A stretch of DNA of 64,000 nt from Bilabrum cf. latius (GCA_965178125.1 OZ237750.1:930001-994000); one strand, 5' to 3'; shown: positions 1 to 64,000, counted from the stretch's first letter. The notes: generated by a model from the sequence alone, not told the origin. Made by a program: numbers and translations.

Positions 1-3000
1 CACCATGGCAACCTGCTCGGCCTTGCCACGGACCACCTGCTCCTCGCGTGACACGATGGCGCGCTTCTCGGCAACGGACTCACTCTACTTTGCAAGTTGA
101 GCTAGAAGCTCCTGCGTAGACCGCGCATTCTCCGCTAAAATGGGCTGTGTCTCGGTCATCTGGTCGCGCAGACGTACCACGGTCTCCTCCACGTTCTCCA
201 GGCGGTGAATACCAAGAGTCAGGCGGTAGATAGCCGCGCGCTGCTCGCTACAGCGGTGGCTCAGCCTCGCAGCAAACATCTGCACCAGGTCAAGGAAGGC
301 ACGCGGCGTCACGTACACACGCCGCTGCCGCCCGCCTTTCGCGGCGTCCCCACCGCCGGCGGTCTCACCGCGCAGACTCGCAGCCAGGTCAGCCGCTCGC
401 GTGTGAATAGCCACGCAGGCGTCCACGAGCACGTGCCGCAGCCTCTCGTTGATTTCACTGCTAGATCGGAGGCCCTGTGCGAAGGGGGGCAGCAGCTCGG
501 GTCGCTACAGCGTGTACTCGTCGTCCTCGAGCATCTCGCTGCTACCCATGTCCAGGCCCGTGGCGGCCGCGCTGCCAGCACCGAGCCCGGCAGCGAGCTC
601 GCCCTTGCCCGCGTCTCGACTTTGGGCCTCTGGCTGCGCCCCGGGAATGTGAGGAGCAGGAATCGTAGAAGGGAGGCACACGAGGCGCAGCAGCCTCGTC
701 CCGACCGACGACAGGGCTGCGCGCGGCCATTGCTCGAACCAGTCGATGCTGCAGCAGCTGAGCAGCGACGGGAAGGTCCTCAGTCGCCTCCTGAGCGTGG
801 CGCCCACGGGAGAGGTGGCCAACAATATGTGAAGGTTGGCCCGCAGCCTCTCCACAAACGTAGCGTAGAGGTCGTTCTTCGCCGCTGCTTTGGCAAAGGC
901 ATCCTCCTCGTCCTCATCGTCGTCGTCATCACCAATGTCATCGACCTTGCCTGCTGCGGCAGCCGCCTCCTCCTCAGCCTGCACCTTTTCCTCCAGCAGC
1001 TGCTACTCGTCCGCCAGCACCTGCCCCATGCGGCCGTAGATCATCTCCAGCTCATCCTGCTCCCACAGCCCGGGCACCTCGCCCTGATTCAGCACGCAGT
1101 TCACATCCTCAAAGAGCGCCTCCTCGCCCACCATGGCGTCAGGCAGCAGCATAACCGTCTTCTGCTTCTCCACCCCGGCCTTGAGCATCGCTGTCTTGAG
1201 CGACTCGCGGAAGGTTTCCACCGTGTACGGCACGCCACCTTCTCCTTGCACCACATCGCAACGAGCAATGTATGCGGCGAGGCGAGCCAGCGACTGCTTC
1301 CCGCTGCCTGCCACGCCCACGAGCATGGCATGCCCGCGCGGCTGCGACAGCACGCGGCACAGCCGCACCACGTGCTCGATGGCCCCCCGGAAAAACACCA
1401 ACTGCATGGGACTGCGCGGGTAGTCCAGGTTGTGATCCTGCAGGTAGGCATCCAGCAGTCGACCGAGCCGGCTGGGGTCCGGACACTCCTCGTACCTCAT
1501 CTGTGACTCGTCTTCACCCGGAGTGAAGAAAGACCCGAACACGAGAGGACCGATGGTCGCGCGCTGCGTCTCACCGGGCCTTCCCTTCCCGTGCGGTAGC
1601 TGCACGGAGCTCATCCCCGACACGGACGTGGCGGCGATGGATGCGCCATCTCCCATCGACCTCGGCTCAGCCTCCGAGCCTCCGTCGCCGGCACCCGGCT
1701 GGTCTCCAAGTACACCGAGTGCCTCGGGGCCGAAGAGATCCTCCCAAGTCCACGGGAGTCGGAAATACCGATGTAGCGTCTGGACGAGGGTCGTGGTGAA
1801 CCACGTACGGTCTTTCTCGCTGGCGAGCCTGTCGTGGAACAGCCTCATGCACTCGTGCATCCACAGTCGGGCCTGCACGGGGCCAGTCCCGCACTTTTCC
1901 GGCTGCCCCATCAAGATGCCCTTGAACACACCAGCCACGTCACGCAGGTTGAACATATAGTGTGCCTTGCTGGGCGTAGGCTTCATCTCTGCCGTTACCC
2001 TGCGGTACACAGCGATGGTTGACGACACGATCGTGCTTCCCAAAGCACGCACCTCTGTTGGAAATCCTGTAAAGAATGACGTGAGGATCGTACCGAAGAT
2101 CAGGCGCATGGCCTCGTCGGACGGAGCCGGCATATTGAGCACGGTCATGTGGCGTGAGAAGCGCTCGTCCAGCGTCTGACGGCCACCACTCGGCGGCGCT
2201 CCCGCAGCAAGCATTCCGAAATCTGACACCTTGGACCAGTGCAGCTTGCTGCGGTCGTACCACCCGCCGCTGTCAAGCAGCTGCCGCAGCAGCTCGATGG
2301 GTGGCTGAGCGCCGTACTCCTCCTTGGCCGGCATGTTCACGTCGTCTACGAAGATGACCGCGCGCGTCCCCGACGGAGGTGTCAGCGAGCCCTGGCCCCT
2401 GCGCACGAGCCTCATCTCGATGGACTCCTGCACGATCGTGCTCGAGGTGCGGGCCGACATGACCAGAGACACTGGGTGCGTCCGCTAGGCCGAGACGTAC
2501 TCTGCGCCCACCCCGGCAAGAAGGGCCTGCCTATGAGCGTCTTTCCCATCGCCGTCCTCCTTGCCCTCCCGCCCGCTGGCTCTTGGCGTTCCAGCCCCCG
2601 ACTCGGCATGGCTGCTACCATCCTCGTCCTCCAACTGCTGGGCGGTCAGCTCGACGATCTTCGACAGGAGGACGCTCTTGCCCGTGCCCGTGGTGCCGGT
2701 CATGAACACGGGCCGAGAGGCAAGGAACACCGCCCCGTCCTCGGGGAACTTGTAGTCCCAGCCGTCCTCCACCGTCGCGGCTGCCGCTCGCTCGAGCGCC
2801 GTCCCCCGCCCCCCTGCTCCGAAAGCAGATGAGCTGGGCGTCTTGGGAGTTGTCGGCTTCTTCTTCGGACTGCCGCTTCCACCAGAGCCGCTCGCACCGG
2901 CACCGGCACCTGCAGCTCCACCAGCGACCCATCCGACGGGCAGCCCAACTCGGTCGTGGATCGGGGCCATACCCTTGGTATGGGTCTCGAGGAACGCCGG

Positions 3001-6000
3001 GCCAAACGAAAGCAGCTGTGTGAGTCGGCCGAAACGGACCGTATCAGAAGTTGGCACGATCAGCGATGAGAGGACTGCAGGGTCGTTCGAAGGGTTCACC
3101 TGCGGGACAACATCGCGCCAGGGCCGAAACAAACCAGCCTCAAGCCCCTCTTCGACTCGTACGAAAAAGTCGAAGCACATGCCGGCTGACGGCAAGCCTG
3201 CCTCGATGCCAGCCCGTCGCAGTCCGTCCCGCATGGCTTTGTCAAACCCTCGCCAGTGATCTTCGGCCAGCTGACCGCCCACTGCCCACGTGGCGGCAAA
3301 GGTGGCCAATCTGTCCATGAGGCGCACGGCCTGTGTCAGGTCCTTGTCCCAGCGGACCCCATCCTTTTCGATGTCCGCGATGCAGGACTGCAGCAGCGCC
3401 AGACATGAGACGACGGCAGCCGTGCGCCCGCTCTTGATCGGCACCTCGGCCTCACTCTCTACAAACTTGAAAAGAGCGGGGAGGGTGCCCAGCAGCACGT
3501 ACTGCAGCCGGACTCTGCAGGCCTTTGGCAGGAATGCGCGCGCAAAGTCACCACCAAGCCACGATCCCACGAGAGGCTCCCAGCCGAGGTCAGTCTCGGC
3601 CACAAACACGACTCCCAGCCGGCTCACTGTCGCCGGAGAGGCATGCTGCAAGTCGCCCACCTCGAACAGCACGCGCATATGTGGCTTGAGCCTGACGCGC
3701 TCACCGTTGGCCAGGCAAAGCATCTGGTTGTCATCCAGCACAGTGTTGAGACTCTCAATCCACACAGCGTCCACTGGCCCGTCGAACACGATCCAGTGGC
3801 GATCCGGACCCGGGTCCTTGGCCGCTCCTCGCAGCAGAGCAGACGCAACGCCGTCGCTCCACTCCTGTGACACGTCGTTGAACGTGCCGTACAGCTCCTG
3901 CAGAGTCACGCTCTTAGGGTTAAGCTCATGCAGCACAATCCTCGAGGGGTACTCCTCCCTCTCCTTTTTCGCGTCCAGGATGATGCGCCTGCTTGAGGCA
4001 CCGTGCGACAGGCCGTGTGAGCTGCGGCCAGCAGAGTGCAGGGAGCCCTTGCTCGAACTGGCACCGAGGCCGCCCTCTGCTCCAGCGTTGCTGCTCGCCG
4101 CGCGGTATGCCCCGCCGAACATGGGCGATGTGGACACCTGGATGCGGTTTGGCTGCTCACCGCCTGCCCCGCCGCCGGCCTGCTGTGCCACACCGTACGG
4201 GACGATGGAGGAGCTGGATCGGGCGTGGCTGCCCATCCCGGACCTGCCCCCACTCGCGACCGATCCGCCCGCGCCCAGGCCTGAGATCCTGTACCCGAAG
4301 TCCAGCTGCCTGACCTTGTGCAGCGGCAAGCCCTTCTTTCTGGCAAAGTCGCGCTCCGACAGGTCGGTCATCGCAGCGGCCAGCACACGCCGAATCGTTG
4401 ACTTGCCCATGCCGGCTGGGCCCACGATCGCCGCACCGAATCGCACGTCCAGAGTGTCCCTCAGCTGCTGCGTCTTAGTGATCTGCCTCTCGACCACCTG
4501 CAGCCCATTACGCTTCACCTCGTCCAGCACAGATTTGCGGAGCTTCTCATCCGCCCTGTACGGCAACACGATGCCAGGGAACAAATCGCCCACGATGGCA
4601 TGGAAGAGCGGCAGGTCCTCGGCAAGAAACTTGGGCACGTTCGCATCCCGCATTGCCTTGATCAAAATCGCGTCTTCCGCAGACGAGACGGCTGGGCTCA
4701 CGTCGCCGCTGCCACCGGACCCAGCACCACCCGAGGGCGTAGGGGAGAAGCCTTCTCCATCCATGCCCGCACCAGCCCCACCGCCTGCAGTTGGGCTGAA
4801 TGGCGAGAAAGGGATACCTCCTCGGCCTCGTCTAGGCTTCTGGTCCTCCAACAGCTGGCCACCCTGCTTCCGCCTCAGGTTGCCAGCCATCACCAGCACG
4901 CTCTTCACCGCGCGCAGGCCGAAATCGTAATGCTTCTGCTGGCTGAGCTGCTCTGATGACAGCTTATAGAGCTTGGTCATCTTGCGACTCAGCGACCGGG
5001 CCGTGCGGAATCCCTACGCAAACAAGAGCACCTCCGCGATGAGGCTGTAGTCGGGGACCATCATGGCAACCGGTCGGAACAGAGTCTTGAGGTTGTCGGG
5101 CAGCTCGGTTCGGCCTGCGTACCCGGGATTCATGGTGACTATGACGTGGTACTCACGCAGCGAGATACTGCGGCCTTGGAACTGCACCGTATCATCACCT
5201 CTCATGCGGCCCTCCCGCAGCTCCATCATCTGCTGGGCAATCACGGACAGCACCTCGATGTCGATCCTGTTGAACTCGTCAAGACAGCTCCAGGCCCCCG
5301 CCTCGGCAAGCCCCGCAAAGAGCTGCCCGATCATTGTGTGCGTGATCTGCTCCGAGCAGTTAAACACGATGCACTGGATCGCCAGCCCCTTGGCCAGGTC
5401 TTTACTGCTCTCCGTCTTGCCAGTGCCGGCGGGCCCAGCAGGGTTGGCGCCCAGCCGCATGCGCAACGCCCCAGTGATCGTCATCCAGCAGCGGTCCGTC
5501 AGTGGGGTGATCACAAGACGTGTGGTCCTGCCCTCGTACTCGAGGCCATACTTGACTGTTGAGTCTGCCTGCCTTGCTACGCAGTCATCCCCCTCAGACG
5601 CATCGGCGCCCCGTCGCCAGTACATGCGCAGCTGCTGCTGCCACGCGAAGTCGCTTGTCTTCGATACCTCTTCCTGCACCAGCCTCTCAATCACCGACCG
5701 ATTGTGCACGTCGGCCGTGACAAGCGCGGTAGCGGTCGCCCTCTGCAGATTGCTTAGTCTGCCGCGAACCTTCTTTACCAGCATGTCCAGCGCTCGAATC
5801 TGCACCTGCAGCCATGTTGCGAGCGACTAGGCAGAGTCGTGCTATCCGGGAGGACCCAGCACGCTTCCAGACCCCGCCACGCTGCGCTGGGCCGCCCCTG
5901 TCGCGGCGATACTGGCGGCAACGGAGCCGCGGTGCGCCCCCGCCACGGAGGCGGCACCAGTCACGCCAGAGTGCAAACTGAGCCGGCTGCTTGCTCCGGG

Positions 6001-9000
6001 CAAGACCCTCCCCAGAGATGAAGAGTCCCCGGGCTTCAGACCAGGTACCGTGCGCCCCGCGCCTCCGCCACTGCCCAGCAAGGCCAGGATCTGGTGCCCG
6101 CCCCGGCCAGTGATGGCGGCCTCGGTGCCTCTGGCCCACATGATCTGCGACACCGCTGTGATCACCTGCCCAGGCGTGTCAGAGAGCGCAAACTCCTCCC
6201 TGGGAATCTTGAGGAAATCATTAATCCCTTTCTTGAGAGCGCGCTGCAGCTGTGCCTTCATGTTGAGCTCCACATTCCCCAGCCATTCATCCACCTCGCC
6301 GTGCACCTTTAGGTTGCGGCCCAGCTTGAAAGCCTCCCCTTCCGCGCTCACCAGGTGGGTGACGTCCACTGTTCCGCCAGTCACCTCCTCAAGCCGCAGG
6401 CTTGCCACGTTGTCGAACATTTTTTGCACGTGCTGCTGCACTGCTCGAGCGTCCTGCGCATTGCTGAGGATGTTCAGGAGGTCGTCGTTCGACAAGAAGT
6501 AGAATCGCGCGAATGCCCTCCGCTTGCGGTCCAAGAATCTCTCCAGTCCTTTTTGCACGTAGTCCAGCGTGAGGTTGTGCTTCATCAGCTGCTCCCGGAG
6601 CTGGGACCGCGTCACGGTCCGCAGCGCGTTGGGATCCTCCCTGGTCTTCTTCATGATCTCGCGGTATGCCTGGTCCACACCTTGGAAAGCCCGGGCCTCG
6701 CTGGCCAGCTCCTCCTGGATCTTGCTGCGGCCACGCCCGCCAGACATGGAGCCGCCCGAAAACACGGGTTGCAGGTACATCCACTGCCGCTAGACAGACA
6801 CCCACTCGCCCAGCGTCTCCTGCAGCTGGTGCAGCCTAGTCGCCAGCTCGTCCACCTTTGGTCGAATTCTGCCCACGAACCGGGAACCCAGCACCGAGTT
6901 GAGAGAGACGAAGCTCTCATCCAGGGCATCGAAGATATCATCCACTCCGGTCAGGATCTCCACGTCCCGCAGGTCCTTGTAAGGGATCGTGTCCAGCTCT
7001 TTGGTCTCCCATACGCCGCGGATGCGATCCAGCACGGTCTCCAGCTGCGCTTCCTGGGTGGCCTCCAGCGCGACCTGGGATATCTCGGCAGATTTGTGCG
7101 TCACGCCCTTCTCCACCAGCGTGCCGACGAGCACGATGGGCTCGTCGAACAGCCGAAAGCCGCCCAGCAAGCCGTGGATTCTCTCCTTGTGAGACTGCTG
7201 CAAGGACGTGTTCTTGAGGTCGCCCAGCACGGGAGCGAGTTGCTTTACCTCGGACAGCAGCGCCCGCAGCATCGTCAAGACAGGGCTCGACCTCAGCACG
7301 GTGCTACGTCCTGCCACGGCCGCAAATTTAGAGAAGGCCCTCATTTGTGCGCGCATGTCGGCCGGGTCGATTGCCTTGTGGAAATCGCTGTCTAGCCACT
7401 GCTCCATCTTCTCCCTCCAATCGCGGACGGACTGCCAGAGCCGCAATTTCAGGCTCACGTCCTCCTTGAGCTCGTGCAGCTGCGAAAAGTCCGTACGCGT
7501 GAGTCTGAGGATCGTCTGATACCGCGCGTACGTGTCTGCTTCTCGAGAAAGCCGCTGCACGGCATCGTCGACAGACCGCAGGTGCCCGATCGCGTCTTCT
7601 GGCTCCGCCCGCGCATTGTGCACGATCATTTCATCGGCGCGGCGCTTCGTGTCAAGGATGGCGGCGCGCAGCCGCGGCATGGTAGTCTCGAGTTCTCTGC
7701 CGAATCGCGTCTTGTTTGCCTCTACCACGCTCTGCACCTGCTGCACTAGCTGGCCTACCTTTACGTACAGCAGACTCGTCATCTGGTGGGCAGTCCTGAG
7801 CTGCTCCGGGGCGGGGAACTCCTCCTCTTCGATGATCGTGAACAGGTCGTTCACCCTCTCCATGGCCTCTCTCCACTCTTCCTGCTTCTGGGTGGCCTCC
7901 TTTAGCGCGTCGAGCAGGCGGATGAACTCGTGCACGTCTGCGGGCGCCACTTCGAGCTTCTCCTCCGAAGCGCGGAGGTCTTCGTATAGGCTGTCGTTGC
8001 GGGACTTGGCTACAACTGGAAGCACCCGGCTGAGCACACGGAGGAAGCGAGACGGGTGAGGCGCCAGATCGCGCTGCAGCTGAGTGGTCTGGATGTCGAT
8101 CTGTCCGATGGCTCGCAGGGGGCGGATGGCACGGAACCAGGCGTGGTGCACGTGCCTAGACTTGATGAGCTGCCGCAGAACGTGCGTGCTGGTGGCGTCC
8201 ACCCGGTCGTAGCTCAGCCGGCTCGTGTCCGCTGCATCGCGCAGAGCCAGCTGCCGCAACCACTGGAACGCCGCCGCGTACTGACTGGCCGCATCGTACG
8301 ACTCCCTGACGTGGGATACGACCTTGTCCGCCAGGCTGGTGAACAGGTCAGTAGACAAAAGCATCGACTCGACCTGGGAGGCGGGGTCTGAGCCGGACCC
8401 GCCGGCGCCGCCATCGTCCAATGCGGCGCCAGAGGCAGGGACGTCCGAGACGCCCAGGCTGGGGGTCGCGCCGTCCTCAACAATGAAGGCAAGCACGTCT
8501 TGAAAGTCTGCGTGCGCCAGCAGTGACGGCACAGAGGACACCACGCGCACGCCCTGGAAGAGCACGTGCTCGAGTCGGTGCGTCACGAGGTCGCTGGCCG
8601 GCGACAGCCCCAGGCCGAGCCGGTTGCCGTTGTGCCTAACCGTGTCCTCGTACTCATCATCGGCGGCAAGAGGGGGCTCCAGGGCGGGCGCATCGGTGCC
8701 CAGCGGAGGCTTGCGCACGTACGAATCCTGTTCCTCCTCCTCACTTTCCTGCTCCTTCGAATCACCGCCAGTGGCGCCTTTCTTGGCTGCTTTGGGAGAG
8801 CCCGAGCCAGGCTGCTGGTGCGGCTCGGCGGGCTGCAGACTGGCCATGCTGCCCGACTCGGCGATGGCCCGCCGCGCAGCTTCGTTTTCGTCTGCCATGG
8901 CCCGCGCGGCGATTGCATCCTCGGATATCTCGGCCTGCAGCTGCACAGCGAAGAGCGGCGGGGCGGGCCGCAGCCCCTCAAGGCTTAGACTGCGGAGGGC

Positions 9001-11908
9001 CTGCGTAGCCGCCATGGCCGGTTCCTGCGCTACGGTACCAGCCGCGTGCTCGATCGCCTTGGTAGCCTCGTCCTGCGGCATAAAGTGCGCTGGGTCACCG
9101 AGGCTGCCCTCGGGACCCACTGCCCCTCCCAAGGCGGCGTGGCCCTCGGAGTCTCCCGCTGCAGAACTGCCGCCCGCGAGGTTCTCTTCCTCGGTGGCGG
9201 CAGCCGCGCCCTCCGGCTGCTCCTCCTCGATGCCGTCGGAGAAGCGTCCCTCCGAGGCCCCGGGCAGCGCGAGGCCGCCCCCCTTCTGCCGCATCTCGGC
9301 CCAGTACATGCGCTGGTACACCCGCGGGTCGAGGTGTTCCGCCAGCCAGCTGGTGCTGGCGATCGCTACGCTGTACAGCGAGTGCTGCACCATCACGTCC
9401 ACCATGCGAACGAAGCGCGCGAGCCTCCGCCCATGCCTGCGGGTGGCTGCACGCCTGGTGAAGCCGAACGACAGCACTTCACCGGTAGTAGAGGGATCCG
9501 CCAGCATCGCTGCCCTGGTCTCTGTCTCCACATCGACCAGCGAGGAGCCCCCGCCGTACAGACTGGAACCCTGGTCCAGGCCCTGCGGCATGGACCCCGA
9601 GCCTGGTGCGAACCCGCCGGCGCCCCTTGCTGCACTTGAGAGCGAGCCCGAGCCTAGAGATGCCAGGCTACCGTGCTCCGCTGGTCCCATCCCCGGGTGC
9701 GATGCCTGCTGCCGCCCGATCGCCAGCCCAATCGAGGCAGGCGAGGCCGTCAGACCAGCAGCAGCCCCTACCCCGGCCACCCCGCTTCGGGTGGACGGCA
9801 GCCTGGCCAGGATCACGCGAGCCTCCCTGTTCGCGTGCCTCCTCTCCCGGCGGGCCTCCCTTGCCCTGGCTGCCACCCAAGCCGTAGACCCCACCCCTCG
9901 CCCAGAAGCACCCGCACTGGTGTCCAGCTGCTCGGATCCTTGCGCACCGAGTCCACCCCCGAGCTGGTTCCCGTTGTTCCCCGAATCGGGACCCTCTTCC
10001 TGCGCGCCGCCCGCAGCCAGCATCACAGATCCCTGCATGAGGCTGGAGCCGCCCCCGTCCAGCAACGAGCTCTGCTCCCCGTCCACCAACATGCGCTCCT
10101 CGTGCCTCTGGCGGAGCTCCGCAACGGCTTCGTCCACCACGTCAGCGAGGCTGGTGACCCTCCACTCCACGTCATCGTGGTCCAGCTGCCCCATAGTTCC
10201 GAAGCCAGACACGGCCAGCGCGGCGCGCATGGACCGCTCGCACGCAAGCCTCACGCGCTTCCTCAGCGCGTCCACAAATCCGTGAAGTACCACAGCCACG
10301 TCGGACCGCCTCTGCTCCTGCGCCGCCACGAACTGCGCAAGGGTGTAGGTGCGGCCGTACTCTAGGTCGAAGAGGCCGCACTACTCCTGCAGCCTGAGGC
10401 AGCCTGCCCGCACGGCCCTTAGGCATCGCTGCAGCAGCGGGTCCAGGAGCGGCAGCCGGGCGTGCAGCTTGCGCACGGCCCCGTTTCTCTTGTTCCGCTT
10501 GGCCAGGAGAGCCCATGCCTTGAATGCGCGCTGGGAGTGGTACTGCCGGAAGAAGGGCCTCTGCCGCATGAGGTAGTAGAGAAAGTACTCGCGCTCGAAC
10601 TCAGCCAAGGGCACGAACTCGGGTGTCTCGCCGTCCCGGGACCACGTCAGACCCTCACTGGACAGCGTGACGATGCTGCCGCGGGGTGCACGCGCCGCCT
10701 CGTCCGGAGAACAGAGCTCCAACTCGTATTTGAGTCCTCGCGGCGACTTGAGGTACACAAATGACTGCCCCTGGATGTGGGAGGGGTGGAACCTCGGGTC
10801 CCTGCACAGCTTCTGCGAGTAACGAGTGACCAAGGGGAGTAGGGGGGCGATGGAGGGGGGCGATGGGCAGGGATGAAAAAATGGTGCGCGCAAGTGATGA
10901 GCAATGGTAGCGATAGGCAAGGCAGCAATCGGCCAAGCACGCCCAACCCAACCCAATCCAGCCCAACTTCAACCTCAACCAAATACTCACGTCTATGAAC
11001 GACCTGAACTCCCCGATATCGCCCTCGCCCACCTTGTTGGCGGTGCCTCCCAGCCGCTGTTTCTCCGCTGCTGCCTCCGCCACGTGCTCCTCGAGGGCCT
11101 TGCGTCCGGCCAGGCCCTTGCCTTGCCCCTTGCCCCTCAGTGTGTGGTCCAGCTCCCGCTGGTGAGCCAGGAGGGCGCCCACGGCTGAGCCCTTCCCGAA
11201 CGCAGAGTGCTTCATCTGCGCGCGGGCCTTTAGGGCAGCAGTGGCCTCGTCGTCCCCGGAGGCGCCCGATGATTTGCCTTCTTGTCGGAACCGCCGGCTT
11301 AGTGTGCCCGCTGGACGCACGCTGCGCCCGCCTGCGCCCCTCCGCCGACCTCTAGACCCGAACGCGGTGCTAGCTCCGATTCGCTGCCTCGACCGAGTCG
11401 AAGATTTACTCTCGGAATCGCCAAGAGCAGCTGATTTTGAGCTAGATGAAGCTGATCCAAAACCCCTGCTTCCCTATGAGGGTTCCATGAGCGCAGTGGT
11501 GCGAGGCCCAGGAGCTTGTGGCGGTCTGGCTCCGCTAGGTGGTGCCGGGACTCTGGCAGCAGCTGCAGCTTGCTCCTCTGCCTTTCTTGCAAGATCCCTC
11601 GCGCTTTGTGATAATAGATGCTGCCGTGCCAAGTGTGCATCTGGCCTTGTCGTTTTTCCTCGCAGAGTGATCGGCACCGGTTTCCTAGGGGTGAGACCCT
11701 CAGCATCGTGTCCCTATCCGGCACTCATTGCAGGAACAAGTGGCATGTGCAGCTTATCGGATTTCTGTAGTGCTGCTCTAGTACTAGGAAGACTCGGATC
11801 TGCGACGGACAGTCTCGTTGCTAGGTCGGCCGCGAGTTTTGCATGGGCTTGCCGCTCCTCCGGGGTCCAGTCCTCCACGCGAGGGCTGCGCGGGGAACGA
11901 GCAGCCAT
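1..11908 (-). CDS. Axonemal dynein heavy chain, inner-arm DNAH6-like; runs off the window at position 1 (3' end missing)
   Basis: ATG at 11908 and one phase-0 intron at 10990-10813 (GTGAGT...CGCAG). The supplied ORFs 10381-10956, 6790-10329, 5842-6780, 5014-5805, 2485-4980, 1003-2472, 505-984 and 85-432 share one frame and each ends at TAG; 11 in-frame TAGs in total. Motifs: AAA1 GPAGTGKTE, CLDEFNRIDIEVLSVIAQQ, MNPGYAGRTELPDNLK, QKHYDFGLR; AAA2 GPAGMGKS, FDGPVDAVWIESLNTVLDDN; AAA3 GTTGTGKS, YGAQPPIELLRQ; AAA4 GVAGSGKQSL; stalk-proximal YVTPRAFL. Confidence 0.95.
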
Positions 11909-12279
11909 TCCTCTAGCTTTGCAATTGATTTGTTTTTACGTCCTAGAACGTGTATGCGAAGAATGGACTGTCGGTGCTTCGGTTCAACTTCTGAATCCGT
12001 CAACGGAATATCGGCCGGCGGTCGCAACCGTTTGAGTACGGCCGGGCCAGTGGTCGCTCAAGTCTTGTAGCTGCATCGACCGGCGAGCGGGCATTGATAC
12101 TGTTGTTGGCGTCACACATGAACAAGTAGAGGTAAGCTGAGACTTAGGATGCTCCTTTACCGGTACTCGGTCAATGCACAGGGCGCGAATCTCCCCAATT
12201 CTCAGATTGCCAGCGAACCTTCAATGTCGAACGTTCGTTGATCAATTAAATCTTGGAAACGGCAAATCCTGGTGATACC
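11909..12279. promoter_or_regulatory. Putative bidirectional promoter region, dynein / CASP
   Basis: 371-bp, AT-richer interval between divergent ATGs. Inferred from position only. Confidence 0.4.
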
Positions 12280-14850
12280 ATGGCCACGGGTCAGGATATG
12301 GCCCAGGGAGAAGGCTATTCTGGTGGAATCTTGTCTCAACTGATTGAAGGCAGTGATTCGAAGGACACTTCGGCTGCATAGCTGGCTACGGTGCTGAGTG
12401 AATAGTTGCTTGCAGTTGTAGTTGCAGGCGAAGATGCACTCGGGGGGACTGCAGGCGCACAAGTCAGACCTTCCGATGCATAGCCAGCAGAAGACCAGCT
12501 TCATCGGCTGAAGCGGGATCTTGCGGATCGAGGCGTGCCCGAAGATACCTTGGCCATTGTGCAGGATGCAATCGATAGGGTTTCACAGTCACACGCGAGC
12601 ACGACGCGCAAGTGCACAATGCTAGAGGCAGCCGTGTAGCGCTCCATTGAAGGTGTTGAAGCGTCGCTGCCTGCTCTGAAGAAACTGGCCGACGCCGTCG
12701 AGCAGGACCACGTGGAGGCCAGGGCGAGCATGGCTGAACTGGTGCAGCTCAAGGACCAGGACAGAGAGCTCCGGGCGGCCAGGGCCCGCATCGAACAGCT
12801 CGAGGCACAAGCTGACGCCCAAGTGGAAGAGAGAGTGTCGGAACGAAGCGAGGAGATGCGCATAGTGTTCGCCGAGGAGATCGCTGCACTGAGGGAGGGC
12901 GAGCGAGCAGCGGAGAGCAGGCAGAAACAGGCAGAGGAAGAGGCCGCGCAGGCGAGAGCCCAGCTGGACCGCGCCGCTGCCTCTCACTAGCAAGAGCTGC
13001 AGCGCCTGCAGTCGGACCTCAGGGCGAGCATGACCCGCGTGGAGGCAGCCGAGGCAGGTGCGCGAGGGGCGCAGGCGGGCGAGCAGGCCGCCAAGGAGGC
13101 GCTGCTCGCGATGCAGCAGCGGGAGCGATCCATCGACGGAGATGGGAACGATGTGCCTGGGGCCGGCGGGGGAGAAGGTGAGTAGGCTCTGCGAGCCGAA
13201 GCTGCCTCATGGTCGCAGGAGAGGAGGAGGCTACTGGAGGACCTTGAACAGGCAGAGGCGGAGGCTGACCGGCAGAGGGAGGCCGCGCGGGGGGCGGATC
13301 GGCGGGCTGCAGCAGCCACAGATGCACTCTAGGAGGCCTAGGAGGCGCGCAGTCGGGAGGCAGAGGGGCTCAGGGAACAAATACGGGGGTTACCGTCGAG
13401 GTCCGAGGTGGAGGGGCTCCGGGGGGAGCTGGAGGCTCTTTAGAACGCGGTAGCGGGTTCAGGGGAGCAAGTCGACGAGGGTGAGGACGAAGATGGCGAT
13501 GGAGATAGCGATGGGGGCAAAAGTGGTACGCCCAAGGGAAAGGCGGGCGGCTCCCCGCTGGCTAGGTTCGCGGCCCGCATCCGCCAGCTCGAGTCGAAGC
13601 TGGTGTCATGCAGGCGCGACCTCGCCCAGGAGAAGGAGGGCAGGTCTCGCGCGGAGGAGCAGTCGCTGGCGTTGCAGGATGAGGCAGGCGATCTGCGGGG
13701 CCTGGTGGCTCGGCTGGAGCGGGACGTGTCCTTGCTGAGCAGCGCCAGGGACCTGAGACCGAGCGGGCGAGATGGCAAGGAGAAGAGCGAGGAGAAATCG
13801 GAGCGCCGGTCCGGGGGCTCCGGGGCAGCTGCCGAAGGGAAGGACGAGCAGCCGAGAGGCGCTGCAACGATGAAGGAAACAGGGTCGGCTGGCGCCGACG
13901 TGCTGGCTCGGGTGGTCGGGGGGCAAACTGCCAAGGAGGCGACCGTTGTCCCCCAGCCCGTTCCCCAGGCTACCAGCGGAGGATCAAGATCACAGGAAGG
14001 GGCCCGGGAGCAGGGCCCGACGGACGATCCCGCGGGTGCCTCCCTCGGTTAGGTAGGCCTCGCGATCAGGGCGCAGCGGGACCGGTTCAGGGAACAAGTG
14101 CTCGAGCTCGAGGAGCGGCTGGCGAGTGCGGAGGACGACGCGAGGGCGGCTCGTCGAAGGCAGGAGTCCTTGCGGGAGGAGAGCGTGCGGCTGTACCAGA
14201 AGGTCAAGTTCCTGGAGAGTGTGAGGGGATTCAGCGGCGGGAGGGGGGCGCTGGCAGCGCCCTCGCCCATCCTCGACAGCGAAGAGGGCGAGGTGGAGGG
14301 GGTGGGCGGCACCGAATCGGGGCTGGGAGGCAGGCGATCGGGGTCTAGCGGGGCTGGTTTGAGCGACGGGCCGATCGGTGCGGCTGCGGCAAGGACGAGT
14401 GGTCGTGGTGGCGGTGGTGCAGAGGACGAGGCGGAGGCGGGGGAAGTCTCCCGGGGCGCGAGGACGTCTGCCTCCGGGAATGAGCGAGCGGCACAGGACT
14501 AGCAACTGCTGCGAAAGTACGAGGCAATCTACGACCGCCGCTCGAACCCGTTCTAGACGTTCAAGCGGCGGGAGAGGCAGCGCAGGGAAGCCAACCTCAA
14601 CGCTCTCGACAGGGGCGCTCTCCTGTGCGCCAAGGCGCTGGCGCACAGCCGGCTGGCCCGCATCATCGTTGCGATCTATCTGGTGGTGCTGCACGTGCTG
14701 GCTCTCGCCGTGGTGCTCACGCTGGCGCACCATGACACGAGGTCGAACGTCCCCAAGGGGCCCATCGGGCTCTCGCGGGTGCAGGGTCCCGGGCAGTCGG
14801 GTTTGCCCGCAGGGACGCAGTCCATCCTGGATGGGGCGGATGCTACGTGA
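12280..14850 (+). CDS. CASP (CUX1 alternatively spliced product / Coy1-like) golgin, coiled-coil with C-terminal TM helix
   Basis: Single frame from ATG 12280 to TGA 14848-14850 with 12 in-frame TAGs. CASP C-terminal signatures: AQRDRFREQVLELEERL, VRLYQKVKFLES, YEAIYDRRSNPF*TFKRRERQR, and TM helix ARIIVAIYLVVLHVLAL with the Y and H typical of this family. Confidence 0.85.
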
Positions 14851-15025
14851 TAGAAGCGGTTGCTGCATTGCCGCATGAAGATTTTCTTGTTGTGCAACAT
14901 GCTGTGCCTTGGGCTGCTGTGCCTCCTCGTTTACATGTTCCGCAATTGCTTGCGCGGCGACATTCGTCGGACGCTGACGCGTAGTACCGCGCGACACATC
15001 CCACACGCAGCTCTGACCAGGTAAC

Positions 15026-16136
15026 ATGCGCCTTTTTTCGTTTCTTGTGAAAGGAGATGAATCTCGCAAGATTGGTGTCGGTGGTGACGCGGAAGACACC
15101 CTGATTGTGGATGTAACGTCGAAGATCCCGACCATGCGCCGTGCCCTCGGTGCTGTCTCCGGCGACTCTGGCGCTACCAAGGAAGAGCTGGCAGCTGCCG
15201 AAGAATTTAAGGCGATTGCATCTGCACTGTCGAAGGGTGGTGCACCTGAGGGTGCTTTGAAGCAGTCGGACGTGCAGATCCTCGCTCCCGTCCAGCCGGT
15301 GAGAGGATGGGACTAGTTATTGTTCAAGGAAGCTTTCGGTCGCTTTACATATTTATCCCATTGGCGTAACTTTGTGTATTTCTTCATAATTCTCGCAGGA
15401 TGACGGCGAGAAGGTGTTTTGCGTCGGTATGAACTATAAGATGCACTGCGAGGAGCAAGGCTTCCCGATTCCCACCGAGCCAGTTATTTTCAGCAAGGTG
15501 CCATCGGCCATTTCTAACCCTGGCGATCCTATCTACAAATCCCCTGGCACGAGCGAGCTGGACTTCGAGGTGGAGCTTGCTATCGTGATCGGAGCCACGT
15601 GCAAGCACGTGCGCCGGGACGACGCGATGAAGTACGTCGCGGGGTACACGGTCGCGCACGACGTGTCGATGCGAGACTGGCAGCTAAAGAAGAACTCGGG
15701 CCAGTGGGGCATGGGCAAGGCCTTCGATCACTCTGCGCCTCTCGGGCCGTCTGTGGTGACCGTGGACACGCTCGGCGATCCGCACAAGCTGCAGCTTTCC
15801 TGCGTGCTGAACGGAGAGACGGTTCAGGACAGCAACACGAGTGATTTGATTTTTGACACGGGCTACGTGCTGGAGTGGATCACTCAGTTCATCACGCTGT
15901 CGCCGGGTGACATTATCCTCACAGGCACGCCCCAGGGGGTGGGCTGCTTCAGGAAGCCACCTCTCTGGCTCAAGGCAGGGGATGAGGTGACCTGCAAGAT
16001 CGAAAAGATCGGGTCCATCACCAACAAGGTCGAGGACGAGAAGGTGCCGGAGGGAGCCCCCGTGCTCAAGCACGCCGCCTCGGCTGCGGCGGGCGGAGCC
16101 GGCGGCGGCGCTGCTGCCGGCGGTGCAGACGACTGA
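15026..16136 (+). CDS. FAHD2: Fumarylacetoacetate hydrolase domain-containing protein (FAHD2-like)
   Basis: Exons 15026-15298 and 15399-16136 with a phase-0 GT..CAG intron. Motifs KVFCVGMNY, LDFEVELAIVIG, YTVAHDVSMRDWQ, GKAFD, ITLSPGDIILTGTPQGVG. Ends at TGA; no internal TAG. Confidence 0.9.
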
Positions 16137-16369
16137 TGCTGCCAGTGCGCTCGACGTCTACGCGGTCAATGGGCGCGCATTTCTGAGTGCATGCAATCAA
16201 GCGTGGTAAAAATATAATTACTAAACACCAGCATTGCACAAATCGATACTTTGTTCTTGTTGCGAGCACAATCCGGAATTTGAGTGCTTTCAAAGTTTTG
16301 CGACCAACTGCGCGGCGGCAGCACCAAATCGCGAAACAGCCACTTATCTTCTGGGCTCAGCAGCTTCCT

Positions 16370-19300
16370 ATGGAATCGCAGCCCAGCAGTACGACCACGC
16401 GACAGCATGCAAGATCATCATTACCAGGAGATGTGGAGGCCAGAGCCGCTGGAGTAGGCAGGGGTTTCGCGGGGGCCACGGTCATGCCGTCAGAAAGTTC
16501 CGATGTCAGCAAGACCAGCCCGAAGCGGGCGTCCCAGCCAGGCGCGCCAGAATTCCATATGTAGCAAATGTGGCAGCAAGAGGGATGGAACAATGTAGGT
16601 GGCGCTCAGTACGGAGCAGAGATGCCTGGCTTCCCAAATTATGGCTAGTAGTTCGGCATGAGCAACGGCCAGATGAGCATGGGTTCAGACGGCGGTGGCA
16701 TGGCCCCATTTCCCATCAATACAATGGGAGAAGGAGAGATGGCGGGTATGGGCGCCGGTATGGGCGGGATGGGCACAGGCGCCGGGCCCTCCGAGCCGGC
16801 TGCGTCACAAGACTAGCCGGGCGACGGGGATGCCGATGATGACATAGGAATGGAAGGAGCCTCGCAGTATTTTGGCAGTGATGATGGTGAGGAGGATGAA
16901 AAGCTTGCAGGGGACGGGACGCTGGAGACTCCCGCTGTGTCGCACGGGCGCGCTCGACGGCCGTTCGGCGGAGGCTCTGGCGCTGCCGCGCGGCACAGGG
17001 AAGCGAGCGAAATGGCAGCCGTTGCGGGCAGGACAACGTCTAGAGACAATGATAATGACGATGGCCGGGACGAGCGCGCTGCACTAGAGGAAGGCCTCCG
17101 AGCCGGCAGCCAGGCCTCCAGCAGCCGCTCCGGCTCCCGGTCGGGCAGGGGGAGCGGGCGAGACAGCAGGCCGAGCGGCAGCGGCCGTCAGTACGACGAG
17201 GAGGATGAGGAGGATGAGGGGGACGGCGAGCTTTCGGAAGACGGTAGCGGTGGCTCGTCGGGTTCCTCTGCGTCTTCGAAGGAGCAGATCGATCGGATGG
17301 ACCGCATGTCGGACCAGGAGATCGAGAAGAGAGGCCTGAGCAGGAGGCTGAGCTTCAGGCGGAAGCGTCTCGCAGACGATGCACTTAGCTACTACGAGAG
17401 CCGAGAGAGTGTGCTGATGCTGGATTACACCCCTTGCATCTGCAAGCGGCCCATCGACCTGCACACGCCGCTTCGAGTGCTCAGGCAGTCGCGCCGCATC
17501 CGGGTGCTAATCTGCGTCACCTGCTACAACGAGGACGGTGACGAGCTGAACCGGACTCTGAGCGGGATCGCCAGCAATCTGGACGCTTGGGAGCAGCAAG
17601 GCGTGGACTGGCGCGACGTGGCGGTGTGCGTGGTGTACGATGGCCGTGACCGCATGGACAAGCAGATGCAGGACTACCTCGAGAGAAAGATCCACGTCTT
17701 CGACAGCGACATGCTGCTGGCCACGCATAAGAACAACCCCGTGACCATGCACCTCTTCGAAAAGACCGTGTCTCTGGTGAAGCACGAGTCCCAGCGGGAG
17801 CACTACCAGCCCCTGCAGCTGATCATCGCGGTCAAGGAGCTAAACGCAGGCAAGCTGTCCTCGCACAACTGGTTCTTCGCGGGGTTCTGCAGGCAGGTGC
17901 AGCCCGAGTTCGTGTTCTTAGTGGACGTGGGCACGGTGCCCGACGAGACTGCCATGGTGGAGCTGTTCAACAGCATGGTTGATAACCCCCAGGTGGGAGG
18001 CGTGTGCGGGGAGATCATCCCCAGGGAGTGAGAGCCACGCGCCACGACCAGTGCCCGTCCGATTGTTGCATTGCATCGTCCCGTAGCCCTGTTGCCCCCC
18101 GCGGGCCTCGAACGACTGCGCTTACCCTGTCCACTGTCCAACTGTTCGTTGCAGGCCCAAGCTGTACAACTTCGTGGAGGCGAGCCAGACGTTCGAATAC
18201 GCCGTTAGCCACTCGCTGGATAAGGCTTTCGAGTCTATCTTCGGATTCGTGTCTGTGCTGCCCGGCGCTTTTTCTGGTGAGCCGAGTCGCGGGTCGATTT
18301 GAAGACAGTTGACCTGCTGTGGTGTCACCACAACCCTGGGTCATCTCTGCACCCGATCGGCTGCGCCTGTGTTTCTCTTCCTTCCGCCGCAGCGTACCGC
18401 TGGGAGGCCATCCGCGGCGGGCCCCTCAATGCCTACTTCAAGCTGGAAGAGGCGTCGGTGGCCTAGCTGGGAGCCTTCACCGCCAATATGTACCTGGCAG
18501 AGGACAGGTGAGACGAGCAGTGGCTGGACATGAACGAATGCGCGGATATTCTCCCAGACCTGCAGGCGAATGCGCGTGTCTACCGTTTTTAATCCGCAGG
18601 ATATTGTGCTTTGAGATTGTAGCGAAGCGCAACTGTAACTACACGGTGAGGCACGCAGGCCCCACGCTGACTCGACATTGCGATGGCTGCCTGTGCATAC
18701 CACATACGTGCCCGACTCGCTTTGCTCATCGCAGCTGCACTTCAACCACTCTGCTGCCGCGTACACGGACATCCCCGGTGACTTGGTGTCGCTAGTTAAG
18801 CAGCGGCGCCGATGGTTGAACGGTTCGTTTATGGCTCTCCTGTACTACGTGCAGAGCTTCCCGTGAGCCTGATGCCAATCTGCAGCATGCATGCACTAGG
18901 TCCCAATCCTGGGACCTTGCACGAGCGATATGTTTCTTGTCGCAGCTGCCTATCACCATGAACCCATTGCCGCGCTCCTCTATCGCAGACGCCTGCTTCG
19001 TCGGAGCGAGCACTCGTTCATTCGTAGGATCGCGCTGACCCTGTAGTTCATGTGGTTCATCACTTAGATTGGGTTAACGTGGTTCGGCATCGGTTCCCTG
19101 TTCCTCAGTTTCGTGATCATCTTCAACAACGCATTCGACCAGCTCGGGGGCGCGGGTCCAACTATGCAGCTGATCTTCTACTGCTCCTACTTCCTCATCA
19201 CGCTGTGGCTGCTCCTGCTCGCCCTCGGTTCCAGGGTGGGAGATGCAAGCGTCCTGTACTACACGGCCAGTCTGGGGTACGGCCTGCTCACCTACGTGGC

Positions 19301-22106
19301 CCTTGTGCTCAGCGGTTGGCACCTGTCCTCGGGCCGACTGCCGCTGCTCGTGCTCTTCGCAGCCATCGCCACCTTCGCTTCGTACGCACTGGTCGCGCTC
19401 CTGCACGGGCAACTTGTCCGGGTGCTTGTGACGATGCCACAGTATTTTTTCATGATCCCGAGCTATCTAAGCACCTTGAGCATTTTTGCCTTCTCGAACC
19501 TGAACGACATTTCTTGGGGAACTCGGGAGGGCAGCACCAAGGCGCTGCTCACGAGGGTGGAGAGGAAGGCCAAGCCGGGCCAGAGGGACGTCCGCATTAA
19601 GGACGTGGAGAGGCAGCGGCAGCAGTTCTTCGACATTGTGAAGGGCGCGGGAGGCGGATAGGCTGCTCCCGATGGCCAGGGAGGTGCCTTTTAGCCCATG
19701 CAACCGCTTGGAGGGGGGTATGGCGGCATGGGGATGGGCGGGTATGGAATGGGCGGCATGGGGATGGGAATGGGTTACGGAGACGCAGCCATGATGGGAG
19801 GCTGGGGTATAGATCCATACGGAGGAAACTAGGGAATGGGCATGGATGGAATGGGTATGGATGGGATGGGCATGGGAGCGGCGGGGTATGACCAATCGGG
19901 TGTAGTCGATACCGGCATGGCAGCCGGAGGCATGGCTGGCGGTTACGATGGCGCTGTTGCACAGCAGTAGAGCCAAGGACTGCAGGTGGGCCAGGGCGGG
20001 GGTGCTGCCTCAGCAGCCATGGGACTGGAGATGCCTAGCCAGCAACAGGCTTGGGGCACTGCCAATCCGGTGGGCGGCTTGGCCTCCATGGAGGAGACTG
20101 AGGAGGACGTGCACCCGTTCAACGAAGCCGATGCGGGTGGGGTTGGTATGGAGGAGGAGGTGGATGGAGAAGAGGAGGGGGGGGAAGAGGAGGGCGAAGA
20201 TGAGACCTCCTCCTCGGAGGAAGACGAGTCCTCGAGCGAAGACGAGGAGGACAGCGTGGAGGTAGAAGACATGTCTGCCGAGCAGAAGCTCAGGAGACTC
20301 GCGGCCCTGGAGGAGGAGCGCACAACACAGGCCGAGGAGGCCCGCCGCCGCAGCGCGCTGGATCACGAGCGGAGGGAGATGGAAAGAGATTTCGCGTCCT
20401 TCCGCACTCGCACGTTGAGTCTGTGGCTAGGGACGAACTGGATCTACATTAGCATCATCCTCGCTTTCGATGGCCTCATCGAATGGTTCGCGGTGGCGAT
20501 CGCTTTCGTAATCTTCTACAGTCTCATGGTCCGGACCATTGGGTCTATGCTGTACTCGCTGGAGAAGGCCTTCAAGTGGTGCTGGGGCAGGTGCTGCGGC
20601 AGGTGTTGCCCGGGCATCTGCTGCTGGGAGGCGCACCGCATGACTCGCAAGAAGGAAGCCTACCGCTCCAACCGCAAGCGAGGCATCGTGGGCGGAGAGA
20701 GTGATGATGACTCGGACAGCTACTTCTCAGGGGATACGGGCGATGACGCGGGGGCGTGGGCGCGACCGGAAGCGTTCGAAGACTACTATGGAGGTGGTGA
20801 CCTGGAGCTGCCGCCGGGTGGCGGGGACAGCCCTCTGCCCATCGACCAGGTGTTCTCAAAAGAGGCGCTCACCCAACCCGCCGAGCCTGCCGCTGTGCCT
20901 GGAGAGTACGAGGAGTCGAAGGAGGCGTACGACCCGCAGGTGCATGGCATGGCGGTGGAGGACGCGGCTGAAGACGAGCCGGTGACTGACTTGACCGCGG
21001 CCTTGGGCAGAGGCAAGCGCACGGCAGAGGGCGTGCTCAACAAGATCAAGAACGTGGGCGACGAGAAGGCGGCCATCGATGTGAAGGGTGGCAGCTAGCA
21101 GAACGGTGGTGAAGAATAGGAAGGGACCATCGACATCAGTGCGGCTCTCAACAGAGGCAAGCGCACCACCACCGGCGTGCTGGCCAAGATCCGCCGAGTG
21201 GGCAGCGATGGCAATCTGGAGATCGAGGAAGGCAAGGGGAAGAGATCCGGAAAGAGTGGTGGCGCAAGTGCCAAGAGCAAGAAGAAAGAAAAGTCTAGCG
21301 CGTCTCAACTCGAGGAGGAAGGGACCATCGACATCAGTGCGGCTCTCAACAGAGGCAAGCGCACCACCACCGGCGTGCTGGCCAAGATCCGCCGAGTGGG
21401 CAGCGATGGCAATCTGGAGATCGAGGAAGGCACAGGGAAAGGCACTGGCGCGACCACGAGCGGAAGGAGCAAGAAGAGCAAGAAGAAGGGCCGCAGGAGG
21501 AGCTCAGCGGCCATGGCCGCAGCAGCCTCCCCGCAAGAGGAGGAAGGTGTGATCGACCTGACGGCTGCGCTGGGGCGGGGCAAGCGCACCACCAAGGGTG
21601 TGCTGGCCAAGATCCAGAGGGTGGGTAGCAAGCGCGTGCTCGTGATGGAGCTTGAGGAAAGCGAGGGCAAGCAAGGCAAGCCTCCCAAGAAGTCTAAGAA
21701 GCATAAGGGCAAGCACAAAGGCAAGGGCAAGCGCAGGTCAAGCGCGGCTGCAGGACGCAAGGCAGCCGAGGCTGCAACTGAGGCGGCCGGCAGAGGCGCC
21801 TCAAGTCCAAAGAAATCATCCCCGCTGCGGCCTGCTGTCGTGGTCCCGGTGGGCACTGACAGCCCAGGCTCCCCAGAGCGCTCCATTGAGAGCAACACGG
21901 GCCGGTGGGAGTCCGCCGCGGCGAGCGGCGAGGTGTCCGTGCAGATGGACCCGGTCGCTGCCCTGATGGCGGGGTCGCATGTAGACGACGGTGGCGCGGC
22001 GGGGGGGTCTCCTAGGGCGGGGCAGGCGCGCGACGAAGTAGAGAGCTCTGTGGTCGACGTGCACGAGGTCAAAGATGTCACCAACGAGCTGGAACTGGGC
22101 TCGTGA
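16370..22106 (+). CDS. Chitin synthase (GT2) with intact catalytic motifs
   Basis: Exons ~16370-18027, 18155-18276, 18393-18507, 18600-18645, 18735-18862, 18989-22106 (five GT-AG introns). Motifs [73 protein letters not shown], followed by TM helices. 13 in-frame TAGs; ends at TGA. The start codon is tentative. Confidence 0.92.
21118..21432 (+). repeat. Perfect 117-bp direct duplication (21118-21234 and 21316-21432) in the chitin synthase C-terminal tail
   Basis: Both copies read AGGAAGGGACCATCGACATC...GAGATCGAGGAAGGCA, 198 nt apart and in frame. Diverged copies of the encoded peptide ([19 protein letters not shown]) occur near 20990 and 21555. Confidence 0.9.
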
Positions 22107-22299
22107 GGGTCTACTTGATCGAGACTGCTTGAATTGCATGCGTGGTAAGCTGATACTCTGTCGAGCTCTTGCCTCACACCAGTGCACATTGGATCATGCA
22201 CGGCCGCCCATCCCAGGCAACCGGAATGACGCATAGTCCAGGGACAGCCCAATGCACGTCGCACGCTTTCGCATCCAACTGGCCTTCCCCTACACTGCT

Positions 22300-24462
22300 T
22301 CACTCGTCTGATGTGAACTTGGTGTGTAACCGCTGGGCCAGCTCCTTGCGCACGTCCTGCAAGGACGCCTCAGATGCGAGGTTGACGTATTCGAACTTAT
22401 TGAATGGGTCCTCGCCCCAGCTGGGGTCCTCGGTGTGGTCGTACAGCTCTGCGGTCAGCAAGCCGGCGGGCGACCAGTCCGCGTGGGCGGGTGCTCCCCC
22501 GGGCACGCCGGCGGTGTAGTTGCGCCATTCTGTGTACCTGTAGTCGTCCACGCGCACTGTGTATCCCACAGCCCGGAAGTCACCCTCCTCCTCGCCCATG
22601 CACGCGAACTTGTGCTCGAGCCAAGGAGCACTCGCGTTGGACAGGGGTCCGCTCCAGCACCGCGGGAACTGCGTGAAGGCGGCATCCTTGACACCCGCCT
22701 TGTTCCCTGGGTCCTTGAGCACGGGGACGAGGGAGTCACCCTGCACGCCCTGCTCCGGGGGCGGCATGGGGAGGCCGAGCAGGTCGGCCGTGGTCTTGTA
22801 GAGGTCGACCGCTTCTGCGAATGCCATGGTGCGCTTGCCCACCGACTCCTGGATCCAGGGGGCGCGGATGATGAAGGGGATCCGTGCGTCGGTCTCCCAC
22901 AGAGATTGCTTGGACCAACCGCCGTGCTCGGCCAGTTTCCATCCTGCGAGAGCGTGGGTGTGTTGTGTCAGAGAGCCGAACATGTGGCAGCTGTTGCATT
23001 GCACCTAAGGCCATAAGGGAATGTCGAGCGTGCCCCACACAGTGCGAGTCAGCGACTAAGCGTGCGGAACAGCGTGCATCGCGATAGGAGCACTCAGTCT
23101 TGCGTATCTCACCGTGATCTCCGATGAAGGTGACGGCCGTGTCATTGGCGAGCCCGAGCGCATCCAGCTCGTCCAGCACCATCCCGATCATGGCATCCAC
23201 GAAGTTCACCGCTGCGTAGTACCCCTGCCTGAGGCCAAGGGTGAGCTCTTTGCTGCACTCGCGGTAGGGCCCGAAGAAGTGCTTGGTCCCGTTGTACTCC
23301 TGCGGGACATCGAATCCGCAGGTCACGTAGTTGATCGGGCTGATGCCCTCCCCGATTGTGCGGGCACCTTGGTCAGGCATGGGGATGGCGCCGCTGTGAG
23401 GCTCGAACTTGTCGAAGAAGGACTGCGGCACGTGCCAGGGGATGTGCGGGCTGCGAAGAGAAGTGCGGAGCGCGGAAGAGGGGATGCATGGCATGGGGCG
23501 GAATGTGACGGATCCATGGATACACGGCGTGCTGCGTCCCGTTCTGCCGGGCGGCCTGGCTCACCGCCTAAACCCGGTGAAGATTGCGAACCCCATATCG
23601 TCGCCCTCGGACTTGTCCTGCTGCTCCTTGGCCCACTTGAGGTAGTGGATCGTCTCGTTGGCCAGGCGGTAGTCGAAGAACTGCGACAGGGGGCCGGACT
23701 GGGGACACAGGTGCCCGTTGTCGTCCACCTTGGTGCCCTTGGGGCAGCTCGCCTCGTCTGCATCAAACGGAAAGTATGGCAGCGCGGGCTCATCCGTGCC
23801 GGGGACCTTCTGAGACCAGGAATTGGGCTCGTCCCAGTTCGGGGGGCTTCCCGGGTGGAACCTGCGCGGGAAAACACCGAATGCTACGCATGGAGACTCG
23901 AGCGGTAGGGCCCAGGCTGGCCATCCACGGGGAGAAGCTCGCCCACAAGCGTAGTCACCTCACGTTTTCCCTAGGCCAAGAGTCAGAAAACCATTCTTCT
24001 TGAACCATTGCGGCCAAGAATCCCACTCGGATGCTGGAGGGATCCCTTTGGGATTTCCAGTGGCATTGCGAAACGATTCTTTAAAACTCATTATACCGGT
24101 CCGGTCCGGATACCGACCAGACATGAAAGAGTTGCTGCGGGCACAAGTAATGCAGGAGAGTTGGCAGCACGCCGTGCCGTACTAAAATCCGGTAGCGAGT
24201 CAGCAATGGTCGACAGCTGCCGCCATGTACGGTATATGCATGCTCACCGAGACGGGCTACACACCGTCTGCTGCACATAGCCGCGCTGGAACACGGTACC
24301 AGTAGCTGCAAGCTTGTCAACATTTGGCATGGGCATCGAGGCTCCGTACGGTGATAGGGACGCACGCAAATCATCCACAAAAATGGCCAAAAGATTCCGG
24401 CTGTGAGCTACCTGTGCAGCCACTAGCATGCAAGCACACACGGCTGCTAGGCTTGATCGCAT
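22300..24462 (-). CDS. Sulfatase, iduronate-2-sulfatase-like, with signal peptide
   Basis: ATG 24462 with a hydrophobic leader, then NLLAIFVDDLR, PNVDKLA, formylglycine motif CSPSR(N)SFMSGRYPD, GKT.FHP, PHIPW, YYAAVNFVDAMIG, GDHGWKLAEHGGWSKQS, YRYTEW, ELYDH. About four GT-AG introns. TGA at 22302-22300. Confidence 0.9.
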
Positions 24463-24582
24463 CGCCTTATCGGCGCGCCTTGGATCACGAATTGTGCCGC
24501 GAACGAAAATTACCACTGTCGCCGCGGCGCACACGGAAGTTCCGCATTTAAACTCAATTGGCCCGCTCCGGGCCGGCAGGCC

Positions 24583-25902
24583 TTACAATTTGGCTACCCT
24601 CCTCTTGATCATGTCCCTAACCTCCAGTCCCGCCACTGTCCTGGCGTGCACCTCGTCGGGCCCGTCCGCGATCCGCAGCGACCGGATCCCAGCGAAGGCC
24701 CTGGCCAGTGGCCCGTCCCCCTCCACGCCCGCCCCCCCGAACACCTGGATCGCCCGGTCGATCACGCGCAGCACCAGCCGGGGCACGGCCACCTTGATCA
24801 GGGCAACCTCCTTCCGGGCCCCCCGCCCGCCCACCGCGTCCACCAGGGCGGCGCACCGCAGCACCAGCAGCCGAGCCGTCTCGAGGTCGATGCGGCTCTC
24901 CGCGATGTCCCGCGCCACCGTGCCGTGCCTCACCAGCCTCTTGCCGAAGGCCTTCCTGCCCAGCGCCCGCCGCACCATCATCTCCAGGGCCCGCTCCCCC
25001 AGCCCCACGGCTCGCATGCAGTGGTGGATCCGGCCCGGGCCCAGCCTGCCCTGCGCGATCTCGAACCCCCTCCCCTCGCCCAGCACCACGGCCTCGGGAC
25101 CGACCGCGACCCCCTCCAGCGCGACCTCTGCGTGTCCCACGGGAGCATCGTCATACCCGAAGGCAGTGAGGGGTCTCACGACTCGGACCCCGCGCGCATC
25201 GGCGGGCACCACCAGGATGCTGTGCTCGCGGTGCCGGGCGCTCGACGGCCCCTGCCCGCCGTCCTGCGCCTGCGCGCCGGCTTGCTCTGCCCCTCCCGAG
25301 CACTTGCCCAGGACAAAGTACACCTTGCAATGCGGGTGCATTGCCCCGGTGGACCACCATTTGCGGCCCGTGACATGGTACCCTCCGCCAGGCTGCCGCC
25401 TGAAGTCTGTGCAGACATTCCTGGCGTCGGAAGAGGCAACGGCGGGCTCCGTCATCAGAAATGCGGATCGGATCTACCCCGCAAGCAATGGCTCTAGCCA
25501 TTTCTTCTTCTGCTCTGCGCTGCCGTATTTGATCAGCACCTCCATGTTGCCGGTATCCGGTGCCGAGCAGTTGCATGCTTCGCTAGCCAGCATGCCGCGT
25601 CCCATCACCTCCGCAAGCGGAGCATATTCTGCATTTGACAAACCGGGGCCTGGCCTGAAATGCTTTGGGAGAAACAGGTTCCAGAGCCCCTCTGCGCGGG
25701 CTAGCGACTTTAGTTGATCAACCACTGGAGGAACGCTTTGAAACCGCCCTCGGCCGGCGTCCTGTTCTTGTCTGATGTACTGTTCGTGCTAAATTTCAGC
25801 CGGAATAGCATGATCATGCACAAACGCCCATAGCTTCTTGCGAAGATCGCGAACACGATCGTTGCGCAAAGGGATACAGTCAATCGGCTCAGGGAGATCC
25901 AT
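24583..25902 (-). CDS. Acyl-CoA dehydrogenase, ACAD10/ACAD11 type, probably peroxisomal
   Basis: Intronless, ATG 25902 to TAA 24585-24583, with two in-frame TAGs (one in [14 protein letters not shown]). Motifs [65 protein letters not shown]-terminus -AKL matches a PTS1 signal. Confidence 0.92.
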
Positions 25903-26117
25903 TCCAAGAAAATACAATCCAGCAGTCTTTAATTCTGATAAATGCCTAACTGCTACCTTGCAAAAATAATTCTAAGTTGATGAATCGAATCTGCACGGCA
26001 CTTGCTCTCGTCACGCGGAGCGCACGGCAGGCATGCTACCGAATCATTCTGCCGCACGACACCCACGTTTTATTTCATTGATGTAGTAAACGCTAAGCTA
26101 CCTCGATTCAAGTACCC

Positions 26118-27053
26118 ATGGACCATTGTGCGGCCTCCGGGCGTCTACGAAAGGCAGTTGCAGCTCACGGCAAACTCCTGAATCGCGTGTGTCGCAAGTC
26201 AAAGAACCAGCACAGGAGTAGCAAGCACTTCATGTGTTTACAGGGAATATCGCGGCTCTGCCGCCGGGTAGCGAGGGTGTGCGACTCTGGAATGCTGGAC
26301 AGGCCGTCACCAAGGGCAAGCCGGTTCCTCGCAGAGTCTATTCACTCCGCCATGCATTTCGCCCAGCCGCTGCTGTCGCTTCTAGGCCAGACCTTCTTTA
26401 TGCGACTAGCACTCATCGGGGTGACCGCGGCCGCAGTGGTCTAGCACGAGTGCAGGCTTGTACTCGATTCGATCGGAAGCTCAGGTTTGCTCCGCGCAGA
26501 TCTGTGCACCAGCAGCCCAGCGTGCGCTGCCAGCGGCGCAGCCATAGCAAGCAGTGCTGCACCATCGGCTTCTTTTGGCGCCACTTTGGCAGAAGCAGCG
26601 CCACCATCACCAGCAAGGATCGGCAGCAAGCGGGCCCGCCCCCCCCAGGCGCGGCTGTCCCCCGCTGGCACTGGCAGCGACGATGACGTGCTCCCAATCC
26701 CAATCCCAGTGGCGGTGGCAGTGGCAGCGGGGGCCAGCGCTGCCGGGATCACTGCAGGCCTTCCCTCTGGTGAAGGACCGGATTTACGAGCAGAGCTCAA
26801 GGTGCAGATGCAGCTGCTGCCGAGCTCCGGGTCCGCTGCCAGTGGTGCTGGCAGCGGTGCAGCGCCTGACATTGGGCGATTGGTCCGTGCCGAGGTGGCA
26901 GGGGGCGGGCAGATAGGCACCGCGGGATCGGGCAAAGCGCCCAAGAAGGCCAAGAAGGCCAAAAAGTAGAAGAAATCGAAATCGAAGTTGAAACCGGTTG
27001 CCAAGGGGGCGAAAGGGAAAACGAGCTTGGACCCACTCGATTTCTGGGGATGA
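26118..27053 (+). CDS. NEPRO/Rmp1-like (DUF4477-type) nucleolar protein, putative
   Basis: One frame from ATG 26118 through TAG 26442 and TAG 26967 to TGA 27051. N-terminal LLNRVCRKSKNQHRSSKHF and LLGQTFFMRLALI resemble the NEPRO/Rmp1 N-terminal domain; Lys-rich tail. Family assignment is by motif recall only. Confidence 0.6.
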
Positions 27054-27230
27054 AGCACCCGCGGCCCACCAGCGCCTAGCCAGACCATCGGACCTCTAAA
27101 TGTGTTGATTTTGAGCGTTGGTGCTTCTCCGAATTGCGAATTCCGTCCACCTTGAAGATCCATGCCACGCATTCGTCACACGCACAGTGCCCACCTCCCG
27201 GAGCCTGTTGGCCGGTGGCACTTATTCGCT

Positions 27231-28094
27231 ATGGAGGACACCAGAAATACCAAGTGGGCCAATGACCAATCTTCATTCGGGTTTAAAATGCTCTCCAAAA
27301 TGGGTTGGTCAAAAGGAAAGGGGCTGGGACGGAAGGAGTAGGGAGATTAGAAGCATGTTGCAGTTTCGCGCAGAGCAGACAAAGTTGGGATTGGTGCGAA
27401 GAATGACGTGACTGGCAACTCAAGCTTCACATCTGGAATCATGAACTTCTAGTCTGTACTCCAGAACCTGGCCAAAGTGCACGGGCCGGTGACCGTGGAA
27501 GAAACTATTGAAGAATCATCCTCGTCCGATTCGGATTCAGACGCTTCTGACGAGGAGTCCAAAAAGGAGAAAAGCAGCAAGAAAGCCGGCAAAGATGATA
27601 AAGGCCACAAGAAGCACCACCATCATCACCATCGCCGACGGGTCACGCACAAAGTAACCAAGTACGTTGATGCAAAGGACGTCGCGTCCTACAAGGCTGA
27701 CGACCTGGCTGCCATTTTTGGCCGAACTGCGGCATTCCCAGTTATCGCTGCGGTGAATTCTGGCTCAAAAGATAGTAGCAGCAGCTCTGCAGCCGTTGGT
27801 GGCGCTCCTGTGGCGGGGCGTGCCTTTGGACGAGCATCTGCAGAGAGCAGTGGCGAAGCGAGCGAAGCCGGCGGTGCCGAGGCTCGCCGCGCTGGCGACG
27901 CCACCGCGGCTCTTGGATCGAAACGAGGGAGGGATCCATCGGACGAAGGCTCCCACCCCGGGCTTGGATTGGATAGCGGGGGTGACGGGGGTGACAGACC
28001 GCAGAAACGGAGCAAGAAAGAGAAGAAGTCAGGCAAGAAGGCAAGGAAGGCAAAGAAATCCAAGTCTGCAAAAGAATTGAAACGAGAGAAATGA
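27231..28094 (+). CDS. PINX1: PinX1/Gno1(Pxr1)-like G-patch ribosome biogenesis protein
   Basis: ATG 27231 gives MEDTRNTKWANDQSSFGFKMLSKMGWSKGKGLGRKE*GD*KHVAVSRRADKVGIGA, a G-patch closely matching PinX1. Lys-rich C-terminus; three in-frame TAGs; ends at TGA 28092. Confidence 0.85.
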
Positions 28095-28264
28095 TAGCGT
28101 TCGTGCTTGTTTTGTGATATGCTGCGACCACCTTATTGTCGTCGCCGCCTTGCGACTACCAAGTAACGTGCGAAATCAATATTTCCGTTGCTGCCGCATC
28201 GAATTGCAGTGCAGCTGCACGCCCAAATTCCGATAGAAAACCGCCGCTTATCCCGCGGCCTGTC

Positions 28265-31200
28265 ATGAATTATGGCGGTACTTTCGGTGGCTCATAGGAT
28301 GCTAGCGGTATGATGGGCGCTCCAGCCCCGGGAATGGGGGGGTATGGTATGTACGGTGTCCCAGCGCAGGGAGGAATGATGCAGAACGGCCAATTCACGT
28401 AGACTGGACCCATGGGTTCCCCAGGCTATGGGATGGGAATGGGGGGCGTTCCCCCGAGAACGCCAATGTCAGTCAGTAATGATTTCGATTAGAGGAGCGC
28501 AATCGGCCCAGCCAGAAGCGTGGCTTCAGCAAAGTCTCGTGCAAGCCGCGGCAGCGCTCGCTCCCGCACTTCCACCGAAATGGACGCGAGAGCCAAGCGC
28601 AGGGCCGAGAAGCTGGCGGCAACGGGGGCTCGAAGACTCAACAGCGCCAAGTTGTCGGACGGCGCGTGGAAAGGAGTGGGGTACGCAAAGAATGATCGCC
28701 CCGGGACTGCGCTGACGGCGCGATCGAAGCATAGTCACACAGGGGGTTCAGTAGCATCTGGCAGATCGAAGAAATCTGGGGTAAATTTAAACGTTGGTGC
28801 GAATCCGAAGTATGGCACCCGGCGCAGGGATGACAAAGATGCCGGCGTGGGGCTGCACGGTCTCCAAGGCGAACTCAAGCAAGACGCTGGCCGCCGCCGA
28901 GTGCGCAAGGTTCTGGCGCGGCAGCAGCTCTCCCACGAGGAAGACAGAATCGACTGTGAGTTTCGCCCTCCTGCTGTGTCTGCCTGAACCTGCCTCCTCC
29001 CCCAGCCCCCTCCCTGCTTGGCCGCGGCCACCAGCGCAAGCACCGGGCTCCCGCGCCAGCGCCAATGCATCATCACGCACACGCACGCGGCCATGATGCC
29101 AGCTCCTGGTTTGCTTGCTTCCCCGTCGCAGTCAAGTCGCTGGACTACACCCCCATCACGACCCGCAAGCCTGTGGACATGCGATACCCCCTGCGCCTCC
29201 GCCGGCAGGGGCTCCACATAGAGCTGGCCATCTGCGTGACAGTCCCGGGCCACGACGAGGGAGCGGGCAAGCGGCTACGGAAGACCTTGCGAGCCGTCGC
29301 AGCCGAGCTGACGCTCATCTAGGCCCGGTCCTCCATCCCCTGGGCCGAAATCGCAGTCTGCGTGATTGTGGACGGGCGCGCGAGGATGAGCCGTGACCTG
29401 GCTGACTTGGCCTCTAGGGAACTAAGGGTCTTCGATGCCTCCATGCTGGAGCTGAGGTATGCGGGGAGCGACACCACCATGCACGTGTTCGAGAGGTCCG
29501 TGGAGCTGCCACGGCACACCGCCGCGCGCGAGTACTTTCCTCCGCTGCAGCTGATCTTCGGGGTCAAGGAGCACGGTGGGGGGCAGTTGCACTCGCTCCT
29601 GTGGTTCTACACGGGCTTCTGCAAGCAGCTGCAGCCCACGTACTGCATGGTGCTCGAGTCGGGCGTGGTGCCCCGCCCCGGATGCATCTCGCGCCTGGTG
29701 CTGGCCATGGACTTTGACCCGCAGGTCGGCGGGGTCACGCCCGAGCTGGCCGTGCAGGACTTCGAGCCGTGGTCGGGCTGGCACTGGCTGCAGTTCTTCG
29801 CGTACAAGTACCAGGCCGCCTTCGAGCAGCCCATGGAGTCCATCATTGGGTTCGTGCCCCGCGTGCCCAACGCGTGCGCGGCCTGGCGCTGGATGGCCAT
29901 CCGGGGAGAACCCCTGGCCACCATCCTGTGGGCGGAGGAGCGGGCGGACAAGCTGGGGCCGGGGGAGTCGCAGGCGTTGCTCGGGTATGACCGCACGCTC
30001 CCGCTCGAGGTGATGACGAAGAAGGCGAGGCGCTGGAAGGTGCAGTTCGAGTCGCTCGCGGTGGCAGACGTACCGTGCCCCGACTCGCTGCCAGACCTCA
30101 TGGAGGAGGAGCGCAAGAAGATCAACGGGCAAATCTACGCGGACGCGAAGTACTTTGTCACGTGCCCCGAGCACCTGTGCTGCCGGTCCAACCACACCAT
30201 CTGCCGGAAGTGCTGCTTCAGCTGCCAGTACGTGGAGCGAGCGATGACCAGCACGCTGCGGTTCCTCTTCCCCGCCAACCTCTTCCTGGCCTACTCCATC
30301 CTGATGACCATCGCGCTGGAGAGCGTGCCCGACATCGGCGAGACCCTCGGGTTCGTGTTCACCACCGGTTTCTTATTCCTGGTGGTGCTGCAGGTCTTCT
30401 TGGGACTGGGGGCGTACAAGGCGCACTCGGTAGCGATGGTCTACTACGTGTCGGCGCTGCTGTTCGTCGTCCTCATGGTCGTCTTTCTCTCGCTATCCGT
30501 CTACTTGGCCAACTAGAACGGGCTGTCCGACATCGTCTTCTACGCCGGGCTTGCCGGCGCTGGGCTGTACCTCCTGTGCGCGATCCTGATGATGCAGCCC
30601 GTGTCCGTTGTGACCTCGAGCATCGTGGCAGCCTTCATGGCTCCCATCATCACCGTCATGATGCCGGTGTACGCCATCTCCAAGCTATCGCTCACCGCTG
30701 CGGACACTGTGAGGGAGGAGCGCCTGGCATTCGATCTCGCCAGGCCGGAGCAGCAGCTGGCCCAGCGCCGGGAGTCCATGAAGGCCGCGGTGGTGAGGCA
30801 CCTGGCCACGGGGGAGGGCGGGGTGGACATTCATGCGGCTCTCGCAGAGATCAAGCAGGCCCACGCAGATGTAGACACGCACTCTGCGGCTGGATCGGGG
30901 TCACAGTCGGGGTCTGTGACCGGCCCGGGAGGCGCTCACGGTGGCAAGCGGGCCAGCGTGGGCGGGATGTCGATCCAGGACGAGGTAGATGACGCCCGCA
31001 GCGAGGCTCCGGCGGGGCGAAGGGCCTCGATGGAGCCGCCCGCTGACGCGGATGGCGTCGCCGTTGCCTCTGGCGGCTCTGCGAGCGAGCAGGAGCAGGA
31101 GCAGGAGCAGGAGGAGTCTAAGCGGGAGGCATCTGGTGACAGCGGCCCCGGAGAGGACCTCGGCAAGGGTGCAGCGCACGAAGCTGCCGGCCCAGCGCCT

Positions 31201-33453
31201 GCACCCGAGCCAGGGCATCAGCCGCACTCATCAGATGCCGCGGGTCGCAGCACCCCCAGCCAGTTCCGGGTGGAGGACCTGGTCGTGGAGGCTGCGTCGG
31301 AGGTCGAGCTGCAGTCGAAGCGGGACCGCGGGTCCGTGCGCGGCCCGGCGAAGAAGAGGAGGGGGAGCTTCAGCTCGCAGGCCTCCGGAGCCAGCAAGGC
31401 GCAGTCCGTGGCCATGTCGATTCAGAGCGGGACCATGGCGCGCATCGACACCAAGCGAGGGCAACTTCGCTCGCGTACGATGGGGCGGAAGGCCTCTGGG
31501 AAGAAGAGCAAGGACCAGACGATCGCGCAGCTTTCCAAGGGTAAGAAGCAGCCGAAGCTGGTGCTGAAGGACGAAAAGGGCAAGTCAGCGAGCTTGCCAG
31601 CAGACGTGGGATTCGTGATTCGAGAGTGCAGGTCCGGCGTGCAGAGGGGCCACCAGGCCGTCCTCAACGCGCTGAGGCGAGAGGGGGATCGCGTGCTGGC
31701 GGTCAACAAGAAGGCGCAGGCGCTCCAGCAGGAGAAACGGGAGGACTACTCGGCCTTCCGCACGCGCACCATTGCGCTGTACCTGGCCGTCAACTACCTG
31801 TGGGTCAGCGTCATCCAGTACTTTGGCCTCACGGGGCTCTATGCGGCAGTGGCGGCGTCTGCCATCACGTTCTACATCCTCACTCGGTTCCTGGGAGTGC
31901 TACTGTACACGATCCAGGTCGTGTTCCTCAACACATGCCTGGACAGCTGCGCTGCTGTTTGTTGCTGCTGCAAGCCATGCCGCATGCTGGGGAGGGCCTG
32001 CGGCAGGACCCTGTGCGCGTGCTGCTACCGATGCGCGGGACCCGAGCCGGCGGATGCGGGCGGGCCAGTCCCGCATGGCGCCAGCAACCCAGCCACGATC
32101 AAGGCAGGCAAGAGCGGCCAAGCGGACGGTGACGAAGGGAGTGACGGTGACGGTGATGGCGGCCGGTCTCCGGGCGGGGCCGAGTCCAAGAACGCGCCGG
32201 CTGCTGGGCGCAGGCGCAGGCGAGCCAGTGTCGTCGACTTTGGTGGGGACGGCTTCGCGACGCACGTGCAAGACGTGGAAGAGCCCGACTAGGACGAGAA
32301 GGCAGCCCAATTCATGGACGCGCACGAGGGCGCCAGCGCCGACGCGGCGGAGGGCGAGGACGTCGGGTAGCGAAGGGACAAGAGATCGAGATCAGTCGTG
32401 GTTCCAGCCGCCATCGCCACCGCTGCAGCCAAGCTCAAGCGAAAAAGCGCGGCGGCTGCGACCAACCGGCGGCGCAACATGCGGCGCAGCGTGTCTGGTA
32501 CTGCGCTTGAATGGCTGGACCATTTCAAGCGAGGCACCCCGGTGGGAGGGGCTGCGCGACAGCCTGGCGAGCGCGGCAGTGAGCTTGTGGATGCGTTTGG
32601 CAACCCGATCGAGTACGAGGAGAACGAGGATTTGAGTGGCGGGGCGAGCAAGAAAAGGTCGCACGGCAAGCGCAGATCTGACGGCGGTAAGTCGAGCGGG
32701 AAGCGATCGAGCGTGGGAAAGTTGGGCGACAAGGACAACGTAAAGGCGACCAGCCACCAGCCTTTTGCCGGTGGAGCAGGTGACGAGGCAGCACAGGGTG
32801 GGGCCAGCAAGGGCACGAACGAGACGCGGTCTGCAACATCTGCCTCCACGTCGTCGGGAGCGGTGCTCCAGCCCCGCACCACTGTGCCCCTCAAGGGCAA
32901 GACGTACAAGTTGTCAGACCCGAGTGCCATGCCCCACACGATCGGCGAGGAGGAGGAGGGCGAGGAGGACGAGGACGATGATGCCAGGAGCCGGCCCACC
33001 ACGGGTGGCAACGACGACGACGCCGTGGTGGCCGCTGTCATGTCCTCGGGGTACAGAGGGGCCAGGGGTTCGACGGAACCGGGGGCAGGGAGCAGCGGCG
33101 CCGCGGCCGCTGGGGCCGTGTCGTCGTGGGCCGCGGATGTTGCCCAGGCAGCAACCCGGGGGGATGATGGAGACGACGGAGAGGTGTTGGTCAGCGAGTC
33201 AGGGTCACCGGGCGGCCGAGGCGCCAGAGAGATCAGCGGGGCAGTTAGGCGGGGTGGGGACGCAGTGGGTCTCGTGTCCGAGGACGTGTCCGGGGACGCG
33301 GATCTTGACGCGGAGCTTGCGCGCCTGCAGAGGGCGAGCGAAGTGCAGGTGAGCGCAGCCCGAATCGCAGTTGCGGGCAGCGACGCGGACGGAGGGGAGG
33401 GCAGCGGCGGTGCTGCACCAACACCGAGCGGGCTGCCAGACGGGGGCTGGTGA
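28265..33453 (+). CDS. Chitin synthase-like paralogue with degenerate catalytic motifs
   Basis: ATG 28265, intron 28956-29131, then one frame with TAGs at 29320, 30514, 32290 and 32368 to TGA 33451. Colinear with the upstream chitin synthase (LDYTP, ICVT, VCVIVDGR, MHVFERSV, PLQLIFGVKE, WFYTGFCKQLQP, DPQVGGV, RWMAIRGEPL, FRTRT). Confidence 0.85.
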
Positions 33454-33658
33454 TTCTGCTCGGTGTGGTGCTTCATAGGCACCAATGGGGCACCCCCGGT
33501 GGTTGCGCTCGCCCGACATGTGTTGCGTGGTTTGCATGTAGTTGAATGTTTTACAAAAAGTCCCGAGTGAGTATGACAGAAGCACACGTAGCGCTCGCTC
33601 GCCTAGAATCAACAGGATGCATTCGATACGATCGCGACACACGCTCCATCGGCGAAGC

Positions 33659-34651
33659 TTAGAGCTGCAGCACCGTCCTGTCTCCTTGATTGGAACCACT
33701 CCGTGCCCCTCGGCTGCCTCTCTCGCTGCCCTTTGCCCCCCTCTGCTGCTGCTCGCTGCTTGAGTGCCCAAACCCGAAGATTGCGTCCGTTGCCGTGGTC
33801 AGAGCAGCTGCCACCAGCATGGGCGGGGCCATGACCACGTCCAGGATGCCGCCCTCGTCGTCGTCATCATCATCATCTTCTTCGTCCTCTTCCTCATAGC
33901 CTTCGCCTCCCTACTCGGGAACGGCGGCGGTGCTGCTGCTGCTCCCACCGCTGGCAGCCCCGCTCGGCTGGCCTGCGGCCGTGCCGTTGGTGCCAGCCGC
34001 CGCCGAGGCGCCTGCCCTCGGCAAGGTCGGGGCAGCCGGTGTAGCCGCGCTGCTAGACCCTCCGGTACTTTGATTCTCTCCTTCTGCTGCGCGCCCACCC
34101 AGGGCGGCTCGGTGCTGGGCCAGCGCAGAGGACCCCTGGAACGTGGGGGAGCCGACGGGGTCTCTGCTCGCTCGGTCGCCCGTAGGCCCGGCCGAATCGG
34201 CCATCGCATCCTGCTATGCCTGTACTGCTGTGGCCTCCGCTTCGGTACCTTTCGATCCCGATACCACATCAATTCCGGATGCTGCAGCAGTGCGTGCTAA
34301 CTCATAAAACGCCTTGCGCATTGCTCGGAGCGCCCGCGACGAAGTTTCAGATTCTCTTACAGCTGATTCCCCCGCCTCCGTGTTCTAATACTATTCTGCT
34401 TGCTCCTGCACTGCTAGGCTCAGCCTAGCCTTGTCCTCTGCGAGCTAAGTCTTTTCCAGGTTAGCACGGTCCAGCTCAGCACTTATCTCGGACAAGCGCT
34501 CAGACAAGCCAGCTACCTGTCGCCGAAGCGTCTTGGCGTACTCCTGCAGATCAGTGTTATCTTCTGCCAGTGCTTCTAGTGATCCCTTCAGCTTTGCTAT
34601 CAATTTCGACTGAGCTTCGAGCTTGAACGTGTCACCGTCAGCCTGTGCCAT
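33659..34651 (-). CDS. Hypothetical protein (~330 aa) with N-terminal coiled coil and acidic tract
   Basis: ATG 34651. The ORFs 34445-34651 and 33911-34204 are in one frame and join through five TAGs; the frame ends at TAA 33661-33659. No recognisable family. Confidence 0.65.
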
Positions 34652-34873
34652 TTCAATAGAGCGGTATTCTGCAATCCTGAAAGCTTTCTATCAACTTGAT
34701 CGGCGGGTTCAATAGGTCAAATGCGTTGTGCAGATTGTAGAACACTTGAACGAGACGTTTTCTGTCTCTTCCATGTTTCTTATTTAACATTTTGTAAGGT
34801 GCTATGTCGGGACGGAGGCTACGTTATTACGCGTAGCGTCATAGGGCAAGTTTTATCGCTGAACTTTCCCAGC

Positions 34874-37800
34874 ATGCTCGTGTTTGCATCGCTCCTACTT
34901 GCGATATGTGCGTTGGCATCTTCGCCGGCTGTACAGCGCCTCCGTGTTGAGTACTTGACGGAAGATCAAGCAACGGCAGTCGAAACGGCAACTCCCAGGT
35001 TCAGCTGGGGCATGGCGCACGCTGAGCGGTCCTAGAAGCAGACAGCGTATCAAGTTGATGTTGTTCATGCTGGCTAGACTGTTTGGAGCAGTGGTAAGGT
35101 TGCTTCAAACGACTCACTGAATGTGAAATGTGGCGCCTCCCTGGAAGCGGATTCGACCTACAACACGACTGTGACCGTGTGGGACTCCAATGGAACCCCT
35201 TCCGATCCAGCAAACATCGTATTTTCGACATCTCTGCTCTCCTCAACTGTCGATCCAGCGTGGAGGTGAGCATCCGGTTCATGTTTAGCTTCCTGCGATC
35301 TTTCGAGTTGCAATGCAACCTTCTGAACTAATCCATTCAAAACGTGCGCAGCGGGGCCCAGTGGGTGGCAGGAGACCCGAATAACCTTCTGAGGGCGCAT
35401 TTCTCTATGCCCAAGACCTCCGGGCCGGTCACCCGCGCTCGCCTGTTCATCTCAGGTCTCGGGTACTACAAGGCCTGGATCAACGGCGACAAGGCCGACA
35501 ACCACGAGCTCGGCAGCTTCACGACGTTCGAGGAGCGCGTCTTGTACGACCACGTGGACATCACAAAGCAGATCCACGGCGAGGGCGCCGTGAACACGAT
35601 CGGGGTACAGCTGGGGCACGGCTGGTACGCACAGCCCTCTGTGAACGTAGGCCCCAGGCAGCTATTGACCATGATCAAGGTCACTTGCCAAGACGGCAAC
35701 ACGTACGTGTTCGCGTCGGCTGCTCCCGGCTCCTCCGGGCGCGCTGCACCGTGGGATGGCACCGCCCGCTCCCGGCTCGCAGTGGGCTCTCCCATGCCCG
35801 TGGGCCGCGAGGGCGCCAGCGGGACCCCGCTTCCTTTCGAGTCGGCTCCGGGGCCGGTGACGAGCGACGACATCTATCTGGGCGAGGCGTACGACGCGCG
35901 ACTGCTCCCGGATGGGTGGGCGGGGAGCCCCGAGCCCAGCACCGAGGTGCCTTCCGGCGAGGGGTACCAGCCCGCTGTGCTGTCCGCTGGGCAGGTGGGG
36001 GCCATGGCGGCCCGCCAGGTGCAGATCTACAGGGACAATTCCTACAGCCCGCGGTACATCAGCGAGCCGTACGACGGCGTGTTCGTGGCTGACATGGAGC
36101 AGAACATGGCCGGCATCTGCACCATCCGCGTGCAAGGGCAGGCCGGGCAGACCGTGCACATGCAGCACGCCGAAATCATGAACACGGACGGGACCATCCA
36201 CGACGTGTACCGCAACGCGCCCATGTGGGCCAACTACACGCTCAAGGGGAGCCCTGGCGGGGAGGTGTACACCCCCCAGTTCACTTACTTTGGGTTCCGA
36301 TACGTGCAGATCACCGGCATGCTGGTGCCACCCCAGCCCGAGGACATCGTGTGCCACTTCATCCACTCCGACACGTCCCGCGGGTCCGCGTCAGCGTTCG
36401 AGTCGTCCAGCAGCATGCTGAACGCCATCCAGCAGGCGACTCGCTTTGCTTCCCTGAGCAACCAGATGGACGTGTTCAGCGACTGCCCGCAGAGGGAGCG
36501 GAGGCAGTGGCTGGGCGACATGCAGCTCTCCTGCGAGACCGTGCTGCACAACTTCGACGTCGGTGCGCAGTACACCAAGGGTATCATGGACATCGCGGAC
36601 GGGCAGAGGCACTACGAAGCCAACTTCGGCGGGAATGGCAGCATCGCCGACTGCGTCCCGTGGTACAAGCACGGCCGGCTCCCTGCGGATCCGGCGTGGA
36701 GCGTGGCCTTCCCCCTGATCACTCGGTGGGTCTCTCGCTGGTTTGACGACGAGGACCTCGTCTCGGAGCACTACGAGGGCATCAAAAAGTACGTCGACTT
36801 CGAGGTCAACCAAGCACAGGGATACAAGGCCAAGGGCGGCAACGGGATCGACCTCCCGTCGACCTACGGCGACTGGTGCCCCCCCGGGCACGGCTGTTCC
36901 AACAAGTACGAGGATCTCACGTCGTTCTACTTCATCGAGGGCGTAGACGTGGTGGCGCAGTTCGCAGGAGTCCTGGGCAAGGACGACGACCAGGCGCACT
37001 ACTCGCAGCTCGCGGCTTCACTGCGCCAGCAGTACAAGTCAACCTACGCCATCCCCAACTCGGCCGCGGCCAACGGAGGCGTGCAGCTCTATGGGAAGGG
37101 TGATCAGTTCTCGCAGATGCTGGCCGTGGCCTCGGGCGTCGTGACAGGCGCAGACGCGGACGCGCTGGTGGACTGGATCATCGCCAACATCACCTCGGAT
37201 TCCGCGCGCGTGCCCCACCACATCGAGGGCGGCATCGTGTTCGTGAAGCTGCTGTGGCCCCTGCTGAGCGCCAGGGGGGCGACGGACCTGGCCCTCGGCC
37301 TGCAGACTAACCAGACGGGCCCTTCGTACGGAGAGATGATCAACCAGACCGCCACGACGCTGTGGGAGTCCTGGGACATGGACGAGTTCAATGGGGGGGC
37401 CTCCCGCAACCACGTGAGCTTGTGCTTGTCCTGCGTCCATCACATGCTGATGATGTGCTTGCACCAGACTGATCTCGTTCATCCTATCCTTCCGTTGTCA
37501 ATGTGTTCCTAGCTTTCCTGCGTGCTAAGAGAGGTGCTCTTTTATGCTCTGCTTGACGTCTTGCTCTCCTGCAGATCATGTACGGAGGCCAGGGCTCGTG
37601 GTACTACAGCAACCTGGCAGGCATCCAGAGGCCGGAGGGAGCTGCCGACTGGTCCACCATCCTTATCAAGCCCGACCGCAGCAAGACACTGGGCTACGTG
37701 CAGGCGCGGCTCGACACTCCCGCGGGCCCGGTGGAGACGCACGTGCAGCAGGGTGAGCAGGGCGTGTGCGCCGCCGGCCCCGAGCACGCTAACCTGACCC

Positions 37801-38312
37801 TCCAGTGCCTGGGCCCGGATGGAAAGACCAGCCCGGACCGCCTATTCTCCGGCGTTGCCTTCGCGAGCTTCGGCACCCCGAGCGGCCGCTGCGGGTCGTT
37901 TGTCGTCGACCCTAGCTGCGACGCGAACTCGAGCGTGTCCGTGGTGCGCGAGCTGTGCGTGGGCAAGAGCGAGTGCACGGTCAAGGCCGAGGACTCCCTG
38001 TTCGGAGACCCGTGCTTCGACGTGGTGAAGCGGTTGTCCATCCAGCTAGAGGGCAACTGCGCCCTGACCGGGACCCAGGTGAGCGCTAGCCTGCCGGCCA
38101 ACACGCAGGGTGAGGTCTGGCTCCCGCTGCAGGGGCATGGGGCCTCGGCGGCAAACGTGACGGCGACCGAGTCGCAGGGCACCGTGTGGTCCAAGGGGCA
38201 GTTCCAGCCCGGGGTCCCGGGGGTGCACTCGGGTCGGTTCGACGCCGAGAGCTCCTCGCTCGTGTTCCAGGTCGGGTCCGGATCCTTCGCGTTCAAGGAC
38301 GTCAGCACCTGA
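34874..38312 (+). CDS. Alpha-L-rhamnosidase (GH78), secreted, with SUEL/Gal-lectin domain
   Basis: Exons 34874-35265, 35352-37413, 37575-38312. Signal peptide; motifs LRVEY, PRFSW, QTAYQV, WSSGKV, ARLFISGLGYY, DMEQNMAG, PQFTYFGFRYVQI, SDCPQRERRQWLGD, YGDWCPP, ATTLWESW, SRNHIMYG. Two TAGs in exon 1; ends at TGA. Confidence 0.92.
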
Positions 38313-38515
38313 TGGGCGATAGGAGCGCGACGGCCACGCGGTCTTGTTAGCCCCATTGCATCTGCTTGCAGTGCGGCTGATTTTGCTTGCTTGTCATTCA
38401 TACTTGTTTCTGCGACATCACGCTCTTGTGCCGCCGTGCATGTGACGACCAGTGGTGAGGCACTAAAGTGCAACCACATCTTTTTGCCCTATTTGGACTA
38501 TATAGAAAGCATACG

Positions 38516-40933
38516 ATGCTGCGAAGTGCTCGCAGAATCTTTGGAAGAATAGGGGGTATCCATTTTGCGGCCCAAAGAAGAGCGGTAGTCCTAACTGGTT
38601 CTGATTTCCGTGCTGTTATGACAACGCCAACGTACGGACAGTCACTAGCCTTGCAGAGCCGAAGCTTCAGTGTTTCCGCCGATTCCAGGCAGTTGAAAGG
38701 AGACGTAATTACCGAAGAAGACTTAGGTGCGAAGCCAACAGATTTGGAAGAGGTTGGCCTCCCTGGAGGTCTCGCCAGGCGGCTCAGGGATAGCGGTATT
38801 TCCGAGCTGTTCCCCGTGCAAGCGGCGACGTATTAGGCTGCAATGGACATGAGAGACCTTTTGGTTCGAAGTAAAACTGGCTCTGGCAAGACGCTTGGCT
38901 TCGCGATTCCCGCCATTCAGATGCTCGAAGCAGAACGCGGCGGCAGGGAGCGTCGTGGCCGCGGCCCCGGGTGTGTCGTGATGGCGCCCACTCGCGAGCT
39001 GGCCAAGCAGGTTGCTGAGGAATTCGAGCGATTTGGGGGTCGCCTGCGCACGCTCTGCGTGTACGGTGGCGTGAGCTACACTCCCCAGCAGGAGTCCCTG
39101 CGACGGGGCATCGACGTGCTGGTGGGCACCCCGGGCCGCATGATCGACCTCATGGAGAGGAACCACCTGCGGCTGGACGAGACCAAGCTCTTCGTCCTCG
39201 ATGAGGCGGACGAGATGCTGCGCATGGGGTTCAAGGAGCCCGTGGAGCGCGTGATGGAGGAGCTACCCCCGGCCGAGGAGAGGTGCACCATGCTCTGGTC
39301 CGCCACTGTACCCTCGTGGGTGAGGCAGCTGGCCAAGAACTACCTCAAGGATCACCTCAGCGTGGACCTGGTGGGTGACGATGCCGCCAAGCTGCCCAGC
39401 ACCATCACACACCACGCTGTGCTATGCGGCCGCAACCAGCGAGAGTCGGCGTGTCTGCAGGTGGTGCGCTCCATCGTGGGTGACGCCAGCATCGCGCGCA
39501 ACTCGAGGGAGCCGAAGAGGGTGCTGGTGTTCGCCAACACAAAGAAGGGCGTGATGGAGATGGCCATGAAGCTGCGGTAGGGCGGGGTCAGGACGGAGTA
39601 CCTGAGCGGGGACAGGTCACAAGGGGAGAGGGAGAGGGCGCTGAGCGCCTTCAAGCAGGGAACAGTGAGCGCGATCGTGGCGACGGACGTGGCGGCGAGG
39701 GGCATCGACATCCCGTCGGTGACCGCCGTGGTGCACATGCAGCCGCCGCAGCAGGAGGAGGCCTTCGTGCACAGGTCGGGCCGCACGGGGCGCGCCGGCA
39801 ACCACGGGCACAACGTGGTGCTGGCGGACCTGCAGGCAGGGGAGTCGGGGGGCAGGGGAGGCAGGGGCCAGCAGGGGGAGGGCCTGCCGGATCGAGAGTT
39901 CTGCGCGAAGATGCAGCGCTCGCTCGGTTTCAAGTTCGTGGTGCAGCGCCCGGGTCCGCTGCAGTTCGGCACCCCGTCCCAGCTCCGCATCGGAGGCACT
40001 TCGGATGAGGAGCGCGACGAGGTGATGGACAAAGTGGCCAGGCAGACGTTCGGGCGAAGCAAGTCCGTGGGCCCGCTGTCCCGGCGCCCCGAGGTAGAGA
40101 AGCTTGCGACCGACATGACAAGGATGCACGGTTCCCCCGAGCAGGCCCTGCGCGCCGCCCTCGCCGTTGTCTTCAAGGAGGCCGGGGCCAGTGGCGGGGC
40201 CTCGACGGGCTCGCTGCTGCAAGACGTGGACGAGGGGCTCGTGACCGTGGCTGCGGTCGGCCCTGCGGTCCAGGATGACGACCTGAGGGCGAGGCAGAGC
40301 GCCCTGGACGCGGCTGACGGCCTCTGGAGGGGGCTTTGCGATGCAGCGGGCATGCCGGAGCACGCGGGCAGCCCACCGCAGCACGTGGCTGCCTTGCGCG
40401 TCAAGCAAGCCGAGGAGCTGGTGGAGGTGGGGCACGGCCAGGTGGACGGCGTGAGCAGCGATGAAGCGGCTGCGCCCGTGCTGTACTTTGATGTGGAGGC
40501 CGACGCGGCCGAGGCCGTGCTGGCAGCGCAAGGCGGGGTGGCGACGTTGGACGACGGAACGACGGTCCGATCGGCACCCGCATTGGCAGCCGGGGTGAAT
40601 CACATGCTGTTCCCGACAAATATCCGATCCAACAATCGAGGGAATGGGGGTGGCCAAAGGGGGGGAGGCTACAGGCGGGATGATCGGCGCGGCGGCGGAT
40701 ACAATGGCAGGGGGAACAGCTACAAGGGAGGGCAGGGGGGTGGCTATGGCAACGGCAGGCGGCAGGGCGGTGGTGGCGACCGCCGAGGGTACAGGGAGGG
40801 CGGCGATAGTCGGGGCGGCTACCGGGAGGGCGGTGGCAGCAGAGGCTACGGAAACAGGGGGTACGACAGACACAGCGGGCGTCGGGGTGGGCAGGGGCGG
40901 GGGCGCATGGATATGTACGATGGCGGGTACTAA
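38516..40933 (+). CDS. DEAD-box RNA helicase, DDX21/RH3-like, with RGG tail; possibly mitochondrial
   Basis: ATG 38516 with an Arg/Ser-rich presequence-like N-terminus. Motifs [53 protein letters not shown]. TAGs at 38834 and 39578; ends at TAA 40931. Confidence 0.92.
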
Positions 40934-41140
40934 GTTCAGGTACCTCTATCTAGAGTTTAATAACTCGGTGGCTTGGACAGTTTTGTGAGCTATGGTGTTG
41001 CATGCACAGGATTCGTAGTGGGCAGTTTCGAATGAGGCTGGTTAGTTCATATCTGCAAAAATTGGATCATCCCGGGATAGGTCACATCATTACGCACATT
41101 TTGATGATTTGCTTGTCGTCGGGCTGTCTGACGCTGCAGA

Positions 41141-44100
41141 TCACAGCTGCAGGCTACGGCTGGAGTTGTCCGAGCTATCCTCTTCCTATTGTCCGGCATC
41201 GGGGTCTGTTTTCTTGCCCCGAACTGCGGTGTAGTCCTCCAGCTGTCCTTCCTCTCCTTGGTCTGGGTCCAGCCGGAACAGCTGCCCCGGCTTGCTCGAC
41301 ATGAGCTACCCGATATCGCTGGTCTAGAGCACATCCGGTTGGATCACCCTGGAGGCACGCTTGGGCTTGCTGGGAGCCCCGTCGGCCACCGTCGCGCCCA
41401 AGGAGCTGCTCCTGCGCCGCCTGCCTTTCGATCCCCCAATGTCCATGTCCCCACCCTCCTCTATCCTCTCCAAGCCGATGCTCGACAGGCTCGCACGGGC
41501 CACGCGCACCGAGTCACCGGGCCCAGCCACCATGGATCCCGACGAGTTGATCGATCCGAACCCCCCTCTCCTCTCCTCTGCCTGCAGGCTGGCATTCGTG
41601 GCCCGCACGGAGGAGTACTGCACCCTCCACGAGTGGCTGGCCCGCAGCTCGCTGAAGAACGTCCTCGACTGCAACCAGAACGCCAGCGCCTTGGCCACGG
41701 TGCCATGCGTTGAGGCCGCCAGGCTGGGCATTAGCGGGGCCAGCGACGCGAGGACCGGCTGCACAACACCCGATCGGATGGAGATTTGCTGCAGGGCCAG
41801 CCGCTGGGGCCGCTCCCCGGCTATGCTCCGCACTGCATCCACGTCCTCGCCCGCAGACTCCATCCTCCGCTCCTCGGCGAGCATCAGCCGCAGGGCCCAC
41901 CGCCGCGAGACGTCCATGTCTCTGAAGACCTCCCCGTTTTGGCTGAGGCACAGCAGCGCGCGGTAGAGCAGCGCCCGGTCCTCCTTGCTCTGGAACACCA
42001 CGGACATGCACCGGGTGGCCAGGATCTCGTGCGAGGGCATGGACAGCACTGGGGCGTCCTCCGGGTCAACCAGGCCGTTCACCGTACCGGGCACGGTGCT
42101 CGACCCAGTGCTGGTGGTGGCCTATTCCACGCCGCATTGTGCCGTGCTATTGCTCGTGGAGGGAGGCTTGGCGGGAGCCTGCGAACCTCCTACGCCGGGG
42201 CGCGGGGGCATGGGGCTGCCCGGGCGCCCCCCGGCAGGAGGCATGGGGCTGCCTGGCCTCTAGTTAGGATGGGGCGATGGCATGGGGCTACCCGGGCGTG
42301 TGGACGCGGCTGGCCCCTGACCACTCCCCTCCGCAGTGGCAGCATCCGTGTTCAAATGACCAGCCGAGCCCGGACTGTGCCCTGCAGCGGCTTTCTTGAG
42401 ATCCCTGTGGCTACTCTTCACCGCCTGGTGGAGGACCTGTAGCAGCGGGTGGGCTTGTGCTGATGCCGCGTCCAGGTGCACCGGCGTGTGCTTGTGCTGC
42501 ACGGCGTGGTGGCTCGGGTGACCTACTGGCCCGGGAGCCGACTCGTACCGCAGTGGATGCCCCGCAGACATCGGTGCCATGTGCTTGGGCTCGTCTCGGA
42601 GCTCGTCCAGCCGGCTCGCGGCAGCCGTGGCAAGCTTTCCGATCGATCGACAGAGTCGCTCCAGCGCCTCATCCGTGGAGACGAGCAGCATGTCGGGGGC
42701 TGCTGCGCCTGCCTCACCGTCGCTCCTCCGACTGGCACTGCTCGCATCGTCCGAGCCGCCTTCTGGCTCGCAAGAGCTGGAGCCTTCTTTTCTTTCAGCC
42801 GTACCGGAGACAGCACTCGCTCCAGCATCAACTGCCTTATCTTTCTGATCCTCTTTCTCCTTGCCTTCCTCCTCCTCCAGCGCCATGGCGAACCCAGCTG
42901 AAAACATGGACTGCTTCCCCGCCGTGGGCCCCGACCCAGCGGGTGGAGTCATGGGGCCTCCAGCAGGCGGGGTAAAGGGCAGCTGAGCCGCGCGGCCTGC
43001 CACGATTCCGTCATTGTCGCGCTCCACGGCAGCTTCGTCTTCGAGCTCGGCGCTGGCTTTGCGGATGCGATTGGCGCGAGCGGCCATTCGGCGTGCCCTA
43101 TCGGCGGCGTGGTCTGCTGCAGACAGGTCCACCGCCACGAGGGAGCCCCGGCCGGGGCGGGGTGTGGCGGCGAGGCGAGATCCGCCAATGCCAAGGGCAT
43201 CAGCCGTTCTACCCGCACCCGAGACACCGCTCCCGCTGGCACCCTCCTCTAGCTTGCGGCGCGCAGCATCCCTGCGCCGCTACCTCCTTGCCTCTCTCCT
43301 GGCAGTGCGCATGGAGTGCCCGCCCTCGCCCGCATTCCCGGCCCTTTCGAGACCGCTGAGACTTCGCCCCCCCGCCGACACGCTCACCAGCCCTTTGTCT
43401 GGCCTGCGCCTCGAGGATCGCCCCCGCATGCGTCCTCTGCTTGCGGATAGCCGGTCCGAGCTGGCCACCCAGTCCAGCGGGTCCGGGCACTTGGATGCGC
43501 ACAGGGCACGCACCCACTTGAGCAGCGCACCCGACCGTCGCTTGCCCAGGGCTGCCAGCATCTGTCCCCTGTGCGAGCTCTCGAACACAGCCACGAAGGC
43601 GTCCAGCGAGGACGTGCTCTGCCCGGCCACTCCGTTGCCTGCCATCCACACCGTGCGGCGGCGGTGGCGGCGCCGCCTGGGAGTCTTCTTGTCACGCGTC
43701 GCCTCCGACCCCGCGGCGGGGGCTAAGGCCTAGTCATCGCCTGCCTTGGAATCGCTGCCACCGTCAGAGCCCGTCATCCCACCGGACACCGAGGCAGTTC
43801 TGGCGCTGAAGCGGCGCTTCCTCACGGCGGAGATGGCTGGGATGATGGCAATTCCGGCCGCTGACAGGAGAAGCGCCAGCACCTCGAGTGGCTTGAATAG
43901 CATCTGCACGCGCAGCTCAGGGGTCGACAGCAGCATGTGCATGGCCTAGATTGCATCGGCCGCCTTCTTGGACCCGTGGTATGCATCCTCGGCCCGCGCT
44001 AAGAAGTCCATTGGCAAGAAAGGCGGGGGGGAGCCGTCAGGCGGAGCGGCCGTCTCGCCATCCATGCCCGGGCCTTCGCCCGCCGGAGACTGAGGCGCGC

Positions 44101-47100
44101 TGGCGATGGAGGGACCAGAGGCGTTGATGCCCCCGGAGCCAAGCACGCTTCCGCTCGACCTGGGGTCCTGTCCTCGTTGCAGCGCACGGTGGTGCGCCAC
44201 TGCCATCTGCGTGTCCAGAGCAGCAGGATCTGCACCCACGCTCTGCCGGTGGGAGTGCCCTCGCACCAGCGGCGGGAGCTTCACCACCTGCGGGCTACCG
44301 CTGCCGCTGCCGCTCGCACCCGGCGCTCCTGCCGCGGGGACAGATTTCTCGATCTTTGCGACAGACGCCCGGCTGCGGCGCCTGAGCGCGTGTGCGTATG
44401 CCCTTGCCTGGCTGTCGTTGGCAGTGGCCATGGACTCGCCCTCCTTGGTCCCCACGGCATTGCCTAGATCCTCCAGCCGCATGGCGGTTGCCATCAATGC
44501 CTGGCGAGGGATGCCCAGCCGACGGGGCAGCTGCCATGCCTCACATATGGCCATAAAGGTGGGAAGCAGCGCGCAGCCCCCTTCGGACCATTCCTCCGCG
44601 GCCCACGAATCGAACTGCCACGTGTTGATCTTGGCCACCACTGCTGCCAGCTGGGCCATCCGCATGCTGTGCTCGGTCTGTTCGCGAGCACTGCCACCGG
44701 AATAGTCGGTTCCCCCCGATTTGACCGAGGCTGCATCGAGGGAACGAAGCAGCTAGCCAAAGCCCTGCTGGTCGAGAGACCCACCGGCACCTCGCGGCGT
44801 CGCGAACGCAGCACCCAGGGGCATTCGAGGTGACGCAAGCATGGCCGAGGAGCCTCGCATCAGCGGCACGGCAGCGTTGGAGATCCTGCGAGGAAGCACA
44901 GGCGCCGCCTGCGAGATCGATCCGCGAGCCGACGCTCGAGCACCCCCCCTGCCTGCCAGCTGAGCCGCAAGCATTCGCTTGGCATCGGCTGCGCTCATGC
45001 CGAACACATGGGCTGCAGGCAGACTGCCTCCATAGGATGACACGGCGTGCTTCAGCGTCCTTATCTGCGCGCCCGAGGGCGAATCAGAGCTGCTCTCTCT
45101 GGCCCTGTCGCTGGCCAGCTCGATGGCATGCCCCGGCTCGGGCTGGGTTTCCTCGCCCTGCTGCCACGTCCCCGTGCCCTGGTCCGTGGCCGCGCCTGGC
45201 CTCGGTGAAAACAGCTCGGCCTCATCCGCCTCGTCTACGAAGAGCCACTGCGATTCGAGCAGGTTCTTCTGGGACGAATCGAAGCGGGAGGCGGCCTGCG
45301 GGCCCCACCGGCTCGAAGACGGCAGGTCTGCATCACTCCCAGTGGGACTGGGCCCGGCGAGGCCTCCCGCACGCGGCACCGCGCGGCCGGCAAGGGCTGC
45401 CATGGACCGCATCGCATCGCTCTCTGCCGCAGCAAGGACCGTGAGAGGCTGCTCTGGACCCGTCGCACCGCCGGGCAGGGCAGCCCGCTCCCGAATGCGA
45501 CGGTCGAGCACCCCGCCACTCATGCCCATGCCGCCCTGCATGACAGCTAGGCCAGAAGCAGGGTGTACCTTGGACGTGGGGCCGCCGCCGTGAGCCCCCA
45601 CCATGCGCGGGTGGAACGATTGCACTGTGCGCATGCGTCTACCGCTGTCCGCACCCAGCTGGTCCATCTGCAGCTGGAACTGGCCAGGTCCGGACGACCC
45701 GCCGCGCGCAGAGTTGGGACGGTTCCGTTCGAGGTCGCTCGCAGTGCGAGCCGCCCATCCCTGAGGCCGAGTTCCGATCGTCAGTCGCATGTTTCGGTGG
45801 ATCGATTCCCGCGTGAGCTGAGAGTTGCCATGCCTGGCGTCCTGCGACTGCTAGCCAGACTCGTCCTCGCCGTCTTCGTCATCCAGCACGAACGGGTTGC
45901 GCACCGTGCTCTAGACGGGGTTCTCGTTCTCTCCGCTGCTGTTGCTGGAGGTCGTGCGCACCAGTTTGCTGGGCTACACGTCGGGCGAGTGGGCAGACTA
46001 TGGCTCCGCAGTCGCCGCGCTGGAAGTGCCTCCTGCCTGAGTGGCGCTGCCTGGCATAGCCAGAAGGACAGCGTCACCTGCCGGCGGTGCCCCCGCGGCT
46101 CGCTCGTGGGCCTGATCGGGTTTACTCAGGTCAGAGTGCTTGATACCCACCCTGGCCCGCACCCCCAGTCCCGGACAGCAGAGCAGACTAAGCCCGCATG
46201 TGGCAACTACCACGAGCCAACCACAGACGTTGCGTGTCTCCTAGGGCCCAGCGGCCTGGCTCGCGTGGGAGCTAGCGCCTGCTGCTGTACCGACACCAGC
46301 TGCAGGATCCAAGGCCGGCTATCCAGGGTTCTATGAATGATGAGCGGCATGACGTGGCATCTACGTAGTCGCCCTCTAAATCCGGGGCACGCTATCAACG
46401 GTGTCATCCGAGCCAACCGTATCGCTGCTAGACTGACGCACCTGCATGCGCCGCATCGCCGCTACATTGGGGTCCAGTTCAAAGGAACCCAGCGGGCCAC
46501 CGGCAGCATCCTCCGAGCGCACGTTCGCATCACTTCCGGGTGCTCCGGGCTATTCTCGGAAGGTCATGTCTGTAACGCGAGCGTGGATGGCCGTGGCCTG
46601 GCCGTCCAACTGCAGGCTGCCACTCGGTTCCCCTCCCTTGGACCTAGTCCCTTCCGTGTCGCCGTCAAGCCTCTTTTCATCCTCATCGTCATCATCATCA
46701 TCATCTTCGGACGAAGAGACTCGCTTTACATCCTTAAGGGCGTCTTCTAGCAGACTGGGATCGTGCTTGCGCTGCTTGGCAGGCGTGCGCCCCTCCTTGA
46801 TCGTGTCCAGCGGCTGCGACACGCGCCTCTGTCCGGTCTGCAATCCGTGAGAGGACACAGGGCTTGTGAGAAAGACCGGCATGTGCGGCAGACTGGACCT
46901 GTTGCGTCTGCCAGCGACCTCTGGCGCCGTAGATCCCGGGTGCTGCCTTTGCCGGATACCTGCCAGCAAGTCATTGCCGCTGCCAGTCACCAGCAAGCTG
47001 TGCCCGTGCTCCAGAGAAGGGGCAGAGGAGCGCCGGCCATGTAGAGCGCCGTCTCGAAGCGAGCGAAACACGTCCCTGTCAGTACCAACGTCTGCTGCAC

Positions 47101-50100
47101 CGCCATCAGCGGGCTTGCCCTCCCCCGGGGCCGCAGTCCTGTGTCCAAAGTTCAGGATGAATCGGCCCCTGAGGTCCTGTCGCATGCGACCTCTCCAGTC
47201 GAGGGGCTGCCCGGTCTGCATCTGGTCAACGGCTGCGATCGTGTCGCCATCTCGCGGCTTGAAGCTCCCACCCGTGGACTGGCGCTGCACCCCGCCCGGC
47301 AACTGACCCTGACCCTGACCCGGTCCAGGGGGCTGGGAGCCCCTGCTGGACGTGGACGAACGGCCGCGCGACGTGTGGCTTGTGCGAGCAGACTGCCAGC
47401 CGGGGCGCACGCTCTTTGCGCCGACCCCGCCCCCCGGCCCTGTGGCCAGCTGCTCCGCATCACCGGACTGGAAGGGCACGATGGCGTGCGACCTCGACAT
47501 GGTGTCGCTCGCACGGTGGGGGCGGATCTGCTGCTGCGGGACTCCATCGCCAGACACCCTGCGCGCCGCCTTGGCCGCTTCATCTGCGGCCAGAACCGCG
47601 CTGTAGACGACCTCCACGGCCACGCGAGCCTCTGCAGCCTCGCTGACGTGCTTGGAGAGGGAGCCTCGCCGGCCTCGCCCGTGGGAAGCCCCGTGCCCGT
47701 CTCCAAGGGGCGTGTCCGCGCCTGCAGTGCTCTGCAGTCCGGCCATGAGGCTCATTCGGGTGCGCTTCCTGGCCATCTTGCGGCTCATGATTGACTTGGC
47801 GTCGCTGTCCCTGGACGCTGAGGACGCATCCGACCGCCTGCCCTTGGACCCAGAGGCGCGCCTCTTGTTTTCAAAGGCTCGCTTGTAGTGCTTCTCGGCC
47901 TCGTCGTAAAGGCTGGCGAACATTAAGTGCCGATACCTGTGCTTGTCCCTTTCGCGCTGCACGCGCAGGAACACGGGCAGCAGCGGCCTCCACGGGTTGG
48001 CTAGCAAAGAGGCCAGGAGCGTCCTGCAGGACTGCCACTCGTCCCGCAACCGGTGGGACCTCTCGTGCTCGTCAAGTCGGTGGGCAAGGTGGGACGCACG
48101 TCTCGCCAGCCGGGAGCGCATCGTGATTGCGTTGAGTTTCTTGGAGTGGAGCTTGCGCCTCGCCTCGTCCTCCTCCACGAAGCGTTTCAGGGCAGTGGCG
48201 GCGCGTGCATGCAGCTGCTGCCGGAGAGCGTGCATCGTGCGGTGGTACACGATGTCCCGCAGGAACCCATCAGAGAACGACAAGGTCACCTCCTCGGTCG
48301 CCTACCCTCGAAGCAGACCCCTGATGAGCGGGCCGCGACCAGCCTTCACCTGCATGGACGGCGGTCGATGCTTCTAGTGGAAGGAGGAGCTGTCTTTGCC
48401 CGTGCTGTGGCTGCCAGTTGACGGCCCGTCCGGCGGCTCGGGTTTTGACTGCCCGGGCACCACCAAGGGGGCCAGGGGCCGTCGCCCGGGTCGCAAGCTG
48501 GGGCTATGTCGGGTTCGCAGTGCCCGGAGACCCCCGGTCGGCGGCGACTGCAGCGACCCAGGTTCCACGCCCCTCGAAACCGACCCATGCGACAGGATGG
48601 AGGCCGGCCGAGAGGATCCTGTGGAGTACCCTGAGCTTGCGTCTGAGAGGGAGGACTCTGAGGGCTCCGAGGATGGCAGGCCCAGGCTGCTGTTGGGCCG
48701 ATGTCCGGCCGGGCGGTCCGGCGCAGAGGTGGCGGTGGACTCCGACTTCGCGCCGGCGTCATTGTGCTCGCTTGGTTCCGGCCAGAGAACCGCGAGCAGT
48801 CGGTCAACGTCCACATCGATAGCCCCTGCCTCGGTTGTCGTAAACCCAAGCCCAGAGGGACCCGAGGGCCGGTATGCGTCAGTCCCATCTCGAATGGTCG
48901 AGCCAGACCCAAATAACCCGCCGCGATGGAGCATCCCACCGGACGATAGAGCGTCAATCCCATCTGAAGAGCTGAGTCGGCTGCCCAGTCCCGCGTCTGG
49001 CAGCGTGTCGACTTGCTGCACCAACTGCGCCCCCCGATGCGTCGCTTCGGCGGAGCGCTGCGTCACGCGCAGAGCCAGGTACCTTCTCTCCACCTGCGCA
49101 GTCACGTCAGGGCCAGCGGCACCTGCCCCAGCGCGCCGAGAAGAAGCAGCGTCCACCGCGGGTCCATCGCTAGAACCGACCCTTTCGTCGTCGGAAGGTG
49201 GCCCGATCCCAGCGTCATCGTAATCCCGAGGGCGAAGCAGGCTGCCGGCCCTCCCGGCGCTGTGCCCCATCGCACCAATCCTACCTGCTCTGTCGTGACC
49301 AGAGAGCGGCGGCGGACGCAGTGCCCTGTGGCGCAGGGAGTTGGATCGCACCTTGTTCGAGCGGGGGTTATGCCTGCTGGGCCTCGAGTCCTCGGTGCTC
49401 CCGCTATGGGCCGATGCGCCTGCAGACAACGATGGGGAGGCCCCACGACCAGCGGCCCGCGTCCACACTCCATCCGACCGCAGTCGCTTGAGGGCCCTCG
49501 CTGCCTCCTCCTCGTGCGCCGCCGATGCGCCGCCCCTGTCATTGTTGGGCAGCGCCTCAACTCTCATGATTCCCAGCTTCAGGAGCTCTTCCAGCACCTT
49601 GCGCACGTCGACATTGGCCAGCGTGGCGGTCTTAAAGCGCTTGCGCTGCACCTCTGTGGGGTTCTCCGTTTCTTGGAGGGCAAAGAGCGAGTCGCACTTG
49701 GCCCGCTGCTTGGCGAGACTGGCCTCTGTCTACATCAGCTGCTGCCAAAGACGCATCCGGCGGTGCTGCTTCGAAACGGCATGATGAGCGTGCCCGTGCC
49801 CTGGCTCGTGCCTGTGGCGGTCTGCGCTGGGATAACTCGGCATCGCCTCGCCAAGGGTCTGGACCACGTGGCTCCCGCGAGACGACGCGACCGAGTACTG
49901 CCCAGACGGCCGCCTCTCCCTGCTGGGTCCAGTGATGGAACCGGAGAACTGGCGTACGTTTCCGTCCTCGTCGGCATCGTCGTCATCTTCAGTGTGGCCG
50001 CGCCGGCGACCTGCTATTCCACTCGGGCCGTCGTCATCCGCATCGTTATCTCCTCCCTCCTCGCCGTCTCCATCACCGTCAGTACCGAACTGATTCTCGT

Positions 50101-53100
50101 GCTGCTTTAGCCTAGCAGAGGCCGAGTTCGCCCGGTCCACCTCGGGCACCCCCGACGCCTAGATAGACGGATGCAGGTCAAGCAGCATCACAGGGGAGAA
50201 GTGCAGGCACCACGCGCCGCCACCCACCGCCAGCACGGCTGCCGCCTTCATCACAACAACCGCGGCAGGCGACGCGCGATCCAGCGCCTCGGCCACGACC
50301 CGCTGCGCCCAGTTTGGCAGCGGCAGCACCTGCAGGCCATTCAGGTCCACCTTCACCTGCCTGGTAGTATGCATGGCGTAGCTATGCTAATGCTGCTCCG
50401 GGGCGGTTTCCCCGCGGTGCGGCTTGACTGGCTGCAAGTGGCCAGCGGAACCCTCCCTGTCTCCAGTCCACGTGCGGCGTGGTTCACCTGCGCCGGTGCT
50501 TTGCCTAGATTTGCGCCGCTCTCGCACATGCACCCGCTTGCGGCTGTGGAGCGCATGGATGAGCTTGCGCACCCCTTTGGGCATGCCTTGAGCCACTGTG
50601 TGCACAGCGAGGGCCAGCTGCGTGGGAACCTTGCTGGCGGGAACCTGCAGGTAATGCGCGATGAGAGTGGAAGTGAGCCCCAGGTTCAGAGGGGGGCACG
50701 TCCACATCTCCACGCCCAGCAGGCCCAGGAGTCCAAAGTAGGCAGGGGGCGGGTTCATGGTTGGAATGACAGGCCAGTACCTCGGCAGGTGCAGCGGTCG
50801 GGTTCCGATCACGAGCAAGCAGCGCATCTGCCGAGATACGTACCCGTCGTCGATCTCCACATCACCGCGGGTGCCCGATGACCCCGCCGAGCGAGCAGTT
50901 GGGCCGCCATGGGCCTAGTTTTGCCTCTTTTTCTCGCGTTTCGTCTTTCGCTCAGGCCGTGCGTGGAGGCCAACTCTTGCGTGCAGCGCGGCGCGAGGGC
51001 TCCGGTGCCCCGACTGGGCCTGTGAAGGAGAGCTGGTGGCATCCTCTGGCACGGCTCCCGGAATATCGCCGTGCTCAAACGACCCGGCCGCCGATCCGCT
51101 CACTTCCTTTGGGGTCTTTGGCGCCAACGGTGACAGCTGGCCGTCGCGCCAGCTGGAGCCACCCCGCGCGATGGAGTCCGCTGCGGCCTCTACTGCGTCC
51201 TGCATGCTGGACCTAGACTCGTCCGCGTCGTGCTTCGCCGCTGACGCTACGGAATCCATTACACCTTTGGCGGCGCTGACGTAGGGCCCCGCCGGGGAGA
51301 CGTGCTCGGCGGAGTCGAAGCCCAGCCTGGAGTCCTGCGAGCGGCCGGCTGCGCTGCTGAGCGCGCTGCCCACCGAGCGGGCCAAGCTGCCGGAGCCGCG
51401 CAGCCCCGTCGAGCCGTACACGACGCTCGCGGCCCCCATGGCAGGCCGCTTTCTGGTGCTGTGGTTGGCCTGGTGGATGTACTGGGCGATTGCCAGGACC
51501 AGGTGCCAGTCCTTGTCCGAGCAGTGGTGCAGGTCATCGATGCACAGCATGATGGGGACGTGCCTGCAGTGCAGATCAATGAGTCGGAGCAGGGTCCTGG
51601 TCTCGGACTCCTTGCGTTGGGTCTGCATGAACATGTGCTGCCGGTGCACATTCTCCATGAGCCCGCGCACCTCCACCCAGTCTCGGTTGTGGTAGCAGCG
51701 GGGGTACCCCATGCACAGCTGGTGCACGACCTGGCGCATCACAAAGCCGTCTACGTGCTCCCGCAGCAGCACACGGTTCACCCCCACAGCAAAGATGACT
51801 CGCAGGGCAGGCAGCTCAGAGACACGCTCGAGCGGAGACTCGGGACGGGCTGCCTTCGAAAGAGACGATCCAGCTGCCAGGTCACCATCGCGCGCCTAGG
51901 CACCATCGCCAGGAGGTTGAGCCGCTCCCATGTTTCCTGTCTCGCCCGAGTCGCTGACCTTGACAGACCCGCTGGACTTGCCGATGATGCTGCCGGAGCC
52001 CACACCCTTCGCCCCCCCGGTCCTTCGTAGCCTCTTTTTACCTGCCTCTCCAGAGCCGTTCAGATGACCCTGCGAGCCGCCTACGGCACCAGAGCCCTTG
52101 CCCGCCGAGTCGCCATTAAACAGGGCCTCCACCCTGTCCCGCGACTGCCGCCCCCCCTTTGCACCCCCGCTCTCGGAGCCCCCTACCGTGCCCATCACAT
52201 CGGAAGACTGCCGCCCCGCCGTGGTGCTCGCTCCGGACGAAGAGTTGGGCCCGAATGGCCCGAAGAGGGAAAAGTCTCTGGCGTCTTGCTTGACGCGCTT
52301 TCGCGACGACGTGCTCGAGTGGCTGCCGGCGGAGGAGCTCGTCTTGCTGTGGCCCGAGGAGGGTCCGCTGCTGCTCCCGCCGTGGGTGCCCTGCGATGCG
52401 CCCTACCTCTTGTCGTACGTCTCCAAGGCCGCCATCTGCGTGTCGGATCCGGCGCTGTTCGCAGCGGGACCTGCAGGCTACACGCCCTCGGCAGCATCGC
52501 CACCGCTTGCGGCACTGGTCGGCTTGGGCACGGCCAGGATGGGAGGCCTGTCCGCCTGCACGGTTTCCACCAAGTGCCCCTCCCGCTCCCGCAGCACCGA
52601 CTGACGCCTCTGCTCCCTCAGTCGGTTGACCCACTTGACGATGGACTAACAGCGGGGGTCGTCCTCGGGCCTCGGTGGGGGCTGCCAGTGTCGGTCAAAG
52701 ATGGTGATGGCAGACGCGAGATGCTCCAGCCTCTCGGCAGGAGTCTCCCCGCCTTCCCTTTCGCTACCCGTGGAGCCCTGCTCCAGGTGCACCCCGAGGC
52801 CGCCACCGTTGGCTCCTGCCGTGGCGTGCGTGGAGCCGCCGATGCCCGATTCCACTCGACTGCTGGATGCTGCAGCGCCAGGATCCGTCATTTCATCCGC
52901 GAACCCAACCGCATTGCCCACCCCATCGTGCTCCTGAGCCGCCACAGCCACCAGGTCGATGTTGCTGGTGGAGCTGGTGGTGGGCGCGGCGCACTCCACG
53001 TGTGTGCCGCGCCCGGCGCTGTCGATCACGTCCCTGGCGCTGCTGCTGCCTCTGATGTGGTCCACCAGCCCTGCATCGCCCGCTTTGTACCTCCGCAGCA

Positions 53101-56055
53101 CCGCCTGGATGCCGTACCGAAGCATCACGCTCCTGCCGCTGCCCGAGTGCCCGGTCAGCAGGATGGTCCTGGAGGACAGCCGCCCATGCGCCATCTCCAC
53201 GGCGGCCTGCGCAAGCCGATCGTCGATTCCGCCGTCACCCACGACTCCTACCAGCCCGTCCTCCTGTCCGTTTCCGAGATGCAGCACAGGCATTGCCACC
53301 ACGTCTGCCTTCGGAGAGCACGGCTGGTACAGCTTGGCTGGCCGCTTCATACCCTTGAGCTGCACGGGCCCTACGACCTGGTACATGAGGCACCCTGCGC
53401 TCGCCTCCATGGCGTTCCGCGTGGCCTGGTCCATCAGAATGGAGCCCTGAAACGGAAGCTCGTCCACAAGCACCTCGCCCCGCTGCGAGGCCTCCCACAT
53501 TGCGCGCGAGGCGGCCTGCTCCACCGGATCCGTCGCATCGGTGATGCTGACTCGACGGGTCTTGCCACCCCCGCTCGAGACCGACTAGAAGACCGAGGAG
53601 GAGCCGCTCTCGGCACGCAGGTCACCGACGATGCTCGGCTCCTGCGGGCGACTCGCTCCCTCATGCTGCTTCTTGTCGCGCCTGCGACGCACCAGGGCTC
53701 GCAGGCGTGCCTTCGCGAGCGTGGCTGCCGCTGCTCGCGCGAACAGATTGGGCAGGTTGCGCTCGGTGGCGGTATTGTTGGCCCTGGCGATGCTCTGCAC
53801 AATGTGGCTCTGCGCGTCGTGGTGTTCGGAGTCGTGGGAACCCACGACTTTTCCGCCCTACCCAGGTGCACGCCCGGCTGCTCCCGAGCCACCCCCGAGG
53901 TCTGCTGCTGCTACGGGTTTGGAGGATGCGGCGCCCGACTCTCTGTTCGCACCACTGCCAGCGCTCGCCGTCGCAGCTGCGGCCCGTGCTTCTGCTCGTG
54001 CCACGTCACACATTGCCCTCCGTTTCACCGCGAGCTTCTTGGCAGTGGCCATGAGCCTAGCGCTCATGTTGACCATGTTGCCCAGCACAGTGTACTCCCT
54101 TCGGCTGCCTGCGTTGCCCACGGGACCGCAGAGCGCCAGCCCCGTGGTGATACCGATGTGGCACTCGAGCTTGTTGACGACCTGCAGCTGCTCGACGAGC
54201 GAGATGGAGGCCATCACGGCCCGCTCCGGGTCATCCTCGTGCGCGATGGGAGGCAGGCCCCAGGCCATGAGGATCGTGGCGCCCTTGTCGTCGATGAGGA
54301 ACTTATTCAAGCTGCCCTCGTACTTGTACGTGCTCTTCTGCACGGTGCGAATGGCCTCGTGGATGGCCATCTGGCTCTCTCGCGTGGGTTCCTTGGAGAG
54401 CACGTCTGGGGGTATCCCCAGGGAGGCGAACACGACCGTGATGGTGCGCAGCTCAGCGATCCAGTCACCCCGCAGGTACGGTAGGTCCGTCTGGGGCACC
54501 ACCGCGGCGGGGGCAAACTGCTTCAGCACATCCGACAGCGGACCCAGCGTGGTGCGCAGGAGCGCCTTCTTTCTCATGCCCAGGGAGAGCCGAGCCGCGG
54601 CGTCGTCCCCCGCAACCTCCCTCACCCGCCGGACCAGCTCGCGCATGTCAGAAGCAGTCTTGCGCCCCAACACCCTCACGAACTTGCTGCGGGTGCCGCT
54701 CGGCATGTCTCCGACCCCGGGAGGCAGGCTTTCCCCGGCACGGCCCGGTCCGCCCCCGCCCTTGGCCACCAGCTCCAGCCCATGCCTGGCACCGGCTGCC
54801 TTCGCATCGTCTCCGTCCTGCTCGTCTCCCGCCACCGCGCCCAGGTAGAATGGATGCACCAGCCGCCACACCTGCGGCGAGACCACGGTCCAGCCAGAGG
54901 AAGCCAGGCCCTCGCAGCGGAAAGCCTGTGCTAGGGCGGGGCCTGTCACCAGGTACTCTTTCCGATGGAAGATCCCCCCCACTGTGAGCAGCGACACCCG
55001 CCCCACGCCTACCCCCACCTTGACACTGAATTCGATCCCGTGCCCCATCCTAGACTGGTCCAGCACCTGCTGGATGAGCACGCCGCACTCGACCGCCCGC
55101 CTGGCCACCGACACGAGGCCTTCTTCATGCCGAGCCACGTACACAGGCTCCTGCCCCTCGGGCGCAGCGGCGAAGGCCCCCGCCGCCACGCTGTGCAGGA
55201 GCGCGTCGTCTAGAGGCGCGCCACCTGACAGCACGGCACCGTCGCCCAGACTGCCTGCTGCCGAGCTTGCTCCGGCCCCAGACCTGCGTCCACGGACAGT
55301 CCCTTTCCCTCCAGCAGCCCCCCCCAGCCCTCGCGCGGCCCGAAGTCCCACGTCTGCAGTGCCCGGGTGCATCCCTCCCGCCGGGCTTGCGGGGCCGAAG
55401 GCACGCGAACCGGCGCCTGGATTCGGTGCGAGCCCCATGCCGTGAGCCGTGCGCGCGTTGCGCTGCACGGCTGCGTATGCAGCAGCGGCGGCCTCGTCAA
55501 ACTGCCGCTGCGACGGCGGCCAGATGCACAGCAGCGCATCGCCTGCAAACTTCACGATGTCCGCTCCCGCCGCGTTAAGCTTTGCGCTCAGCAGTGAAAT
55601 GTACTTGTTCAATCCCTCGTACATGCGCTCGGCTCCCACTGTGCCTTTCTTAGAGAGCAGCTCGGTAGTTCGGGTAAATCCTGCAACAGAGAGCATGGTA
55701 GCAGGACGATAATTCACAACTTTCTCGCGCATGAGCATGATCGCGACGATACTTTGAATGGTATATACTAACCGCTGACATCTGCAAACACGCAGGCCGT
55801 CTCCATGTAAATGCAATGCGGTGGAGGCGTCAACGATCGATTCCGGCCGGCCTCGTTTGCCTGCATGCTCGCCTTGACAAATCGAACCACAGTCTCGCTC
55901 GTAAAGTCTTCTATACGAGCTGGTCGACCATCTGATAATGGCTGGGTACCAGCCCAAGACAGGCGTGCAGATGGGTTGGCACTGCCTCCAGCCGTTGTTG
56001 CGGGGGGTCGGCGAGGCCTATCCTTCTTGTTTTCGCGCGGCGTCGGAGCGGCCAT
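41141..56055 (-). CDS. Giant (~4,940 aa) soluble adenylyl cyclase (ADCY10-like) with STAND NTPase-like region and degenerate C-terminal class I phosphodiesterase domain
   Basis: Exon 1 56055-55773, intron 55772-55681, exon 2 55680-41141 in a single frame with ~31 TAGs and no TAA/TGA until TGA 41143-41141. C1 domain: FADVSGFT, GAERMYEGLNKY, DIVKFAGDAL. C2 domain: NKFLIDDKG, GLPPIAHEDD, GPVGNAGSRREYTVLGNMVNMSARLM. P-loop-like LLTGHSGSGRS; Walker-B-like LCIDDLHH; FLRDIVY...RQQLH. PDE-like: INTWQFDSW, AYHGSKKAADAI*AMHMLL, LEVLALLLSAA. Confidence 0.85.
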
Positions 56056-56357
56056 CACCACGCTTCAGGAGGAATCACACATGATAAGCACGTCACAATA
56101 CAATCGACGCCCAGCAAGAACAAATCGTTTGCACGCCGAGAGATTTATTTGCGCCCACCGGATGAGTTAGGTTCCGCATTGGTTCTGCGCGGCGCCGAGT
56201 CGCAGGTTGCGGTCGCACGGCGTGCTCGCCTCTGGTTTGGCGCGCGCTCCAACGGACACAAGGCATCCTCTTTGAGCTCTGAACTCCGATTCTAGAGCCA
56301 GGCAATCCTGCTAGGGCTAAGCTTGGTTAAATAATTCAATAAAAAGAACACGTTGTG
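56056..56357. promoter_or_regulatory. Putative bidirectional promoter region, adenylyl cyclase / EFHC
   Basis: ~300-bp interval between divergent starts, with an AT-rich stretch at 56326-56350. Inferred from position only. Confidence 0.4.
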
Positions 56358-58816
56358 ATGGAAGGACCATTGCGAAGTACCCGCCCAATGGCTGCAACGA
56401 AGTAGGCGTCCGCCGGGGACTCTCTTGCCGGAATGCCACCCATGATGACGCTCGGGCTTGGACTGGAGTGAGTATATTTGCAGGTAACTTGCTAACGGAC
56501 TCGTGTAGGCTGCGCAAGTAGGATATTTTGCTCCGTATCGATTCGTTGCATGCTCCAAGCGCTCGCAGCTCCAGACGCAAAGTTCGGCAAGGTATGCGTT
56601 CAACTGGAGCCGCAGGAGGAGGCGCTTCGTACAAGATTTCATCTGAAGACACAATTCGAGAGCTTCTTGCAACCAAAGCTGCAGAACTGCACAGCGCAAC
56701 CGCCGCGATGGACGCCCACGGTCGAGGTGTGCAGCAGTGTGCCGTTGTGGTACCCGAGGACATTAAGCTAACGGGAGCAAAGCTAGTGTTTCGCGCATTC
56801 TTCAACGAGGCAGTGACAGACTCTAGAACCGAAAAGTACCGGTCGAGGGTGATCACGATCGTATACTTTCTCGAAGACGACACAACGGAGATGCACGAGC
56901 TGGCACGAATGAACGACGGACTGCCTGCGGGCAAGTTCCTGCAGCGAATGCAGCATCCTGCATTGTCATTAGATACGCTACGAGTTGGAGGCACGGTGAC
57001 GGTGTATGGCCGAACCTTGAGAATCGTGGCCTGCGATGAGCGCACCCGCAGATTCTACGACGATCGAGGGGAGCCACAGGAGCCGAACGAAGCTATCCCA
57101 GACGACGACTTCATGCAAGCGACGCGCAAAGAAGCAGAACGCGGCTCTCTCACGGCGTTATCTGCAACGAGAGCCATCGACAAGGGCTTCGCAGGGGCCG
57201 GCGGTTCGTCTCGCGGGAGCTACGGCAAGAAGCAGAACCCCATGAAAAGATACATGGAGGCCATCAAGGGCGGGCGCAGCGTGGTGCGAGACACGCTTCG
57301 CTCCTTCTTGGAGCACAGCGACACCGCCCTTGAATTTTACGTCACCTGGGACGATCGCGGGAGCGACGAGATCCTTGGCTCGAAGAAGTACCTGGTGCTG
57401 CGGTACCACGTGGCGACCGACGAGGTGGAGATCTTCTACAAGAAGGGCTGCGATGACGGGATGGGCGCCCTATTCTTCAAGAAGGACCGCCTGCCGAAGT
57501 TTGCCATGGCGCACGACGACCGCGCCCGGTCCTGCGAGGACGGCGACGGCTCGGAGGACTACTTCCACTGGACCGACCTGCGCGTGGGGGAGGAGATCCG
57601 GGTGCTGGGCCGCACGATGGTCCTCACCAAGTGCACCCCGGCGACCCAGCGGTTCTACGCGGACCACCTTGGGCTGGATCAGAACGCCCGCGAGGTGGTG
57701 GAGGTGCACACCAAGGAGCCCACGCCCCGGAGGCCCGTGCCCCCGCCCACCGGCTTCGGCGGCGAGGAGGACTCGCTGGCGTCCACCAAGAGCCTCATGC
57801 CGCGGGTGCCTGTGGATAACCGCCCGGCGGACCCGCGCCTGGAGGGGAAGGCCCTCCGGTACGACATGGTGCTGGACTCGGAGGACCCCATCGACAAGAT
57901 TCGGCGGTTCCAGCTGTCTTACTTCCTCGCGGACAAGTCCATATCTGTGTACGAACAAGGGGTGCCCAACACGGGCATCCCAGCGGGCAAGTTCGCGAGG
58001 CGCGACAAGCACAAGAACCCCGAGACGGGCAAGGTGTACGAGGCCAGCGAGCTCTTCCTCGACGCCAAGGTGACCGTGCAGGGGTTCAGATTCCGGGTCA
58101 CGCACGCGGACGACTTCTCGCTCGGGTACATGGAGTCCAACTCGGGGCTGTGGCCGCAGTCCTCGTTCGAGTTCGCCATGTCGACGCTCAAGAAGAAGAT
58201 GCACGAGAAGAGCTCCGAGATGCGCAAGATGTTCCGCAAGTTCGACGACGACAAGTCGGGGAGCATCACGTACGACGAGTTCCAGAAGATGCTCGAGTAC
58301 TATGGCATGTACATCTCGAGGGCCGAGATGGTCACCATCATGCGCAGGCTTGACGGGGACGGCTCGGGCAGCATCGGGTACGCCGAGTTCATGCAAGCGT
58401 TCGCGGATCAAGACGACGAGGTTGGTTTCAAGGGGGCCGACATGCGGGTGTCGACGCCCAAATCGGACCAACCCCCGGAGGGTCCCCTGGACGACTACGA
58501 CCGCAAGGTGGCGGCCCTCGAGCACGACGAGCACGAGGCCAGGGCCACCGAGCAGCTGCTCCAGGGCATCGCCCGCCAGATGAAGGCCAGCCGAGGGTCC
58601 AAGCTGCACGAGGTGTTCCGCCGCTTCGACGACAACAAGGACCACACGGTGGACCGCCGCGAGTTCCGGGCGGCCATGGGGGAGGAGGGGCTGGGCTTCT
58701 CGCCGGAGCAGGTGGGGCTGCTCGAGCGGCGCTTCTTCGCCGGGGGCGTGGAGGAGTGCGACTACCGAACCTTCATGAAGCTCGTGCACACGTACGCCGA
58801 CCGCCCGGCGGTGTGA
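56358..58816 (+). CDS. EFHC1/EFHC2/Rib72-like axonemal protein (three DM10 domains plus EF hands)
   Basis: DM10 motifs LVFRAFFNE..YFLEDDTTEM..GLPAGKFLQR, LEFYVTWDD..YHVATDEVEI, RRFQLSYFLADKSISVYE..NTGIPAGKF. EF hands DDDKSGSITYDEF, DGDGSGSIGYAEF, DDNKDHTVDRREF. Ends at TGA 58814. The 5' exon (ATG 56358, 41-bp intron 56468-56508, two TAGs) is tentative. Confidence 0.9.
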
Positions 58817-59100
58817 GCGAAAGGAGCGAGCCTGTGCCGCCGTGCCTCCGCACACCCACCCACCGTTTGCATGTTCTGGAGGCGCCCCTCGAGGCACTGC
58901 AGCGATTGTACATTTTGGGTTGTGAACAGCCCGAGAGATGTTTCAAACTTGAGCCGCGTTTTCAATGAGGCGATCCCAAATCATGCGAAGCATTCCACTG
59001 GCAAGGCGATGCAGCTGATGTGGATTGGGTACTCGGCAATGAATGACACCAAAAACCTATATTTTGCGCACCACCATGCGATTCCAGCAGCCATTGGCAA

Positions 59101-59758
59101 TCAATCAGACCCCTTCTTGCCAAAATCAACAAGTACAGAATCATATCCTTCTGGCGTACCGCTCTTGGGCACCTGCACGTAGTCAACTGTCTTCGGCGCG
59201 ACGTCCGCCTCAGGTGGCAAGCCATCGGGGAATGAAGCAACAGGGCCAGGAGGACTATATCTCATAAACATCGTTCCTCCAGGCATGTATGCCGCTGCGA
59301 TACACGATCATATGGCAGCATTGGTTCAACACAGAGTGCTCGATATACACATCCACTCGAAGCAGCTACGGATGGGCAGCTTCTGCCGTCATAGACTCAC
59401 AGACGTACGGGTCAGGATGATCGAAATAGTCAAGCTTCTCCTGTCCCTCCCGAACTAGTCTTGCCACTTCTCTGCGAAACGAAATGAGTAGCGACCGGGT
59501 GCACCTAGCAGGCTCGCCATCCAGTGTATCAGCCAATCTGATGAATTGGTAACAAACTCACCCTGATGTTGCATCCAGGTGTTTGTTGGCATCAAACTGA
59601 GCTCTAATGTGGTCAGATTGCTTGTAGAAGTCTTCTCTGTCCATCCAATTCAGGCAGGTTCGTAGTGCATGCCTGTACATTCTCGTTACAACTTGCTGAT
59701 GAGATAACTTCCCCGTCCCACGGTGAAACGTTTTCCCAATCGCCTTCATGGCCTTCAT
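59101..59758 (-). CDS. NDUFB9: NADH dehydrogenase (complex I) subunit B22, LYR family
   Basis: Exons 59758-59562, 59471-59401, 59294-59101. Motifs VTRMYRHALRTCLNW, IRAQFDANK, HPDPYV, YMPGGTMFMR. Ends at TGA; no TAG. Confidence 0.88.
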
Positions 59759-59919
59759 ATTGACAGCCCAGCTAGGGAGTAGGGCGAATATATGTCCTTG
59801 AGGTCCGACAGAGACATTAATGCGATATAATGGTTTGTAACGCGTAGTATTGCAGACGGCTGTTGGCAATCCGGTCCGGCCGTACTCTTGACTTGCTCAT
59901 AGATCCATTGCACGGCAAT
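59759..59919. promoter_or_regulatory. Putative bidirectional promoter region, NDUFB9 / FAM13-like
   Basis: 161-bp AT-richer interval between divergent ATGs, containing GATATAA. Inferred from position only. Confidence 0.35.
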
Positions 59920-61857
59920 ATGCCGGATACTGCCTCAAAGAAGCGGCGGCGATCTGGTGCCCGCTCCCGCTTATCCATCAGCGACGGGGAGCTTGGCGCG
60001 TTGCTGCAGCTGGCTACCGCAACTGTTGACGATTGGCTGTTCAGTGACATCCCGATTGGGCCGTAGCCCCCTTCCACGGAATTGCCATGGGAGAGAGATC
60101 ATTTGCGAATAAGCGATGCTTTTAATGGCGTGACGCTCACCTCTTAGAGGCGACTGCTTGTCCGACGAGGTAGCAAGCTGAATTGCCCGTCGCCTGAATC
60201 GCTGTCGAGGGGAGACTCAGAGGACGAGGAATCGTTCGGTTCTGAGTCGCCCGACAAGCAAATCCTCAGCGGGTTCAGAGCCCCCTCATCTGGACCACAA
60301 GAGGGGAACGCGACCCACGTGCCGCCAAGCCTGCCCGCTGGACCGCAAGCAGCTCGTGGCAATGGCGGCTATAGTGCCGGCCCAGGGCAGTCTCTGGGCG
60401 GCGAATGGACAGAAATAGGCAGTGGAAGCCCTCGCGCTGACGCAGGAGCAGCACCGGAAGATTTCCGTCTAGATTCGCCCAAGGGCATGCACGGCGAGGC
60501 GGCGAGCGACAGCAAGGCTGGATCCAGCAACGGCAGCGGAGGGCTCGGTGTGTAGGCCGGGGACAAGGCTGAGTCTGTAAAGGCACCGGCGAACTCGCCA
60601 GCGCGACCGGCATTAACTGCCAGCCAGCCGGGCCTGAGCATTGGTAGCAACAGCGGCCGCCCGGGCCCAGCCCTTGCTCAGTCCACTGGCAGGTCAGGCA
60701 TGGGCCCCTCCCCTTCCTCCTCCCCCGCCTCCTCCTCTCCAGAGCAAGAGCAGGCGCAGGACCAGGACTCGCCGAACTTGGGCTCGCCAGGCAAGGGCAC
60801 AGCCGCGCGGCAGCATGACCACAGCCACCTCCACCAGTAGGAGTAGGAGACATCTGCAGTCTAGGCAGGCAGCCCAGTAGATGCCGGTGCAGAGGCAAGC
60901 GCCGGGGGCAGCGGTCAGGATGCAGCGGGTCTCCCTCGGCGATCGAAACCCGGATCATCAAGCTCGCCCGGGTCTGGGTCTGGGTCTGGGTCTGGGTCTG
61001 GGTCTGGGTCTGGGTCTGGGTCCAGCTCAGTCTCGGGCTCGGGCTCGGGCTCCGGCTCCCGCCTCAAAGTCGAGTTCCGTTCCATGTCGGAGAGGGCGCT
61101 GTGGGCCTCCTCCTCGACGCAGGTGGACGAGGCCTTGGGGCTGGCGCAGGCCGTGGACAGGCACGCGCCGCACGGGAAGGTCCCCAGCTCTGTTCCCCGG
61201 GGGAGGTACCCTGCCCTGACCCGCCTGCTGTCGGACCTCAAGAGCCGCATGAAGCAGGCGCTGCGGGCTGCGGACGAGGCATTTGAGGCCAGGCACGGCC
61301 GCAAGCCGCAGAGGGAGGAAAAGGAGCCGCTGCGGCCGCTGTACTAGAGGTACAGGGACGTCAAAGTGGCCATCACTGAGCTGGAGAAGAGGCTGGCTGC
61401 GGGTGCGGGTGCTGGTACGGGTGCGGGTGCGCATGCTGGTGCGGGTGCGGGTGGGAGTGCTGGGTCGAGCGCGAGAGGGCCGGGGTCTGGGTCTGGGAGC
61501 CGGGGGTCGGGTCGAAGTGGTGGCAGGAGCGGCGGCCAGCAGCCGTCCCCCCGAGGGGCAGGTGCAGCCCAGGGCACAACAGGGGGTGCTGGCGCTGGCG
61601 GGGCCCCGCTGGTGCCTGGCTCCCCCCAGGTGGAGGCGCTGCTGCTCGAGAAGCGGGCCTTGCAGCTGCGGCTGCGTGCCTTCGAGGCCAAGTTTCGAGC
61701 CGAGCACGGTCGCGCGGTGCGGTTCCACCGAGACATAGCGCCTGTGAGCGAGCAGTACGCGAGGTATAAGCAAGTCAAGGAGTTGCTGAGGGCCGCGGGA
61801 GTGCTTCCGCCCGCCTCGGGCAGCAGCGCGAAGGATACCACAGGCGGGGGTAGTTAA
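59920..61857 (+). CDS. FAM13-like C-terminal domain protein with a long low-complexity region
   Basis: One frame from ATG 59920 through seven TAGs to TAA TAA at 61855-61860. Two FAM13-type helical repeats: KQALRAADEAFEARHGRKPQREEKEPLRPLY*RYRDVK and EKRALQLRLRAFEAKFRAEHGR...EQYARYKQVK. Confidence 0.7.
60970..61023 (+). repeat. (GGGTCT)8 GGGTCC coding microsatellite encoding (Gly-Ser)9
   Basis: Hexamer tandem read directly, in frame within the FAM13-like gene. Confidence 0.9.
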
Positions 61858-62053
61858 TAAGCTTTATGTTTTTGGTCGTGTCCTCCATAGTTCGCGGGCG
61901 TATGCTAAAATCCTGTCGTTTAGACTACGGGCCTGTACCGCGGGTAGTTCCGTTGATACACTGCGCGGCGCCCTCGCGGCGGCGCTCGCTCCCCTCTGGC
62001 TTGCATTCACGAAATACAGGTCTGAATTCCGAAGCAATAGCAGACCCACGGCT

Positions 62054-64000
62054 ATGGTAGAAAGTGTCAGGTATGACTCGATTTTCGACAGCGGCGTTCC
62101 GGCGGCGTTTCGAGCGACAGTCTCGCTTGAAATCATCAGCGACGTCATGCTGTTTGCTGCATACGCTGCAATTTCTGTGCAGCTCTTTCTGCATTCAAGG
62201 GCCGCCCTGAAAATGATAAAGTCGGTAGATACGAATGGACCAATTGCCCAGGGGAGCCTTCTGTTTCAACTATTCGTTGGAGCGTGCGGGATGACACACC
62301 TGGGGATGGGCCTCTCGAATGCCGTTTTGCACACGTCGGCGATCATGCAGGCCGTCAACATGGTGTTGAAGTTCATCTGCGCATGCATTAGCTGCTATAC
62401 AGCTGCTGTTCTCACCCCCACCCTGAAGCTCGCGGTAGAAGCGCTTTCCAAAGAGCACAAGAGAGTGATTCAGCTGCAAGAGCGCAGCGAGGAGGCGCAC
62501 ATTGGGGTGAGCGTGCTTTCCTTCCTCAATGCGCACAGGCGCAATACAAGATAGGTAACATGCTTGTTTCCATGTGGCTTTATTTCGTTTCCCGCAGTCA
62601 GAGCAACTTCGATACGTGTAGGACGAGATTCGGCACCAGGCCGACCAGGTTTCTACGTCAGCGGATATCGTACAGGTGCTTCACGCCGCTACTGCAAGTC
62701 TGACCAGGCTATCACCGTATGTTGAAGCAGCAGTCGTGATTCCAGCACTACCCAGGTTCAAGCAGACCCAAAGTCGCAGCGGCACCACGGACAAGCAGTC
62801 AGACACCGCTCCGCAAGACGAGATCGACCCTACCCGCAGCTCGGGGGATCCCACCACGCCAAGCAATGGGCGCGGGTCCAGTGCTGGATTAAGGTACGCG
62901 TCAATCTCACCAAGGGGGTCGGAAATGAAGAACGAAGCGAGCGCCTCCGTGTTTCTGGTGGCTGCGCATGTGCAGGCAGGGGTGTTCGAATCGATCGGAT
63001 CGCAAGAAGACGATTTCAGCGCCAGCTCGCCAAACGACTCCGCACCGAATGCTGGCGCAAGTGCACCAAGGAGTGCAGCAAGATCGACTCAGATCCTGCC
63101 CTCACCGGTCCCGTCGGGGCTTCCGGCCCGCGGTGCAGCTGTCCAACAGGGAGCCGCGGCTCCCCTAGTGCCGACCCAATCGGGCCGGAAGGGCAAGCAA
63201 ATGACCCTGACCACGGTTTCGAAGACAAACTCAAGATCAATCAGCAGAAACATGGGGCAGAAGAGCGTGATCGACAACACATCGGCCGGGCAGAGCAACG
63301 GGGCGGTCATCCAGTCGGTGTTCGGCCGCATGGACAGCCCGCTCTCGGGCCAGGCGCAGCTCGCCCTCAGCAAGCTCATCAAGAGGGACGAGCTGGTCCT
63401 CGTGCCGCCCGACCTCGAGGCACGGCTGCTGGGCCAGCTGGTCGCGGCTGGGGCGGCGGGCCCTCTCTTTGCCATGCGACTGTCGTTCCCCAAGCGGGTC
63501 ACGGCCGCTCTGGTGGGCAAGGGCCAGAAAGCCGTCAAGGATTCGGCGCTGTACGGCGGCGTCGCGAAGAGGAGCACCAGCACTACCAGCGACGACGACG
63601 GATAGAGCGTTTCAATGGAGCCCGCTGCAGGGGAGGCAGGGACTGGCGCCGAAAACACCAGCCGGATGACAATCGAGCAGCGGCTGGAGCGCCGCAGGAA
63701 GCGCCTGTTGCTGCGGCCCACATCGCTCGTGCTCGACAAGACTCTCTCCAACGCGATGCAGACGGCCCTGTCCAAAGTCAAGGGGAGAGACGTTGCCGTG
63801 CATGACGAAGGGGACGGGGAGGAAGACGACGGCAGCGTCCTGTTCGGAAAGGATGGCTCAAGCAACCTGGAGGCCCATGAACCCATGACGGGCTTGTCCA
63901 CAGAGGAGCGCAAGCCCACTGCCTCTGGCGAGCACGGGTCCAGCAGCGGCGACAGTGGGATCCGCAGGCCACGCAAATCGCAAGAGTCAGCCGTGGGCAT
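62054..64000 (+). CDS. Ethylene-receptor-like protein with N-terminal ETR1-type ethylene-binding domain; 3' end beyond the window
   Basis: Exon 1 62054-62554 ends in TAG|GTAACA; 43-bp intron 62555-62597; exon 2 is open to the window end through TAGs at 62619 and 63603. TM motifs ISDVMLFAAYAAIS, FVGACGMTHL and LKFICACISCYTA match ETR1 ISDFFIAIAYFSIP, FIVLCGATHL and AKVLTAVVSCATA. Confidence 0.8.

Follow-up and report, generated by a model that had tools for sequence, protein, structure and literature searches.

The question raised by this locus is whether the TAG codons that lie inside its genes are read as an amino acid and, if so, as which one. The window, by which we mean the whole stretch of 64,000 nucleotides analysed here, shows a large gain in frame length under only one change of the code. 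With TAG as sense, its longest stop-to-stop frames measure 4977 and 3656 aa, compared with 1196 and 842 aa when the standard code is applied. Reading TAA as sense leaves the longest frames at 1196 and 842 aa and no long frame gains, and reading TGA as sense yields frames of only 1326 and 1196 aa.

Ten gene models with 15,280 codons contain 87 in-frame TAG and not a single internal TAA or TGA, whereas 74 TAA and 487 TGA appear when that DNA is read in its +1 and +2 frames. This difference excludes chance openness of the frames. TAG itself occurs 145 times across the two off-frames together, and the 87 in-frame copies make it equally common in frame as in either off-frame. Both the frame lengths and the codon counts confirm the first-pass annotation, which had noted TAG in frame throughout genes lacking internal TAA and TGA. 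Its estimate of roughly 100 TAG in 14 of 17 genes is sustained for the codons, of which there are about 96 (93 in 12 ORF models, two in the acyl-CoA dehydrogenase gene and one in the ETR1_N-like ORF), and nearly so for the genes: 12 or 13 out of 16 or 17 carry TAG, and four (the FAH hydrolase, the sulfatase, the rhamnosidase and the DM10/EF-hand protein) are free of it. Recounting reproduced its figures for the dynein (11), CASP (12), chitin synthase (13) and the cyclase (31, given as about 31), where chitin synthase 1 was counted after splicing according to transcript contigs and the cyclase from its first ATG. Among the Gln-type codons of the ten gene models (CAG 530, CAA 80, TAG 87), TAG represents about 1 in 8 Gln codons of the window.

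The features are listed in Table 1. The 3' end of the dynein gene lies beyond the window; exon 1 (10990..11908, minus strand) is closed by a GTGAGT donor and carries two of the in-frame TAG, and the large exon (1..10569, minus strand, or longer) carries the other nine. Chitin synthase 1 consists of exons 16370-18027, 18155-18275, 18392-18504, 18597-18644, 18734-18862 and 18989-22106, with all five GT..AG joints present in contigs of the sequencing runs X6 and X8, and its spliced frame remains open with the 13 TAG. Chitin synthase 2 is a divergent paralogue whose intron (28956-29131) is likewise seen as a GT..AG joint in both X6 and X8. Contigs of X6 further place a single intron at 15298-15397 in the fumarylacetoacetate-hydrolase-like gene and, through CT..AC joints, introns at 22943-23111, 23451-23564, 23860-23961 and 24135-24247 in the sulfatase-like gene; the family of both genes was judged by reading the translation, with no profile scan, and they are accordingly named as -like. 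In the rhamnosidase gene, an intron is predicted between two ORFs, with a second exon at 37557-38312, and the sole TAG of the first ORF would fall within this intron. The ETR1_N-like ORF and the ORF leaving the window may be a single gene (61790..63998).

Table 1. Features of the 64,000-nucleotide window, with in-frame TAG codons and terminators
Feature	Coordinates	Strand	Length (aa)	In-frame TAG	Ends at	Evidence
Axonemal inner-arm dynein heavy chain, DNAH6-like	1..11908	-		11		PDB and homologue matches, E=0
CASP golgin	12280..14850	+	856	12	TGA	Pfam CASP_C 1.6e-29
Fumarylacetoacetate-hydrolase-like gene	15128..16172	+	300	0	TGA	Spliced X6 contig
Chitin synthase 1	16370..22106	+	1728	13	TGA	Pfam Chitin_synth_1 4e-38
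Sulfatase-like gene	21403..24400	-	554	0	TGA	X6 contig joints, translation
ACAD11-like acyl-CoA dehydrogenase	24583..26010	-		2	TAA	Pfam Acyl-CoA_dh_1 1.9e-35
ORF	26118..27053	+	311	2	TGA	Weak RMP1 match
G-patch (PinX1/Pxr1-like) protein	27162..28094	+		3	TGA	Pfam G-patch 7e-15
Chitin synthase 2	28955..33453	+		4 (exon 2)	TGA	Pfam Chitin_synth_1 5.8e-22
Coiled-coil ORF	33659..34651	-	330	5	TAA	ORF and TAG scan
Alpha-L-rhamnosidase with SUEL lectin domain	35407..38312	+		0 coding, as modelled	TGA	Pfam
DEAD-box RNA helicase	38516..40933	+		2	TAA	Pfam DEAD 1.9e-43
Cyclase ORF, intronless	41141..55738	-	4865	31	TGA	Adenylate/guanylate cyclase domain
DM10/EF-hand (EFHC1-like) ciliary protein	56594..58816	+		0	TGA	Pfam DM10 6.7e-61
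ORF	59830..61857	+	675	8	TAA	ORF and TAG scan
ETR1_N-like ORF	61790-62725	+		1		ETR1_N match
ORF leaving the window	62559-63998	+		2		ORF scan

Homology to known proteins spans the TAG codons in the dynein, chitin synthase 1, the G-patch protein, the DEAD-box helicase, the ACAD11-like gene and a phosphodiesterase-domain remnant which the cyclase ORF also contains. PDB chitin synthases align through TAG 618, 709 and 716 of chitin synthase 1, PDB alignments of the helicase continue through both of its TAG, and the match of the ACAD11-like gene to PDB ACAD11 (7e-123) passes both TAG within the homologous region.

Fourteen gene ends could be fixed in the window, ten of them TGA, four TAA and none TAG. 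UAA and UGA are thus the only terminators and UAG ends no gene, as seen from 14 ends in 64 kb. The first-pass annotation had counted 15 ends (11 TGA and 4 TAA); the present tally has one TGA fewer, and its observation that no gene ends at TAG stands, as does its claim that UAA and UGA remain stops, neither of them being internal in 15,280 codons and one or the other closing all 14 genes.

The TAG codons are genuine and are transcribed. Over positions 12001-32000, contigs from four runs belonging to four studies (X1, X5, X6 and X8) match the window without a differing letter or an indel. The contigs of X6 and X8 contain 13 GT..AG or CT..AC joints and are for this reason of spliced RNA origin; X6 is marked ‘probably DNA’ and the nature of X8 is a guess, so the splice joints are the sole basis of this assignment. 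Spliced contigs include 11 (X6) and 9 (X8) of the 13 TAG of chitin synthase 1 and two TAG of chitin synthase 2, all with no differing letters. An X6 contig at 12278-14298 spans 10 of the 12 TAG of CASP, again letter for letter, and an X8 contig at 27236-28069 includes all three TAG of the G-patch gene. At the level of assembled contigs, in which rare variants drop out, the TAGs are present unaltered in mature mRNA, neither edited nor spliced out. The first-pass annotation had asked whether the DNA might read CAG at these sites or whether transcripts might lose them; the contigs of all four runs read TAG, and the spliced ones retain it. The identical sequence occurs in runs bearing four different organism labels.

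The amino acid can be read from a comparison with a sister taxon, a locus from a metagenome (L001) with 87% amino-acid and 74.5% DNA identity to the window. The two dyneins were compared over 2767 aligned codons, with 2397 identical residues. Eight window TAG sites align to L001, where seven are CAG and one is CGT, and 18 L001 TAG sites align to the window, where they are matched by CAG (n = 15), CGC (n = 1), GCA (n = 1) and ATG (n = 1). With both directions pooled, 22 of 26 TAG sites lie opposite CAG and none opposite a Leu, Ser or Glu codon. Window CAG codons in turn face CAG (n = 68), CAA (n = 14) and TAG (n = 13) in L001. The sister taxon has 35 in-frame TAG of its own, at positions differing from those in the window; none of the 26 aligned positions is common to both, and TAG and CAG interchange freely between the sister taxa, like synonymous codons. 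A column-scoring method, which decoded 61 of 61 sense codons correctly when applied to L001, gives Gln a log-likelihood of -46.8 over 18 conserved TAG columns, with Ala next best at -77.0, i.e. about 30 log units apart. One L001 TAG falls at a column that is Trp in 84 of 96 homologues. The alignments indicate that UAG is Gln, as proposed in the first-pass annotation, with L001 deciding where the window columns tie, and that L001 has the same code as the window organism.

The tie in the window concerns glutamate, the most plausible of the other amino acids that UAG might encode and the one it stands for in peritrich ciliates and Blastocrithidia. Over the four usable window columns, Glu scores -11.7 and Gln -11.9. 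Dynein TAG 1852 is E in 75 of 119 homologues, including all 25 closest, dynein TAG 3495 is D or E (D8/E7), and two of three PDB chitin synthases, both fungal, have E at chitin synthase 1 TAG 709. The two sites of the ACAD11-like gene are D/N/D at one and E/E/A at the other. Against this, all 119 homologues have Q at dynein TAG 1260; columns with at least 90% Q are found for only 1 of 136 Glu codons. G-patch TAG 60 is aligned with Q in three and E in one of the four PDB chains there, CASP TAG 759 is Q with near-identical flanks in the relative P0126, and cyclase TAG 3931 lies opposite the Q of the PDE4 motif ‘AADVLQSTH’ in all five alignments shown. The sites at dynein 1852 and 3495 are compatible with Gln despite their E or D/E homologues, since L001 carries CAG at both. 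None of the 155 Glu codons in the comparison with L001 (136 GAG and 19 GAA) is opposite TAG, in contrast to the CAG found opposite most TAG sites, and the L001 scoring, with Gln ahead by 30 log units, does not place Glu in its top six. We therefore regard glutamate, or any other amino acid than Gln, as extremely improbable.

Two other readings question whether UAG is sense everywhere. A codon that is Gln within genes and a stop near some 3' ends would resemble the context-dependent codes of Condylostoma, karyorelicts and Blastocrithidia. The sample of 14 ends in 64 kb is small and would be compatible with rare UAG termination elsewhere, and an in-frame TAG directly follows the TGA at two ends, those of CASP and the G-patch gene. 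None of the 14 ends is TAG, however, nor is the single L001 end, where the dynein terminates at TGA, and the cyclase ORF has a TAG as late as 14 codons upstream of its TGA, so proximity to a gene end is no stop signal there. A dual meaning is very unlikely on these grounds. That the TAGs are not translated at all, being sequencing or assembly errors, pseudogene lesions, missed introns or sites of U-to-C RNA editing, has a negligible probability. C-to-T damage could in principle make TAG from CAG, for which no support was found; random C-to-T changes would also yield in-frame TAA and TGA, which are absent from 15,280 codons. The letter-for-letter agreement of four runs from four studies, the TAGs kept in spliced transcript contigs and the second taxon with 35 TAG at other positions all speak against this reading. 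With high confidence, UAG is an ordinary Gln codon in this organism, UAA and UGA are its only terminators, and the code is common to the sister taxon.

By analogy with other stop-codon reassignments, UAG would be read by a tRNA-Gln with anticodon CUA, which could most simply have arisen from tRNA-Gln(CUG) through one base change, and eRF1 would recognise UAG poorly or no longer, with UAA and UGA still being recognised. No tRNA genes are found in the window or in loci L001-L005 (an Rfam scan gave no matches), and neither the window nor the retrieved loci encode eRF1.

The dynein also suggests where the organism belongs. In a one-gene tree (FastTree, 35 rows, 1650 columns), the window and L001 form a pair whose sister group, with support 100, consists of Cafeteria_A and P0003; P0005 and P0014 come next outward, and then an open fork (91) with oomycetes. 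The best match of the dynein is its orthologue in Cafeteria roenbergensis (1874 bits), a database protein of 5581 aa with the same long-insert architecture, and long branches (0.53 and 0.48 changes per column) separate the window organism from Cafeteria. The best PDB match among chitin synthases is 7wjm (3e-7, vs 5e-3 for 7xs6), which we take to be from Phytophthora. This single-gene tree points to a stramenopile (Bigyra, near Bicosoecida) with Cafeteria as the nearest named relative, and its placement outside ciliates and alveolates bears out the first-pass view that the organism is unlike the lineages known to have reassigned UAG only. Cafeteria roenbergensis (Bicosoecida) is likewise a heterotrophic flagellate. 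The Cafeteria genome is GC-rich and intron-poor and is taken to use the standard code throughout; the GC content of the window organism is 63%. Because its closest named relative is taken to have the standard code, the code change probably has a separate origin.

Many ciliates, hexamitid diplomonads, Dasycladales and others read UAR as Gln (NCBI table 6), with UAA also being sense. These codes share with the present one the capture of a stop codon by Gln, presumably via a mutated tRNA-Gln; table 6 was rejected for the window, where no gene has an internal TAA and four of the 14 fixed ends are TAA. The code has the pattern of NCBI table 15, or the Iotanema type, with UAG as Gln and UAA and UGA as stops. 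The fornicate Iotanema spirale has the same code table, with UAG uncoupled from UAA and UAA and UGA as sole terminators, inferred in the same way from UAG in conserved genes and homology-defined gene ends; its eRF1 carries a T32G substitution within the GTS motif (Panek et al. 2017, PMC5304391). Iotanema differs in being an anaerobic metamonad; the organism analysed here is a GC-rich, stramenopile-like flagellate whose genes include those for chitin synthases, an acyl-CoA dehydrogenase and an axonemal dynein. UAG alone is reassigned to Gln in two lineages of phyllopharyngean ciliates and in Protocruzia tuzeti, members of a phylum rich in code changes (McGowan et al. 2024, PMC11687900). UAG is also uncoupled from UAA, with other amino acids, in the rhizarian exLh (Leu), Scotinosphaera (Ser) and the ciliate PL0344 (UAG = Glu, UAA = Lys) (PMC11687900, PMC5304391). 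No report of this code in stramenopiles was found in full-text searches of openly accessible articles. The code itself is thus already known, and the lineage is new for it; the first-pass term ‘undescribed’ is supported in the sense of this literature search.

The database proteins P0125, P0128 and P0123 are standard-code fragments, both ends of P0125 coinciding exactly with TAG sites, in agreement with the earlier claim that standard-code annotation shatters most of these genes. Since the same sequence appears under four organism labels, such mistranslated fragments are likely to spread in databases.

The wider reading is that this would be the first nuclear code change known from stramenopiles, with Gln having independently captured UAG alone in a GC-rich, aerobic, free-living flagellate next to Cafeteria, with TAG in rapid flux and a route through an ambiguous intermediate favoured; we give this combined view an even chance. 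The flux is suggested by sister taxa that are 74.5% identical in DNA and have none of 26 TAG positions in common. Before the change, UAG should have been a frequent stop in a GC-rich genome, which would argue against simple codon capture through disappearance and in favour of an ambiguous intermediate. UAG is known to be uncoupled from UAA in only a handful of nuclear lineages (PMC11687900, PMC5304391). Every separate origin amounts to a natural experiment in how eRF1 and tRNA are retuned to separate codons that differ by a third-position purine. With a relative taken to use the standard code (Cafeteria) and a sister taxon sharing the new one, the change could be placed on a tree, dated from the turnover of TAG sites and linked to particular alterations of tRNA and eRF1. 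If the wider reading is true, this lineage, for which spliced contigs exist in two public runs, might allow a test of the ambiguous-intermediate route.

The longest stop-to-stop frames in the window reach 1196 and 842 aa when read with the standard code. If TAG is taken as sense, they lengthen to 4977 and 3656 aa; with TAA as sense they remain at 1196 and 842 aa, and with TGA as sense they come to 1326 and 1196 aa. The first-pass annotation had counted 11 in-frame TAG codons in the dynein heavy chain, 12 in CASP, 13 in a chitin synthase and about 31 in the cyclase gene, and recounting returned 11 (9 in the large exon and 2 in the upstream one), 12, 13 and 31, with chitin synthase 1 (CHS1), spliced according to the transcript contigs, forming an open frame of 1728 codons. 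Its totals shift slightly: roughly 100 TAG codons in 14 of 17 genes become about 96, spread over 12 or 13 genes out of 16 or 17, and the 11 TGA and 4 TAA gene ends become 10 and 4 among the 14 ends that can be fixed, still with no TAG among them.

Ten gene models comprising 15,280 codons contain TAA (n = 3) and TGA (n = 6) in frame only as the nine terminal stops, and the +1 and +2 frames of the same models hold 74 TAA and 487 TGA. In frame, TAG occurs 87 times, a number similar to that of either off-frame (145 for both combined). Selection thus purges TAA and TGA but not TAG. Among the 697 Gln-family codons of these models, 530 are CAG, 80 are CAA, and 87 are TAG. The FAH, sulfatase, rhamnosidase, and DM10 genes carry no TAG at all, against a window-wide rate of about 1 per 175 codons, and at the CASP and G-patch ends an in-frame TAG immediately follows the terminal TGA.

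The window has a G+C content of 63% and is dense in eukaryotic genes with few and short introns, which measure 89-176 nt between 15298 and 29131 and have canonical GT..AG ends, as does an intron of about 67 nt in L001, a metagenome locus from a sister taxon (L001:8731-8797).

Genes and transcript-supported introns of the window; X6 and X8 are public runs with spliced contigs
Feature	Position	Strand	Gene end	Basis
Axonemal dynein heavy chain	1-10569 (large exon); 10990..11908 (upstream exon with GTGAGT donor)	-		Pfam/PDB searches
CASP	terminal TGA and following TAG at 14848-14853	+	TGA	Pfam/PDB searches
FAH-like (fumarylacetoacetate-hydrolase-like) spliced gene	15128-16172	+	TGA	family name read off translation
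CHS1 (chitin synthase 1)		+	TGA	Pfam/PDB searches
Sulfatase-like spliced gene	21403-24400	-	TGA	family name read off translation
G-patch protein	terminal TGA and following TAG at 28092-28097	+	TGA	Pfam/PDB searches
CHS2 (chitin synthase 2)	29134-33453	+	TGA	Pfam/PDB searches
Rhamnosidase	35407-38312	+	TGA	Pfam/PDB searches
DEAD-box helicase			TAA	Pfam/PDB searches
Cyclase-domain protein, 4865 aa	41141-55738	-	TGA	Pfam/PDB searches
DM10/EF-hand ciliary protein	56594-58816	+	TGA	Pfam/PDB searches
ACAD11-like acyl-CoA dehydrogenase			TAA	Pfam/PDB searches
ETR1_N-like protein				Pfam/PDB searches
ORF311			TGA	
ORF330			TAA	
ORF675			TAA	
GT..AG joints	18028-18154, 18276-18391, 18505-18596, 18645-18733, 18863-18988, 28956-29131			X6 and X8 contigs
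Joint	15298-15397			X6 contigs only
Four CT..AC joints of a minus-strand gene		-		X6 contigs only

The cyclase ORF is intronless, 14.6 kb long, and largely of low complexity. It matches a cyclase domain once and also carries a short remnant of a phosphodiesterase (PDE), with Lys instead of His in the PDE4 “HAADV” stretch. The chitin synthase has its best PDB match in entry 7wjm, the Phytophthora sojae enzyme. When the two translations are aligned by eye, CHS2 has “EEERKK” in place of the catalytic “QRRRW” of CHS1 and “GYDRT” at the position of “AEDRI”. Homologue searches with the chitin synthases gave 2 matches and 1 match, CHS2 being almost without homologues, and from its sequence CHS2 is possibly an inactive paralogue.

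Homologues of the window genes place differing residues at TAG. Gln occupies dynein codon 1260 in all 119 homologues, the PDE remnant TAG falls on a Gln of PDE4 in the five alignments shown, G-patch codon 60 is matched by Gln three times and by Glu once, and at CASP codon 759 a relative’s protein (P0126) has Gln between near-identical flanks. Glu is found at dynein codon 1852 in 75 of 119 homologues, including all 25 closest, and at CHS1 codon 709 in two fungal enzymes, and dynein codon 3495 is matched by Asp or Glu. Residues opposite TAG vary in the helicase, ACAD11, and CHS1 genes (L/H, D/N/D, E/E/A, V/G, E/E/F, N/N/Y). A column likelihood on the only four usable columns of the window ends in a tie (Glu −11.7, Gln −11.9).

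The sister taxon decides between Glu and Gln. A metagenome scan queried with P0126 found no locus, and a second scan yielded L001, a 16.5-kb locus of 58% G+C that carries the orthologous dynein with 19 + 16 in-frame TAG codons. Window and L001 dyneins share 2397 of 2767 aligned residues at a DNA identity of 74.5%. Another locus, L002, equals L001 at every compared Gln, Glu, and TAG codon of their overlap and was hence not counted separately. Window TAGs (n = 8) align to CAG seven times and to CGT once, and L001 TAGs (n = 18) align to CAG 15 times and once each to CGC, GCA, and ATG, while TAG stands opposite none of 136 GAG and none of 19 GAA codons. Window CAG is paired in L001 with CAG (n = 68), CAA (n = 14), or TAG (n = 13). 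In these pairings, TAG behaves as a further synonymous Gln codon with an exchangeability close to that of CAA. At both Glu-like dynein sites, 1852 and 3495, the L001 codon is CAG, and Gln is, judged by this codon, the residue of the window and L001 clade there. Across the 18 TAG columns of L001 and 120 dynein homologues, Gln scores −46.8 and the runner-up −77.0, and the same method decodes 61 of 61 sense codons correctly. The reading of UAG as Gln in the first-pass annotation is borne out by the codon pairings and by this likelihood, and the evidence in sequence indicates that UAG is translated as Gln and that UAA and UGA terminate.

Window 1-10569(-) and L001:3-8729 have no TAG in common at the 26 aligned sites where one of them has it, in contrast to CAA, which is opposite CAA in 5 of 10 cases; from this comparison, TAG codons seem to be young or short-lived. 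In the L001:8777-15064 ORF, codon 1701 is TAG, at a position occupied by Trp (“VFxLGALF”) in 84 of 96 dynein homologues. This may be an assembly error in the metagenome, or a TGG codon that mutated to TAG with Gln being tolerated there.

Two studies (X1-X4; X5) have runs that cover 12001-22000 completely, and two further ones (X6, X7; X8) have runs that cover most of it; over 12001-32000, the contigs of X1, X5, X6, and X8 agree with the window without mismatch or indel. Splice joints in the X6 and X8 contigs indicate that these derive from spliced RNA; none of the listed runs with this sequence is recorded as RNA, and transcription is read from these joints only. Spliced contigs include 11 (X6) and 9 (X8) of the 13 CHS1 TAGs and 2 TAGs of CHS2, and unspliced contigs include 10 of the 12 TAGs in CASP and all 3 in the G-patch gene. 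At the contig level, TAG is therefore neither misassembled nor spliced out nor edited. The absence of in-frame TAA and TGA rules out C-to-T damage, and the exchange of TAG with CAG rules out a pyrrolysine-like or selenocysteine-like insertion. The same stretch, 12001-22000, occurs letter for letter under four organism codes in four 2025 studies, and the flagellate may coexist with other organisms in culture.

By analogy with other reassignments, a tRNA-Gln with anticodon CUA would read UAG, and the N-domain of eRF1 would no longer bind it. No tRNA gene is present in the 64-kb window or in metagenome loci L001-L005, and an Rfam scan gave no match. In Iotanema, a T32G change in the eRF1 GTS motif is described by Panek et al. 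2017 (PMC5304391).

The top dynein match is Cafeteria roenbergensis (1874 bits; a 5581-aa database protein is the orthologue), with unnamed metagenome proteins and oomycetes ranking next. A FastTree phylogeny of 35 dyneins and 1650 columns, a single gene with long branches, joins the window and L001 (100) as sister to the Cafeteria dynein plus the protein P0003 (100), with P0005 (100) and P0014 (99) next outward and oomycetes at an open fork (91). On these sequence affinities, the organism is quite likely a stramenopile, probably a member of Bigyra near Bicosoecida. Cafeteria probably uses the standard code. Two further loci, L003 and L004, are free of in-frame TAG over 3993 and 2791 codons, respectively, and were considered as distant standard-code kin; the tree groups L003 with green algae and L004 among other dynein paralogues, so they give no information on where the code changed.

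Two database fragments, P0125 and P0128, are about 90% identical to CASP. P0125 starts directly after window TAG 591 and stops directly before TAG 741, so this still closer relative appears to share both TAG sites; judging by these borders, standard-code gene calling has cut the relative’s CASP gene at these two codons. P0128 begins at residue 806, where the window has no TAG. Together with P0123, these are fragments from this organism or a close relative that are already in public protein collections.

The code table itself is known, as UAG-only reassignment to Gln is reported for Iotanema spirale, Protocruzia tuzeti, and two phyllopharyngean ciliate lineages, and UAG stands for Leu in a rhizarian, Ser in Scotinosphaera, and Glu in ciliate PL0344 (PMC11687900, PMC5304391). 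Full-text searches of the open literature found no report of UAG reassignment in stramenopiles, bicosoecids, Bigyra, Opalozoa, or Placididea, and the lineage appears new for this code. A description may be under way, as the runs are from 2025. The first-pass annotation was right in both observation and interpretation, and the code change probably arose independently, outside the usual groups. Its interest for code evolution lies in a GC-rich genome, a sister taxon that shares the code but none of the TAG positions, and a nearby relative, Cafeteria, that probably uses the standard code.
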